Source of the DNA: Chloroflexota bacterium
GTDB taxonomy: Bacteria; Chloroflexota; UBA11872; VXOZ01
Assembly (NCBI GenBank): GCA_964291655.2
Contig: OZ219802.1
Span: 1,344,001-1,408,000 of the forward strand
DNA length: 64,000 nucleotides
Direction of reading: 5' to 3'
Under the pieces are notes generated by a model. The model saw nothing but the letters and a program-made list of their open reading frames with translations. It did no database searches and was not told where the DNA came from. Of the stretch, positions 1 through 64,000 are shown in pieces. A program made the translations under genes and the position numbers. Numbering within the stretch: position 1 is the stretch's first letter; the number at the start of each line of letters is the position of its first letter.

Positions 1-94
1 CTCTTGGACGGAAACGTCGTCGCGCTAGTCCAGATTCCAGTGGTCATTAGAAACTCACAGAGCACAGAAGATGGATTCCCGCCTGCGCGGGAAT

Positions 95-349
95 TGTAAA
101 TGTCAGGTAATTCGTTGACAGATTTGGCAGAAGAAACATGGGAGCAGAACTCTGTGCTTGCCTACATACATGTCATTCCAAACGGAGCGTAGCGGAGTGA
201 GGAATCTAGAGTGCTGAGGCCGTGAAAGTGTGTTGAGCAGGGATCCTAGATTCCGCGAACCCTGTTCGACGCTACGCTCGGAATGACAAGGCCTTGTAGC
301 GCTTTCTACGGGAAAGCAAATTCTGTCAACGAATTACTCAACACTTACA
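95..349 (+). mobile_element. TGT...ACA MITE copy 1 (255 bp), 5-bp TSD GGAAT
   Basis: Ends TGTAAATGTCAGGTAATTCGTTGACAGA and TCTGTCAACGAATTACTCAACACTTACA. GGAAT at 90-94 and 350-354. Removing the element restores GGATTCCCGCCTGCGCGGGAATGAC. Confidence 0.9.
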
Positions 350-443
350 GGAATGACGGACCACGAGGGGGCTTATCCCCTTCCGGAAAGTACAATCTAG
401 TCGCCAATTCAGCCTAAACTCCAATTCAACCAAGGTATCGAAC

Positions 444-1775
444 ATGCCGGTCACCCGCATCGTCACCGATCTTGCAGAAGCACAAGAGACCGTGCTCAAG
501 CGCACGCCGCTGGGCAGCGAAGAGGTACCCGCGCCGGTGGCGGCGCGCATTCGCAAGGTATTCGGCGCCGACCTTTCACCCGGTGAAGTGGTCGACCGCA
601 TTCTGGCGGACGTCCAGGCCGAAGGCGACACTGCCCTGGCACGTTACCTGCAGCACTTCGATGGCGTCGTGCCGGAGCCGTTGGAAGTAACGCCGGAGGA
701 GATTGCCGCGGCGCGCGAGCACGTGGACGACGCGCTCTGGGAAGTACTGGAGCTCGCTGCAGCTCGGATTGCTGCGTACCATGAACGCCAGCGGCGCAAT
801 TCCTGGATGGACTTTGCTACAGGCCTCGGCGAGATGGTGCGGCCGCTGCAACGGGTAGGCCTCTATTCGCCGGGCACGGAACGCGTCTATCCGTCGTCGG
901 TGCTGATGTCGGCGGTACCGGCGCGTGTGGCGGGCGTGGAAGAGATCATCCTCGCCACCCCGTGCCGTCCCGATGGCAGCGTGCATCCGCTCAAGGTCGC
1001 CGCCGCCGCGGTAGCAGGCGTACACAGAATCTTCAAGATCAGCGGCGCGCAGGCCGTTGCGGCCCTGGCATTCGGCACCGCACAGGTGCCCAAGGTGGAC
1101 AAAATCCTCGGCCCCGGCAATATCTTTGTAATTCTGGCGAAGCAAAGAGTGTACGGCCAAGTAGGCATCGACCAACTCCCCGGGCCGACCGAAACAGTCA
1201 TCGTGGCCGATGCCGCGGCTGATCCGGCAGAGGCGGCGGCTGATCTGCTCGCTCAAGCGGAGCATGATTTTCTGGCAACACCGCTGCTCATCACGGATTC
1301 CGCCGCTCTCGCCGCGCGCGTTGAACAAGAGCTGGCTGCGCAACTGGCGAACCTGCCGCGCCAGGCAGAAGCCGCCTATTCGCTGCTGCACAACGGCGGC
1401 ATCGTGGTAGTGGACGATCTGGAGACGGCCGTTGACGCCGCCAGCGCCTTCGCGCCGGAGCATCTGTGCCTGCTCACTCAGGAGCCGTGGCAATGGGTCG
1501 GGAAGATCCGCAATGCCGGCGGCATATTCGTCGGCAGCGCCTCGCCGGAGGTGTTGGGCGATTACATTGCCGGTCCGAGCCACATCATGCCGGTAGGCGG
1601 CACGGCTCGCTTCTCTTCCCCGCTAACCGTCCAGGAATTCTATAAGAGCACCAGCATCGTCGCGCTCGATCCAGAGACCGCTGCTGCCATTGCCGAGCCC
1701 GCCGCCGCGTTGGCCGAGGCGGAAGGCTTCTTCGCACATGCCCAAGCCGCGCGCAGACGGGCGCAACAAACTTAA
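444..1775 (+). CDS. hisD: Histidinol dehydrogenase
   Basis: Motifs YPSSVLM..VPARVAGV, GAQAVAALAFGT, KILGPGN.FV..AK, GIDQLPGPTE, DLLAQAEHD, APEHL, GDY.AGPSH.MP..GTARFSSPL. Confidence 0.97.
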   Translation: MPVTRIVTDLAEAQETVLKRTPLGSEEVPAPVAARIRKVFGADLSPGEVVDRILADVQAEGDTALARYLQHFDGVVPEPLEVTPEEIAAAREHVDDALWEVLELAAARIAAYHERQRRNSWMDFATGLGEMVRPLQRVGLYSPGTERVYPSSVLMSAVPARVAGVEEIILATPCRPDGSVHPLKVAAAAVAGVHRIFKISGAQAVAALAFGTAQVPKVDKILGPGNIFVILAKQRVYGQVGIDQLPGPTETVIVADAAADPAEAAADLLAQAEHDFLATPLLITDSAALAARVEQELAAQLANLPRQAEAAYSLLHNGGIVVVDDLETAVDAASAFAPEHLCLLTQEPWQWVGKIRNAGGIFVGSASPEVLGDYIAGPSHIMPVGGTARFSSPLTVQEFYKSTSIVALDPETAAAIAEPAAALAEAEGFFAHAQAARRRAQQT

Positions 1776-1990
1776 GCGCAGTTTGCGTTTTCCCGTCACG
1801 CTTTTGCGTGGATTCCCTGTCTTCCACACTGGCAGGGGGAAGTCCGTTGTATTAGACTCTCGTTCCCGTGCCCTGGGTTTGGCAATCAGGGCCAATGCAA
1901 GGAGCGTGTGGCAACTTGTGACTACACCTATGAAGTACGTATCATAGGAACAAGCAAAAGATCCGCCAGGCAAGAGAAACGAGGCATACC

Positions 1991-2458
1991 ATGCGCGTGA
2001 TCACCCTCAAGCCGCAGCCACTCACCCCGGAAGGCTTTGCGCCCTTCGGAAATATTCTCACTCTGGATCGCTCCGAGATTGTTTGCACAGATGGTGTGCT
2101 CACGGCGCGCATCACCCATGCGCCATTGCGCGACCTCAGTGCAGAGCAACCGCATTTCCTGAACCGCCACATGGAAGAGACCCAGGTCTTCGTGCCATTG
2201 GGCGGTAAGGACGGCCTCTTCTTCGTAGGGCCGCCGAGTGAGACGCCGGAATCCTTCGATCCCGATAGGGTGGCGCTCTTTCACTTTCCCGGTAGCTGCG
2301 CGATCCGCATGCACGTGGGCACGTGGCACGTGGCCCCCTTTGCAGTGTCAGATCCCATCGACTACATCAATATTCAAGGCGACAAGGTACGTCACTACAC
2401 TGACGGATACGACTTCAAGGAGCGCGACAACCTGGTATTTCAGTTCGACTTGAGTTAA
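1991..2458 (+). CDS. Ureidoglycolate lyase-like cupin protein
   Basis: N-terminal PLTPEGFAPFG, then RH...TQ.FVP and GTWH..P motifs typical of the family; GAGG SD. Confidence 0.75.
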   Translation: MRVITLKPQPLTPEGFAPFGNILTLDRSEIVCTDGVLTARITHAPLRDLSAEQPHFLNRHMEETQVFVPLGGKDGLFFVGPPSETPESFDPDRVALFHFPGSCAIRMHVGTWHVAPFAVSDPIDYINIQGDKVRHYTDGYDFKERDNLVFQFDLS

Positions 2459-2495
2459 AGGGGGACGCAGGCGGACGCCAGCGGGAACAGTCATC

Positions 2496-2760
2496 TGTCA
2501 TTCCCGGGCAAGCGGGAATCCATCTTTATCGTGTAGTAGGCCGGAGCAGTGCTGAGATGCGAGCCTCGGTTACGCTACTGAGGAATTGAGATGCCGGTTT
2601 CGGCAGTCCCGCGCCATCGCACGGACACTGTCGTCAGTTGGAAGTTCGCAGAGCCATGCAATTGTCGCCCCGAACAGAGTGCGGGGTCTAAGACGCCGCC
2701 GGTAGGACAGCGGTGGCGGTAAGGGAGAACTCTAGATTCCTCGCTCCGCTCGGCATGACT
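2496..2760. repeat. Palindromic REP/dRS3-like repeats
   Basis: CTGTCATTCCCGGGCAAGCGGGAATCC near 2496 and CTAGATTCCTCGCTCCGCTCGGCATGAC near 2732. Confidence 0.75.
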
Positions 2761-2862
2761 CGTGAAAAGTGTCGCAGGGTTCGACATGCTGCCGCAACGC
2801 TCCCACACCTAGCTGACTGCTGGGTACTCGTACTGAGAAGAATCGCCGTAGAAAGTGCCCCA

Positions 2863-3456
2863 ATGACACGCGCGGGACAGCACACACGACAGACGCAAGA
2901 GACCAACGTGGCCGTTTCGATTTCGTTGGACGGCGCCGGCACTGCGAGTATTGCTACCGGAATCGGTATGCTCGACCACATGCTCAACCAGCTTAGCACC
3001 CACGGACTCTTCGATTTAGAAGTGCACGCCAGCGGGGACTTGGAGGTAGATTCGCATCATACCGTCGAGGACGTGGCAATTTGCCTGGGTCGCGCGCTCG
3101 ACGCGGCCTTGGGCGACAAGACCGGCATCACCCGCATGGGCTGGGCCTGCGTGCCCATGGATGAGGCTTTGGCCCTGGTGTCCGTGGACCTGAGCGGGCG
3201 CGGAGCGGCGTCCGTGGATGTGCCTTTCACTGGCTATAAGCTCGGCACTTTGCAGAGCGAGATGATCGGCCACTTTCTCGATACCTTCGCGGTGCAGGGT
3301 CAGTTCACGCTGCACGCGCGCCTGCTGGCCGGCGCAATCGATCATCACAAGGCCGAGGCAGTCTTCAAAGCCCTCGCCCGCGCGCTGTCACAGGCCGTCC
3401 AACCAGACCCCCGCCGCCAACACTCCGTGCCCAGCAGCAAGGGATCATTGGAATAG
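2863..3456 (+). CDS. hisB: Imidazoleglycerol-phosphate dehydratase
   Basis: R.T.ET.V, TGIGMLDHML, GDLEVDSHHTVEDV, PMDEAL, HHKAEAVFKA; ATG start chosen at 2863 because the upstream ORF extension is repeat DNA. Confidence 0.96.
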   Translation: MTRAGQHTRQTQETNVAVSISLDGAGTASIATGIGMLDHMLNQLSTHGLFDLEVHASGDLEVDSHHTVEDVAICLGRALDAALGDKTGITRMGWACVPMDEALALVSVDLSGRGAASVDVPFTGYKLGTLQSEMIGHFLDTFAVQGQFTLHARLLAGAIDHHKAEAVFKALARALSQAVQPDPRRQHSVPSSKGSLE

Positions 3457-3461
3457 ATGCG

Positions 3462-4682
3462 GTGGATACGCGCTTTCCCGAGCCGCTACCAAATACGCTC
3501 TTGCCACGTGAGTCAGTGGCGAAGCGCTGGGCGCGGCGCGGGCTGCTGCGAACGCTGGCATTCTTTCGCCCATATCGCTTTCCTGCTACTCACGCCGACC
3601 GCATCCTGGTAATTCGCCCCGACCATATTGGCGACGTACTGCTGATCACGCCGGCGTTGCGGCTGCTGCGCCAGGCGTTTCCTGAGACTGAGATTACAGC
3701 GCTGGTGGGTCCGTGGTCGGAAGCGGTGCTGGCACGAAACCCGCAGATCGACCGGCTTGAGGTCTGCCGCTATCCCGGCTTTGAGCGCAGCCAACCGCAG
3801 CAGGGCCTGCACGCCTACACGCAACTCCGGCGTGAAGCCGCGCGCCTGCGTGGAGAGGAATACCAGCTTGCCCTCAACCTGCGAGCGGACTTCTGGTGGG
3901 GCGCGGCGCTGGCCGCGTTTGCCGGTATTCCCTACGTGTGGGGATTCAGCGAGCCGGAGTGCGCGCCGTTTCTCACTCACGCGTTGCCGGTACAGCGTGA
4001 CGAGCATCAGGCAGAATCCAACCTGCGCTTGGTACGCGCCGCTGCGACCGTTGGCATTCCGGTAGAAGATGCCGGCACACACCTGCAGTTCGACGGCACG
4101 CACGACGACGCACAGACGGCTGAGGAGCTTCTGCGCACGGCTAACGTGACTTCAGACGCCACACTTGTCGCCATTCATCCGGGTTCCGGCGCGCCAGTAA
4201 AGCATTGGTCCGCCGCCGGCTGGCACGCTGTAGGCAACGAATTAGCGGAAGACGACCGCGTACACTTTCTCGTCTCTTCCGGTCCCGCTGAGCGAGACCT
4301 TGCCCGGGAAGTCGCCGCCGGTCTGCCGCAAGGTCGCACCGTGTTGGTCCAAGAGACCTCACTCGGCGTTTTGGCGGCGCTCTATGCCCGCTGCTCATTG
4401 GTGATGGGGCCCGATTCCGGCCCCTTGCACCTCGCGGTTGCGGTGGGCGCGCCCAGTGTGACCCTCTACGGTGCGAGCGATCCCGTGCGGTTCGGACCGT
4501 GGGGGCCTGCTGAACGGCACCACACGGTAGCTTCCACCATCCCTTGTCGACACTGCGGATACCTAGCGTTGCCCGCTGCAGCCCTATCGCAGCACCCGTG
4601 CATGCAATTCATTGAACCGGCAGCGGTAACGTCAGTGGCGCGAGAGCTGCTGGAGCAAACCGTAACGAGCACTCACCCATGA
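3462..4682 (+). CDS. Glycosyltransferase family 9 (heptosyltransferase-like)
   Basis: RILVIRPDHIGDVLLITP, IHPGSG...KHW, DSGPLHLAVAVGAP. Confidence 0.9.
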   Translation: MDTRFPEPLPNTLLPRESVAKRWARRGLLRTLAFFRPYRFPATHADRILVIRPDHIGDVLLITPALRLLRQAFPETEITALVGPWSEAVLARNPQIDRLEVCRYPGFERSQPQQGLHAYTQLRREAARLRGEEYQLALNLRADFWWGAALAAFAGIPYVWGFSEPECAPFLTHALPVQRDEHQAESNLRLVRAAATVGIPVEDAGTHLQFDGTHDDAQTAEELLRTANVTSDATLVAIHPGSGAPVKHWSAAGWHAVGNELAEDDRVHFLVSSGPAERDLAREVAAGLPQGRTVLVQETSLGVLAALYARCSLVMGPDSGPLHLAVAVGAPSVTLYGASDPVRFGPWGPAERHHTVASTIPCRHCGYLALPAAALSQHPCMQFIEPAAVTSVARELLEQTVTSTHP

Positions 4683-5860
4683 GTTCTTCACTTAAACACC
4701 TTGCACGCCGCGCCGCTGGGGTGGTGTTATGGCTCTATTGCGCTGTTCTGGCTATGATCGCCCGGCTCCGCCACGGGCAGGATCCGTATCGACCGGATAG
4801 CGTTGAGCGCATTCTCATCATCCGGCTCGATCTCATCGGCGACCTCCTATTCTCGGTACCTGCTATTCGCAACACTCGTCAGCGGTTTCCGCACGCGAGA
4901 CTTGACGTGCTCGTGGCCCCCAATACGGCTCCGCTCCTCGCCGAGTGCCCCTACGTCAACCATGTCTACACTCTGGACGCCCACACGCTAACCCACCTTC
5001 CCGGCATTCTCTCTCTCAGCCAGTGGCGACAGGCATGGCGGCTCATCCGCACCTTGCGCGCTCAGCGGTATGAACTCTGCTTAAGCCTCTACGGCGTGCC
5101 TGCGGCGACCGTTTGTCTCTTGACCGGCGCGCCGCAGCGAGCGGGCTTCGCCGACGAAGCGCCGCCGGGCAGCTTTACTCTTCGTGCAACGGGTAGTCGC
5201 CTGCCGCAAGACCGTCACGAGGTGCATTGTTCCCTGGTGGTGGCGCAAGCGGCCGGCGCCGCAACCACACCCGACCGCATGGAAGCCTGGGTGAGCGCGG
5301 CCGACCGCGCCTGGGCTGAAGAGAACTTAGCTACCGACGGAGACGCGCTCTGGGTTGCCTGCGGACACGGCGCGCGGAACGGCTATGCTAAGATCTGGCC
5401 GCGGCGCCACTGGATCGGCCTCATAGATCAACTGCAGCAAGCGGGGTATCGTGCCGTCCTCGTGGGTGGGCCTGAGGAAGCCGAGGAGGCGGCGGCAATT
5501 GCGCTTGACTGTGAAAGCGCGCCCCTGGTGCTGACCGGCAAGACGACGCTGGGTCAACTGGCTGCAGTGCTCGCGCAGAGCACGCTTATGGTAGGCAGCG
5601 ACAGCGGACCCCTGCACCTGGCTGTGGCGCTGGGCACTCGCGTCGTCGGCCTGTACGGTGCCACGAGTCCGGTGCGCTACGGACCTTTCGGTCAGCCCGA
5701 CGCCGTGCGGCAACACCCGATATTTTGCAGTCCCTGCTACCGGCCTGAAACCGGCCAACCTGCTACCTGCCGCTACGGCACGGTGGAGTGCATGGAAGAA
5801 CTGGAACCGGAGCAGGTGCTGGCAGGCGTGCCCGCTGCAAAGGGTGATGCAGGTCAGTAG
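4679..5860 (+). CDS. Glycosyltransferase family 9 (heptosyltransferase-like)
   Basis: ILIIRLDLIGDLL, KIWP, GKTTLGQL, DSGPLHLAVALG; ATGA overlap with the upstream gene. Confidence 0.9.
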   Translation: MSSSLKHLARRAAGVVLWLYCAVLAMIARLRHGQDPYRPDSVERILIIRLDLIGDLLFSVPAIRNTRQRFPHARLDVLVAPNTAPLLAECPYVNHVYTLDAHTLTHLPGILSLSQWRQAWRLIRTLRAQRYELCLSLYGVPAATVCLLTGAPQRAGFADEAPPGSFTLRATGSRLPQDRHEVHCSLVVAQAAGAATTPDRMEAWVSAADRAWAEENLATDGDALWVACGHGARNGYAKIWPRRHWIGLIDQLQQAGYRAVLVGGPEEAEEAAAIALDCESAPLVLTGKTTLGQLAAVLAQSTLMVGSDSGPLHLAVALGTRVVGLYGATSPVRYGPFGQPDAVRQHPIFCSPCYRPETGQPATCRYGTVECMEELEPEQVLAGVPAAKGDAGQ

Positions 5861-5979
5861 AATAGGATCAGGGCGCGGTGGTGAAGTACTGGCGCCGACA
5901 CTCAATCCGCAGGACATACCTGCAAAAGTACGACAGCCAAACCGATGGAGTGCGGGTCGTTGTCTAAGTATTACAAGAC

Positions 5980-6354
<375 letters not shown>

Positions 6355-6440
6355 TTGGGCAGGAAGCAGGCGGGATTGCGGTAACTACAGACGAAAAACT
6401 GGGCAAAGGAAAGACTTGAACCAAAGGAGAAAAGAAAACT

Positions 6441-7466
6441 ATGCGCGCAGCAGTCATGGGCATGCGGCACGGACACATCAGCGAGTTTGTACGGGCCGTT
6501 GAGGAAAACGAGGCGGTAAGCCTTGTCGGTATCGCGGAAGACGAGCCGACGGTTCGTGCCAGAATAGAGTCCGAGCATAGCGTGCCGGTGTACGCGGACT
6601 TTGATGAATTGCTCGACAAAGAGCAGCCGCAAGTTGTCGGTGTCGCCAGGACGAACGCCACGAAATTTCTGGCGCTCACCGCCTGCCTGGAACGCGGCAT
6701 CAACGTGATTGCCGATAAGCCGCTGCTCACGGAGATGGGACAACTTGAGCAGGTGCAGGCTGCATATGCTCTCGGCAAGGCGCGCCTAGGCATGATGCTA
6801 AGCCAGCGCTTCTCCGCGCCCCACCGGGCCCTTAAGGCGCAGGTGGAAGCCGGAGACTTTGGCGAGATCGTGCACATGTACGGCTTCGGCCCCCACAAAC
6901 TACGTCCCCATACGCGCAATCCGTGGGAACTCGACGCGGCGCAGAACGGCGGGGTGCTCGTCGACCTCGGCGTGCACTATTTCGACTCGCTGCGGTGGTT
7001 CTCCGGCCAGGAGCCGGTGCGCGTGGCTGCGGCGCAAGGCAATACGCGCTTTCCGGAGCTGCCCCAACTCTACGACCACGCCCACGCGCTCATGGAATTC
7101 GACGGCGGCATGAAAGGCATCGTGGTCGCCGACTGGCTCACGCCCGACGCTGCGCCTTATCACGGCGACTACCGTCTCTACGTCACCGGCACGCGCGGCA
7201 CGGCAGAGATCGCGACCTCCGGCACACTGGAGCCCTCCGGCCCCAACAAACAGGGCGGCGTGCGTGTGGTGCTGAACGATAAGGAACCCTTCGACCTGGA
7301 CGTCCCACCGCTGCAACACACGCCTACCAGCGACTTTCTGGAGGCGCTTGTAAACGACCGCGAACCCTACGGCAGCGCGGAAGAGGTGCTCCGCACGATG
7401 GAGGTGACGCTGCACGCGAAAGCCGCAGCGGAGAGCGGCGATTGGGTAAATATACCAGCCAAGTAA
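6441..7466 (+). CDS. Gfo/Idh/MocA family oxidoreductase
   Basis: N-terminal Rossmann start, NVIADKPL, GGVLVDLGVHYFD, GTRGT; AGGAG SD. Confidence 0.9.
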   Translation: MRAAVMGMRHGHISEFVRAVEENEAVSLVGIAEDEPTVRARIESEHSVPVYADFDELLDKEQPQVVGVARTNATKFLALTACLERGINVIADKPLLTEMGQLEQVQAAYALGKARLGMMLSQRFSAPHRALKAQVEAGDFGEIVHMYGFGPHKLRPHTRNPWELDAAQNGGVLVDLGVHYFDSLRWFSGQEPVRVAAAQGNTRFPELPQLYDHAHALMEFDGGMKGIVVADWLTPDAAPYHGDYRLYVTGTRGTAEIATSGTLEPSGPNKQGGVRVVLNDKEPFDLDVPPLQHTPTSDFLEALVNDREPYGSAEEVLRTMEVTLHAKAAAESGDWVNIPAK

Positions 7467-7546
7467 AATCTGAGCTGCAAAAGACCACGCATTTCTTGCT
7501 TAGTCATCAAGCGCTGCCGGGACATGCAGACCTCGATTGTCATTCC

Positions 7547-7787
7547 TGTAAGTGTCAGGTAATTCGTTGACAGACTTGAGAACAAAAGCAGCTGAACGCA
7601 GTACTCTACATGAACAGTACACATGTCATTCCGAACGGAGCGCAGCGAAGAGAGGAATCTAAGATGTTGAGCCTATTGGGCGACACGTTGCATGGCCCTA
7701 GATTCCTCGCTCCGCTCGGAATGACATGATCTGTCAACACTGCCAATTTGGGAGAGAATTCTGTCAACGAATTACTCAACACTTACA
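7547..7787 (+). mobile_element. TGT...ACA MITE copy 2 (241 bp), TSD ATTCC
   Basis: Same 28-bp ends. ATTCC at 7542-7546 and 7788-7792. Empty site GTCATTCCGAGCGAAGCGAGGAATCTAG. Confidence 0.92.
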
Positions 7788-8027
7788 ATTCCGAGCGAAG
7801 CGAGGAATCTAGAGTGTGTGCAGTTCATTCTCCACCATGTGGGAAGAAGATCCGGTGAGGGTGAGCGTGCAGGTTTTCGTGGCTGCGTGCTACTTTGCGT
7901 GGCACCGAACAATGGCAACGGATGAAGATGAATTCCCGTTTTCACGGGAATGACGGACTATTCGCTGTTACACTCAGAAGTCAGTGGCAAGCTAACACAT
8001 CCTTTATCTGACAATAGGAGAGTTGCC

Positions 8028-9173
8028 ATGCGCATAACCGCAGTAGATACCTTTATCATGTGGGGGAATCCCCGCAATTGGGTCTTTGTGAAGATCTCCA
8101 CCGACGAGCCGGAGCTGTACGGCTGGGGCGAGGCCACGCTGGAAGGCAAAGACGCCACGGTGCAGACCGCCATCGGACAGCTCGGCGAGACACTCATCGG
8201 CAAGGACCCGCTGGAGACCGAACGCCTCTGGCAGTCGCTCTACAAGGACGGCTTTTGGAAAGGCGGGGTGGTAATCAACACGGCCATTTCAGGTATAGAC
8301 CAAGCCCTATGGGACATTAAAGGCAAGCACTACGGCGCGCCGGTCTATCAATTGCTCGGCGGGCCCGCCCGCGACCGCATTCGCCTCTACACCCACGTCG
8401 GCATTTACGAGGCCCACCGTATAGCGACGGAGGCGCAGCAACACGTGGCGGCCGGCTTCACCGCTCTTAAGACCGGCGCGTGGGCAACCGATGAGCACAT
8501 GGGCGACTTTCAGCACGCGGCACTCTTGGGTGAACGCATTGCCATCCTGCGTCAAGCCGTCGGTCAAGACGTGGACCTCATGATAGACAACCACGGCAAG
8601 AGCCGCCCGGCGCAAGCCATCCGCCAACTGCACGCCGTCAAGGACAGCCAGATTACCTTCTTCGAAGAACCGGTGCCGCCGGACAACATCGAGGCGTTTC
8701 GGCCCGTGCGCGAGACCGCCCGCGAGCTGGGCATAGACCTGGCCACTGGCGAGCGCTACTTCACCAAGTGGCAGTACGCGCCCCTGCTGGCCGGCCAATA
8801 CGTGGACGTGATCCAGCCCGACCTCTGCCACGCGGGCGGCATCACCGAGGTCAAGAAAATCGCCGCGCTGGCCGAGGTGCACCACGTGCTCGTCGCGCCG
8901 CACAATCCCCAAGGGCCGCTCTCCACCGCCGCCGCGGCGCACATCGGCATGAGCGTCCCCAACTACCTCATGCTGGAATACGTCCCCAGCCAACCCTATC
9001 GCGACAAGGTGGTCAAGGAACCGTGGCAAATCGAGGATGGCTACCTGCACGTGCCGGACACCCCCGGCCTCGGCGTCGACCTGGACGAGGACGTCATCGC
9101 CGCCAACCCACCCCGCAGCTTTGCCTACTTCAAGAACCTCCGCGACGACACCGGCGCGGTGATGGATATTTAG
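8028..9173 (+). CDS. Galactonate dehydratase-like enolase-superfamily protein
   Basis: WVFVKI.TD..GWGEAT, AISGIDQALWDIKGK, D.HG, F.EEP, ATGER, QPDLCHAGGITE.KKIA, APHNP.GP; AGGAG SD before 8028. Confidence 0.88.
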   Translation: MRITAVDTFIMWGNPRNWVFVKISTDEPELYGWGEATLEGKDATVQTAIGQLGETLIGKDPLETERLWQSLYKDGFWKGGVVINTAISGIDQALWDIKGKHYGAPVYQLLGGPARDRIRLYTHVGIYEAHRIATEAQQHVAAGFTALKTGAWATDEHMGDFQHAALLGERIAILRQAVGQDVDLMIDNHGKSRPAQAIRQLHAVKDSQITFFEEPVPPDNIEAFRPVRETARELGIDLATGERYFTKWQYAPLLAGQYVDVIQPDLCHAGGITEVKKIAALAEVHHVLVAPHNPQGPLSTAAAAHIGMSVPNYLMLEYVPSQPYRDKVVKEPWQIEDGYLHVPDTPGLGVDLDEDVIAANPPRSFAYFKNLRDDTGAVMDI

Positions 9174-9370
9174 ATCGGAAGTCCAATAGCCAAGACCATA
9201 GGACGGACATAACCTAGCGCCTGAGTGCCATCACTTGTGGCATTAGGAGTGATGCCTGAGCAAGTTCTCGTTGTAAACTTGCCAAGGACTATTCACTGAG
9301 TGCTGGCATCAGTCACTTTGGATAATCCTGTTGGACTAGGATGCATTGTGGGACGAGGAGAACGACTGAG

Positions 9371-10492
9371 ATGAGCAGAATTACCGTCTCTTTCCTACTT
9401 TGCTTGACCCTCGTCCTCGTTGCTGCCGCGATGGTTGGTTGTTCCCTTCCACCGGAGATGGTCGAGGCTCCTCTGCCAGCGCCCACGGCGAACCCACAGC
9501 CCGAGCGGCCGCTGGTCGCTGACAAACCGGGAGACTTGCTTTGGCGCTACCGGACCGGCGCCGGGGTGTGGTCCTCCCCGGCGGTGGAGAATGGCGTGGT
9601 CTCCGTCGGGTCTGATGACTACCATGTGTACACGCTGGATGCTGCCACTGGCGAACTTCTCTGGCGTTACCGGACCGCAAGCGCTGTGAACTCTCCCCTC
9701 ACAATGAGCGCCGGCACGGTCTATGTCGGCTCAGACGACCACTTCGTCTATGCGTATGATGCCGAGGATGGTGACCTCATTTGGCAATTCCAGACGGGAA
9801 GCTGGTTGAATTCTTCGCCAACTGTAGCGGGTGGCGTGGCGTACGTTGGTTCCAATGATGCCAGTGTTTATGCCCTGGATACCGAGAACGGCGACCTTCT
9901 CTGGAGCTATCAGACGGGTGATGAGGTAAGTTCATCTCCGGCAGTGGGCAACGGCGTGGTATACGTAACCACATTAGACCATCACGTGTACGCTTTGGAT
10001 GTCGAGAACGGCGCGCTGCTCTGGCGCTACCAAACCAGCGCAGCATTAGACTCTTCGCCAACCCTGGCCAGTGGCGTTGTGTATGCCGGTTCGCTCGATA
10101 GGCACGTCTACGCGCTTGATGCCGTCAGCGGCGAACTCATCTGGCGCTACGAGACCGGTGCAGAAATCTGGTCCTCACCGGCAGTGAGCAACGGCGTAGT
10201 CTACATTGGCTCCCGGGATAACGATGTCCACGCCATAGATGCCGACAGTGGCGAACTCGTCTGGCGTTACCGGACTGGCGGACAGGTCAACTCTTCACCT
10301 GCAGTGGCAAACGGCGTGGTGTACGTTGGCTCCTACGATGAATATGTCTACGCCCTTGACGCCGCCACGGGCGAACTCCACTGGCGTTACCGGACGGACG
10401 GCGAAATCTGGTCATCACCGGCAGTTGCCAATGGCGTGGTGTACATCGGCTCGAAAGACGGTTACGTCTACGCGCTGAAGGCCAGTCGATAG
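9371..10492 (+). CDS. PQQ-like beta-propeller repeat lipoprotein
   Basis: Signal peptide with lipobox-like VGC; eight regular ~40-aa repeats SSPAVxxGVVYVGSxDxxVYALDAxxGxLxWRY. Confidence 0.9.
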   Translation: MSRITVSFLLCLTLVLVAAAMVGCSLPPEMVEAPLPAPTANPQPERPLVADKPGDLLWRYRTGAGVWSSPAVENGVVSVGSDDYHVYTLDAATGELLWRYRTASAVNSPLTMSAGTVYVGSDDHFVYAYDAEDGDLIWQFQTGSWLNSSPTVAGGVAYVGSNDASVYALDTENGDLLWSYQTGDEVSSSPAVGNGVVYVTTLDHHVYALDVENGALLWRYQTSAALDSSPTLASGVVYAGSLDRHVYALDAVSGELIWRYETGAEIWSSPAVSNGVVYIGSRDNDVHAIDADSGELVWRYRTGGQVNSSPAVANGVVYVGSYDEYVYALDAATGELHWRYRTDGEIWSSPAVANGVVYIGSKDGYVYALKASR

Positions 10493-10542
10493 GATCCCTT
10501 GAATAGAGGAGGGCCCTATCGGGTTTTAGGCAATTACCTACG

Positions 10543-10681
10543 GAGACCTTTGCACAACCCTTCACCTTTGAGGTGAAGGGTTGGGATGGGGGTGAAATTG
10601 CTTGACATCATGCTATCTTTAGATGTAATAGCGCTCTGGATTCCGGCTTTCGCCGGAATGACGGAGTTACGCAAAGGTCTC
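10543..10681. mobile_element. IS5/IS1106-like MITE (139 bp)
   Basis: Termini GAGACCTTTGC...GCAAAGGTCTC, CTACG on both flanks, similar 139-bp copy at 53671-53809. Confidence 0.8.
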
Positions 10682-10890
10682 CTACGGGAAGAAGACCTGC
10701 ACTGGTTCGCAAGCTATGTGGATCATATTTCATGGCTTGACCAGGTTGAATCCGACGATAGGGTTTACACCAACCAATCGGAAATCCTCGTGCTCAGGCC
10801 TGGATTCAAGTACCTGTGCTCACGAATATTCTCCCCGGCATACCTCAGACACATTTCAAGCCAAGAGTTAGCCTTTGTGCCCAAGCGTCC

Positions 10891-11913
10891 CTACGCCTTG
10901 TAGCAAGCTACTTCTTGCGCTTGGCCTTTGTGTTCCAGGGGCGGGTGGTCGTGGGACTCACAGAAGTCGTCGGCTATGGGGCAGCGCGGGTAGAAGCGGC
11001 ATTGGGCGGGGGGATTCACCAGCGTGGCGATGCCGCCCTTGATCTTGACCGGAGGGCGCGCGACCGTCGGATCGGGCACCGGCACCGCTGAAAGGAGCGC
11101 CTGGGTGTACGGGTGCTGCGGGTGCATTAGGATCTCCTCCGTGTCGCCGATTTCGACGATCTTGCCGAGATACATCAACGCAATACGGCTGCACATGTAG
11201 CGGGCCACCGCCAGATCATGCGTGATGTAGAGGTAGCCGATCCCCAATCCGGCTGCCAAGTCTGCCATGAGACGCATCACGCCGGTTCTCACCGAAACGT
11301 CCAGCATTGAGGTCGGCTCGTCGGCCACGACGAATGACGGTTCGACAATCAGCGCCCTGGCGATTGCGACGCGCTGGCGCTGGCCGCCGGACAATTCGTG
11401 TGGGAATCGGAAGAGGTAGGAGCGTGGTGGCGTCAGGCCGACGAGGGCGAGCATTTCGACTACACGGTCGATGCGGTCCACCAGCGTGCCGATGTCTTGC
11501 ACCTGCAAGGGCTCGGCGATGGTATCGAAGATCGTACGCCGGGGGTTCATGGACTCGTAGGGGTCCTGAAAGATCATCTGCGCGTGTTTCCTGAAATCCT
11601 TCAGCGGCTTGCCGCGCAGCGTCGCGATGTCCGTCGGTTCCCCCGTGCCGTCGTCGAAGATTACGTGCCCGTCGGTGGGGTCGATCAGGCGCACCAGCAT
11701 CTTGCCGGTGGTCGTCTTGCCGCACCCGGATTCACCGACCAGCCCCAGGCTTTCGCCTCTCCCTAGCGTGAAGTTGACGTCGTCTACCGCGTGAATGAAG
11801 CGCTCGTTGCGCCGGAAGCGTGAGGTTGCGGCCGGGAAATGCTTGCGCAGGCCTTCGACCTGAAGCAAGGGGCGATCCTCATTGGAGGAAGTCGGTTGTG
11901 CGGCTGCGGCCAT
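10891..11913 (-). CDS. Oligopeptide/dipeptide ABC transporter ATPase (OppF-like)
   Basis: [28 protein letters not shown]-terminal CRFYPRCP. Confidence 0.93.
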
Positions 11914-11917
11914 TGCC

Positions 11918-12883
11918 CTAGTCCTCCGGTGGATTCCAGCAGTCGGCCCATTGGTCGCCGCGACGAACTCTGGGCGGCTCCTGCTCGGCGCACACGTCAG
12001 TCGCGAACGGGCAGCGGGGATGGAAGTGGCAGCCGGTTGGCAAGTCCAGAGGATTCGGCGGCTCACCGCCCAGCGTGGCGAGATCGTGTTTCTCACCGGT
12101 CACGCTTGGGAACGCCGACATCAACGCGCGCGTGTAGGGATGTATGGGTCTGGTAAAGACCTCCTCCGCCGTGCCGTACTCGACAATCTTGCCCGCATAC
12201 ATTACGGCAACGACGTCGCTCACCTCGGCAATCACGGCCATATCATGGGAAATGTAGAGCATGCTCATGTTGAGCTCTTTGCGGATGTTGCCAAACTCGC
12301 GCAGAATGTGGTCCTGCACGATGACGTCCAACGCGGTGGTCGGCTCGTCGGCAATGATGAGGTCCGGTTCGCACGCCAGCGCCATGGCGATGATGGCGCG
12401 CTGTTTCATGCCGCCGCTGTATTCGTGCGGGTAGCGCTGAATGAAGCTGTGATTGAGGTTCACGAGATCGTATAGTTCGCCCACACGCTCGACCATCTCC
12501 TGCCGAGCGGAAGAGGTGTGCTGCTCCAGCGCCTCGATGATCTGATCGCCGACCCGGTACACCGGGTCCAGGGCATTCATAGCGGACTGAAAGACCATGG
12601 CTATACGGTTCCACCGATACTTCCGCATCTCTTCATCGGAGAGCGACACCAGATCCACGCCGTCCAGCAGGACCTTGCCACGTAATATCTGGGCATTGTC
12701 CGGCTGGAGTCTTAAGAGTGCCAGGGCGAGAGACGACTTACCGCAGCCGGATTCACCCACCAGTCCCAGCGACTGCCCTCTCTCCAACGAGAGCGAAACA
12801 CCGTCAACCGCGCACACCTCGCCTGCACGGGTTTGGTAGTGCATCGTGAGGTCTTCAACGGCCAGCAGAGGGGAACCGCTCAT
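11918..12883 (-). CDS. Oligopeptide/dipeptide ABC transporter ATPase (OppD-like)
   Basis: GESGCGKS, YSGGMKQR, ADEPTTALD, HPYT, GCHFHPRC. Confidence 0.93.
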   Translation of the reverse strand: MSGSPLLAVEDLTMHYQTRAGEVCAVDGVSLSLERGQSLGLVGESGCGKSSLALALLRLQPDNAQILRGKVLLDGVDLVSLSDEEMRKYRWNRIAMVFQSAMNALDPVYRVGDQIIEALEQHTSSARQEMVERVGELYDLVNLNHSFIQRYPHEYSGGMKQRAIIAMALACEPDLIIADEPTTALDVIVQDHILREFGNIRKELNMSMLYISHDMAVIAEVSDVVAVMYAGKIVEYGTAEEVFTRPIHPYTRALMSAFPSVTGEKHDLATLGGEPPNPLDLPTGCHFHPRCPFATDVCAEQEPPRVRRGDQWADCWNPPED

Positions 12884-13830
12884 AGGCGCCGCAACCTCGG
12901 GTTGACGATTTCATCCATCGCCCGTCCTACCAAGTAGAACGACGTGCAAAGCAGCGTGATGGAGAGACTGGCAGGAAATATGAGCCACCAGTATTGGCCG
13001 ACTTGCAGCAAGTACCCGGCCGCCTCGGTGGTGTGGATCATGAGACCCCAACTCATACGCACGTCCAGGAGGCCCAAGAAGCTCAGAACCGCTTCCGAAA
13101 AGATGGCGCCGGTGACCGTAAACATCATGTAGAGGAATGACAACGGCAGGAGATTGGGAACGATGTGAATGAAAATAATATGCAACGGGCCGCCGCCGGC
13201 GGCGCGCGCAGCTTCAAGATACGGCTTGACAACCACGGATAGGGCCTGGGACTTCAAGAGGATGCTGGCGCCGCCGAATCCGGAAAGAATGCCGATGATG
13301 AGCGCCAACTCAAAGTGCTCTACGCCGATTAATGCGCTTAAGACGATAAGGATACTGATCCCCGGCATCATGACCATGAGGTCGGCAAAACGCATTAATA
13401 TCGTGTCAACGAAACCGCCGTAGTACGCCGCAATTGCACCGACGGTCGTCCCAATGGTGACCGTAACGACAGCGGCAAGCAACCCGAGCAAGAACTCAGT
13501 CCGCGCGCTGTGCATGAGCTGACTCAGGACATCGCGCCCCAAAGGATCTGTGCCGAGCAGATGGCTGCGGCTGGGCGGCGCGGGTTGGCGGGTCTCATCA
13601 AACGCGTAACCGACAACGGGATCGTAGACGCGCTCCTCCCAGACGGTGTTCATGAGAATCGGATGGGCCAGGGCGAGACCGAGATAAAAGAGGATGATTA
13701 CGAGGCCGATTACGCCAATGCGCGTGCCGAGAAAGAGCGACCAGTTTTCGCGCAGGCTCCGCATGGCCAAATTGAACCGCACCTTCCGGAGCGAAGGCGC
13801 AGCGCTTTGGGGGGCAACATCTACAGCCAC
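12880..13830 (-). CDS. Peptide ABC transporter permease (OppC-like)
   Basis: HLLGTDPLGRDV, EAARAAG, HIVPN, LSFLGL; GTG start overlaps the upstream TAG. Confidence 0.9.
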   Translation of the reverse strand: MAVDVAPQSAAPSLRKVRFNLAMRSLRENWSLFLGTRIGVIGLVIILFYLGLALAHPILMNTVWEERVYDPVVGYAFDETRQPAPPSRSHLLGTDPLGRDVLSQLMHSARTEFLLGLLAAVVTVTIGTTVGAIAAYYGGFVDTILMRFADLMVMMPGISILIVLSALIGVEHFELALIIGILSGFGGASILLKSQALSVVVKPYLEAARAAGGGPLHIIFIHIVPNLLPLSFLYMMFTVTGAIFSEAVLSFLGLLDVRMSWGLMIHTTEAAGYLLQVGQYWWLIFPASLSITLLCTSFYLVGRAMDEIVNPRLRRL

Positions 13831-14978
13831 TAGTACCTGATCCTTGGGTCCAAGAAGACGTATATCACGTCCACCGCCAAGTGGGCGAGCAAGACGAATA
13901 TGCCTACGAAGACGAACGCGCCCACCGCCAGGGGCAGGTCTTCCGCTACGGCCGCCGACACCAGCGTCTGCCCCATGCCGGGCCACGAGAAGACCGACTC
14001 GATGATGACGCCGCCGTCCACGGCAAACGCCAGGCTGAAAACGAGGCTGGTCACCACCGGCAGCAAAGCGTTGCGCGCCACGTGCTTATCGCGCACGGCT
14101 TTTTCCGGCAGACCCTTGGCGCGGGCCGCCAGCACAAAGTCCTCCCGCATGGTCTCCAGCATGCTATTGCGGGTGAGCAACATAGTACCCGCGAAGCTAA
14201 TCAACGTAAGCGTGAACACCGGTAGGATCATGTGCCTGACAATGTCCCAGGCAAGATGGCCGTGCCCTGTCAGCCGCCAGGCTCCGATCATTATTCCCAC
14301 GCTCACGATGATGCTGCCAAGTTGGATGAGCCGCGCTCCCGAGATTCGGAGCCGCGTTGTAACTAAAAAGACTGCGAAGACGACGATGGAAAGCGCCAGC
14401 GCCGTAAACATCATGCGGCCAAATAAGGTGTTCGCTTCGATCGGCGCGTCCCGCCACAGCACGGGGTCGAGGAACTTGCCGATTGGGAACCATCCTGCTT
14501 TGAAGGCGAAGAGCCAGATCATCATGAGCGCGAACCAGGGCGTGAAAACGGTGTAGAGCGTCACGCCGCCAATGGTGGTGGCATATTCGGTCCAGCCGCC
14601 GCGCTTCCAGGCAATGATCTTGCCCAGGAAGAAACCCAAATAGAATGAAAAGACCGTGGCGGTAAAGAAGAGCGCAACCGTGCGCGGCAGGCGCTCGAAA
14701 ATGACATCGGCGACGCTGCGGGGATAGTGGGTGAAGGAAACGCCGAAGCTACCGGTGAAGACATTCTTGACATAGACGAGGAATTGCTGCCAAAGAGGCT
14801 GGTTGAGGCCGAACTGGTTTTGCAGTCTCTCCCGAGCATCCGGCGGCAGCTCCGGATTCATCGCGTAGACGTTGCTGATATCGCCCGGCTGCGCATTAAC
14901 GATGAAGAAGACAATGCAAATAAAGGCTAATAGCGTCAGCAGTATCTGAATCGTCCTGCTGATCAGATAGGAAGCCAT
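13830..14978 (-). CDS. Peptide ABC transporter permease (OppB-like)
   Basis: FGLNQPL, RLPRT, ARAKGL, HVARNALLP, IESVFSWPGMG, LDPRIR. Confidence 0.93.
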   Translation of the reverse strand: MASYLISRTIQILLTLLAFICIVFFIVNAQPGDISNVYAMNPELPPDARERLQNQFGLNQPLWQQFLVYVKNVFTGSFGVSFTHYPRSVADVIFERLPRTVALFFTATVFSFYLGFFLGKIIAWKRGGWTEYATTIGGVTLYTVFTPWFALMMIWLFAFKAGWFPIGKFLDPVLWRDAPIEANTLFGRMMFTALALSIVVFAVFLVTTRLRISGARLIQLGSIIVSVGIMIGAWRLTGHGHLAWDIVRHMILPVFTLTLISFAGTMLLTRNSMLETMREDFVLAARAKGLPEKAVRDKHVARNALLPVVTSLVFSLAFAVDGGVIIESVFSWPGMGQTLVSAAVAEDLPLAVGAFVFVGIFVLLAHLAVDVIYVFLDPRIRY

Positions 14979-15017
14979 CCGCAGGCACCACCCCTTTGTG
15001 ATTGACTATTGCGCTCC

Positions 15018-15046
15018 ATTATTCACGTACACAGCACTGCCGTCAA
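15018..15046 (-). promoter_or_regulatory. Putative sigma70 promoter for the permease genes
   Basis: Minus strand TTGACG-N17-AATAAT. Confidence 0.45.
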
Positions 15047-15271
15047 ACAATGTCACGACTCCTAGAGATGCGGCAAGAGATTTATGTTCGTGGCAGCAAT
15101 TGGATCGTACATCCCTTTCAATGCCGGGCGATGTTTGTGGCATCGGCAGAGTGAATGGTACCGAAACTGGAGTCTGCCAGTGAGCGAATGCTGCTACGTC
15201 GAGCAGCTACTTGCAAGAGCGCCGGACAAGAATGAACCTGAGCTAACTCTACGCCTAGCGCAGAAAGAGTG

Positions 15272-15312
15272 AAAAAAGGCGGCGCCAGACGCGTATGCGC
15301 CTGACGCCGCCC
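15272..15312 (-). terminator. Intrinsic terminator after the substrate-binding protein gene
   Basis: Minus-strand hairpin GGCGGCGTCAGGCGC-ATAC-GCGTCTGGCGCCGCC followed by T6. Confidence 0.8.
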
Positions 15313-15349
15313 TTGATTTGGCACTATTGCGCCTCGGACAGCGCGTTAT

Positions 15350-17332
15350 CTACTTGACTTGCACTGCCGTCTGCATGCCTCCCAAGCCTTCCAGTCCGCC
15401 GAGCACCTCTGTGTAAGGGAACTCTATGCCGGAAGGTCGGTAGGAGTCCAGCTTGGGAATGGTGAAGAGCGTTACGTACGGCAGGTCTTCCGCTATGAAT
15501 TCCTGCAGTTGGAACACTTTTTCACGCGCTCCCTCAATTGTTGTCTCGGAAAGTAGGCTGAACGAGATTGCGTCGTAGTCCTCGTTGGCGTAGCCGCCCC
15601 AGTTGTAACCGCCCTCGTTTTCAGGCGCGTGGCGGCCGTTGAAGAAGGTCTCCAGGTAGTCCGGGAAGAGGCTTAGGCTCCAGCCCAGGATCCACATGTC
15701 CAGATCTTCGTCCACGGTCTCGCTGAACAGCACACCCACGATGACGTTGAAACCGGTCAGGTTTGCCCGCACCGGAATGCCGACGTCAGTCAGCCAGCGC
15801 TCGATCCAGATGGCGAAAGTGGCGCGCAAAGGATCATACCCCGCGCTGGGAGCGATGAGTTCCAGCGCCGGCACATCCGAACCATCGGGCATTTTCAGGC
15901 CTTTGCCTGCCCTGGCCACAAAGTTGCCATCTTCGCTGATCTCCGGTTCTTCCTCAAAGGTGAAACCGGCGCTCTTGAGCAACTCCACGGCCTGCTCCAG
16001 CCGCTCGCCTCTAGTCAAGCCCTGGCCGAGGCTGGGAGTATCCGGATTGAACCACGCCGCATTGCCGGGTGCCACCATGGAATATGCAGGAATGGCTGCG
16101 CCTTGCAATACGGTCTGCGTCACAAACTCTTTGTCGATGAGAATCGCCACTGCTTGCCGGAACTCACGCAAGCTCATGGGCTCTTTGCGGACGTTGAACC
16201 CAAGATAGAACATGCCATTGTCCAGGTTGGAGACGATTTCCAAGTCGCCCGCCGACTGAATGCGCTCGCGGAATCCTTTCTCCAGCCCCAAGGGGTTGAA
16301 GACGTAGTCAATGTCGCCATTGGCCAGGGCCAAAATGGCGGCATCCTGGTTGCCATAGATGCTGAAGAGGGTGGACTCCACGTGGGGTCCTACCGTGTAC
16401 TCCAGTTCCTTATCGCCACCAGGCTCACCGAAATACGTGGCGGTGTAGCCCAGCCGCTCGTTTACCTCTTGCAAAGTGCCGCTGGCGAATCGCGTAACCA
16501 CTGAGCCGGTGGCGTAGTAATTCTCAGCCCTACTATTCTCGAAGAATGCGCCCGGCTCCCACTTGCCGAAGGTAAAGCCGCCCAGCGTGGGATCATTGTC
16601 GGGCACGTGCGCCATGAGCGCTTCAATCTGCGCTTCCGCTTCGCCGGCTTTCTTGGCTTCTTCTACCACGGGAGCCCAATAGTGCTCCGGCAGAATCGGC
16701 ATGAAGGCCAACCCGAATTGCCACACGCTCAGACCAGGTGTCTGCGGGTTGCCCTCAGCATCGCTCGCCTTGAAGAAGATCTTGATGCGATGGCTGTCGA
16801 TGGCTTCGATGCGATCGAGGAAGGCGGGATCCACCACGGCGCTAAAGTTGCCGCCGATACCCATGTCAAGCACGGTTTGCGCCGTGAAGATGATGTCATC
16901 TGCGGTCAATTCCTCGCCGTCGCTCCACATGACTCCCGCTCGAATCGGTACCTCAGTGGTCCAGTAATCGGTACCGTCCACTGTCTCTTTCGTCAGATCC
17001 GTCGGAAAGTCGGCTGCCAAACTCGGAATCCACTCGAAATTCTGGTCCGAGTAGCCGTAAAGCGCTCCGGTCCACCCACTCAGGACGTACTGCGTCCATA
17101 CGGAGCCACCGGGACCGCCGTAATAGTTCCAGTAATTGCGCGAAATGGGCTCCTCGAAGATGCCCATGCGGTAGACCTGCGGTGCCATCTCCTCAGGCGC
17201 TTCCACGGCTTCTTCAGCCACCGCCGCTTCCGGCTCGGCAGCAGGAGGCTCCTGCGCGCACGACGCCAGCGCAACCGCCGCGAGAATAGCGACCAAGAAA
17301 ACGGCCGCCCTGATCCACAATGATCTAAACAC
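15350..17332 (-). CDS. Peptide ABC transporter substrate-binding lipoprotein (family 5)
   Basis: Lipobox LASC, WSDGEELTADD.IF, FRQAVA..IDK, AEDLPY; GGAGGAG SD. Confidence 0.92.
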   Translation of the reverse strand: MFRSLWIRAAVFLVAILAAVALASCAQEPPAAEPEAAVAEEAVEAPEEMAPQVYRMGIFEEPISRNYWNYYGGPGGSVWTQYVLSGWTGALYGYSDQNFEWIPSLAADFPTDLTKETVDGTDYWTTEVPIRAGVMWSDGEELTADDIIFTAQTVLDMGIGGNFSAVVDPAFLDRIEAIDSHRIKIFFKASDAEGNPQTPGLSVWQFGLAFMPILPEHYWAPVVEEAKKAGEAEAQIEALMAHVPDNDPTLGGFTFGKWEPGAFFENSRAENYYATGSVVTRFASGTLQEVNERLGYTATYFGEPGGDKELEYTVGPHVESTLFSIYGNQDAAILALANGDIDYVFNPLGLEKGFRERIQSAGDLEIVSNLDNGMFYLGFNVRKEPMSLREFRQAVAILIDKEFVTQTVLQGAAIPAYSMVAPGNAAWFNPDTPSLGQGLTRGERLEQAVELLKSAGFTFEEEPEISEDGNFVARAGKGLKMPDGSDVPALELIAPSAGYDPLRATFAIWIERWLTDVGIPVRANLTGFNVIVGVLFSETVDEDLDMWILGWSLSLFPDYLETFFNGRHAPENEGGYNWGGYANEDYDAISFSLLSETTIEGAREKVFQLQEFIAEDLPYVTLFTIPKLDSYRPSGIEFPYTEVLGGLEGLGGMQTAVQVK

Positions 17333-17447
17333 CGTAACTCCTCCCTTACATAACTATCCCGCTACTCTAACAGCACTTCCCGCCGCCAATTCCTGCGCGG
17401 CAAACCCCCTTACGAGAAACTGCTGCAACACTTCCCAATATGAACTT

Positions 17448-17475
17448 AGTCTACACGCTCCCACACGCTCGTCAA
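17448..17475 (-). promoter_or_regulatory. Putative sigma70 promoter for the ABC binding protein
   Basis: Minus strand TTGACG-N16-TAGACT. Confidence 0.45.
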
Positions 17476-17655
17476 GTGTGCATACTAGTCAAGGAGGTTA
17501 GGCCCCAGTGGCTGTCGCAGCGCGGTTTCACGTACGGATGGTGACGATGCGTCTGTGGCCTGCTAGCATGGTTTGCGAGCTAGGTAGCAGCTGTCCATTG
17601 TGTCCAAATGGGGCACCTACATTAAGAAGGTCACAATTAGACTTGAGCAACGATT

Positions 17656-20600
17656 ATGAATGAGAAAAAGCTTATCACCGCAGTTGAAAGCTACTTTGCC
17701 GACTTGCGGCGGATACGCGCTTCTGGCGGCGCGACTGACGAGCGCTCGCTTTACCCGCCGCTGTCTACTCTTTTGAATGCCGTCGGTGACGCCCTCAAGC
17801 CCAAGGTTCACTGTGTCAGCGACATGGCCAACCAAGGTGCGGGGCACCCCGATTTTGGCCTCTATTTGAAACGTAAGTCTTCTGGCTCGTCCTCGAAAGC
17901 GGGCAAGAAATCGAGCGGAGACTTGCCGGAGCGGGGTGTTGTCGAAGTCAAGTCCCTCGGTGACGACGCCTGGCTCACCGCCGAGAGCGCCCAGGTAAGC
18001 CGTTATTGGGAGCGCTACCGGCTCGTGTTGGTGACCAACTGCCGCGATTTCGTGCTGTTGGGCGAGGATGCGCGGGGTCGGCCGGCTAAGCTGGAAACTT
18101 TTCGACTGGCAGGGAGTGCTGCGGAATTTGAAGAACGGCTGCAGAAGCCCCGCGCTTTTGCCCGCGAGGTCGGCGCGGGACTCGGTGAATACCTCTGCCG
18201 CACGCTTTCACACCGCGCGGTGCTGGCTGAGCCGCGCGACCTTGCGTGGCTGCTCGCTTCCTACGCCCGCGACGGCCTGGCACGTGTTGAGGCGGCAGGT
18301 GACGCGCCGTCTCTGACCGCAGTGCGCAATGCTTTGGAAGAAGCGCTTGGTGTTCGTTTCGAGGGCGAGCGGGGCGCGGCCTTTTTCCGTTCCACGCTCG
18401 TGCAGACGCTTTTCTATGGTGTCTTTTCCGCTTGGGTATTGTGGTCGCGTCAGTTACCGCCGCCGGTGGGCGCATTTGAATGGCGTACCGCCGTTTGGCA
18501 CCTGCGCGCGCCGGTGTTGCGGGCGCTATTCCAACAGCTTTCCGACCCCGCCCGCCTGCAAACGCTGGGCTTGGTCGAGGTGCTCAACTGGACCGCCGCC
18601 GCGCTTGACCGGGTGGACAAGGAAGCCTTCTTCGCCAGTTTCAGCGAAGGCGAGGCGGTTCCCTACTTCTACGAGCCGTTCTTGGAAGCTTTCGATCCCG
18701 TGCTGCGCAAGCAACTGGGCGTCTGGTATACACCCGTAGAGGTGGTGCGCTACATGGTGGCGCGGGTGGACAAGGCGCTTAAGGACGATCTCGGCATCGA
18801 GGACGGATTGGCGGACGAAAGAGTCTACGTGCTCGATCCCTGTTGCGGCACCGGCGCGTATCTGGCCGAAACGCTGCGCCGCATCGCGGAGAATCTCCAA
18901 AGCCGGGGTACGGGCGCGCTCACCGGTGCGCAGGTGAAGCGGGCGGCCACGGAGCGGGTCTTCGGCTTCGAGATCATGCCCGCTCCTTTCGTAGTGGCCC
19001 ACCTCCAGGTCGGCCTCACCATGCAAGCCCTCGACGCGCCGTTAGCGGAGGACGGCGACGAGCGCGCCGGTATTTTCCTCACCAACGCCCTCACCGGCTG
19101 GGAGCCGAAGACGCAGAAGCCGCTGCCCTTTCCCGAACTGGAGCAAGAGCGCGAGCGCGCCGACCTGGTGAAGCAGAACGCGCCTATTCTGGTGGTGCTC
19201 GGCAATCCGCCCTACAACGGCTTCGCCGGCATGGCGGTGGATGAGGAACGGGAACTCTCGGCGGCCTACCGCACCACCAAGCGCGTGCGCCGCCCTGAAG
19301 GCCAAGGGTTGAACGACCTCTATGTCCGCTTCTTCCGCATGGCCGAGCGCCGCATCGCCGAAGAGACCGGCCAAGGCATCGTCTGCTTCATCTCCAACTA
19401 TTCCTGGCTGGACGGCCTCTCCTTCACCGGCATGAGAGAACGCTACCTGGAGGCGTTTGACACCATCCGCATAGACAACCTGCACGGTGACCGCATAATT
19501 TCCGAATATGCGCCCGACGGCCGGACAAGTGAAACAGTCTTTTCAATTCGAGGAAAGTCACCAGGCATAAAGGTTGGCACCAGTATCACGATGCTATCAA
19601 AGAGACTTGCCAATTCATCAGAAGGCAAGCAAATCCTCTATCGAGACTTTGACCAAGCGAGAGCAGATGAAAGACGACAAGCGCTACTGGATAGTTTGAG
19701 CGCTCCCAGGATAGATTCGGGCTATGCAAACTTGGATCCCGAGATTCGGCTTGGGTTGCCGTTCAAACCAATGGCGGTCAGCGAGGACTGGTTCGACTGG
19801 CCTGCGCTGCCCGAACTCTTTCCAGCCTCGTTTCCGGGGGTCAAGACCAGCCGTGACTCGTTCCTCGTTGACGTTGATCTCAATCGGCTGAAGGCACGGG
19901 TAGTGGATTACTTTGACGGGGAACTAAGCCATGAAGAGATTGCGCGGCGCTATCCGGGCGTTATGCGTAGCACATCGGGATTTAATGCTCGCTCCATCCG
20001 AAATGCGCTGCTTGACCGAGGTGGGCCAATTGAGGGCGGATTCATACACTACGCCTACCGGCCTTTCGACACCCGCTGGCTTTACTGCGAAACGGAAGGC
20101 GGACTGCTGGACCGGCCCCGCTCAGAATACGGGCCGCATGTGTTCGAGGGAAACGTGTGGCTTGAAGCTCGAGAAAGAGAAGCCCGAGAAGATTTCTCGC
20201 GCGGCACACTGTGTCGCACTCTCGCGGACAACTTCGGCAACGGACTCTCCAGCTTCTTTCCCGCCTGGCTGCGTGACACCGGACTCGGAGCCGACGAAAC
20301 GACCGTGCAGCGTATTCCCAATCTTTCGCCTGCCGCGCAGCGTTACCTCGACCGTCTCGGATTGGGCGTGGAAGACCTCTTCTACCACGCGCTGGCCGTG
20401 CTCCACGATCCCGCCTACCGCCAGGCCAACGCCGGTGCCCTGCGCATGGAGTGGCCGCGCATCCCGCTGCCCGGCTGGCCTGAGTTATCCGTTTCGTCCC
20501 CCGCTGGTAGGGGCGGTTCGCGAACCGCCCCTACGGTCGTGCCACACGGGGACGCGCCTGCCGCGGACCACTCCGTCGTTCCCTTGAAAACGGGAACCCA

Positions 20601-21219
20601 TCCGGCCTCCGACGCAGCGCACGCCTTGGCCGCCTCCGCCGCCCGCGGCCGGCAACTGGCCCACCTCCTCGACTCCGACACCCCCGTGCCCGGCGTCACC
20701 ACAAGCAACCTGCGGCCCGATATGATCGCCATCGCCCAGCCCGCCACCACCGACGACCGCAACATGACCGGCGACGACTTCGGCCTCACCGCCGGCTGGG
20801 GGCACTTTGGCAGCGGCGAAGCCGTCATGCCAGGCCAGGGCAAGGCGATCGAGCGCCCTTACACCCCAGCCGAACGCGAGGCCCTCAACCATGCGCATCC
20901 CGCCGCTGGCAATGCGGAACGCGACGCCCTAGGCAATGCACAACCCACGTCCGCCACGCCCGCCGGACACGACACGCTAGCCGTCCTCGGCGAAACCACC
21001 TACGACATCTACCTCAACGACCGCGCCTACTGGCGCAACGTCCCCGCCAACGTCTGGCGCTACAAACTCGGCGGCTACCAAGTCCTCAAGAAATGGCTCT
21101 CCTACCGCGAACAAACAGTCCTAGGCCGCCCCCTCAAGTTAGACGAGGTGCTGCATTTCACAGACACCGCCAGACGCATCGGGGCTATACTGCTGGTGAC
21201 GGATTCGGATTTCATGTAG
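17656..21219 (+). CDS. Single-chain Type IIG/IIL-like restriction-modification enzyme (nuclease + N6-adenine MTase + Type ISP-like specificity domain)
   Basis: N-terminal PDFG...VVEVK; GVWYTP, LDPCCGTGAYL, GNPPY, DLYVRF; C-terminal YRPFD.RW and GGYQVLKKWL. Confidence 0.85.
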   Translation: MNEKKLITAVESYFADLRRIRASGGATDERSLYPPLSTLLNAVGDALKPKVHCVSDMANQGAGHPDFGLYLKRKSSGSSSKAGKKSSGDLPERGVVEVKSLGDDAWLTAESAQVSRYWERYRLVLVTNCRDFVLLGEDARGRPAKLETFRLAGSAAEFEERLQKPRAFAREVGAGLGEYLCRTLSHRAVLAEPRDLAWLLASYARDGLARVEAAGDAPSLTAVRNALEEALGVRFEGERGAAFFRSTLVQTLFYGVFSAWVLWSRQLPPPVGAFEWRTAVWHLRAPVLRALFQQLSDPARLQTLGLVEVLNWTAAALDRVDKEAFFASFSEGEAVPYFYEPFLEAFDPVLRKQLGVWYTPVEVVRYMVARVDKALKDDLGIEDGLADERVYVLDPCCGTGAYLAETLRRIAENLQSRGTGALTGAQVKRAATERVFGFEIMPAPFVVAHLQVGLTMQALDAPLAEDGDERAGIFLTNALTGWEPKTQKPLPFPELEQERERADLVKQNAPILVVLGNPPYNGFAGMAVDEERELSAAYRTTKRVRRPEGQGLNDLYVRFFRMAERRIAEETGQGIVCFISNYSWLDGLSFTGMRERYLEAFDTIRIDNLHGDRIISEYAPDGRTSETVFSIRGKSPGIKVGTSITMLSKRLANSSEGKQILYRDFDQARADERRQALLDSLSAPRIDSGYANLDPEIRLGLPFKPMAVSEDWFDWPALPELFPASFPGVKTSRDSFLVDVDLNRLKARVVDYFDGELSHEEIARRYPGVMRSTSGFNARSIRNALLDRGGPIEGGFIHYAYRPFDTRWLYCETEGGLLDRPRSEYGPHVFEGNVWLEAREREAREDFSRGTLCRTLADNFGNGLSSFFPAWLRDTGLGADETTVQRIPNLSPAAQRYLDRLGLGVEDLFYHALAVLHDPAYRQANAGALRMEWPRIPLPGWPELSVSSPAGRGGSRTAPTVVPHGDAPAADHSVVPLKTGTHPASDAAHALAASAARGRQLAHLLDSDTPVPGVTTSNLRPDMIAIAQPATTDDRNMTGDDFGLTAGWGHFGSGEAVMPGQGKAIERPYTPAEREALNHAHPAAGNAERDALGNAQPTSATPAGHDTLAVLGETTYDIYLNDRAYWRNVPANVWRYKLGGYQVLKKWLSYREQTVLGRPLKLDEVLHFTDTARRIGAILLVTDSDFM

Positions 21220-21335
21220 AGGAAAGCTTCAGATAGCATCGTCAGTCACGAGTAAGTGCAATTTGCTGAGGCCCAGCAAGAATCTGTTGATAGTTACATG
21301 GAATCGACACAAAGTAGATTGGAGGATACTTTCAA

Positions 21336-22337
21336 ATGACCGAAATCGTTGCGATTGTTGCGAGGACCGGAGTAGTCGAACAAGGTGGTGTCAGGACGCG
21401 GATCACAAAAGAGGCAATTGAATCTATCCCAGAGCAGATCGGTGGAGACTGGGCTATACCCGTGGTACCTGACCATGACCCATTCTGCTTGCCTATCGGG
21501 AAAATAAGGGAAGCTTGGGTTGAACCGCACGGAGACGAGTACGCTGTAATTGCTCGCATGCACATTGAAGATGATCCATCGATTGAAGTGCACATTAGGT
21601 CCGGAGCTGAGCTCGTACACTTGAATTTTGAAGATTGTCCCAAACCTTTCATACAAAGAAGATACGGGCATACAGAGTTACCGACGGTTACCTTGTCAGT
21701 CGACTTGGCGAACTTCGACGATTTGGAAGACTACTCTGAATTCGCAAATGATGTCAGTCTAATAGACAACAGGATTATTTGTGACAGTGCAATAGGGCGA
21801 CACTCACTTGTACCTGAGCCTCTCATAAAGTTCGTGCTATCCGATCCGGAGATGTGCGCGGCCCTAGCGATTGGAGTGTGGGCCCTAAGAAGAGCCGAAA
21901 AATTCGTCCGCTACACTGTTGATGAGACACTAAGGAAGGTGGCAGACGGCATCTCTGACTCTCTAAGTATTAAGATTAGAGATATCTTGAGAGCATACAG
22001 AAGTCATCAATCAGAGCAGAGTAGTTCATCTGTAACCCAAATTGTTATACCAGGCAATACGGAACTGATCCTGCTAGTGAAAACGGACCTTGACGAAGAA
22101 TTCCCAACTCTAGATCTGAAAAAGCTAACGGCAGAGATGGAAATGTATGGTGACCTGTTGCAAGAAGCAAGCAGTGCTACTTTTGCTCGAGTAGGAGTTA
22201 ACGACTGGAAGCTCCAGTACCTAACTACACGAACGGGGAAGGTAGTCGCAACGCTCAACTGCCACGAGAGAACCAAGAAACTGATGCGTGACATGGAACG
22301 AGATCAGTGTTCAATAGATTTCTCTTCGGGAGATTGA
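21336..22337 (+). CDS. Hypothetical protein (AT-richer; N-terminus resembles phage prohead-protease fold)
   Basis: 333-aa ORF with GGAGGA SD; motif IPVVPDHD...PIGKIREAWVE. Confidence 0.75.
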   Translation: MTEIVAIVARTGVVEQGGVRTRITKEAIESIPEQIGGDWAIPVVPDHDPFCLPIGKIREAWVEPHGDEYAVIARMHIEDDPSIEVHIRSGAELVHLNFEDCPKPFIQRRYGHTELPTVTLSVDLANFDDLEDYSEFANDVSLIDNRIICDSAIGRHSLVPEPLIKFVLSDPEMCAALAIGVWALRRAEKFVRYTVDETLRKVADGISDSLSIKIRDILRAYRSHQSEQSSSSVTQIVIPGNTELILLVKTDLDEEFPTLDLKKLTAEMEMYGDLLQEASSATFARVGVNDWKLQYLTTRTGKVVATLNCHERTKKLMRDMERDQCSIDFSSGD

Positions 22338-22426
22338 CTTAGCCTGCGGCTTGCCAGCGGCATACAAGTGAGCGCTTGTGTCAGACCCCCAATGAGGATT
22401 TCACCCCTGTCTGCACCAGAATAGGG

Positions 22427-22594
22427 TTATTTTTTCTTCGGCGGCGGGGGTGGAGGCGGGGGCGGCTTGACGGCTTGCAGGAGATTGGACGAGTCTGCCG
22501 GGTCCTGGGAGCGGCCAAAAGCGGCGCGCTTGCGCGCGGGCTGAGCTTGCAACGCTCTGCGCCTCTTTGGCGAAGGGTTCGGTTCTTTAGCCAT
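22427..22594 (-). CDS. Small basic proline-rich protein (55 aa)
   Basis: GGAGGT SD 6 nt before ATG; MAKEPNPSPKRRR...KPPPPPPPPPKKK. Confidence 0.55.
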   Translation of the reverse strand: MAKEPNPSPKRRRALQAQPARKRAAFGRSQDPADSSNLLQAVKPPPPPPPPPKKK

Positions 22595-22699
22595 GGGTTT
22601 ACCTCCGGACACGTTACACGTTCTCACTGCTGCACCTTTCACGTAAAACGCAAAAGCACGCTGGAGTGCAGCGTGCTGACCAGATGCTTTTGCGTTGTG

Positions 22700-22774
22700 T
22701 GGTGGCGGGGGTGAGACTCGAACTCACAACCTAGGGCTTATGAGTCCCCCGCTCTGCCTTTGAGCTACCCCGCC
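22700..22774 (-). tRNA. tRNA-Met (CAT), elongator type
   Basis: GGCGGGGTAGCTCAAAGGCAGAGC...CTCATAA...GTTCGAGTC...CCCCGCCACCA; G1-C72 paired, CCA encoded. Confidence 0.92.
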
Positions 22775-22831
22775 AAGTCGTGCCTGCGCCTGCTTTGTAC
22801 CTCTGCATCGTAATGACGTCCTGTCGATTCA

Positions 22832-22975
22832 CCCTCACCCCGGCCCTCTCCCTCAGGGAGAGGGGGTCTTCCCTGGTCTTAGCCCTCTCTCAAGGAGAAG
22901 GGTTTTCCCTGAACATAGCTCTCTCCCTCAGAGAGAGAGTTGCCCTGGACACAGCCCTCATCTTAAGGAAGAGGG
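22832..22975. repeat. Four tandem degenerate CCCT...CTCTCCC..GGGAGAGGG hairpins between the two tRNAs
   Basis: Units start at 22832, 22871, 22907 and 22943. Confidence 0.75.
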
Positions 22976-23093
22976 AGCAAACCCGGAGCTTGGACTTGCG
23001 AGTGGACTACGTTGAAAGGTGCCAAATCACCGCTGCGAATACCGGCAAAGACGGATGCCATCTAGCGGTACCACGGCGGCAGACGCAAACAAG

Positions 23094-23166
23094 TGGGCCC
23101 ACCTGGATTCGAACCAGGGACCTTCTCCTTATGAGGGAGCAGCTCTAACCACTGAGCTATGGGCCC
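23094..23166 (-). tRNA. tRNA-Ile2 (CAT, lysidine type), probable
   Basis: GGGCCCATAGCTCAGTGGTTAGAGC...CTCATAA...GGTTCGAATCC...GGGCCCA; acceptor and D-arm resemble ileX-type tRNAs; no encoded CCA. Confidence 0.85.
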
Positions 23167-23203
23167 CGGCCACGCCGCTTTGCAGCACGCGTGACTCCCT
23201 TGC

Positions 23204-23233
23204 ATTATACGAAGCCGTTCACAGCAGCGTCAA
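23204..23233 (-). promoter_or_regulatory. Sigma70 promoter for the tRNA pair
   Basis: Minus strand TTGACG-N18-TATAAT, 37 nt upstream of the tRNA. Confidence 0.7.
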
Positions 23234-23418
23234 TTGAGGCGCGCGCTACACAGACGCTACCCAGAATTGCAATGCGTGGTCGGCTTAGCCGGAACGCCTA
23301 TTGGATTCAAGCGTGGTACCATGCTGGCAAAGCGCCGGGACAGGCGCCGGCACGGTATGTGCGTGACTCTCACCAATTCAGGCGCATCAAATGTCAGAGA
23401 ACAAGGGGAGACCTCTCG

Positions 23419-24372
23419 ATGGCTCGGTTTCTTACGGAAGAAGACGTGCGGCAACTACTGCCAATGGATGAAGCGCTGGAACAGGTGGAGGCCTGTTTTC
23501 GTGCGCTCGGCACAGGGCAAGCGCGCAACCAGCCGCGCCGCCGCATCCGCATGCCCGGCGGCATGATGCACGTGATGTCCGCCGGCGACAGGGGGCTCGG
23601 CGTCTTTGGGCACAAGGTCTATACCACCACGCGGCAGGGCGCAAAATTCCTGGTTACGCTCTACAGCACGGAAGACGGCCGGACGCTCGCGGTGCTGGAA
23701 GCCGGACTGATCGGCGCGATCCGCACGGGGGCTGCCAGCGGCATTGCGACCAAGTACCTGGCAAATCCCAATGCGTCGGTGCTGGGCGTACTCGGCACAG
23801 GCAAGCAATCGCCGACGCAGATTCAGGCGATCTGCGCGGTGCGGCCAATCTCGCAAGTGCTCGTGTACAGCCGGAACGCGGAGCGGCGCGAGGCATTTGC
23901 GGCGGAGATGGCGGACGCACTGGGCATTCCGGTGACGGCGGCGAGCAGCGCACAAGAGGCCGTCGAGCCCGCCGACGTGGTGGCGGCCATTACCGCTAGC
24001 AAACAACCGGTGCTGGCAGGCGCGTGGCTCAAACCCGGCGTCCACGTGAACGCTGCCGGCAACAACATGCTCACGGAGCAGGAAGTGGATGCTGATGTCT
24101 TCCGGCGCGCGTGGCTCGTCACCACCGATTCGCTTGAGGGCGCCAAGATCGAATGCGGCGACCTGCTGGCGGCGGTAGACCCGGGCATCGTGCAGTGGGA
24201 GGACGTGATCGAGATCGGCCAGGTCGTGGCAGGACGGCACCCGGTTGATCGCCCGGACGACGCGATTACGGTCTACGAGTCGCAGGGCATCGCGGCGGAA
24301 GACCTCTATGCCGCCGTACATGTGCTGCGCAAGGCGGAGGCACAGGGGATCGGGACAGAACTGCCGTTCTAG
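23419..24372 (+). CDS. Ornithine cyclodeaminase/mu-crystallin family protein
   Basis: [43 protein letters not shown]; GGGGAG SD. Confidence 0.92.
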
Positions 24373-24510
24373 CCGCCGGGCACACGCGGCCTCGTGTGGT
24401 CTTCATGCGAAGCGCGTGGGCCTGGTTAATGCAGCCTTGGGAATGCGTTGCCTTCGATGCAGTCACGCCGTCTTCGACAAGGTCGTTCGATCCTCGCTGC
24501 CAGGACGTTG

Positions 24511-24781
24511 CCCGGGGGCTTGGCCCCCGCTCCTTGCCGATCACAAGGAGGAGCGGGTTGCCGTGCTTATACGGAGAGGATGGATTCCCGCGTGCGCGGG
24601 AATGACGGACGATGCGCCTCTCCCGTTGGCCTCTCACACTCGTTCATTTGGAGGACTTCTATAGCATAATAATGATGGGCCGGGGACGCAGGTTTGAAAC
24701 CTGCGCTACCAAGACAAGTCATCGCACACGTTAGCGACAAGAATAGGGCGGCTCCTTGTAGCGCGGGGGCTTGTCCCCCGC
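24511..24781. repeat. Cluster of palindromic repeats
   Basis: GGGGGCTTGGCCCCC near 24514, GGATTCCCGCGTGCGCGGGAATGAC near 24582, CGCAGGTTTGAAACCTGCGCTAC at 24687, GTAGCGCGGGGGCTTGTCCCCCGC at 24758. Confidence 0.8.
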
Positions 24782-24879
24782 TCCTTGCCGAGCTTGCTGC
24801 AGATTATCTTGAAAGAGGTGCTTGCCACACCGTTGCCATTCAACGGAGGCAATGTTCGCTGCCTCCGCCGCAGACACTT

Positions 24880-25431
24880 TCAAAGCCCCAATTCGTCGGA
24901 AATTCCCTGCAATGCCGTCAGGTTGATGGCGGCGAATTCCGGCAGCGTAAAGCCGATCCCGCTGCAGGTCTCGATCTCCTCGCGCTTGGCAGAGGCGGCA
25001 AACGCCTTTTCCTTGTACTTGCGCATCACGAATTTTGGCGTGACCGACGCGAGCTTTTTGTCGGGACGCACCAGCGCGCAGGCGATGATGAGGCCGGAGA
25101 GGTTGTCGCAGGCGTAGAGGGCCTTATCCATCAGGCTTTCGCGGGGCACGCCGTGTTCGTCGCTGTGAGCTTGAACGGCATGGATCACGCGGGGATCGCA
25201 GTTGCGCTCCTCCAGCAGTTTCGCCATCAGCAGCGTATGCTGGGCCGGGTCCTTTTCCGTGGCTTCATAGTCAGCGTCGTGCATCAGGCCCGCCAGGCCC
25301 CACAGGTCTTCGTCTTCACCGAAGTGCCGCGCCAACTCACGCATGCACGCCTCTACGGCGAGGCAGTGCTTCACGAGATTCTTGTTCTTGAGCAATTCAA
25401 GGACGAGTTCCATGCCTTCTTCACGAGTCAT
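24880..25431 (-). CDS. HDIG/HD-domain protein
   Basis: KHCLAVEA.M, GLMHDADYE, AH, LYACD.LSGLI.A..LVRP. Confidence 0.9.
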   Translation of the reverse strand: MTREEGMELVLELLKNKNLVKHCLAVEACMRELARHFGEDEDLWGLAGLMHDADYEATEKDPAQHTLLMAKLLEERNCDPRVIHAVQAHSDEHGVPRESLMDKALYACDNLSGLIIACALVRPDKKLASVTPKFVMRKYKEKAFAASAKREEIETCSGIGFTLPEFAAINLTALQGISDELGL

Positions 25432-25755
25432 AGTCTGCGTGCTCCCGTAAGTGTTATCGCGCTACTCGCCTCTCCCGGAGCCCTATTGGCCTTCGGGAAT
25501 GCGGGCAAGCTATCGAGCCAGATAATGCAGGTCAAACGCCGAGTGCAGTATAGCAAGAGATCCGCGCATGCGCAGCCAACCATGCAGATGCAGACGCTTC
25601 ATGCAGGCCGGTTGGTGAGTGCGTACCCGTCGAAGCATCGACGTAGACAATAGGTAACAAAAGAGAGTGGATACTCACACAAATTCACAATCTGGCAACA
25701 ATCCCAAGATAGTTTTAGAGTGAGCACATAGATACTTTACAATCGTAGGGGAGGA

Positions 25756-26493
25756 ATGCGCTTGGATTCACAAACGATGATGAAATTTTCACGTCACTTC
25801 CTCCGACGGAGAGCGCTCCTCATACCGTTGGCGGCGGTGCTGGCAGCATGTAGCGGCCTGGGACGGAATAATACAGAAGAGCGAGCGACCCTATCGCAAG
25901 GGGCCGATGACGCCCCAACACCTGCCGCATCGGCACAAGCGCGGCCGTCTGCTGAGCAGTCGACGGCTGTCACACAGTCCGTCGCTGCAACAAAATTGCC
26001 TGCCACACCGGCATGTGAAGATGACGACGATCCCACGCCACCCCAAACTGCAGGCCCGTTCCACACGCCCAACACGCCGCTACGGACCTCGCTGCTGGAA
26101 TCCGGCTTCGCCGGTACCCGGCTGCTGCTCTCAGGCCAGGTGCTCTCCACGCAGTGCACGCCGCTTGCGGGCGCGCTGCTCGACTTCTGGCACACCAACG
26201 ACGCGGGTGAATACGACAACGAAGGGTACACTTTTCGCGGCCACCAGTTTGCCGACGACGCGGGACGCTTTACGTTGGAAACCATCGTCCCCGGCGTCTA
26301 TCCCGGTCGCACGCGCCACATTCACGTGCGCGTGCAAGCCCCGAACCAGCCTATCCTTACCACCCAGCTCTACTTTCCGGGGGAATCCGGCAACCAGGGC
26401 GACGGCATCTTCGATCCCGCCCTGCTCGTGAAGCTGGCAGATGCGGCGAACGGCAAAGAGGCCCAGTTCACCTTCGTGCTGGACGTGCCGTAA
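25756..26493 (+). CDS. Secreted intradiol ring-cleavage dioxygenase-like protein
   Basis: RRR/LAAC signal; GPFH, GALLDFWH....GEY, RG.QF.D..G.F...TI.PG.Y..RTRHIH, TTQLYF. Confidence 0.85.
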   Translation: MRLDSQTMMKFSRHFLRRRALLIPLAAVLAACSGLGRNNTEERATLSQGADDAPTPAASAQARPSAEQSTAVTQSVAATKLPATPACEDDDDPTPPQTAGPFHTPNTPLRTSLLESGFAGTRLLLSGQVLSTQCTPLAGALLDFWHTNDAGEYDNEGYTFRGHQFADDAGRFTLETIVPGVYPGRTRHIHVRVQAPNQPILTTQLYFPGESGNQGDGIFDPALLVKLADAANGKEAQFTFVLDVP

Positions 26494-26776
26494 ACACGCG
26501 GGTGCAATGACTATTGTATGGTCGATCCGCAAGCGAGCTGGAGTGTCCCCCACCGCTGGCCTATAACGGTTGTTCCTCTGTCGACACCGCATTGCGCACA
26601 TAAACGCCCCCGTTTGAGCAACCTAGCGGACGCGCAAGAGCACAATGCCGGCGTCTGCGTACAGGCTTGGGTGTGGCTCCCACGGCGGCAAGGTTTACCC
26701 GGTATGCGGTGCTATACTGTAATGAAGTGAGCCAGCAGCAAGTGTTCCAGTCAACGGGGGACAAAGGAGTCGCCGG

Positions 26777-27379
26777 ATGGTCGGACGAATAGTCACGGGT
26801 CTCGTAGTCATCTTGGCGGCGATGGCGCTGGTCGCGTGCGATACGGCATCAACGGCTACGCAATCGGCAGCATCGCAGTCGCCGCTCGCCTCTCTGCCAA
26901 GCCTGGATGAGATCTCCCGGGAGGCAGAGCCCGGCCTTTACACCCAGGCCTTCGTGGCGGAGGCGATACGGCGCTACGACGCCGACGGGCGCGAAGCCAC
27001 GCTCGCGCACTTCAACAATCCGGCAAGCGTGGACGGCGAGTGGTACATGTTCATCATCGGCGAAGACGGTGAAGTGCTGGCGCATTCATCTATTCCGGAG
27101 AACGTCGGGCTCTTTGTAAGGAAGCCACTGGGGGTCGACGCCAACGGCTACGACTTCGGCACAGACATGCTCGCAGCCACCGAACAGGGAAGCTGGGTGA
27201 GCTATGTCTATGAAAATCCGGCCAGAGACAACTTGCTCGAGACTAAGCACGCGTGGGTAGTCAAACATGACGGCTTGATCTTCGCCTCCGGCTGGTATCA
27301 AGTCGACCGCTACGACGCCCCGCCGCAGCAGCGACCGCCGACCGATCCGAATAAGGTGATTGCGCAATCCGGGCATTGA
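26777..27379 (+). CDS. Single Cache-domain lipoprotein
   Basis: Lipobox LVAC; DGEWYMFII, G.WVSY...NP, KH.WV..HDGLIF.SGWY. Confidence 0.8.
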   Translation: MVGRIVTGLVVILAAMALVACDTASTATQSAASQSPLASLPSLDEISREAEPGLYTQAFVAEAIRRYDADGREATLAHFNNPASVDGEWYMFIIGEDGEVLAHSSIPENVGLFVRKPLGVDANGYDFGTDMLAATEQGSWVSYVYENPARDNLLETKHAWVVKHDGLIFASGWYQVDRYDAPPQQRPPTDPNKVIAQSGH

Positions 27380-27655
27380 CGTGCTTGCATGTCCATTGGC
27401 GGACGCCATTCACTCGGATAGATCCCAGCCATTGATTGACGGCCAAGTAGGCGACTCAGTGAATCACAAAGAGTTGGATCCCCGCCTGGCGACGACGCAT
27501 ACGCTGAGCCGAAAGAGCGGTCACTCGCGGACTGAGATACACCGCAGTGCGTAGTGAACGACGCAAGGCCATCCCCAATGACGCTTCCCCAGAGGTGATC
27601 GCGGAGACAATTTCCGCCTCATGCGATTGAACGAGGCGCTGCTAGGAGCAAGGAC

Positions 27656-28126
27656 ATGCCCGGCAAGACATCGAAGAAGCCAGGCAAGACCGCCAAGAAG
27701 CCGTTACCCAGGTCTGCTGACGGCAAGGTAGTCCTGCTTTCCGGCGGCAATCCGCAGATCGCGAAGGCCGATGGCGATGCGCCCGTGCAGAAGTACATTG
27801 CGTATATGCCGGGTTGGAAGAGCGACCTGGGTCGCCGCCTCGACTCGGTCATCGAGCGCGAGGTGCCGAATGTGCAGAAGTGCGTGCGCTGGAATTCGCC
27901 CTTCTACGGCGTTGAGGGCATGGGCTGGTTCCTGAATGTCCACGTCTTCACCCACTACGTCAAGGTGACCTTTCTCAAAGGATCACTGATGGAATCTCAA
28001 CCGCCGGGCTCCGGCAAAGACCCGGACGCGCGCTGGATCGACATCTACGAGGACGCATTCGACGAGGAACAGTTTGCGGAGTGGGTGCGACAGTCAGCGG
28101 CCCTGCCCGGCTGGGACCTGCGGTGA
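27656..28126 (+). CDS. DUF1801 (YdhG-like) protein
   Basis: LLSGGNPQIAKADGDAPV, VRWNSPFYG, F..YVKVTF..G. Confidence 0.8.
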   Translation: MPGKTSKKPGKTAKKPLPRSADGKVVLLSGGNPQIAKADGDAPVQKYIAYMPGWKSDLGRRLDSVIEREVPNVQKCVRWNSPFYGVEGMGWFLNVHVFTHYVKVTFLKGSLMESQPPGSGKDPDARWIDIYEDAFDEEQFAEWVRQSAALPGWDLR

Positions 28127-28312
28127 CTCTTAGCGGGTTCTGTGGTTTTTCGTTGCCGGAAAAGTGCCATCTGAGTGAAGAAACACTACGGGTTTTGGCG
28201 CACAGAGTCGCACGGTTCACTTTCCGATCTCCTTGCTGTGTTGGCAGAACGCCCGGTGGATAAATGAAGTACGTCGATGAGCAGCAACGCACATTACCGG
28301 CAGCGCCGGAAT

Positions 28313-28554
28313 TATAAATGTCAGGTAATTCGTTGACAGATTTGAGAACAAAAGCAACTGAACGCAGTACTCTACATGAACAGTACACATGTCATTCCGA
28401 ACGGAGCGCAGCGAAGAGAGGAATCTAAGATGTTGAGCCTACTGGGCGACACGTTGCATGGGCCCTAGATTCCTCGCTCCGCTCGGAATGACATGATCTG
28501 TCAACACTGCCAATTTGGAAGAGTATTCTGTCAACGATTTACTCAACACTTACA
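28313..28554 (+). mobile_element. TGT...ACA MITE copy 3 (242 bp), TSD GGAAT
   Basis: Nearly identical to copy 2; left end reads TAT. GGAAT at 28308-28312 and 28555-28559. Confidence 0.9.
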
Positions 28555-28633
28555 GGAATGACGGATTGTGCAATCGTCTCCTTGAAGGCGACTAGCCAGA
28601 ACTCTAGACCTGCTGGAAAGGCCAATACGAGCA

Positions 28634-30169
28634 GTGGAGTCACAATCAACCACGACATTTCAACCGTTTCGCGACCAGCTTGAAACGGCGTTCGATCAGT
28701 TTGCGCAGCGGCCGGCGCTGACGTATCAGGACGCGACGTGGACTTATGCCGAGCTGGACGCGCGCACCCGCGCGGCGGCGAGGTACCTGCAAAAGCAGGG
28801 CCTGCGGTCGGGCGAGCGGGTGATCCTCTACACGGCGGACAAGCGCGCGCTGCTGCTGGCGCACCTGGGCGCGATCCGGGCGGGCGGCGTCTCGCTGCCG
28901 CTGAATTCAAAGTTTACGCCGCGCGAGATGGAATACTACGCCCGGGACAGCGGTGCGGTGCTCGCGGTGGGCGGCAACGCCGAATTGCCGGTGCTGCAGG
29001 CGCTGGTGGACGACGCGGAGACCCCGCTCAAAGGCGTGCTACATGCCGATGAATTCCTGGCGTTAGAGCCGCAAGCCACGGTCTCTTTGCCGGATTCCAC
29101 CGCAGCGGACTGGGCGCTGCTGCTCTACTCGTCCGGCACTACCGGCCAGCCCAAGGGCGTGGTGCACACGCACGCCAATCTCGGCGCGGCGGTGCGCTCG
29201 CTGGCTGACTGCTGGGCGTTTACGCCGGACGACGTGCTCGTGAATGTGCTGCCGTTCTTTCATATCCATGGCCTCTCGTTTGCCAGCCACGTGAACTTCC
29301 TCACCGGCGCCCATATGCTGATGGCCGACCAGTTTCACCCGGTGCGCACGTTGGACTTCATCGACCGCGCCACGGTCTTCATGGCCATTCCGCCCATGTA
29401 CTACCAGTTCTTGAACCGGCCGGAGTTTCGCTCCCACGCGGAAAACTGGTCGCACGTGCGGCTGTTTACGTGCGGTTCCGCACCAATTCGTCCCGAAGTG
29501 CTACCGGAACTGGAAGGTATTTTGAAGAGTCCGCTCATTAACCGGTATGGGATGACCGAGAGCCACGTGATTGCCAGCCTGCCCATCGACAAGCCCAGCG
29601 TGCAGGGCTCGGTGGGACTGCCGCTGGACGGCGTCGAAATGACCATGGTCGAGGATGGCTCCACCACCAAGGACGGCCACGCCGTAGGCGAGGTGCACGT
29701 GCGCGGCCCGGTGATCTTCGACCACTATCTCAACCGGCCGGAAGCCACCGCTGAGGCCTTTGCCCACGAGGGATTTTTTGCCACCGGCGACCTAGGTTTT
29801 TTGAATCACCAAGGGTACTTGACGCTCATCGGGAGAAAGGTCGACCTCATCATCACCAAGGGCTTCAATGTCTACCCGCCCATGGTCGAGCGCGTGCTCA
29901 ACGATTGCCCCGGCGTGAAGGAGTCCGCCGTGTTCGGCCTGCCTGACGACCTGCGCGGGGAAAAAGTGGTGGCCGTGGTGGTGAAAGACCCCGAGGCAGC
30001 GCAAGAGGCAACGCCCCGCAACATCCGCGACTTCTGCCGCGAACGCAGCGTGGACTACCAGGTGCCGTCCGACGTCTACTTCGCGGAAGAACTCCCCCGC
30101 AACGCCATGGGCAAGGTGCTGAAACGCGAACTGCGCGACGGCTTGCTGTCGGAGGGTGGCAAGCGGTGA
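28634..30169 (+). CDS. AMP-dependent acyl-CoA synthetase (malonyl-CoA synthetase-like)
   Basis: YSSGTTGQPKG, LPFFHIHGL, RYGMTE, F.TGDLG, PRNAMGKVLK. Confidence 0.92.
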   Translation: MESQSTTTFQPFRDQLETAFDQFAQRPALTYQDATWTYAELDARTRAAARYLQKQGLRSGERVILYTADKRALLLAHLGAIRAGGVSLPLNSKFTPREMEYYARDSGAVLAVGGNAELPVLQALVDDAETPLKGVLHADEFLALEPQATVSLPDSTAADWALLLYSSGTTGQPKGVVHTHANLGAAVRSLADCWAFTPDDVLVNVLPFFHIHGLSFASHVNFLTGAHMLMADQFHPVRTLDFIDRATVFMAIPPMYYQFLNRPEFRSHAENWSHVRLFTCGSAPIRPEVLPELEGILKSPLINRYGMTESHVIASLPIDKPSVQGSVGLPLDGVEMTMVEDGSTTKDGHAVGEVHVRGPVIFDHYLNRPEATAEAFAHEGFFATGDLGFLNHQGYLTLIGRKVDLIITKGFNVYPPMVERVLNDCPGVKESAVFGLPDDLRGEKVVAVVVKDPEAAQEATPRNIRDFCRERSVDYQVPSDVYFAEELPRNAMGKVLKRELRDGLLSEGGKR

Positions 30170-30260
30170 TGGCTTGTTGGGGAATCCGCGGACTCGATAC
30201 TGAGATGTATTGAAAGGCGAGGTATATAGGGGAGTCCTGTGGAAACCAACTGCCTGGGCT

Positions 30261-30474
30261 GTCATACCTTCGACTGCGCTCAAGACAGGTCTGAGGAGCC
30301 TTGCGACAAGCCTGTCTTGAGCCTGCCGAATGGCTCAGTCTAAACTCCGCGACGAAGAATATAGAATGCATGCGCTTTAGATTCCGCGAACCCTGTTCGA
30401 CGCTACGCTCGGAATGACATTCCAATGGAACATGGAATCGATAGCTATTCGTAGCGCGGGGGCTTGTCCCCCGC
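30261..30474. repeat. Nested mosaic of palindromic repeats
   Basis: GTCAT..CTGAGGAGC...GCGACGAAGAAT interrupted by CCTTCGACTGCGCTCAAGACAGG and its inverse; GGAATGAC at 30411; GTAG repeat at 30451. Confidence 0.7.
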
Positions 30475-30618
30475 CTCTTGATTCAGACGTGAGGCCAGGT
30501 CGCCAAACGTCCCTCCCTCTACCCCCTATCGCCAATGCAGGCTACACTAGAAAGGTGGCCCGACAACGCAGACGCGGCCCACATTCCAAGAAAGATGGAT
30601 TCCCGCTTTCGCCGGATT

Positions 30619-30860
30619 TGTAGGTGTTGAGTAATTCGTTGACAGAATTCGCTTTACATTCTGAGGAGTTGACGGTGCATGTCATTCCGAGCGGAGCGAG
30701 GAATCTAGGGTCCCTGCTCAACGCACTTTAACGGCTTCAGCACACTAGATTCCTCTCTTCGCTGCGCTTCGTTCGGAATGACATGTGTACATGTCATGTC
30801 TAACTCTGCGAAAGGTTGCTTTTGTTCTCAAATCTGTCAAAGAATTACCTGACATTTACA
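30619..30860 (-). mobile_element. TGT...ACA MITE copy 4 (242 bp), TSD GGATT/GGAAT
   Basis: Reverse orientation; empty site GGATTCCCGCTTTCGCCGGAATGACGG. Confidence 0.9.
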
Positions 30861-30935
30861 GGAATGACGGGTTGAGATTGCCACCCATACGAAACTAAAG
30901 ACCAACTGGAACAACCGGCATAACCAACGAAGATC

Positions 30936-33311
30936 ATGAACCAAAAGACCCTAGAACTCCTAGAATTTCCCAAAATCCGCGCTCTGCTTGAAGAGCAGGC
31001 GCACTTTTCCGCCAGCAAGGCGTTGGCGGAGGAGCTCACACCGGCCACGGAGCCGGAGGCCGTAGAGCGCTTGCAGACGGAGACCGCCGAAGCGCGGGAG
31101 CTCTTGCGCCTGCATCCGAATTTCACCATCGGGCCGGCCCACGACGTACGCAGCCTGGTGGACTATGCCGCCCGCGGCGGTGTGCTGGACGCGTCCGCGT
31201 TGCTGGCGGTATCTGACACCATGCGCAGCGGGCGCATGACGCGGGAGATGCTCGTGCGCCGCACCGAGGCATTTCCGCTGCTCAGCCAACTGGCGCGGGA
31301 GATCATGAAGTGCGACCCTTTGCAGGGCGCGATCGAGCAGGCGATTGGGCCGGACGCCGACGTGCTGGATAGCGCCAGCCCGCTGCTGCGCTCGCTGCGC
31401 CTGGACGTGCGCGCGATCCACAACCAACTGCTCGACCGCATGCAGGCGCTCGTGCGGACACCGGAATATCTCGTACATTTACAGGACCCCATCGTCACGC
31501 TGCGGTCGGACCGCTACGTCCTGCCGGTAAAAGCCGAGTTTCGCGGGCGTGTGAAAGGCATCGTCCACGACGAGTCCGCCAGCGGCGCGACGGTCTTCGT
31601 AGAACCGCTGGACGTGGTGGAGATCAACAACCGCTGGCGCAGCGCCCAGCGCGAGGAACAGCGGGAAGTAGACCGCATTTTGCGCGCTCTCTCGACTGAG
31701 GTAGGCGTCTATCAGCAGGAAATCACGGACAACGTGGGGACTTTGGCCGCCATTGACATCATTCTGGCAAAAGCGCGCTACGCCGAGACAATCAAGGCCG
31801 AGCAGCCGACCGTCGTATCCGGCTACCGTTTCTCCTTTCGTCAGGCCAAGCACCCGCTGCTCGCGGGCGAGGTGGTGCCCATAGATGTCTATTTGGGACA
31901 AGACCCCCACCGGGCGCGTGCCCAGCCATTCTATGTGCTCGTCATTACCGGCCCGAACACCGGCGGCAAGACCGTAGCGCTCAAGACCGTCGGGTTGCTG
32001 ACGCTCATGGGGCAGTGCGGTCTGCACTTGCCGGTGGCGCTTGGCTCACGGCTGGCGGTGTTTCGACAGGTGCACGCCGACATTGGCGACGAGCAGAGCA
32101 TCGAGCAGAGCCTCTCCACCTTTTCGTCACATCTCTCTAAGATCATCCCCATTCTCGATGAAGCCGACGAGCGTTCGCTCGTGCTCTTCGACGAGCTTGG
32201 CGCGGGCACCGATCCCCAGGAAGGATCGGCATTGGCGCAAGCAATCCTCCTCTTTCTGCGCAATAAGCGCGTGCCGACGGTGGCTACCAGCCACTACTCG
32301 GCGGTAAAAGCGCTGGCGCACGTGGAGGAGTTTATGCAGAACGCCAGCGTGGAGTTCGACGTGGAACGGCTCGCGCCCACGTACGTGCTGTCCATCGGCA
32401 TGCCCGGCACGAGCCATGCACTGCAGATTGCCGGACGTCTCGGCCTGAATCCCGCAATCGCCGCGGAAGCACAAGTGCGGTTTAGTCCGACGGAGCAGGC
32501 GGTAGATGCGTTGATGGTCTCCCTGCGCGACGAAACGGAGCAACTCAAGGCCGAGCGCGAGCACCTCGCGCAGGACCGCACGGGTCTGGAGGCCCAGCGG
32601 GACGCGCTGGCGGCACGCGTGCGGGAGATGGAGGAGACAGTAACGGAGCAAAAGACAGCAGCATGGGACGAGGCAACCCAGGAAGCCGGGGAACTATTGG
32701 AGCAGATTCAGGCGCTGGCGCGCCAGGCGAAAGTCTTCGCCACGCCGCTGGATACCAACCGCAAGCTCCTGGAGCACTCCGCCAGGCAAGCCCGCGAACG
32801 GCAGCGGGAAATGCGGTCCCGGGCGCGGGCAATGCGTGAAGCGCCCACGCCGCAGTCCCTTGCCGTAGGGGACACGGTGCGCGTGCGCGGGTGGGAGATG
32901 CCGGGGCAGGTGCTCGCTTCCCCGGACACGCGCGACCTGGTGGCGGTGCAGGTCGGCCAGATCAAGACCCGTGTGCCTCTGGAAGAGATTACCCAGGTAG
33001 AAACGCAGGAGCCCGCGCCTGAAAAGGAAGCGAGACAGCGTGATATCGCGCCGGCCGCACCGGTTGTGCCGGTAGAAATAGACATCCGGGGCAATCGGGC
33101 CGAGGAGAGCATCGGGACGGTTGACCGCTATCTCGATCAGGCGCTCCACAGCGGCCTGAAGAGCGTTCGCATCATCCACGGCAAGGGCACCGGCGCGCTC
33201 CGCGCCGCTATTCACGACATGCTGCGCGGCCATCCGCTCGTGCACCGCTTCCGCACCGCCCCGGCGCGGGAAGGCGGGGACGGAGCGACGGTAGTGGAGT
33301 TAGCGCAGTAG
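30936..33311 (+). CDS. mutS2: Endonuclease MutS2
   Basis: LEFPKI, GIVHDESASGAT, TGPNTGGKT, DIGDEQSIEQSLSTFSSH, DELGAGTDP.EG, C-terminal Smr IIHGKGTG.LR. Confidence 0.96.
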   Translation: MNQKTLELLEFPKIRALLEEQAHFSASKALAEELTPATEPEAVERLQTETAEARELLRLHPNFTIGPAHDVRSLVDYAARGGVLDASALLAVSDTMRSGRMTREMLVRRTEAFPLLSQLAREIMKCDPLQGAIEQAIGPDADVLDSASPLLRSLRLDVRAIHNQLLDRMQALVRTPEYLVHLQDPIVTLRSDRYVLPVKAEFRGRVKGIVHDESASGATVFVEPLDVVEINNRWRSAQREEQREVDRILRALSTEVGVYQQEITDNVGTLAAIDIILAKARYAETIKAEQPTVVSGYRFSFRQAKHPLLAGEVVPIDVYLGQDPHRARAQPFYVLVITGPNTGGKTVALKTVGLLTLMGQCGLHLPVALGSRLAVFRQVHADIGDEQSIEQSLSTFSSHLSKIIPILDEADERSLVLFDELGAGTDPQEGSALAQAILLFLRNKRVPTVATSHYSAVKALAHVEEFMQNASVEFDVERLAPTYVLSIGMPGTSHALQIAGRLGLNPAIAAEAQVRFSPTEQAVDALMVSLRDETEQLKAEREHLAQDRTGLEAQRDALAARVREMEETVTEQKTAAWDEATQEAGELLEQIQALARQAKVFATPLDTNRKLLEHSARQARERQREMRSRARAMREAPTPQSLAVGDTVRVRGWEMPGQVLASPDTRDLVAVQVGQIKTRVPLEEITQVETQEPAPEKEARQRDIAPAAPVVPVEIDIRGNRAEESIGTVDRYLDQALHSGLKSVRIIHGKGTGALRAAIHDMLRGHPLVHRFRTAPAREGGDGATVVELAQ

Positions 33312-33368
33312 GAATTGCCTTGGTGAGAACGATGTTCGCTGTGTTCTGCCAATGTGCGTGAAAGTGAC

Positions 33369-33487
33369 AGACCGTTCATCCTTCGACAAGCTCAGGACGA
33401 ACGGTCTTTGGTGTTCTCGACGAACTGTCTTTAGTTTTCTTGACGAATGGTCTTTTGTTTTCTCGACGAGTGGTTTTTGGTGTTCTT
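33369..33487. repeat. Palindrome followed by a 4 x 23-bp tandem repeat
   Basis: AGACCGTTCATCCTTCGACAAGCTCAGGACGAACGGTCT; units at 33396, 33419, 33442 and 33465. Confidence 0.85.
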
Positions 33488-33590
33488 GAGGGAATTTTGT
33501 GGCAGTAACGGGCCGTGGCGATGCCGCCGCGCCAAACTGTCGTGGAGCAGGCGGCGAATGTGGGAGATATAGCCAGGTTTCCGTGGTGGA

Positions 33591-33773
33591 TTACTGCACG
33601 AAGATCTCGAAATTCACGTCCTCATCACGGTTAAGCACGCGCTGTGTCATGCGGCGCAGATAGGTGACGCTATCGTGACCGAGCAACGTACCGATGACGG
33701 AACCGAGCAGCAAGCCGCAAAACGCTCCGAGCGCTACACCCCAAACGAATTGGCCTTCTTCCGCAAGTTTCAT
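33591..33773 (-). CDS. Small single-TM hypothetical protein (60 aa)
   Basis: MKLAEEGQFVWGVALGAFCGLLLGSVIG...; follows rsfS on the same strand. Confidence 0.6.
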   Translation of the reverse strand: MKLAEEGQFVWGVALGAFCGLLLGSVIGTLLGHDSVTYLRRMTQRVLNRDEDVNFEIFVQ

Positions 33774-33859
33774 ACGTATCACAGTTCCAACCCCCTTCGT
33801 TCCGGTGAGGGCAGGCATCGCGCGCATGCGGCTTACCTAATTCGCTGCCGCACCCAGGG

Positions 33860-34204
33860 TCACTGCACACGCAGTATCGTCGTGGCCTGCGACCACAGCC
33901 GCTCGAGATGGTAGTACTCGCGCATATCGCTCGAAAAGACGTGTACCATCACGTCGCCGTAGTCCAATACCACCCAGCCACCTTCACCTTTGCCTTCGCT
34001 GCGCAGCGGGGATTCGCCCCGCGCGTCCAAGTCTTGTTCAATATGCTCCACTATTGCCCGCAATTGCGGTGTGGAATCCGCCGAACACAGTACAAAGAAA
34101 TCGGCCACAACAGTCTGACGCCGAATATCGAGCAGTGCCATGTCGGCACCGCCATGTTCGGCCATTATATCGACTGCGAGCTTTGCTTTCTCTAAGCCAT
34201 CCAT
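33860..34204 (-). CDS. rsfS: Ribosome silencing factor RsfS
   Basis: LDIR....ADFFVLCS.....Q, EG....WVVLDYGDVMVHVF....R.YY.LERLW. Confidence 0.94.
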   Translation of the reverse strand: MDGLEKAKLAVDIMAEHGGADMALLDIRRQTVVADFFVLCSADSTPQLRAIVEHIEQDLDARGESPLRSEGKGEGGWVVLDYGDVMVHVFSSDMREYYHLERLWSQATTILRVQ

Positions 34205-34384
34205 CGCCATAATTATAGCACAGACTCCTCGTGACGGCTCCTATCAATTCGTATTTTCCATGGAAAACACACCGCCGCTAAACGTAAAAAGCAGCAATTT
34301 TCGAACAAGGCATTCCGCCCGTCTCCGCACACATCAACAGGCTCGCATGCGCCCTTTCGACTGTGAGAAGTCCTCTGTCAATCC

Positions 34385-34652
34385 TGTAAGTGTTGAGTAA
34401 TTCGTTGACAGAATTCTCTCCCAAATTGGCAGTGTTGACAGATCATGTCATTCCGAGCGGAGCGTCGAACGATGTTCGCGGAATCTAGGGTCCCTGCAAC
34501 GTGTCGCCCAAAAGGCTAAACATCTTAGATTCCGCGCTCCGAGCGACTCTTCGCTGCGCTTCGTTCGGAATGACATGTGTACTAGTCATGTCTAACACTG
34601 CGAAAGGTTGCTTTTGTTCTCAAATCTGTCAACGAATTACCTGACACTTACA
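34385..34652 (-). mobile_element. TGT...ACA MITE copy 5 (268 bp), TSD AATCC/ATTCC
   Basis: Same ends; flanks at 34380-34384 and 34653-34657; inserted in one arm of a GTCATTCCGAGC...AGAATGAC palindrome pair. Confidence 0.9.
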
Positions 34653-34816
34653 ATTCCGAGCGCAGCGTCGAACAGGGTTCGCAAAATCTAGAGAAGCTCC
34701 CAATTCTAGATTCTTCGTCGCTGCGCTCCTCAGAATGACAGTTGGAAGTTGGCTCAGGCCTAAAGACGATCACATTTCTTGCCTCTTGCCAACCCAAGCC
34801 TAAAACTACTAAATGC

Positions 34817-34837
34817 TTACCTGACATTTACAATTCC
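34817..34837 (-). mobile_element. Orphan left end of the same MITE family
   Basis: TTACCTGACATTTACA followed by ATTCC. Confidence 0.6.
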
Positions 34838-34922
34838 TGTGTGTTTTGGGGGAATTGGTCGTCTTTTGGCTCCCACAGGAGCCAACTCGATAAGCCTGCC
34901 TGGAGACAACGAAGCATGAGAA

Positions 34923-35531
34923 CTACAGCCGCCTTCCGCGCCGGTAGAGTTGGTGCGTCTCGATGTAGTCGGCCACGGGGGCCGGGGTCAGGTGGCGGAT
35001 AGTCTCGCCGCCGGCAACGCGCTTGCGTATAGCGCTAGCGGAGATGTCGACCGCCGGTATCTCTTGCACGGTAATGCGCGCGCGCGCTGCCGACGAGAGG
35101 CTTGTCAGAGCGTCCAACGAGCTAAACGCCGTTGCAGGACGCGTGAGAGCAACAACCGGCACCGCCTGCAGGAGTTGCTCCGGCGCCCGCCACTGCGGAA
35201 GTTCGGCAAGTTGATCGGCGCCGATAATAAAGACGAATGAGTCATCAGGCGACTCATGCCGGAGCGCCGCCACTGTCTCCACCGCATAGCTCGGGGGAGG
35301 ACGCTCGATGTCTATCGTAGAGAGCGCAAAGGCGGGGCAGTCTGCAATTGCGAGCCGCACCATGGCAACCCGGTGGGACGTAGAAGCTCGTGCGGCGGGC
35401 TTGAGCGGCGAACGGTTCGCTGGAATGAAAAGCACGCGGTCAAGCCGCTGCTCGGTGCGCGCCGCTGCCGCGGCCATCAAGTGTCCGCAGTGAATAGGGT
35501 CGAACGTGCCGCCGAGTATGCCAATGCGCAT
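34923..35531 (-). CDS. nadD: Nicotinate-nucleotide adenylyltransferase
   Basis: GILGGTFDPIH.GHL, SPLK, FIIGAD, W, ISASAIR. Confidence 0.95.
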   Translation of the reverse strand: MRIGILGGTFDPIHCGHLMAAAAARTEQRLDRVLFIPANRSPLKPAARASTSHRVAMVRLAIADCPAFALSTIDIERPPPSYAVETVAALRHESPDDSFVFIIGADQLAELPQWRAPEQLLQAVPVVALTRPATAFSSLDALTSLSSAARARITVQEIPAVDISASAIRKRVAGGETIRHLTPAPVADYIETHQLYRRGRRL

Positions 35532-35654
35532 TGAGCCAAGAGCCGCTTTAGCCGTGACTGCGTAAACTGAACTCAGGCTGGCGGCATAACCGCCAGCCTG
35601 AGCCCCACCTTCGCCTTGTTTGCCAGCATCCCCGCACGGAATGCTGGGACGCAC

Positions 35655-38093
35655 CTAATCGCTGCAGAACGGCAAACCGAGCTCATCCAGGTCGCTGTAT
35701 TCGACGTTGCGCAGCGCACTCGGTATGCACCCGGTTAGTTGATTGCCACCAAGATCGAGCTTCTTAAGCGAGTTGAGGTTGCCCAGCCAGGCGGGTATTG
35801 CGCCGCTCAGTTGGTTTTCGCCCAAGTCCAGCGCCTGCAGATTTACCAGGTTGCCGAGTTCGGCCGGAATGCTGCCGCTAAGCTGGTTCTCATCGAGGTC
35901 CAGCCACTCCAGGTTCGTCAGATTACCCAGCGTGGCGGGGATGCTGCCGGTAAGCTGGTTCTCGTTGAGGTCCAACTCACGCAGGTTGAGCAAGTTGCCC
36001 AATTCCGGCGGAATGCTACCGATGAATTGATTCTCGTCAATATCCAGCTCACGTAAATTGGAGAGGTTGCCGAGTGTTGCCGGCAGCTCGCCTGAGAGCT
36101 GATTGTGGCGCATATCCATAGACCGCAGGTTCGCCAGGTTACCGAGTTCAGCCGGAATGCTACCGGTGAGCTGGTTGTTCCAGAGGCCGAGTTCTTGCAA
36201 GCTGCGGAGCTTGCTCAGCGCAACCGGAATGCTGCCCACCAGCCGGTTATGGCCAAGATCCAAAACCGTCAAATTGGCAAGCTCGCCCAACTCCACCGGG
36301 ATCTCGCCGGTCAGGTGGTTGTGGGAGAGATCCAGTTCGCCCAGGCTGGACAGACTGCCCAGCGAGGCGGGTATTGCGCCGCTCAATTGGTTATCGCTAA
36401 GGTCCAGCACTTCCAGTTTGCCGGCGTTGCTCAGCGTGGCGGGAATGCTGCCCCTCAGTTGGTTGGACGCCAGGGACAGCACTTCCAGGTAGAGCAGATT
36501 GCCCAACTCCACCGGTATCTCGCCGGTGAGCCTATTGTTGGCAAGCCGGAAAGTCCGCACAAAAGCCAGGTTCTCGATTTCCACGGGTATCTCACCGGTC
36601 AGTTGGTTGTCGGAGAGATTGAAGTCTCGCAAATGGACGAGGTTGCCCAATTCCGGTGGGATCGGACCGGAGAGTTCGTTCCCGCTGAGCACCAGGTAGG
36701 CGATGAAGGGAATGTTGCCCAGTTCCGTCGGGATGGGGCCGGTCAGTTGGTTGCCGGCCAGGCCTAGGGCCCACAGATTAGTGAGGTTGCCCAATTCCAC
36801 CGGTATCTCGCCGGTGAGGAAGTTATTGTCCAACCACAAGGCTTCCAGGTTGGTAAGGTTGCCCAACTCCACCGGTATCTCACCGGTCAGGAAGTTGCTA
36901 TCGAGGTCGATGTCGCTCAGTTCGGTGAGATTGCCCAACTCCGGCGGTATGGGGCCGGTCAACTGGTTGTTCCAAAGCACCAGCGTGTCGAGACTCGTCA
37001 GGTTGCCAATCTCCGGCGGGATCTCACCCGTCAAGCGATTGAAGGAGATGTGGATGGTTCTGAGCTCGCTAAGGTTGGTCAGCTCTACGGGAAGCTCGCC
37101 ACTGATTTGATTGAAGGAAAGCACCAGCGAACTCAGATTGAGGAGGTTGCCGAATTCCGCCGGAATCTCGCCGGACAGCCGGTTGTAGTGGAGCGAAAGC
37201 GTCCGCAAGCTGATCAGCTTGCCCAACTCAACGGGCAACTCACCGGACAGCCCGTTGCGTGAGATATTCAACGACCGGAGGTTGGCGAGATCGCCCAACT
37301 CCACGGGGAGCGTGCCACTGAGCAGGTTGCGCGAGAGATTGAGTGATTCCAAATGAGTAAGATTGCCCAGTTCTGACGGGAGCATACCGCGCAGGCCGTG
37401 TTCCGAAAGACTGAGGGAGGTAACGCGCTGTAGAGAGTCTAAGCTCACGCCCTCCCACTCGCTGACGTCAAGGTCGTCGGCCCAATTGAGTGCCGTGCCA
37501 TCGCCTACGAGCGCGTCTCTTATCTCCAGGAGCGTCGCATACTCATTCTCCGCACAATACGGCAAGTCGAGCTGGCCGACATCGCCGTATGGGATGTTGC
37601 GGAATTCATCCGGCAGACATCCGGTCAGTTGATTGCCGCGCAGCGTTACCCACTCCAAATTCTCAAGGTTGCCCAATTCCAACGGAATGTCGCCGGTCAG
37701 ACTGTTGCCGGCAAGCCACAGCCGCTCCAGGCCGGAGAGGTTGGCAAGCGCAGCCGGGATAGTGCCCTGCAAATCAAGATTGCGGAGATCCACCCGGGTC
37801 ACAAGCTTCGATTCAGGGTCAATTGTGAGGCCGGTCCACTCGCTGAGCGGCGTCTCCGGTCCCCAGTTCAACGCTGTGCCGCCATCTCCCCGCAGCGCTT
37901 CTGCGATCCCAAGCGTTTGCAGCGTTGCGCAATCGTCGGTGTCAATGTCATCGGTGCACGTTTCATAGTCGGCTGCAGTAAACAAGAGGACACCACTGAG
38001 GCAGAGTAGCAGCGCCCACGCGACTGACGACATTCTAAGGTCCGATTGCCTTAGCGCCTGCATGGGACACGAAAGAAGCCGCTGAAACATCAT
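35655..38093 (-). CDS. Secreted plant-type leucine-rich repeat protein
   Basis: Hydrophobic N-terminus; more than 20 24-aa repeats LxxLxLxxNxLxGxIPxELGN; two W...W.G cap motifs and two GC.P....LPxC C-caps. Confidence 0.93.
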   Translation of the reverse strand: MMFQRLLSCPMQALRQSDLRMSSVAWALLLCLSGVLLFTAADYETCTDDIDTDDCATLQTLGIAEALRGDGGTALNWGPETPLSEWTGLTIDPESKLVTRVDLRNLDLQGTIPAALANLSGLERLWLAGNSLTGDIPLELGNLENLEWVTLRGNQLTGCLPDEFRNIPYGDVGQLDLPYCAENEYATLLEIRDALVGDGTALNWADDLDVSEWEGVSLDSLQRVTSLSLSEHGLRGMLPSELGNLTHLESLNLSRNLLSGTLPVELGDLANLRSLNISRNGLSGELPVELGKLISLRTLSLHYNRLSGEIPAEFGNLLNLSSLVLSFNQISGELPVELTNLSELRTIHISFNRLTGEIPPEIGNLTSLDTLVLWNNQLTGPIPPELGNLTELSDIDLDSNFLTGEIPVELGNLTNLEALWLDNNFLTGEIPVELGNLTNLWALGLAGNQLTGPIPTELGNIPFIAYLVLSGNELSGPIPPELGNLVHLRDFNLSDNQLTGEIPVEIENLAFVRTFRLANNRLTGEIPVELGNLLYLEVLSLASNQLRGSIPATLSNAGKLEVLDLSDNQLSGAIPASLGSLSSLGELDLSHNHLTGEIPVELGELANLTVLDLGHNRLVGSIPVALSKLRSLQELGLWNNQLTGSIPAELGNLANLRSMDMRHNQLSGELPATLGNLSNLRELDIDENQFIGSIPPELGNLLNLRELDLNENQLTGSIPATLGNLTNLEWLDLDENQLSGSIPAELGNLVNLQALDLGENQLSGAIPAWLGNLNSLKKLDLGGNQLTGCIPSALRNVEYSDLDELGLPFCSD

Positions 38094-38174
38094 TGTTCTC
38101 CTTAGCGACTGAGAGGTGAATAATACGTAGCGTAAGCGGCTAGAAAAGGGGGTTGTGTCGAGGTCGTTGACACA

Positions 38175-38576
38175 CTAGAAGCGGCGGCGCGATTGCAACT
38201 TGCGTTGTAGGCGGTCGATAAAACTTGGAGTCCTGTCAGTCATTTCCCGGCCGCGCCACATAGGCGCCGCCCGTCGCCGGTTGCCGCGGAAGGCAAGGTA
38301 CAGCGCGCCGCCAAAGCAGCACGCGGCGGCGACACCAAGCAGGGGCGCTGCCAGTGGAAACGTAAGTCTCAGCACGTTGCCAAGCACAAGTCCGCCAAGT
38401 CCCAGTAAGAGCAACGTCCCACTGGGGCCGAAACGATCAAGGATGGCGTAGAGGGCACGCTGCAGCGACGGAGGCGCGCGACGGATGCGCTGCTTCTCTT
38501 CCGGCACGTATACTTCAATGCCGTCGAGGAGCCGCCTCAGCTCTTGTTCGTCCCGTTTTGACATTCCTTGCGGCAT
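38175..38576 (-). CDS. Hypothetical membrane protein
   Basis: Two hydrophobic helices followed by a WRGR motif; co-oriented cluster. Confidence 0.7.
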   Translation of the reverse strand: MPQGMSKRDEQELRRLLDGIEVYVPEEKQRIRRAPPSLQRALYAILDRFGPSGTLLLLGLGGLVLGNVLRLTFPLAAPLLGVAAACCFGGALYLAFRGNRRRAAPMWRGREMTDRTPSFIDRLQRKLQSRRRF

Positions 38577-38645
38577 AGCGATTACCCTTAGGTTTCTTCT
38601 GTAGTATTATTCGGCAATTGGCCGCTTGCGTCAATGCGACTTGCG

Positions 38646-38900
38646 TTACTTCTCGGTTTGGCCGCGCACGATGCGGCCGGTAATATACCAGACCGCCAGC
38701 CATACGAGCCCACCAACACCAACTATGAGCACCAGGTAAGTGGCGTCCTCCCACGACCAGTTGAAGAAAAGTCGTATGACGAGCATGGAGGGAATGAGCC
38801 AGGCCACGATCTTGAGGCTGCGGGACAGCCGGGTGCGGAATTCCACCCAAAGCACCAGCGCCAGGACGAGCGCCGTGAGGAGCAAAATGAGTTGGCGCAT
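38646..38900 (-). CDS. Hypothetical membrane protein
   Basis: Three hydrophobic segments; TAATG overlap with the upstream gene. Confidence 0.7.
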   Translation of the reverse strand: MRQLILLLTALVLALVLWVEFRTRLSRSLKIVAWLIPSMLVIRLFFNWSWEDATYLVLIVGVGGLVWLAVWYITGRIVRGQTEK

Positions 38901-39628
38901 TATTCACTGAACCCCCGCAGCGTGTCAAAAGGTCCTGCCGGATACGTGCCCCGCAGCATGCGCAGGGTGTCTAAGCCCTTCTGCGAGTCGCTGGCAAGTC
39001 GCTCCGGGAGTGAGCTCGCAACACGCTGCTTGAAGAGCCAGTAGAGGAATTCTTTCCACTCGGTGAGCGTTATAACGCCATTGACCCGCTTGTCTCGCTC
39101 TGCGCAAAACTCCACCAAGAGTTCATGTTCGTCCTTGCCGTACAGGCGTGTGTAGAGGCTTTCCGGGTCGCGTGAATCGAGGGTAACACCATAATTCGTC
39201 GCCTTCTGAATCTCGTCATCCACCGCGTGGAGGAGCACCTCTTCAAGGGTGACGCCATAGAAATAATTGAGGTAAGCGCAGTACTTCTCTTCTCCCAGCA
39301 GATGGGCGAAATCTCTATCCGAATAGGTAAACGGCGGTTGTGCGCAGAAGAACAGCGCCTCGCATTCTTCTTGCGGGAGTAGCTGCCGGAAGTCCCAGCT
39401 AATGCGCTCCATTACCAGCAAAAGGTCAAGCGCTTCACCGGCAATCATGTAGCGAAAGTAGCGTCCGCCATAGCACTCTTCGTCGCGACTCCAGAGATGG
39501 ACGGCGCCCAAAAGCGCACTATACCAGTGATCTCCCGCTCCAAGGGCATCGGCAAATGCCCGCACGGCAGGAGTTTGGTCGGTAGACAGGGCTGAATCAA
39601 ACGCTTGCGGTGTTACGAGGGTCGGCAT
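38900..39628 (-). CDS. Hypothetical protein
   Basis: Long ORF with protein-like composition (HWY.ALL..W, Y.I.GEA.D, YLNYFYGV..EE); start uncertain. Confidence 0.75.
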   Translation of the reverse strand: MPTLVTPQAFDSALSTDQTPAVRAFADALGAGDHWYSALLGAVHLWSRDEECYGGRYFRYMIAGEALDLLLVMERISWDFRQLLPQEECEALFFCAQPPFTYSDRDFAHLLGEEKYCAYLNYFYGVTLEEVLLHAVDDEIQKATNYGVTLDSRDPESLYTRLYGKDEHELLVEFCAERDKRVNGVITLTEWKEFLYWLFKQRVASSLPERLASDSQKGLDTLRMLRGTYPAGPFDTLRGFSE

Positions 39629-40101
39629 GGCAACTACTTTAGTCGCGGTAACGCAGTTTCCCACAGGCCCCATTATACTCGTGACGAAAAGGGTATGCCT
39701 ACTATGCGCGTCTATAGTACTCATCAATGGGTATCGGCAAGTGTTGAAACTCATAGAGGATCGCCGAGTGGGTCCTGCCGAATACCATGGGATTGCACAC
39801 TTTTGCCACCCTGGTGCAATGCTTGTTCATTTGAACGTGTTTTGCGGGGCCGGTCGGAGCCGAATCCTCCGCGCATCAAAGAAGACTTAGACGTCTGGCA
39901 CGCGGCACACGCTCTCGGCTGCGGGCGGCAGCGGTTGGGTTGAATGTAAGAGAATTGGTATCATGGAGGTTGGGCACGGCCGGGATCGTCGTCGTTTTTT
40001 TATACAAGACTTCATCCGCGACGGCCTCTCAACGTAGATGAGCAGATGACGTCTCATCGTAGCCGAGCAACGGTTTCGAATACCAAGGAGCGGCAAAACC
40101 G

Positions 40102-40395
40102 GTGGCGGTGTATCGTCTGGACTACACGAATGCGGGGAGCACCGCACAGCGCATAACGGTGAATGGGGATACGGTTGTGCATCGAATCCCACCCGGCGGC
40201 AGAAAGTCGGTCCCCATGGAGATTGACGATACCGTTATCATTTGGGAACTGACCGGCGAGGACGACGCAGAGCCGCAGTCTACCGGGTCCGTCATCGGAC
40301 AGTCCGGCGGCATCTTTCTGGAGTTGCGTCCTGCTGATGATCCTGAGGCTGATCCCCAGCATATTCGCCTGCAGACCCGCCGCCGCTTGCTGTAG
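40102..40395 (+). CDS. Hypothetical protein (97 aa)
   Basis: AAGGAG SD upstream of GTG. Confidence 0.55.
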   Translation: MAVYRLDYTNAGSTAQRITVNGDTVVHRIPPGGRKSVPMEIDDTVIIWELTGEDDAEPQSTGSVIGQSGGIFLELRPADDPEADPQHIRLQTRRRLL

Positions 40396-40676
40396 GTGAG
40401 CTGCCTATCCGCTAGTTAAGCCAGCATCAGGCGCAGTGCAGCCTCAGGCAAGCCCCGCTCTACTGGCTCGATTCTGCAGTATTCTTGTCTTTTCTCATTT
40501 GCACTCGCGGTTACTCACGACTAGCGGTTCAACAAGCTTGAATTGACGGGTAGCATAGGTTCGCACGGGACGTGCGCGTAACCTACGCAGTTTCCTCGCG
40601 CTGCTGCCTACACCAACTTACTGTAACTAAGTTGTTGGATCACTAGTCTGCTCGGGCTATCTTGGCCGCATGTCCC

Positions 40677-41969
40677 CTACGGTTGGGCAAGCCGTGCCTC
40701 TCGGACCTCCTTGACCAGCAAGAGGCCGACTCCGGAGAGTATTACGACAATTCCGGTGACCAGGTAGATAGGTCTCACCCCTAGTGCATCGATCAAGAAA
40801 CCACCCAACAACGCGGTGAATGGCGTGAACGCAGCGTTGATCACTACGAGATTTGCTACTACTTTCCCACGCATGTGATCGGGAGTCTCCGCCTGCACGA
40901 GGCTCTGCATCGGCAGCACGCCTGCGGTGAGGAAACCCATGAGGACAGCGATGGCAAACACGTGCCAGAGCTGCCCCGCAATCGCTAGCCCCGCTACCAA
41001 AATGCCCATGGCGGCAAGCGCGAGTGAGCTGAGCTTGCCGTCGCCTAATTGTCTTGCCAGCCACGGCGCCGCCGGCAGAGCGATGAGAATTGCAGCGGAT
41101 TCAATGGCGCTGAATAGGCCGAACGACTCCGGGCCCGCCTGAAGCGCTTGGCGGAAATACACCGGAAGCAATAGCCCCAAAGCCGGATAGTGGAACGCGT
41201 TGAGGATTAGCCCGGCAACGGCCATGGCGCGTATCAAGGGGTGCTTGAGTATGAAAGACACCGACAGTACCAGGTCTGACTTGGTGTTTCTCAGCATGCT
41301 CGCCAGCCTCGCGTGAGGCTTGGCTCCTGTGCTGATCGTGCTCCAATTTCCGGCCTGCGCGGGGGCGTCTACTCTGCTCATCAGTATTGCCGCAATGCCA
41401 TACGTAATGAGAACGCCACCAAGCGCATTCAGGCCGCCGATAGCTGCAAAGAGGAACCCCGCTGCGGCGGTACCGCCAATTCTTATTGCCTGCATACCCG
41501 CCGCTAAGGCGGCGTTTCCCGCAACCAACTTTTCTTTCGGCAGCAGGTTCGGCAGGATCGCCGCGCGGGCGGGATAGATGAGCAGACCCGCCGCGGTGAG
41601 AAGAAAACCGGCAACGGCAAAGTGCAACGTGTCTAAGGTCGTCAGGCGTCCCGCTACAAATAGTGCCGCCAACACAGCCACCCGCGCGACGTGCGAAGAT
41701 ATCATGAGAGTCTTGCGGTCCGCCCGGTCCGCGAGCACGCCGGCGAACGGTGAAAGAATGATGAACGGTGTCACAGCAGCGGCGCCGGTTATGCCCACGG
41801 CCATCGCAGTTCCCAGTTCTTGGAGAACGAGCCAGGGCAGGGCAACCCAGTAGATCGCATCGCCGACGCCGCTGGCAACCTGCGCCAGGAATAGGTAGCG
41901 AAAGTTGCGGTGCGCCAGGACCGCAAGTATTTCTGCTCGCCGGAAATGTGTGAACAGCAGTGAGTTCAT
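40677..41969 (-). CDS. MFS transporter
   Basis: RNFRYL, GVLADRADRK motif A, about 12 TM helices, Q..TP...RGKV. Confidence 0.92.
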   Translation of the reverse strand: MNSLLFTHFRRAEILAVLAHRNFRYLFLAQVASGVGDAIYWVALPWLVLQELGTAMAVGITGAAAVTPFIILSPFAGVLADRADRKTLMISSHVARVAVLAALFVAGRLTTLDTLHFAVAGFLLTAAGLLIYPARAAILPNLLPKEKLVAGNAALAAGMQAIRIGGTAAAGFLFAAIGGLNALGGVLITYGIAAILMSRVDAPAQAGNWSTISTGAKPHARLASMLRNTKSDLVLSVSFILKHPLIRAMAVAGLILNAFHYPALGLLLPVYFRQALQAGPESFGLFSAIESAAILIALPAAPWLARQLGDGKLSSLALAAMGILVAGLAIAGQLWHVFAIAVLMGFLTAGVLPMQSLVQAETPDHMRGKVVANLVVINAAFTPFTALLGGFLIDALGVRPIYLVTGIVVILSGVGLLLVKEVREARLAQP

Positions 41970-42168
41970 TGCCTGTATCCGGCCGAACCGGGCCGAGAGA
42001 AGCGTACAAAGAGACTCCTCCATGCTCGCACAAGAGTCCGCCCGCGACCATAGCCACAAACGCTGATCATTCCGTAATGAGCGGGCCGGGGGGCGGTTTC
42101 ACGTCATTAGGAGAGTACGAGCGGCGTAGGGGCGGTCTTGCAAGTGATGTAGAGGAAATACGGACGTT

Positions 42169-42912
42169 CTAGCAAGCGATCGCTTGCGGCAACTCGGCCA
42201 TGTTGGCAATGACATCTTGGCAAGCGTGGGCAGTGAAATCTGCCTGTGTGGTGACGCCGGAAAGCACGGCGATGAAGGGGACCCGAGCGCGCTGCGCGGC
42301 CTTGGCGTCGGTCACGCTATCCCCAACGTAGCAGGTGTTCGCCGGTACGCCCCCCAGCGCCGACATGGCAGCGAGCAGTCCCTCGGGGTCCGGTTTGGAG
42401 GCAATGACGTCTTCTCTCCCTACAACCACGTCGAATTCCGCACGCAGGTCCTCGCGCTCCAATATCTGCTCGATGCGGTAGCGGAACTTGGAGGAAACGA
42501 TGCCCAGCGCATAGCCGCGCCGCCGCAGTGCGCATATGGCCGCGGCGACGTGGGGGAGGATTACCGTTTGGTCGGCCATGATGGCGTCCGCCTGCACGAT
42601 GAAGAGGCGGTCGAAGGCTTTGCTGGCGTCTGCGACGGGGTCGGCGTCTGCGACGGGGTCGGCGTCTGCGACGGGGTCGGCGTCTACGACGGGGTCGGCC
42701 GCAGCAAACCGGTCTGACGGCAGGCTCTTGCCAACGATGTAGGCGAAAGCGTCCTTAAGTGTGAGACCGATGGTCTGGCGAATGAGATCCGGCGGCGCGG
42801 CAGGCAACCCAAGCGCTGTCAACGCTGAATTCGTACTCGCAATCACGCCGGTGGAAGAGTCCGCCAGCGTGTAGTCGAAGTCAAACAAGATAGTCTGAAA
42901 GTGAGAAGGCAA
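42169..42912 (-). CDS. HAD-superfamily hydrolase (phosphoglycolate phosphatase-like)
   Basis: FDFDYTL.DS, SSK, KPDP, YVGDS..D. Confidence 0.9.
   Translation of the reverse strand: MPSHFQTILFDFDYTLADSSTGVIASTNSALTALGLPAAPPDLIRQTIGLTLKDAFAYIVGKSLPSDRFAAADPVVDADPVADADPVADADPVADASKAFDRLFIVQADAIMADQTVILPHVAAAICALRRRGYALGIVSSKFRYRIEQILEREDLRAEFDVVVGREDVIASKPDPEGLLAAMSALGGVPANTCYVGDSVTDAKAAQRARVPFIAVLSGVTTQADFTAHACQDVIANMAELPQAIAC
42625..42696. repeat. In-frame 4 x 18-bp VNTR (DADPVA)
   Basis: GGCGTCTGCGACGGGGTC x4 with one mismatch. Confidence 0.95.
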
Positions 42913-42962
42913 AATTCTGCCGAAGAATGTATGAGGGTTTCAGAAATACTCTTGGGGCAAAC

Positions 42963-43538
42963 TTAAGTGCTAGTACCGGCAAGATGTAGAATCTCAAGAT
43001 TGCTGGGCGACGCCCCTTCTGCTCGCTTGAAGTCTGAGTCGGCAGTTACGAATGTCCCCGCGTGCGCCTCTGCGAGGGCGAGGTGAAGCGCATCATCAGG
43101 GGTAAACTCAAGGTCGCGCATATAGCGGATTGCCGCTGAGGTCATTGCTGGAGCGAAGGTCTTGCTATTCGGAACTACTTCTACCGGATGACCGGCTTCC
43201 TTCCAATCGTGTATCGCTAGCGCGACGCCTTCAATCCAGTCGCTGTGCTTTTCGAATGCCGCTGCCCTATGTCTGCGAAATGCGCTCCTTGAAAATTGAG
43301 AACCGGGCCTTTGCCTATTGATCGCGCGGTAGGATACCCTGAACATCGCCCACCACGCTTCTTGCAATGAGATCATAGACACAAGGATTGGCGCACCGGC
43401 AACGAGCAACTCTCCAACGACGCCATCACAACTCTTGTAAAGGTGATGGCTACTAGCAACGTATCCAACAAGCACGTTTGCGTCTAAGTAAACGGGCAAC
43501 CGAAACGAATGACCCGGCTGCCAGCGCCTTACGAGCAT
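42963..43538 (-). CDS. PIN-domain (VapC-like) nuclease
   Basis: VYLDANVL, S.ISLQE, DDALHLA.A, FVTADSDF. Confidence 0.85.
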   Translation of the reverse strand: MLVRRWQPGHSFRLPVYLDANVLVGYVASSHHLYKSCDGVVGELLVAGAPILVSMISLQEAWWAMFRVSYRAINRQRPGSQFSRSAFRRHRAAAFEKHSDWIEGVALAIHDWKEAGHPVEVVPNSKTFAPAMTSAAIRYMRDLEFTPDDALHLALAEAHAGTFVTADSDFKRAEGASPSNLEILHLAGTST

Positions 43539-43539
43539 T

Positions 43540-43902
43540 CTAGAAATCCGGAAGCGTGGTGAGTTCTACAACATCGAATCCAGGTGAGCCGGGAACAACA
43601 CCCATGTGCCGTACAAATGCCGTGAACAGTTTCGGCGTCATTCGCTGACGGTAGTAATCGAGGTCGACCTCGGCAAACCGCCGCTGGAATTCAGATTTCT
43701 TTACATAGAAGTCTGGTGCAACCTTGATCCATGGCTCTTCATGGGCCGATGGCTTCTCTTGTACATCTCTTCTATACGGGGCCCCACTTAACCACTGGAA
43801 TTTCTCATTGTCTGGATTCTTGGGAGAAAAGACATTTACTATTGCGCCGCTCTGATCGGTAGCTTCTCTATCAAGTGCTATGCTGAAATCTGTAGACATC
43901 AC
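43540..43902 (-). CDS. Hypothetical protein
   Basis: Translationally coupled to both neighbours. Confidence 0.65.
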   Translation of the reverse strand: MMSTDFSIALDREATDQSGAIVNVFSPKNPDNEKFQWLSGAPYRRDVQEKPSAHEEPWIKVAPDFYVKKSEFQRRFAEVDLDYYRQRMTPKLFTAFVRHMGVVPGSPGFDVVELTTLPDF

Positions 43903-44576
43903 CCACCTGCAGTCTTAGTAAGATCCGATTGCACGATTTGTATTGCGGACTCTTGCCACGAACGAGCGTCCGCAAGGACAATTCCTAGTTCCTGAGAAGT
44001 GTATTTCATCTCAACATTCCACTGAAACCCTAAACCCATGAATAGGAACAGATCTGGTGTCGATTCCCTCTCCCAGCGAAGAAAGTTTGTTTGCAGTTCC
44101 TTAGGTTCCATTGGACCAAGCTGAACGTGTCTAATCACATGACCTTCGTCCTGTTCGAATGTTAAGCCAAGATCGGTTGCGTGTTCAATTAGGGCGGTAT
44201 TTTGGAGATACGCCCGCTGAAAGTACGAACAGAGTTCGTGAAACGATAGTCCGTAGGGCTCAATGTACATAGAGTCTACACGCACTTTTTCAATCGTTGG
44301 AAAGGAAGAAACATCATTCAGCTCAGAGAATGCCTGCAAGGCATTCTGTAAGACCATTTCGTTTGTTCTATCCCCTTCCTGCTCGAAAGAGAACCCACGC
44401 ATTTGGAAGCCGATGCGCTGCCTATTTTCCTCATTCTCAAAGTACGTGGACTCTCCCTTTAGTTCAACGTTCTCACTACCGCTCGCTACGCGGAACAACC
44501 CACGTACTTCCAGCCAAGGCTGCAAGGGTTCTGAGAACTCCAGACGGATAACTGTTCTTACAAGCTCTACAGCCAT
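43899..44576 (-). CDS. Hypothetical protein (TIGR04255-like, tentative)
   Basis: AT-richer ORF; V...IRLEF start and IEKVRV..MYI motif. Confidence 0.7.
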   Translation of the reverse strand: MAVELVRTVIRLEFSEPLQPWLEVRGLFRVASGSENVELKGESTYFENEENRQRIGFQMRGFSFEQEGDRTNEMVLQNALQAFSELNDVSSFPTIEKVRVDSMYIEPYGLSFHELCSYFQRAYLQNTALIEHATDLGLTFEQDEGHVIRHVQLGPMEPKELQTNFLRWERESTPDLFLFMGLGFQWNVEMKYTSQELGIVLADARSWQESAIQIVQSDLTKTAGG

Positions 44577-44921
44577 TTTCTTTTCATCAACTGCATCCGG
44601 GTTTCCGCAACTCAAATCTCAGACATCGACCATTCTATAGGCCAATTATACTAATTTGGTGCGGTTAGCAGCGCAAGTAGAGAAAATATGCGAATAGCGA
44701 CTCGCCATATCACCTATGCCGAATCCAGCCCTTTGAACTCTAGTGTCATCCTACATTAACCAGTTACAGTTGAGCTCTTGCAAGAGCCGCACAAGATTCG
44801 CACTGAGGGAAAGTGGTCTTTCTTTGAGACGAGAGTGGCTAGAGAAGTGAGATTACAAACTCTCAATTCTGTCCAAAGAACTCAAGAGCTGCTGTCAGAA
44901 TTCGTTGAGGTACGTGAAGAA

Positions 44922-46298
44922 CTACGAGGACTGGGGAGTCGGTGTGGCTTGCACGGACTGGAGTTGCATGCGAATGGCGTCGTGGGTATCGGCGGCGGCT
45001 TGTCGGGCGGAGGACTGACCGGTAAGAACGGGGAAGACGAGCGATGCGAGGATGACAAAGGCGAGCCATTCCGGAGCGTCTGCGTCGATGTACTGACTCT
45101 GCTCCATACTATCTACCAGCACGACCGAGTCATTGACCGTAAGCGTCTGGTGCACGGTACGCAATGTCTCCGCGTCCACGCGAAAAGCCGGCATACTGAG
45201 AATCAAGGAAGCTGCCTGCAAGAGTGGATCCAGCACCTCGTAGGCGGCGTCCGGCTGGTTGCTCTCCTGCGCCACGCCAACCATGTGCGCCGCCATGCCC
45301 CAGGTCGCCGCACCGTTGCCGCGAGGCATTTCGACGAGTTCGAGCGACGCGCGTCCCGGCCCCCGCCAAAAGACTTCCGCGTTCACCATGCCCCCCGCCA
45401 TGGCAATTTGGCCGGAGAGTATCATGTCTTCGGCCTTGTCAGTGAGGCTGATTGTCAGGTTGTCCGTGCGGTAGTCCACGATGTCGAGGGGCGGAGCTAC
45501 CCCATGGTGCAGTATCAGATTCGCCTGGAACTGCAGCGCTTCAATGACCCCGGGATGCGTAACATCCCAGTTGCGGTCTTGAAAGAGGGTGCTCCCTTCC
45601 TGCCACGCCATGGCAAAGAACGGCGGGATGAGCGGCGCCTGCAAAGTGCCCCAGACCCGCGGGGTGGCTGTCGGGTCGTTGAGCGCCTGCGCCAAGGTCA
45701 AGAAGTCCTGCCAATTCCAGTTCTCTTCCGGTAACGGGGTGCTCGTCTGTGAAAAAAGCGCCGGGTTGTACAAGAGCGTACAAACCGACGCCGCGAGAGG
45801 GAGAGCGTGCAGCGTGCCACGGTTGGCGCCGCTACTCAGGATGTGCGGCCAGAATGTATCAGTAGAGAAATCTATGTCACGACGCGTAAACTCGCCAAGC
45901 GGGCGCGTCACGCCTTGCTGTGCCAGAGTTGGCAATGCGAACTGGTCCATCCAAACGAGATCGGGACGGATTCCGGCAGCTGTCAGCGCGGTGACGGCTT
46001 CAGAGTACGTCTGGCCGCCCGTAGGCCGCAGCGCAACCGGGTCAACCGTATACTGTTCGGCAAAGGTCACTTCCTCAAGCACCGCCCCTAACTCGCGGGT
46101 CTGGCTGCCTGAGGCATCGGGCAAAATGATGGTCAGCGTCGTCGGAGGGCTGACCGCCGCAGATTCCTCCGATTCCTCTTCAGATCTTGATCTCCCCGGC
46201 AACAATGACCCACACGCGGCAGCGGCAACAGGAACGAAGGGTGCTAAGAACAATAAATTTCGTCGCGTCACTGCGATCTTCCCTTCGAGCGGCCGCAA
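44922..46298 (-). CDS. ABC sugar-type extracellular solute-binding lipoprotein
   Basis: TRRNLL Tat-like signal, AAAC lipobox, PDLVW, G.LHALP, LYNP.LF, WNWQDF. Confidence 0.85.
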   Translation of the reverse strand: MRPLEGKIAVTRRNLLFLAPFVPVAAAACGSLLPGRSRSEEESEESAAVSPPTTLTIILPDASGSQTRELGAVLEEVTFAEQYTVDPVALRPTGGQTYSEAVTALTAAGIRPDLVWMDQFALPTLAQQGVTRPLGEFTRRDIDFSTDTFWPHILSSGANRGTLHALPLAASVCTLLYNPALFSQTSTPLPEENWNWQDFLTLAQALNDPTATPRVWGTLQAPLIPPFFAMAWQEGSTLFQDRNWDVTHPGVIEALQFQANLILHHGVAPPLDIVDYRTDNLTISLTDKAEDMILSGQIAMAGGMVNAEVFWRGPGRASLELVEMPRGNGAATWGMAAHMVGVAQESNQPDAAYEVLDPLLQAASLILSMPAFRVDAETLRTVHQTLTVNDSVVLVDSMEQSQYIDADAPEWLAFVILASLVFPVLTGQSSARQAAADTHDAIRMQLQSVQATPTPQSS

Positions 46299-46639
46299 GT
46301 CTCTTTACGTAAATTCGATTTCTTCTCAGCCTGCGGGATGCATTCGAGGAAAGTACGCCGCCGGTCACCGCTAATTCTCATCGTTGTGCTACGCTCTCGT
46401 CTATTTCTCGTCTACTCCGAACAACCTGCCGCGCTATGGGTGTAATGCTATCTTCTAGAATGCTAGACAAAGCTGGGAATAACCTGAGATTCTTGCGCAT
46501 TACAGTGCATATGTCGGCTCAAGTCGCACAATGAAGCAATCCATCTCCACCGCCAACCCGTGTAGCGGCACAAAGGAAGCCATTCCGTCTCATTAATCCT
46601 ATCACGCAGGCGAAGCTGTTTATAGGCGGACGACCAAGG

Positions 46640-47899
46640 CTAGACCTCGCGGGCGGCAATATCCTTGCGATAATAGCCATTCTCAAACGCGATGCGCTCG
46701 ATGTTGTCATAGGCGCGCGCCCGCGCTGTGGGCACGTTTGCGGCTTGCCCTACTGCTAGAAGCACACGGCCTCCCGCAGTGACAACCGCATCGTCTAACA
46801 GATCGGTGCCGGCATGGAAGAGCAACACGTCGTCGTCAAGCGTATCAAGTCCCGCAATGGAGTGGCCGGTGGTGTATGAGCCGGGATAGCCGCCGGAGGC
46901 GACCACCACGCCGCACGTGGCGGCGGGGTCCCACGTGACATCCACCTCCGCGAGCCGTCCCTCCACCGCAGCCTGAAACACCGCCACCAGATCGGCCTGC
47001 AGGCGCGGCAGGATGAGCTGCGCTTCAGGATCGCCGAGCCGCACGTTAAACTCGACAATGCGCGGGCCGTCGTTGGTCAGCATGAGCTGCCCGTAGAGCA
47101 CGCCCACGTACGGATGCCCTTCCTGCGCCATGAGCGTAACGGTGCGCTCCATGATCTCGTGATGAATGTAGTCCAGAGTCTCGGGGTCCACGAACGGCGC
47201 GGGAGAATAGCCACCCATGCCGCCGGTGTTGGGGCCCTCATCGCCGTCGAAGGCGCGCTTGTAGTCGCAGGCGGTGACGAGCGGTGTGATGTGGGTGCCG
47301 TCTGCGAAGGCGAAGACTGAAATCTCCGTGCCGCGCAGGCACTCTTCGATCACGATGCTGTCGCCGGATGCGCCGAATGCGTGCGCTTCCATTATGGTGT
47401 TTAGGGCTGCCAGTGCCTCGTCACGCGTTGCGCACACGAAAACGCCCTTACCGGCGGTCAAACCGTCGGGTTTGAGCACGACCGGTACGGGCGCTTGCTC
47501 TAGATAGGCCGCCGCGGCGTCCCGCTCAGTAAAGGTGGCAAAGTCGGCGGTGGGCAGACCATGCCGTTGCATGAAATCCTTGGACCAGACCTTGCTCCAC
47601 TCCAGTCTTGCCGCCGCCTGCGTAGGGCCAAATGCGGTCTGGCCCGCGGCTTGCAAGGCATCAACTGCGCCCAGCGCCAGGGGATCATCCTGCGCGACTA
47701 CGGTGAGGTCAATGGCATTTGCCGCTACCCAAGCGACCAGGGCATCTATATCAGTGGCTTCGATTGGGACGTTCTCAGCAAGAGAGGCAGTACCGGCATT
47801 GCCCGGGGCGACAAAAAGGGCCGGCTTAAGCGGACTCTGCGCGCACTTCCACGCGATGGCGTGCTCGCGTCCGCCTCCACCGACGATCAGAATGCGCAT
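46640..47899 (-). CDS. purD: Phosphoribosylamine--glycine ligase
   Basis: GGGGREHA, APGNAG, K.DGL.AGKGV, DYKRA.DGD.GPNTGGMG, EFNVR.GDPE. Confidence 0.97.
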   Translation of the reverse strand: MRILIVGGGGREHAIAWKCAQSPLKPALFVAPGNAGTASLAENVPIEATDIDALVAWVAANAIDLTVVAQDDPLALGAVDALQAAGQTAFGPTQAAARLEWSKVWSKDFMQRHGLPTADFATFTERDAAAAYLEQAPVPVVLKPDGLTAGKGVFVCATRDEALAALNTIMEAHAFGASGDSIVIEECLRGTEISVFAFADGTHITPLVTACDYKRAFDGDEGPNTGGMGGYSPAPFVDPETLDYIHHEIMERTVTLMAQEGHPYVGVLYGQLMLTNDGPRIVEFNVRLGDPEAQLILPRLQADLVAVFQAAVEGRLAEVDVTWDPAATCGVVVASGGYPGSYTTGHSIAGLDTLDDDVLLFHAGTDLLDDAVVTAGGRVLLAVGQAANVPTARARAYDNIERIAFENGYYRKDIAAREV

Positions 47900-48008
47900 T
47901 GGATACTCACTCAATCGGCACTAAAGGCTGACCACACTTTGGAAAATTGGCGGCACGTACCGACTCTAGAATAAGACAGGTAAGACAGAAATGCTCTCAG
48001 AATTCACG

Positions 48009-50060
48009 CTATCTAAGGGCCCTATTAATGGTGGCAATGAGTTTCTTCCACTGAGAACGCTCCTCATCAGTAAGATTCGCTGCCTCATGTTCCTTTGCCC
48101 AACGAAGATAAGCTTTCGCGAGCCGATACTTGGAGAAGTCCTTTTTGCCAATCTTATCAACGAAAACATCAACTACAGGCCTTTCTGGTTGTCGATTGGC
48201 AGCAGCCTCGATGTCCCAACATAGATCTTCCTTCGCTACACAAATGAGAGTGTCTCTTAGGAGATCTTCAATCTCTGGCCACTTGACCACTCCCAAGTAA
48301 GCGTCTGCTGTTCTGAGAATGTTCCTATTGCCCAAGGTATGAATTAGAGTCTCGACCTCGGCAGCTGAATTTCCAGCTGCATCAGAGTCCAGAAGAGCTG
48401 CTACTTTTAGATTGTTCGCATGCAGAATTGTGGCGAAATAGACAACTTTACCTGCGTCACCTGCCGGTACTAGCGAAATCCTGTCGTTAAGGGTTACCTC
48501 TCCTGCCGCATTCAAAAGAGCTGCAGTGGCTTCAACATACCAATAGTCTGTGAGGCCCTCGAGTACCAGATTTCGCTGCTGAGTAAACAGGCTCTGAGCA
48601 AGGTCATAGCCGAGAGCTTCCTGGAGAGGAAGAAGTGCCGTTGAGTCTCTTGCTGCTATTGTTGTGTGGACCTTCGTTCCTTTTTCTCTAGTCCTCATTT
48701 CCACAACTCGAACTAAATCAAGTTCATCCGGCCCAACCATAAACGGCGAATGCGTAGTGTACAAGATTTGGTTGCTCTCAGATAAGCGAGAGACGGTGGT
48801 GCGAAACTCGCGCTGCTTTAGGCCATGGAGACTTAGCCCCGGTTCATCTAGCAGCAAGATAGAATTCTGGTGACGATCAGCTGCTTCAGCAAAGAATACA
48901 ACGAAGAATGAAACTAGCCACTGGTAGCCTTCGGACCTCTGGTCGAGTTCGACTTCCGCGTCCAAGTCATCCTCTACAACTACCTTTAGGTACTGCTGGT
49001 CGGCTACCACTCGCAACTCGTCAGCTTCGGCCTTATCTGGATCGGGCTGCCAAACCTTGTTTATGCTATCAGTTAGCTCCCGACTCGCGGCACTAAGTCG
49101 GTACCTTCGTCTATCAAGCTGATCTTGGTACGCTTTTAGGCTGGCTTCGTCACCAGGATCGGGCTCAACCGCATTGCCGAGGTCGGAGAGTTCGCGTGCA
49201 CTGAAACCAAGAAGCTTGAGGAGGCATTCATTTCCTCTATCATACTCGTCGCCTTCTAAGATGTTTCCCTCTAATCGGTCAGCTAGAAGGCTGAGGTGGA
49301 TTCTTGCTCGGACTCTAAAGTAGTTCGAGAAGTATACGAAGATCGGCGTATTCTCATCGAGATATTTCAGTGCTTCATCAATCCTCTCGGATATCTCAAT
49401 TGCCTCACTTATCCTGTCAATGCGGTTCTGCTCGGCCTCATTGTCCTCGTCAACTAAATGCCATACACTGTCTAGCCACTGCCTGAAGGAAACAGCTCGT
49501 TCACCAGATATTTCGGTCGTGTTTTTCCAATCCCCAGTTATGGCATTTAACGTCTGACGATGAGTCCCTTCGGATTCTGATTCGGGGCCCTCAGGTACCT
49601 GTAAGTCAATGTGCGACGCTAGTCTCAAGAGGTCGCTCTTGATTTTTTGATATGTTGCAAATTTTGGGCCGCCCCTAATGCTATGCCATGAACTGTTGTC
49701 GAGACGACGCTCAACAACATAGATGCAGCCTGCAAGAAGTGCATCAATCTGCTTAACTGCCTCATCTTCAGCTTCGTCAAGACTAAATTCCGCCTCAACT
49801 ACTGTTATCTGATCTGGCCTTATGCTCCCTCGGCTAGTATCATCGAGGTCTAGCTTGCTTAGCTCCGATCTCGGGAAGTCCCGGAGTGGATCAAATCCAT
49901 TTACCTCTTCAGGAGGATTGATCTGTTGCAGCGCCCTGAGTAGAACGGTCTTACCCGCCTCATTTGGGCCAACCAAGATAGTTTTGTCTGGCTCGATTTC
50001 AATCCATCCAGAGTCACGAATACTACGGTAGTTCTGCACTCGAGCTCTTAGTAGTTTCAC
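48009..50060 (-). CDS. OLD-family ATP-dependent nuclease (ABC ATPase + TOPRIM)
   Basis: NYRSI, GPNEAGKT, RSEG, LLLDEPGLSLH, TTHSPF, LVLEGLTD, LLDSD, EIEDL. Confidence 0.85.
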   Translation of the reverse strand: MKLLRARVQNYRSIRDSGWIEIEPDKTILVGPNEAGKTVLLRALQQINPPEEVNGFDPLRDFPRSELSKLDLDDTSRGSIRPDQITVVEAEFSLDEAEDEAVKQIDALLAGCIYVVERRLDNSSWHSIRGGPKFATYQKIKSDLLRLASHIDLQVPEGPESESEGTHRQTLNAITGDWKNTTEISGERAVSFRQWLDSVWHLVDEDNEAEQNRIDRISEAIEISERIDEALKYLDENTPIFVYFSNYFRVRARIHLSLLADRLEGNILEGDEYDRGNECLLKLLGFSARELSDLGNAVEPDPGDEASLKAYQDQLDRRRYRLSAASRELTDSINKVWQPDPDKAEADELRVVADQQYLKVVVEDDLDAEVELDQRSEGYQWLVSFFVVFFAEAADRHQNSILLLDEPGLSLHGLKQREFRTTVSRLSESNQILYTTHSPFMVGPDELDLVRVVEMRTREKGTKVHTTIAARDSTALLPLQEALGYDLAQSLFTQQRNLVLEGLTDYWYVEATAALLNAAGEVTLNDRISLVPAGDAGKVVYFATILHANNLKVAALLDSDAAGNSAAEVETLIHTLGNRNILRTADAYLGVVKWPEIEDLLRDTLICVAKEDLCWDIEAAANRQPERPVVDVFVDKIGKKDFSKYRLAKAYLRWAKEHEAANLTDEERSQWKKLIATINRALR

Positions 50061-50064
50061 GCCG

Positions 50065-50349
50065 CTACAATCCAATCTGAAGTGAAAGCATGTTATGTCG
50101 CGGATGCAGTTGGCCCAACGTCATTACTCGATTAATTGGGCGAGCACCAATGTACAGAATGGCTACGAGATTCAGGCGCCGCTGCCTAGCTTCGCGATAC
50201 ACCTCATCGCGGCTCTCGCAATGGAAGAGCACGGCACCGCGAACTACCTCATTCATGGGAGTCAGTTCTGGTTCGTCAATCAGCACCCATTCCCCGTCGA
50301 ATGCCGCCTCAATCTCTGCATAGGTCATTACTTTCGCTTGCGTCTTCAT
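50065..50349 (-). CDS. Small hypothetical protein (DUF5678-like)
   Basis: EI...F.GEWVLI, G.V.FH...RDEVY; GGAGG SD. Confidence 0.65.
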   Translation of the reverse strand: MKTQAKVMTYAEIEAAFDGEWVLIDEPELTPMNEVVRGAVLFHCESRDEVYREARQRRLNLVAILYIGARPINRVMTLGQLHPRHNMLSLQIGL

Positions 50350-50677
50350 GTCACAGTTGCCTCCCCAACGGTATCACCTAAATGCTACCAGATAGAACTC
50401 AGCTTGCGCGATGGCGAACGTGATGCAAATCCAATGTCGTCGTTGCAGAAGGCACCGCAGTTTCCGTGCAAGACTCAGCTATCGCCCAACCTGTACACCG
50501 CCGCAGGGAGAATAGGGAAGGAATGCAACTGAAAGTAATGACTCCTACCCCGCGTTCATGCGGCGGCCCTGCGTTTCGCTTCGGTCAGCCAATTTCAGCT
50601 CGTACGGATAACTCAGTCTGTCTTGCGGCAACGGTTCGTGCCCACGACTATCGAGAGGATTTTGCTTGGTCAGGCAG

Positions 50678-50707
50678 TTGACACCTCTGATCTATGCTCG
50701 TTATAAC
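50678..50707 (+). promoter_or_regulatory. Sigma70 promoter
   Basis: TTGACA-N18-TATAAC. Confidence 0.6.
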
Positions 50708-50750
50708 TAGGGCAGAACGTGTGCTTCTCTGCGGACAAGGAGGACGAGCG

Positions 50751-52124
50751 ATGAATGAGTTGTTTACGCGACGTACTTTCTTAGCCGGCACGACATTGGT
50801 CGGAGCGGGCGCACTCGCTGCGGCGTGCGGACAACCCGCGCCGGCGATGGAAGAGCAGGAGATGGCGCCGGAACAAAAGGAAGAGGCCAAGGCGGAGGCC
50901 GAAGCGCCCAGCGGCCCCCAGGGCGAGGCGCTCTACTGGCACCGCGGTTTCTTTGACTTCGAGCCATGGGCCAAGGAATTTGCAGAGCAAAATCCCGGTC
51001 TGACGTTCAATGCCGTGGGTGAAGCCGACCGCCTGAACAAATTCGTCGCGGCCGTGGCGGCGGGCAGCCCGCCCGATGCCGTGGACGTGGGCGACTGGCA
51101 GACCGTTGAGCTTGGCGTCACGGACATTTCGCAGCCGCTGAATAACTACTACAAAGCCTCGGGTGTGCTAAACCTCGCCGAATTTTGGCCCAGCGTGTTG
51201 AGCTACCTCACCGACGCGCCCACGGGTAACTTGTACGGTGCGCCGTATGCGCCGGACCTGCGCGTGATGTACATCCACGGGGATACCTATCTTGAAGTCG
51301 GCCTGGACCCCGAGAATCCGCCGTCGAGCTGGTCCGACTTCGACACCGCCATCATCCAAACCACGAAGTTTGATGGTGACACGTTGGTGCGCGCCGGGTG
51401 CCCGCCCTTTTGGGGTAGCGGCGGTACCGGACTGTGGCTGCTGCTGCTCTGGCAGTTAGGCGGCGACGTGATGGCCGACGACTGGTCGAAGGTCACCATC
51501 AATAGCCAAGAAGCAGTGCGCGCCTTGGACTGGCTGAAGAACATCCACGAAGTGCAGGGCGGTTGGGACGCGATTGCTCAATTGCGCGGCGACGGCCTCC
51601 ATCGCAACAGCCACCTGGCTGAGGCCCGCGCGGTGCACTACTACGCAACCTTTGCCGAGCGCGGCCAGTGGTTCAAAGAAAACGCGCCGGACTTGAACTT
51701 CGGCTTCACGCCATGGCCCAAGCCGGAAGGCGGCAAGGACGCCAACCTCGGCGGCAACCACACCGCCACGTTTGCTGTCAACGCGCCAAACCCGGACGCG
51801 ATGTTCAGTTGGTTTGAGTACTTCTTGAGTCCCGATACGAACCTGCGCTTTGCCAAGCAGTACGACCGCGTGCCGGTGCGCGAGGCCTCAACGTCCTCGC
51901 TGGAGTACACGGAGAACGACCCGTTCCGCGAACTGATCGCGCAGCAGATGCCGTTCCGTCACTTCTACTATTCCGGGCCTGGCGCTACCGAAGCGCGCGA
52001 CCACGCGCGGAACTTCGTGCCCGACGTAATGGCGGGCACCATCACCGCGCCGGAGGCGCTTGAAGCCGCTGAGAAAGGAATCACGGAACTGCTGGCCGGC
52101 TGGAACGAGCGGCTGGGTCGGTAG
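50751..52124 (+). CDS. ABC sugar-type extracellular solute-binding lipoprotein
   Basis: TRRTFL Tat motif, LAAAC lipobox, AGSPPD, G.LYG.P, PPSSW; AGGAGG SD. Confidence 0.9.
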   Translation: MNELFTRRTFLAGTTLVGAGALAAACGQPAPAMEEQEMAPEQKEEAKAEAEAPSGPQGEALYWHRGFFDFEPWAKEFAEQNPGLTFNAVGEADRLNKFVAAVAAGSPPDAVDVGDWQTVELGVTDISQPLNNYYKASGVLNLAEFWPSVLSYLTDAPTGNLYGAPYAPDLRVMYIHGDTYLEVGLDPENPPSSWSDFDTAIIQTTKFDGDTLVRAGCPPFWGSGGTGLWLLLLWQLGGDVMADDWSKVTINSQEAVRALDWLKNIHEVQGGWDAIAQLRGDGLHRNSHLAEARAVHYYATFAERGQWFKENAPDLNFGFTPWPKPEGGKDANLGGNHTATFAVNAPNPDAMFSWFEYFLSPDTNLRFAKQYDRVPVREASTSSLEYTENDPFRELIAQQMPFRHFYYSGPGATEARDHARNFVPDVMAGTITAPEALEAAEKGITELLAGWNERLGR

Positions 52125-52161
52125 AACATCGTCACACTCTGCAATTTGGCTGTGCATAGGG

Positions 52162-52192
52162 GAAGGGGGCTCTGCCCCCTTCTTCGTTCTTA
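52162..52192 (+). terminator. Probable intrinsic terminator
   Basis: GAAGGGGG-CTCTG-CCCCTTTC hairpin followed by a T-rich tract. Confidence 0.55.
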
Positions 52193-52485
52193 CTCGAGCA
52201 TCCTTGTCTGAGTAGGGCTAGTCTGAACAGAAGTGACAAGTGGCAATAGCTCTCACGCGAGGGAGAGAGCTAGGGTGCTGGCGAATCATTTATGAGTCAG
52301 AATTAGCGGCGACCCCAGTGCATCCCTCACGAGTACTCGTCCCGCACCTACTTGACGAAAGGAACTGCGTGCAAATGCAAACTACACAATTGCGCTGCGC
52401 AGAAGCCGACCGCCAGGACGAGGATTCGACTGACTTGGGACCGAGCTGTCGGCCTAACCTTGAACGACAGTCAAAGGCTGTAGGC

Positions 52486-53025
52486 TTAGGTGCACGAAAC
52501 GAGATCGCGTTCGTAGAATTGAGCATCCGGCAGCGGATTTATGGTGTAGGACTGAATACGCCGAAAGCCCAGAGATTCGTAGAGCCGCGTCGCGGCAGTC
52601 ATGCGCTGCATGGTGTCTAGGCGCATAGCATGGAAGTCGAGACGTTGCGCGACACAGATTGCAGCCTCGCACAGACTTCTCCCGATGCCGCTTCCCCGGT
52701 GGGATGGTCTTACGTACATCCGCTTAAGCTCACATACACCCACACCAAGATCACGGAGCGCGGCAATTCCAACCACTTCGCCCGCCCGGTCAACCACAAG
52801 CAACGCGGCGCCTCGACCGGACTCTCCGTACCGGCGTTGTGCTTCGGCCATTTCGCGATCGACATCTTGAAAGTCGACTTCAAAGCCCAAGGAATCTAGG
52901 TATTCGCGAGCGAGGTTAGTGAAAGCCCGATAGTCGTCGTGACTCTCCGCACGTCTGATGCTAATTTCGTCTGCGTCTCTGCCTTGCACGGGGCGGTCGT
53001 TCTCGCCCTCTGTCGGTGTACCCAA
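52486..53025 (-). CDS. GNAT family N-acetyltransferase
   Basis: CELKRMYVRP..RGSGIG, LDT...M.AA..LY..LGF. Confidence 0.9.
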   Translation of the reverse strand: MGTPTEGENDRPVQGRDADEISIRRAESHDDYRAFTNLAREYLDSLGFEVDFQDVDREMAEAQRRYGESGRGAALLVVDRAGEVVGIAALRDLGVGVCELKRMYVRPSHRGSGIGRSLCEAAICVAQRLDFHAMRLDTMQRMTAATRLYESLGFRRIQSYTINPLPDAQFYERDLVSCT

Positions 53026-53115
53026 CTAGGCCACAGTCTACTGTGTGATCAATTGCTGTGCCGTACCGCTTCGATAGAGCAAGCGCGCCAGTAGACTCTC
53101 CAGTACGCGCTTGAC

Positions 53116-53535
53116 TCAGGAGAACGAGACACAGGCAGTGCGCACAACCCGCAGTACGGATTCTTGGCTGAAGCGCGTCTCGTACTCTGCCGAGATTTCG
53201 TCGGTGAGGCGCATGCCCTCTTCACCCGGTAACGTCAGAATGATCAGCACCTTGGAGCGCTCACGCTTTATAACACCGTTAGAGCCGCGCCATTGTCCAG
53301 CGCCGTCTACTACCGTCAGCCCGTCAGGAAAGCGAGGCGTGACCGTATCCGCTAGGAAGGCGGCCCAGGCTTCATCGCTGACCACCTCAACGCCAGCGCT
53401 GCTGCGTCCGAAGAAGAGTTGGTATTCGGCAAAAGCATCCGTGCCTTCCGGGCAGGAGGATACGGCGTAGGCGCTGCAACCTACCAGGATAAGAACGGCA
53501 ATGGAAATCGAGAAGAGGCACAGTAATCTGCGCAC
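53116..53535 (-). CDS. DUF3574-like lipoprotein
   Basis: LVGC lipobox; LFFG, W..FL...VTPRFPDGLTV.D..GQW, F.QESVL. Confidence 0.85.
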   Translation of the reverse strand: MRRLLCLFSISIAVLILVGCSAYAVSSCPEGTDAFAEYQLFFGRSSAGVEVVSDEAWAAFLADTVTPRFPDGLTVVDGAGQWRGSNGVIKRERSKVLIILTLPGEEGMRLTDEISAEYETRFSQESVLRVVRTACVSFS

Positions 53536-53670
53536 AATGGCACCTCCGAAAAGACGGCTACATGCTCAACCTAGGCCCACGTGGGCATTCCGGTAGTTCA
53601 CAAGAGATGTTCCCTTTAGATGTATTTGCAATACCCGAACCTGCGGCCGGGGAGACCCTCTTCTCCCTGG

Positions 53671-53809
53671 CAGACCTTTGCATAACCCATCACCTATAAG
53701 GGGAAAGGATGGGATGGGGGTGAAACGAGTTGACATTATGCTATCTCTAGGTGTAAATGCGCCCTGGATTCCGGCTTTCGCCGGAATGACGGACTTACGC
53801 AAAGGTCTC
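53671..53809. mobile_element. IS5/IS1106-like MITE, second copy (139 bp)
   Basis: (C)AGACCTTTGC...GCAAAGGTCTC with CTGG on both flanks; homologous to 10543-10681. Confidence 0.8.
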
Positions 53810-54177
53810 CTGGGGAGTGTACAGACCGGGGAAATAGGGAATAGTTGCTCGTGGTGAGGGGAAAGAGATGCCGGTCCGGCCCATATTGACAGTTTGGCAA
53901 AGTTACCCAAGAGTTCCCATGCGAATGCTTCTACGAGCTCGAGCACGAATCTCGCCTAGCGTACCCGGTACCGCGCGCCTTGCGAGAACGCATGCTCTTG
54001 GCTTCGCCAGAGCTTGTCACGCGAGCATACTGAAACACAGCAATAGCTGTGAACAGTATACTGCACGCAGGCACAGTAGTAAGTAAGAGTTCGGACCCGC
54101 ATGTCGCGCGATAAGAAGAAAGTGTAGTGCAAATGCCGATGCAATCTAACGGGATTTCCCCAAGTCCTGAGCCAAGA

Positions 54178-56069
54178 ATGTTCGACGACTCCAGCGACTG
54201 GATGAGGGGTATCACCCGCACGTGGCAGTTCCTGCCGCCGGTCGACATGCGGGCTGCCATCACACCGCACGAGGTCGAGGCGGCCAGCGGACATACGTTT
54301 GTCATCACGCTGACGGCGGGGCCGGGTCTCATCCTAGCCGCAGGCGCCCATATCACGGTGGAAATCCCGGATTGCTGGGACTGCCATTTAGGCAACTGCT
54401 ATCGCCGGGGTGTGCAAACACTCGGCAGCCGCGACCAAATCCGCGCGGGCTATGGCGCGTTTGCCGACGTGGCGTGCACGAATGCTGACGTGCAGCTCGC
54501 GCTTGCTGTCTCCTATGGACGCCATCTCGATCTGCTCGACGTCGTGGTGCAAGCCGGCACGCTGCAGGCAGGAGACGAGGTGCAGATAACGCTTGGCGCA
54601 CCTGACGGCAATCTGCTGCAGGCCCAGAAGTTTGCCCAAACCGCCATTTTCAGCATCGGCGTTGACGTGGACAGCAGCGGAGAGTACCGGCGAATCGCCA
54701 ACTTCCCCACGGTGAAGGTGGTGGGCGCGCACACGGCCGACCGCTTTCGCGTCTTCGCGCCTGCCGTGGTGCAGCCGGGTGAATCATTTGACGTGCGGGT
54801 GCTGCCGGTGGATATCTATAGTTTCAATCCCGCGACGAGCTATGCCGGCGAGGCACAGGTGTTCGCGCCGGAGGGCGTGGAGACAGAAGACCGCGTGGCA
54901 GTAGACAAAACAGCGCAGCCCTTAAGGCAGACCATTGCCGTTACCGCCAAGACTACCGGCGTACACACGCTCAGCGTTTTCGACCCCATCGCGGGCATCT
55001 CCGGCAGGAGCAATCCCGTCGGTGCAGGTTTCTTGCCGGACCGGGGGGTTACTTTGGCGAGATGCACAGCCAGATGTGGCACAGCATGGGCACAGGCACG
55101 ACAGAGGAGTTCTTTAGATGGGGACGGGACGTGGCCGGACTCGACTTCTGCGCGCCTGCCAATCACTACAACTGGCGCTTTGAGGTTAATGACGACATCT
55201 GGCAGGGGCTCGTCCACGACTGTAATCGTCACAACGATCCCGGCCGGTTCGTCACGCTGGTCAGCTTCGAGTGGGGCGGCATCGGCGGCAGCGGACACAA
55301 GAACATCTACTACCGGGGGGATAGCGGGCCGTTCCACTATTGGTACCAGGGCGAGCACCGCGATCCCAACGCGCTTTGGGAGGATATGGCGGCACGCGGC
55401 TTGGAGGCGCTCACCGTGCCTCACCACCCCAAGTCCATGGGCGGCGCCGACTGGCGCTTCCGCAACGACCGCTATCAACGACTGGTCGAAATCTGTTCCA
55501 TGTGGGACATTGCGGAAGAGTCCGGGCCGCTCAGCGTGCAGGCCGCCTTGGCGATGGGACACCGCCTCGGATTTGTCGGCGGCACGGATAGCCATTACGG
55601 TCTGGCCAACCAGGGCAGCTTTCACGTGAACGACGGCAACGGCCTGGCGTGCGTCGTGGCACCTGAGCTTACTCGTGAATCAATCTGGCAGGCGCTCTAC
55701 GACCGCCGCTGCTACGCGACCACCGGCGACCGCATCCTGCTGGACTTCACCATTGACGACAAGCCAATGGGGAGCGACAACGCCGCCGACCTAAACAGTG
55801 TAGGGCCGCGCCGCCTACGCATGCGCGCAGCAGGCACCGCGCCGTTCACCAGCGTCGAGGTCATCCGCAACAACCAGGTGGTCTTCAGCGCCGACCCACA
55901 CAGCGATGTGTGGGAAGATGAATGGACCGACACCGCCGACCTCGCCGCCGTCGCCTTTTCACCCACGTTTCCGAACGACCGCCCGTTCGTCTACTACTAC
56001 CTGCGCGTCTACCAAGCCAACCGCCAACGCGCGTGGAGCAGCCCGATCTGGTTCACGCAGGCGGGGTAA
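54178..56069 (+). pseudogene. Frameshifted DUF3604/PHP-like metallohydrolase
   Basis: N-terminal ORF changes frame at GGGGGGTTAC (55043-55052) into YFGEMHSQ, LDF....H, EW...GHKN.Y, PHH, GFVGGTDSH, YATTG, AWSSPIW. Confidence 0.7.
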
Positions 56070-56198
56070 GACCTATAGCAGTTCTGATATTGATTTGCCT
56101 TGAACCAATCCAAAGAGACCCAGAAAGCACGTGCCGTTGTGCTTGGGTCTCCGAAGGGCGAGTAGACTGTCAAGAGAGTCTATTGGGAAGGCCCAGTC

Positions 56199-57017
56199 TT
56201 ACTCGGGCGTGCGCTGCAGGGCTTCTTCAACGCGCCGCAGGGAGTCTTGGGTCGTGCGCAGTTCCTGGAGCAGTTCATCTCTGGATGATGGCACTTTCAA
56301 CGTTCGCAGACGCTCTTCCTTGGCTTCGTCCATGGTGCTCACTACAACGGCAATGAACAGGTTGGCCCCGATGAACGTGGTTATTATTACGAAACTGACA
56401 AAGTAGACCCAAGCGAACGGCACTGCATTGAGCGCAGTTTGCATGATGTCTGACCAGCCGTCCAGTGTTACCACCTGAAAGAGCGATAGTACGGAATCGC
56501 CCAGCGTTCCCCAGTGTTCCGGGTCGTGATCCCCAAGAAGACTATTTCCGTAAACGGCGTACAGATAGATAACGATGCACAGCAGCATCAGGATGTGCGC
56601 CATGTCCGGTATGGAGCGAAACATCGTTGTAAGGATTAAGCGCATCGCCTTGATAGTCGTTAAGCCCTGGAGCAGCCGCAACAGGCGCACGACAATGATG
56701 AGTAGCGCGAAGTCGGCGGCAAACTCAAAGACTGCAATACCGCCTATGATTGCAGTGATTACGAGAAAGTCAAAGACGTTCCAGGGCTCCCTAAAGTACC
56801 GGTCTATTCGTGGCGCAACCGCGACTATCTTGAGAATCACTTCCAGCACGAGCACGAGCAGCATAAGAATGACGAACAGGCCTATCCAGACTTGGTACTG
56901 TTCAAGTAGGTCATCAAAAGTAGCCACCCCGTGCAGAATCGACGTACCGACAATGAGCAAGACGAGGATGTATTCGAACATCCGTGCGTGTACGATACGG
57001 TGCGCTAAGCTTCGCAT
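56199..57017 (-). CDS. Bacterial 6TM voltage-gated-type cation channel (BacNav/Cav family)
   Basis: WNVFDF in S3, RLLRLL in S4, pore SLFQVVTLDGWSD, NLFIAVVV in S6, C-terminal coiled coil. Confidence 0.92.
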   Translation of the reverse strand: MRSLAHRIVHARMFEYILVLLIVGTSILHGVATFDDLLEQYQVWIGLFVILMLLVLVLEVILKIVAVAPRIDRYFREPWNVFDFLVITAIIGGIAVFEFAADFALLIIVVRLLRLLQGLTTIKAMRLILTTMFRSIPDMAHILMLLCIVIYLYAVYGNSLLGDHDPEHWGTLGDSVLSLFQVVTLDGWSDIMQTALNAVPFAWVYFVSFVIITTFIGANLFIAVVVSTMDEAKEERLRTLKVPSSRDELLQELRTTQDSLRRVEEALQRTPE

Positions 57018-57225
57018 GCCTTCGCTCCTCCTCGTGGCAAGAAATACACTATCGGGCTAGTCGTTTGTCACCATTATAGTGACGGCTACACCGATTTCAG
57101 TTTGCTGGGCGCATCTTACCAATAGAAGTGCAGGCCCGCTTGTTCGCGGAAATCCACCAGGGTCACCACGGGTGCGGTGAGGAGCGCCGGGGCAACGAAA
57201 GAATAAAGAAACGAAAGCGCTCGAT

Positions 57226-58104
57226 ATGAGTCGACGCGTGTTGCGCAAGCAGCTTATCGCGGCAATCGAAGCGGGAGATGAGAACCGGGTCGCCGAGATT
57301 GCTGCCGCTGACCCTACCATTGTCAATGCGGCAAACTCGCACGGTCACGTCCCGCTTGGCGCTGCCATTGGCACCGGCTGCCTCGAACGCGTCAAGCAGT
57401 TGGTCGTGCTGGGCGCCGATCCAAGCCATGCCTACCACGGTCGCACCTTGCTGGATGCGGCGGCGTTTAGCGGGCACGCGGACATCTTCCGCTATCTCGT
57501 CTCGTTCGGCATGCAGCCAAGCGTCCATCACGCCGCTGCACTTGGTGAATTCCGCCTCTTGGGACAGATGTTGACGGAAAATCCAGCCTTGAGGGAACCA
57601 ACGGCAGCAGGTGGCCGTTGGCGCATCACGCCGTTGCACGCTGCCGTGATCGCAGGTAACCGCGAAACCGTAGAGTTTCTGCTTGGGCAAGACGTGCCGG
57701 TGGACGCACGGAACCACAACGGCCACACCGCACTGGCACTGGGCGCGGAGCATCCTCCGAAGGAAAACCGCGCACCCATCGCCGAACTGCTGCTTGCCCA
57801 CGGCGCGGAAGTAGACGCCGCTGCCGGACATCACGGCGGCACTGTGCTCCACCGTGCCGTCATCCACGGCGACGTTGCCTTGGCCCGCTTGCTGCTGGAG
57901 CACGGCGCCGGCCCGAACCGCCAGGATTGGTCGGGCAAGACGCCGCTCCATCACGCGGTGGCCAAGAATCGAAAGCTTGTGGAATTGGTGCTGGCATTCT
58001 CACCGAATCTTGCGTTGGAATCCCGCGACGGGGAGACACCGTTGCAGTATGCGCGACGTTTGCGAAAACGTGCGCTCGTGCAACTGTTGAAGGTTGGGGA
58101 GTAG
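57226..58104 (+). CDS. Ankyrin repeat protein
   Basis: Repeated TPLH.A, LL..GA.VD and G.TPL motifs. Confidence 0.92.
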   Translation: MSRRVLRKQLIAAIEAGDENRVAEIAAADPTIVNAANSHGHVPLGAAIGTGCLERVKQLVVLGADPSHAYHGRTLLDAAAFSGHADIFRYLVSFGMQPSVHHAAALGEFRLLGQMLTENPALREPTAAGGRWRITPLHAAVIAGNRETVEFLLGQDVPVDARNHNGHTALALGAEHPPKENRAPIAELLLAHGAEVDAAAGHHGGTVLHRAVIHGDVALARLLLEHGAGPNRQDWSGKTPLHHAVAKNRKLVELVLAFSPNLALESRDGETPLQYARRLRKRALVQLLKVGE

Positions 58105-58366
58105 GCGCGAACGACGCAATCTTCCTTTTCTCACCCGGCACAGTACGTCGCAAAAGGCGCATAGAGAATCTGGCAATTCGCTCGCAATTGCTATGAAATT
58201 AGCCGCTACATCATCCGTCATTCCGGCTTTCGCCGGAATCCATCTTTATCAATTTGCAGTCAAGAGTGACGAGCGGGGGACGAGCCCCAATGCTGTCGCT
58301 CTGACTTTCTTGGCAAAGAACATGGCGTTCTCATTACCTTACAATTCCGGTAGCGCAGGCCCTTCG

Positions 58367-58464
58367 GAGACCTTCGCATCACCCTTGCCGGGGCGGGAAA
58401 GTCCCCTCTCCCCAAGGTGAGGGAGTAGCTCGTGCGCCTCCGGCCGGGTTTACGCAAAGGTCTC
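58367..58464. mobile_element. Short GAGACC...GGTCTC MITE variant within a repeat cluster
   Basis: GAGACCTTCGCA...CGCAAAGGTCTC with CTTCG/CTTAG flanks and a different interior. Confidence 0.6.
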
Positions 58465-58869
58465 CTTAGGCAGAGCCTGTGTTGAGCACTTCGACAGGTT
58501 CAGCATAGGTTTGCAACCCGTATCGAGTACGGGGCAGGCTCCGCGCCTGTTGCAGGGTCTTACCCTTGCGCACCCGTTTCTATCAGAGGAAATGTTAGAA
58601 TCACCCCTTGTGCAGCTGACGTGGTCGCACTTCCGCGTACGCTGGCGGGGGACAAGCCCGCGCCCGACACGTTGCCGTGAGTGCACAGGTGCGAAACGGC
58701 GCAGAATTCACGACACCTGCCCTCGCTCCTAGTGACGAGAGTGATGAGTCTCCGCGTGGAGTATCGGCTCTCTGCTTTCCCACCGCAGGGCGGTGTGGTA
58801 GAATGCCCGTAATCATTGAGGCGACTTTCCGCTTGCTCTTTCCCCACTAGTTTCGGAGTGCAGATTGGC

Positions 58870-61316
<2,447 letters not shown>

Positions 61317-61558
61317 CAGCGCAGTTTGCGGCTCCCGCGTCCCTCGAATCACGTGTGCTCTTCCCCCGCCGGTGTATGGAAACGAGTGCTCTGGTGCAGA
61401 TAGCTCCAAGAGCGGAGGTTACGGTCGCTAGTCTCGTCCGGACGCAATGCTTAGTGGGACCAATCCTTGGAGCGCCATAGCCACCCACGGCGAGTATGTG
61501 TAGTCCGGCGTGCAAGATGTCCGAAAGAACGTGTAGTGCATGTATAGAGAGCGTAAAC

Positions 61559-62599
61559 ATGGATGAAAATGGCCTCGCAGGCCTTGGCGTAGCAGTGATC
61601 GGCTTTGGCGTGGGGCGCAGCCACATGCGCGCGTATCGGGAGATCCCCGGTGTGCGGCTGGTTGTACTCTGCGATACCGACGAGGAGCGGCTGGCGCAGG
61701 CGCGGCAGGAGTTCGACGGCATCGCCACGACGAGCGACGTCGAGGAAGCCGTGAGCCGCGACGACGTACATGTGGTATCGGTCTGCACACCCGACCACCT
61801 GCACTACGAGCATTGTCTCGCTGCCCTCGCCCACGGCAAGCACATCCTCTGCGAGAAACCCATGACCACCAGCGAGCCGCACGCGTGGGACCTCGTACGA
61901 CGGGTCAGAGAGGCTGACGTGCGCTTTGCCGTAGGCAACGTCAACCGCTTCGTGCCGCAGTTCGCGGCCATCCACCAATTTGTGGAGGAGGGGCGGCTGG
62001 GCGAGCTCTTCTTCGTGGAAAGCGATTACATCCACGACATGCGCAACGTCTACCAACGCACGCCCTGGCGGGCCGATCCGGTGAACCCCCAAGACCCGTG
62101 GTTCGGCGGCGGTGTGCATCCCATGGACTTGGTGCGTTGGGTTGCGGGCGACGTGACGGAAATCACCCTGTACGCGAACAAGTGCGCCAGCACGCCGGAG
62201 TTCCCCCTGCCGGATACGTATATCAGCATCCTCAAGTTTGCCAACGGCTGTCTCGGTAAAGTGTGGGAGACGTCGGCCATTCGCCGTGTGCCGGGGCACG
62301 TGGTGAACTTCAACGCCTACGGCGCGGAAGGCACCATGCTTACCAATACGCTGGAGATGGAAGCGAAACTTTGGCTCAATTGGGGCGTGGAAGGCCAATC
62401 GGGCGCGCAGACGCTGCCGTTCCGGCGCACCATCGGCCATCCGGTGTTGGACGAACTGACGCACTTGGTGGAGTGCATTCGCACCGGTAAAACCCCGCTG
62501 GTGGATGACCTGGAAGGCGCGAAAACAGTGGCGACCCTGGCGGCAGGCCTGCGCTCGCTGGAAAGTGGACAGCCGGAGCAGGTGAACTCCGGGCCGTGA
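61559..62599 (+). CDS. Gfo/Idh/MocA family oxidoreductase
   Basis: VIGFGVG, TPDHLH, GKHILCEKPM, GVH.MD. Confidence 0.92.
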   Translation: MDENGLAGLGVAVIGFGVGRSHMRAYREIPGVRLVVLCDTDEERLAQARQEFDGIATTSDVEEAVSRDDVHVVSVCTPDHLHYEHCLAALAHGKHILCEKPMTTSEPHAWDLVRRVREADVRFAVGNVNRFVPQFAAIHQFVEEGRLGELFFVESDYIHDMRNVYQRTPWRADPVNPQDPWFGGGVHPMDLVRWVAGDVTEITLYANKCASTPEFPLPDTYISILKFANGCLGKVWETSAIRRVPGHVVNFNAYGAEGTMLTNTLEMEAKLWLNWGVEGQSGAQTLPFRRTIGHPVLDELTHLVECIRTGKTPLVDDLEGAKTVATLAAGLRSLESGQPEQVNSGP

Positions 62600-63078
62600 G
62601 AGGGCAGCGGTCAGCAGATAGCGCTAACGCAGAGAGATAAGGCTTGGGTATGTTGCGCGTTTAGGCGGTGGGGTTTCTCTTCCGTCATTCCCGTGAAAAC
62701 GGGAATCCATCTTGAGCTTCCACGGTACCAACGTAGGGGCACGATATGTCGTGCCCCTACACCTTTCTGTGCCAGCAGGGATTGAGTTTCTTGCCCTCAC
62801 CCCGGCCCTCTCCCAGCGGGAGAGGGTGTATTCGCGGGTAAATTCCTTGTCGTGAAAGGGCAGCGATCAGCAATCTGCGCAACCGCAGGGAGATGAGGGT
62901 TGGGCAAGGTGTGCGTTTGGCCGGTGGGGTTTCTGATCCGTCATTCCCGTGAAAACGGGAATCCCTATTAAACTTCCACGATACCACCGTAGGGGCACGA
63001 TATATCGTGCCCCTACGCACATTCCAATTCCGCGAGTGTCAAAATCCCCTCACCCTAGCCCTCTCCCCAGGAGAGGGA
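62595..63078. repeat. 256-bp tandem duplication of a three-palindrome cassette
   Basis: GTCATTCCCGTGAAAACGGGAATCC + GTAGGGGCACGATATRTCGTGCCCCTAC (62733 and 62989) + CCCTCACCC..CCCTCTCCC, each present twice. Confidence 0.88.
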
Positions 63079-63289
63079 ATCGGAAGAGCCCATTGCACGT
63101 TTGCCCTCTTCCCATAGGGACCTTTGCGAAACCCCATTCCCCTTGATGGGGAAGGTCGGGCCGGGGGGCGAACAGTGGCTGCATTGCAAGCAACCGTTGT
63201 CTGTTCAAGCTCCTCAGGATCCCTCGCCCCCGCGGGGCGCACTCGCGCCGGATTTACGGATTCCCCGGCCTTTTAGGTTAAGCCTGGCT

Positions 63290-64000
63290 TCAGTCCAGCA
63301 CCTGGGTGGCGACCTTCCACAGACCTTGGACCACGTCGGCGCAGTCTCCCTCGGTGTAACTAGGCGCAATGGCAATGTTCACGGCGCGGGCCATAACTTC
63401 TTCCGTGCGCGGGCAGAGGCCGGGAGCGTACTCCTGCGTGAGTGCGCCGACCGCCGGACGGTAATTCTGCAGCGCCTCGATGGTGTAGACCGGTTTGCCG
63501 CCATAGACGTGCCGCGCCGGAATGCCTTCCGCGCGGAGCGCCTTCACGAATGGTCCGGTGTTCTCGGGATCGTCCAGCAACAGGCCAAACGCCACGCCCG
63601 CCACGCCATCGGGATCGGGCAGGTGACGCAACGTCACGCCGGGCAGTCCCGCGACTTCGCGCTTGATCGTATCGTGGGCATGCCGCATATGGTCGATGAT
63701 ACCCGGCAGCTTGCGAAGTTGCGCCAGCGCCAGGGCGCCGGCGAGTTCGCCCATGCGGTAGACCTCACCCGGAAATGCGTCGAGCTGCCCGGGCGGGTAG
63801 GCGGTCAAATCGCCCATGGTGTCGTCCGGCGCGCTCGTCTCGATGGTCATGCGCCCAAAACGGTAGTTGCCGTGGTCGTGATAGCGTACCGCCCGCTCGA
63901 ACATCGCCGGCTCGCTGGTGGTGACAAACCCACCCTCGCCAGCGGTGATGATCTTGTTGACCTGCAGGCTAAATGCGCCCACATCGCCCCACGCGCCGAT
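63290..64000 (-). CDS. DegT/DnrJ/EryC1/StrS aminotransferase (5' part outside window)
   Basis: GAFSLQ.NKIITAGEGG, YRMGEL.GA....QL.KL, L.AEGI. Confidence 0.9.
   Translation of the reverse strand: MGAWGDVGAFSLQVNKIITAGEGGFVTTSEPAMFERAVRYHDHGNYRFGRMTIETSAPDDTMGDLTAYPPGQLDAFPGEVYRMGELAGALALAQLRKLPGIIDHMRHAHDTIKREVAGLPGVTLRHLPDPDGVAGVAFGLLLDDPENTGPFVKALRAEGIPARHVYGGKPVYTIEALQNYRPAVGALTQEYAPGLCPRTEEVMARAVNIAIAPSYTEGDCADVVQGLWKVATQVLD

Follow-up and report, generated by a model that had tools for sequence, protein, structure and literature searches.

Ends of the form TGT...ACA with a 5-bp duplication are shared by the Tn7/Mu and IS1202-type groups, and target site duplications (TSDs) in the IS481 family of insertion sequences (IS) range from 4 to 15 bp; Correia elements of Neisseria exemplify bacterial MITEs derived from IS elements. 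According to the available part of its description, ISLxc2 of Leifsonia xyli is 1,105 bp long, has TGT ends, encodes a 332-aa transposase and duplicates the target NCTAGN (PMC2516522). The survey of REP-targeting IS by Tobes and Pareja (2006) lists five IS families in its available text, including IS1397, ISKpn1, and ISPsy8 (IS3), IS621, ISPpu9, ISPpu10, and ISPa11 (IS110), and others of IS4, IS256, and IS5, and mentions IS481 nowhere in that text (PMC1525189). Here, we describe five elements in a 64,000-nucleotide stretch (the window) of a Chloroflexota genome (G000), which are very likely MITEs in which just the 28-bp ends and some subterminal bases remain of a 1,046–1,061 bp IS with one rve/DDE transposase nearest to IS481.

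Five Elements in the Window

The window holds five elements of 241–268 bp with 28-bp terminal inverted repeats (TIRs) and GGAAT/ATTCC flanks (Table 1). All ten ends lie at the positions given in the original prediction and match its two 28-mers with 0–3 mismatches, as compared to 0 matches in 100 shuffles of the window; the consistent difference between ends at positions 10–12 (CAG versus TGA) was recovered as well, and no further end was found in the window at ≤2 mismatches to the 16-nt core. The flank pentamers read out as three exact pairs and two pairs with one mismatch, again as predicted. The adjoining genes are ordinary, encoding HisD, a GFO/IDH/MocA oxidoreductase, an MR/MLE enzyme, an AMP-binding enzyme, MutS2, and a cytidylyltransferase. 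No stop-to-stop frame of at least 80 codons crosses a copy (overlaps are 5–126 nt of short frames), in agreement with the claim that the copies interrupt no gene. Computed excision of each copy leaves ...GGAATGAC or GTCATTCC... and restores palindromes of the two repeat families anticipated, ATTCC[C/G]G-N-C[C/G]GGAATGAC and GTCATTCCGA[A/G]CG...GGAATCTAG. Internally, each MITE consists of a REP pair with two GGAATGAC sites, and its hairpin potential is strong (z = -9.07).

Table 1. Positions of the five MITE copies (window coordinates) and of related features in other sequences.
Feature	Position	Strand	Length and ends	Flanks	Setting
MITE copy 1	95..349	+	255 bp; IRL left, IRR right	TSD GGAAT at 90-94 and 350-354, then GAC at 355-357	palindrome GGATTCCCGCctgcGCGGGAAT then GAC; upstream of hisD (444-1775)
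MITE copy 2	7547..7787	+	241 bp; IRL left, IRR right	TSD ATTCC at 7542-7546 and 7788-7792; GTC precedes; target GTCATTCC then GAGCGAAGCGAGGAATCTAG	between oxidoreductase gene (end 7466) and MR/MLE-family gene (start 7950)
MITE copy 3	28313..28554	+	242 bp; IRL left, first base mutated (TATAAATG...)	TSD GGAAT at 28308-28312 and 28555-28559, then GAC	upstream of AMP-binding enzyme gene (28634-30169)
MITE copy 4	30619..30860	-	242 bp; IRR left, IRL right	GGATT 30614-30618, GGAAT 30861-30865 (one mismatch), then GAC	between AMP-binding enzyme gene and mutS2 (30936-33311)
MITE copy 5	34385..34652	-	268 bp; IRR left, IRL right	AATCC 34380-34384, ATTCC 34653-34657 (one mismatch)	left foot of free-standing REP pair extending to about 34740
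Parent IS	L005 475-1535		1,061 bp; same 28-bp ends		single 333-aa ORF
Empty site of copy 3	L114 about 1495-1510			single GGAAT	G008
Y1_Tnp match	G000:C2:2523481-2523714				30.2 bits

The Parent Insertion Sequence and Its Transposase

The same ends bound an IS found in related genomes (Table 1), of which 80 full-length copies were retained out of 181 relatives found. All 80 copies are 1,046–1,061 bp long, with TGT...ACA ends and IRL and IRR of the MITE type, and encode transposases of 323–333 aa. The "left" end of the MITEs (TGTAAGTGTCAGG...) is the IRL of the IS, upstream of the transposase gene, while the "right" end (TGTAAGTGTTGAG...) corresponds to the IRR (TGTAAGTGTTGAC...), which in the IS contains the TAG stop codon of the transposase. 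The MITEs have no ORF and match each IS end over 31–38 bp only, their interior having no match, so the original description of them as non-autonomous stands; they are of the MITE class in being short, without coding capacity, with TIRs that match those of an autonomous element and a 5-bp TSD like that of the parent.

The 333-aa transposase matched rve_3 (8e-21) and rve (9e-11) in Pfam and carries DDE-type motifs (HVD at residue 165, TDNG at 232, and NGKVER at 273); its best NCBIfam match was IS481 (8e-61, 206 bits), ahead of IS3 (81.7 bits) by 124 bits. The rve and IS481 matches support the prediction of a DDE transposase as mobiliser. Because 206 bits is below the curated equivalog cut-off of 224 (NF033577), the parent IS is, judged by these scores, probably best called IS481-like, or nearest to IS481, rather than a certified family member. 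It nevertheless shares with that family an unframeshifted single ORF of about 330 aa encoding an rve-type DDE enzyme in an element of about 1–1.3 kb, inverted repeats starting with TGT, and direct target repeats that are short and constant in length.

The original prediction had favored a TnsB/MuA- or IS1202-like enzyme, i.e., Tn7/Mu-like or IS1202-type (ISNCY) transposon ends served by a TnsB/MuA-type transposase and targeting partners. The TGT...ACA ends and 5-bp duplication fit such an origin, and a second TCTGTCAAC motif, 37 bp into the IRR arm of the MITEs, is a hint of multiple binding sites. However, the sole element found with these ends is the 1.05–1.06 kb IS, in which only one long sense ORF fits and which contains no TnsC/TniQ-type partner genes; Tn7-like and Mu-like elements span several kb and combine TnsB/MuA with an AAA+ TnsC/MuB and a target selector. 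The proposed search for a long copy enclosing a DDE transposase and TnsC/TniQ partners thus yielded only this single-ORF IS, in relatives. In addition, the transposase scored only 38.7 bits (cut-off 250) with ISNCY_2 (NF033594), which we take to cover IS1202 proper, and four longer spans inspected in G000 (ORFs and Pfam), located between unpaired or 3-mismatch ends, contained nothing but housekeeping genes or a transposase of the unrelated IS1182 type. The single-ORF IS and the model scores already largely refute a Tn7/Mu/IS1202 origin, to which we attach hardly any credence.

Spread of the elements as REP/BIME-type sequences by a REP-associated tyrosine (Y1/RAYT) transposase, with incidental inverted ends, would be consistent with the REP pair inside each MITE and with one weak Y1_Tnp match in G000 (Table 1). 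Yet a DDE insertion sequence has these same ends, and 5-bp duplications flank the copies, whereas Y1/HUH transposition is not known to produce either TIRs or target duplications, making this explanation extremely improbable; Y1/RAYT activity may explain the target palindromes, but not the MITEs.

Target Site, Target Duplication, and Empty Sites

An exact 5-bp repeat flanks 67 of the 80 IS copies (two others have one mismatch), and no exact flank repeat of 3, 4, or 6–9 bp was found among the 80. The pentamer is GGAAT/ATTCC in 51 of the 67 exact cases, while sixteen insertions show other pentamers, with both sides changing together (GGAAC in four, ATTCT in three, AGAAT and ATCCC in two each, and CTTCT, ATAAT, ATTCA, CCAAC, and ATCAT once each). 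In all 67, GAC/GTC adjoins the repeat on one of its two sides. The elements target GGAAT^GAC, which lies at the foot of REP-like palindromes, in both orientations (45 vs 24 for the IS and 15 vs 12 for the MITEs), which bears out the predicted site specificity at GGAATGAC in intergenic palindromes. From these flanks, insertion appears to occur almost only where GGAATGAC forms the foot of an intergenic palindrome; since two families of REP-like intergenic palindromes have this motif as their foot, insertions are almost always intergenic.

The base composition of G000 predicts about 92 occurrences of GGAATGAC, but 479 were counted; an element end precedes 47 of the 479 sites, and 257 have ATTCC within 30 nt upstream. 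Like REP-targeting IS, the elements are inserted in repeated extragenic palindromes, unoccupied copies of which are present elsewhere and at orthologous sites. The pattern ATTCCC-N8-GGGAAT, which may resemble Neisseria dRS3 as the original prediction suggested, occurs 62 times in G000.

Three orthologous sites were examined for emptiness; two were empty, with a single GGAAT each, as had been foreseen. These are the site of copy 3 in G008 (Table 1), the closest relative of G000 (95% identical), and that of copy 4 in G002 (GGATTCCCGCgaaaGCGGGAATGACGG). The site of copy 2 in G008 is rearranged and contains a 70-bp IRR-arm remnant rather than a clean empty site. The match to copy 5 in G008 extends 113 bp into the copy before the contig ends, and this copy thus appears to be present there too. 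Several G008 contigs terminate inside MITE copies.

Exact 5-bp repeats, co-varying variants, and empty sites all point to the pentamer being a true target duplication, as originally predicted. Were it instead a segment of the element itself, or the core at which recombination takes place, with conservative site-specific recombination at GGAAT by an IS110- or integrase-like enzyme, its near-invariance (51/67 exact cases) would be accounted for, and the target would be a palindrome, as it is for the IS110-family REP-targeting elements in the available text of the survey (PMC1525189). The sixteen co-varying insertions, the two empty sites with exactly one GGAAT, and an enzyme that is an rve DDE transposase rather than a DEDD enzyme or a tyrosine/serine recombinase argue against this reading, which the empty sites and variant flanks refute unless the variants are assembly artefacts; we regard its probability as negligible. 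A clean TSD is lacking in 13/80 IS copies and 13/48 MITE pairs of G000; in some of these, the two flanks read GTCATTCC and GGAATGAC, or the junction contains a homopolymer run. Tentatively, we put them down to recombining copies, nested insertions, or errors in assembly.

The MITE Family in G000 and Its Relatives

A total of 122 ends were found in G000 at ≤2 mismatches. The genome contains 48 paired MITEs (200–411 bp), whose flanks are exact in 29, differ by one mismatch in 6, and by two or more in 13; the exact flanks include the variants ATTCT, ATTAC, TGGAC, and GCAAT. No two MITEs in G000 are identical (median nearest-neighbor identity 91.8%, maximum 97.2%), and the copies therefore look aged, as well as orphaned. 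No cognate transposase was found in G000 (97.55% complete, 2 contigs, about 2.5% unassembled), where the best match is 32% identical and comes from other elements of the IS481 family, whose ends differ; the transposase expected elsewhere in this genome was thus not located there. With the cognate transposase missing, the G000 copies are presumably immobile at present.

Alternatively, the MITEs may still be mobile through any of the 28 IS481-family transposases resident in G000, which are 30–32% identical to the cognate one, or through a cognate copy that is unassembled or on a plasmid. The number of ends, the absence of copy 3 from G008, and the incompleteness of the assembly are compatible with this. 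The resident elements, whose transposases score 290–293 with the NCBIfam IS481 model, end however in TGTATAGACC..., unlike TGTAAGTGTCAGG..., and lie within a different palindrome; furthermore, the G000 MITEs are never identical, whereas IS copies in the congener G006 are 99–100% identical. Continued mobility is unlikely, although less so than the alternatives considered above. Since copy 3 is absent from G008 even though no transposase able to move it was found in G000, either activity continued after the split and was followed by gene loss, or the gene lies in the unassembled fraction.

Among 16 congeneric Chloroflexota MAGs, element ends were found in all 16, and the cognate transposase in six (an intact IS in five, a broken one in the sixth). 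Across 24 genomes of other families, the sole end match was one single-mismatch hit (reversed-pattern control, 0). G006 contains 11 IS copies with different flanks and proteins 99–100% identical, suggesting recent activity there. Among the genomes searched, the parent IS appears to survive intact only in sister genomes.

Proposed Mechanism and Significance

Beyond the anatomy, TSD, target, empty sites, parent IS, and distribution documented above, transposition and mobilisation by the 333-aa protein are predicted. The transposase would bind both element ends, one part of the protein would read the target, and a 5-bp staggered cut would be made around GGAAT within the 8-bp GGAAT^GAC; the TGT...ACA ends would be joined at the cut, and repair would duplicate GGAAT. 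By family analogy, the chemistry is probably copy-out/paste-in, as in IS3 relatives. Because each MITE carries two GGAATGAC sites, MITEs insert into one another, and later deletion may leave tandem 70-bp "arm" units.

We see roughly an even chance that these elements represent a broader phenomenon: an IS481-like lineage in uncultured Chloroflexota with strict 8-bp GGAAT^GAC recognition at the foot of REP-like hairpins, its specificity kept across lineages 76–80% identical in protein (MAGs with different class labels), and a MITE whose captured REP pair provides its own landing pads and which nests in itself to form 70-bp tandem arrays. With the resident IS481 elements apparently placed in a second palindrome (CCCTCTCC/GGAGAGGG), palindrome targeting would then be general to an IS481 clade, a trait not reported so far, and would also provide a compact means of sequence-specific DDE insertion that needs one protein.

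The parent offers a clear case, found in nature, of a DDE transposase that is small, comprises a single protein, and has a target of 8 bp; its MITEs persist at about 50–60 copies in a genome that seems to have lost the transposase. For annotation of Chloroflexota MAGs, the family accounts for a common intergenic repeat and for frequent contig breaks; general principles of transposition are unchanged. An IS481-like element is hereby added to the IS families that live in repetitive extragenic palindromes, which in the available text of the survey are IS3, IS110, IS4, IS256, and IS5 (PMC1525189).

Comparison with Known Systems

The parent IS and its MITE are of ordinary kinds, namely IS481-like elements from which a MITE has arisen and IS that target REPs. 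Like Correia-type MITEs, those described here are roughly 150–270 bp long without an ORF, have the TIRs of a transposase-bearing IS and a fixed TSD, and occur in many intergenic copies with hairpin potential; they differ in their IS481-like parent, their core of a captured REP pair, and a cognate transposase that was not found in G000.

The parent IS resembles IS481-family elements (IS481 of Bordetella, ISLxc2) in its length of about 1.05 kb, its one unframeshifted rve/DDE transposase of about 330 aa, its TGT...ACA ends, its short fixed-length duplication of a sequence-specific target, and the transposase stop codon at the very end of the element. Unlike them, it duplicates 5 bp at GGAAT^GAC, as compared to the 6-bp NCTAGN in the available description of ISLxc2 (PMC2516522), its target lies in REP-like palindromes, it has given rise to a large MITE family, its hosts are uncultured Chloroflexota, and its NCBIfam score is below the equivalog cut-off.

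With REP-targeting IS, the parent IS shares insertion confined to intergenic repetitive palindromes, a "safe-harbor" lifestyle, and, with the IS3 members, an rve DDE transposase. Compared with the elements covered in the available text of the survey (PMC1525189), it is set apart by an 8-bp motif at the hairpin foot of two palindrome families and by an abundant MITE derivative that bears its own targets.

Miniature Elements in the Window and Its Genome

The two 28-bp end sequences of the original prediction matched the window at exactly the ten positions it had given (0–3 mismatches), while no match was found in 100 dinucleotide-preserving shuffles of it. These ends delimit five miniature inverted-repeat elements (MITEs), read at all five loci, each with one end of the type TGTAA[A/G]TGTCAGGTAATTCGTTGACAGA and one of the type TGTAAGTGTTGAGTAATTCGTTGACAGA. 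The 5-bp flanks are as had been described, three exact and two with one mismatch, and none of the five copies breaks a frame of ≥80 codons; the adjoining genes have ordinary metabolic and repair functions. An Rfam search of the window yielded no family match to the MITEs; its sole hits were two tRNA genes (RF00005, 66 and 70 bits), unrelated to the MITEs. The window also encodes a protein consisting nearly entirely of leucine-rich repeats (LRR_8, LRR_4, LRR_14), which is out of the ordinary for a free-living bacterium such as this one.

Coordinates of the elements and associated features (window, the stretch under study; G000, its own genome; G002, G006 and G008, congeneric genomes; L numbers, extracted loci; C, contig)
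Feature	Location	Length	Detail
MITE copy 1	window 95–349	255 bp	GGAAT/GGAAT flanks
MITE copy 2	window 7547–7787	241 bp	ATTCC/ATTCC flanks
MITE copy 3	window 28313–28554	242 bp	GGAAT/GGAAT flanks
MITE copy 4	window 30619–30860	242 bp	GGATT/GGAAT flanks
MITE copy 5	window 34385–34652	268 bp	AATCC/ATTCC flanks
Empty site for copy 3	G008		...GCCGGAAT^GACGGattgtgc...
Empty site for copy 4	G002		GGATTCCCGCgaaaGCGGGAAT^GACGG
Free-standing REP pair	window 34653–34740		ATTCCGAGCG...AATCTAG ... CTAGATTC...AGAATGAC
tRNA genes	window 22703–22774, 23094–23166		minus strand
Leucine-rich repeat protein	window 35655–38093	812 aa	minus strand
Parent IS	L005 475–1535 (congener)	1,061 bp	333-aa ORF
Same-strand ends	G000:C2:808622/808692, 1292872/1292942, 1687448/1687518, 1994680/1994750		exactly 70 bp apart
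Composite	G000:C2:808622–808947		flanked as a whole by GGAAT...GGAATGAC
Resident IS481-type elements	G000:C2, e.g., 2405416–2409198 (L010), 1032827–1036609 (L013)	~1.25–1.29 kb	28 copies
IS1182-type transposase	G000:C2:943012–944634 (L003 4013–5635)		minus strand; DDE_Tnp_1_6, DUF772, DDE_Tnp_1
MITE adjoining it	L003 6162–6406		complete
Y1_Tnp (PF01797) match	G000:C2:2523481–2523714 (L118)		30.2 bits; open frame of 276 aa

The window corresponds to G000:C2:1344001–1408000 in an assembly of 3.47 Mb (59% G+C, two contigs), in which the 16-nt repeat core occurs 122 times at ≤2 mismatches; this threshold replaced a 3-mismatch search (151 ends), for which we calculate about 25 chance hits. The 122 ends form 48 inward-facing pairs of 200–411 bp and leave 26 ends unpaired. 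A flanking 5-bp repeat is exact in 29 of these pairs, has one mismatch in six and two or more in 13; the exact pentamers are ATTCC (17), GGAAT (7), ATTCT (2), ATTAC, TGGAC, and GCAAT. On one side the repeat is followed by GAC in 27 of the 29 exact pairs and by a degenerate GGC or GTT in the other two. Nearest-neighbour identity among the MITEs (46/48 had a neighbour) has a median of 91.8% and a maximum of 97.2%. An IS1182-type transposase has landed inside one MITE cluster of this genome.

A Parent Insertion Sequence in Congeneric Genomes

For some pairs in G006 and G008, the ends lie ~1,020–1,060 bp apart, and one congener carries an intact element with 28-bp repeats of the MITE type at both ends and a single ORF. 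A long copy enclosing a DDE-type transposase, which the original prediction proposed to look for, exists in congeners; none was found in G000. Spans of up to ~8 kb between unpaired ends of G000, considered as a possible autonomous copy, were rejected, as they hold aconitase, citrate synthase, PBP, MutL, and the like and, in one case, the IS1182-type transposase. The ORF product matches Pfam rve_3, rve, and rve_2 and the NCBIfam IS481 model (E 8e-61, 206 bits, under the curated cut-off of 224), with far lower scores for IS3 (81.7 bits), IS21 (57.1), and ISNCY_2 (38.7). Its HVD, TDNG, and NGKVER motifs, at residues 165, 232, and 273, look like a DDE triad, judging by motif resemblance.

A scan with one genome per species returned 181 stretches encoding relatives of this transposase. 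The best 80 of the 181 show 76–100% identity and all lie in elements of 1,046–1,061 bp; the titles of their records name MAGs of a Chloroflexota or Dehalococcoidia bacterium. In these 80, IRL, which lies on the upstream side of the gene, mostly reads ...TGTCAGG/TGTTAGG... and IRR, on its downstream side, mostly ...TTGAC/CTGAC..., the complement AATTAG of which supplies the TAG stop codon; the consistent difference at positions 10–12 noted between the two MITE ends is this IRL/IRR difference. Two G006 loci (L027 and L028) have a C9 or G9 homopolymer between flank and IS tip and no clean target-site duplication; these runs could stem from faulty long-read assembly or from untemplated addition.

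MITE and IS share only 31–38 bp at each end, the MITE interior being a REP pair. An internal motif, TCTGTCAAC, is present besides the two ends. Long matches of the MITE core to the 80 IS loci fall only in flanks, beside MITEs or REPs, and not within the IS. The window itself has a free-standing REP pair that agrees with the core in type, which suggests that the core was captured from such a pair.

Target Specificity, Empty Sites, and Nested Insertions

Among these best 80 IS copies, an exact 5-bp direct repeat was found in 67 and one with a single mismatch in two, while exact repeats of 3, 4, or 6–9 bp were found in none. Sixteen of the 67 carry pentamers other than GGAAT/ATTCC (GGAAC, ATTCT, AGAAT, ATCCC, CTTCT, ATAAT, ATTCA, CCAAC, and ATCAT), and these variants co-vary on both sides of the IS; in all 67, GAC (GTC when read on the opposite strand) lies next to the repeat. 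The pentamer is a target-site duplication. Orthologous empty sites with a single GGAAT, the absence of which would have made the pentamer part of the element, were found for two window copies, in G008 and G002. Copy 3 is younger than the divergence from G008, barring its precise excision there. The copy 2 locus in G008 is rearranged, with a 70-bp IRR-arm remnant inside, and was not counted. Both orientations are used, as had been noted, the GAC-adjacent end being IRL in 15 and IRR in 12 of the 27 G000 MITEs with GAC beside an exact repeat.

G000 contains 479 instances of the target motif GGAATGAC, where its base composition would give ~92; ATTCC lies ≤30 nt upstream at 257 of these sites, indicating a hairpin foot, and an element end precedes 47. 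Two palindrome families carry the motif: ATTCC[C/G]G-N4-8-C[C/G]GGAATGAC (136 occurrences) and GTCATTCCGA[A/G]CG... (139), the latter often paired with GGAATCTAG (130). A likeness between target and terminal inverted repeat (GTCATTCC and GTAATTCG, 6/8) was set aside as a clue to target reading, its chance within the repeat being ~0.2 by our estimate. A single weak Y1_Tnp match was also observed in G000; the protein is possibly a REP-associated tyrosine transposase and the source of the target palindromes.

Four G000 sites have same-strand ends 70 bp apart; this spacing also occurs in G006 and G008, with three in a row in G008:C19. It equals IRR (28) plus 37 bp plus GGAAT, the distance from tip to GGAATGAC inside a MITE. 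In our reading, a MITE would insert at the target inside a MITE already in place, after which recombination between the duplicated interiors may delete one; the flanking of one composite as a whole by GGAAT...GGAATGAC fits such nesting.

Distribution and Mobilisation

The repeat core is present in all 16 congeners; 24 genomes from other families of the class gave one single-mismatch hit only, and a reversed-pattern control gave none. The cognate gene (E ≤1e-60) was found in six of the 16 congeners (11 copies in G006, 15 in G001, five in G003, one each in G015 and G008, and one broken copy in G010) and in zero copies in G000. The IS copies of G006 are 99–100% identical. At E ≤1e-100, it was found in five of 98 genomes of the class, all of the same genus, so the 76–80% relatives in records titled Dehalococcoidia presumably lie outside this class.

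The original prediction of a mobilising transposase elsewhere in the genome was not supported: no close homologue was found in G000, the 29 matches all being ≤35% identical. Twenty-eight are intact open frames (29–32% identical, three subgroups), and the other is a short broken fragment (35%) with two in-frame stops. Representatives of two subgroups score 290–293 bits on the NCBIfam IS481 model and are bona fide IS481-family transposases. Cross-mobilisation of the MITEs by the resident elements was rejected on account of the ends, TGTATAGACC... in all three subgroups, unlike those of the MITEs. The resident elements appear to sit in a palindromic repeat of another kind (CCCTCTCC...GGAGAGGG), and palindrome targeting may be common to the IS481-type elements of G000. 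Given their divergence from one another, compared with the near-identity of the G006 IS copies, the G000 MITEs look orphaned.

Relation to Known Systems

REP targeting has been documented for the IS3, IS110, IS4, IS256, and IS5 families, with IS481 unmentioned in that source (PMC1525189). In the partial texts available, no REP-targeting element of IS481 type, nor any such MITE derived from IS481, was described, although an ISfinder entry may exist; a search for literature on IS481 in Chloroflexota found none. The MITE/IS pair is well supported, an explanation in which we are highly confident, and is of an ordinary kind with an unusually clean target preference. ISLxc2 of the IS481 family has 1,105 bp, a 332-aa product, TGT ends, a duplicated NCTAGN, and a stop codon at the element edge (PMC2516522); the anatomy of the parent IS matches that of such elements, and the pair adds a new member to known kinds of mobile DNA.
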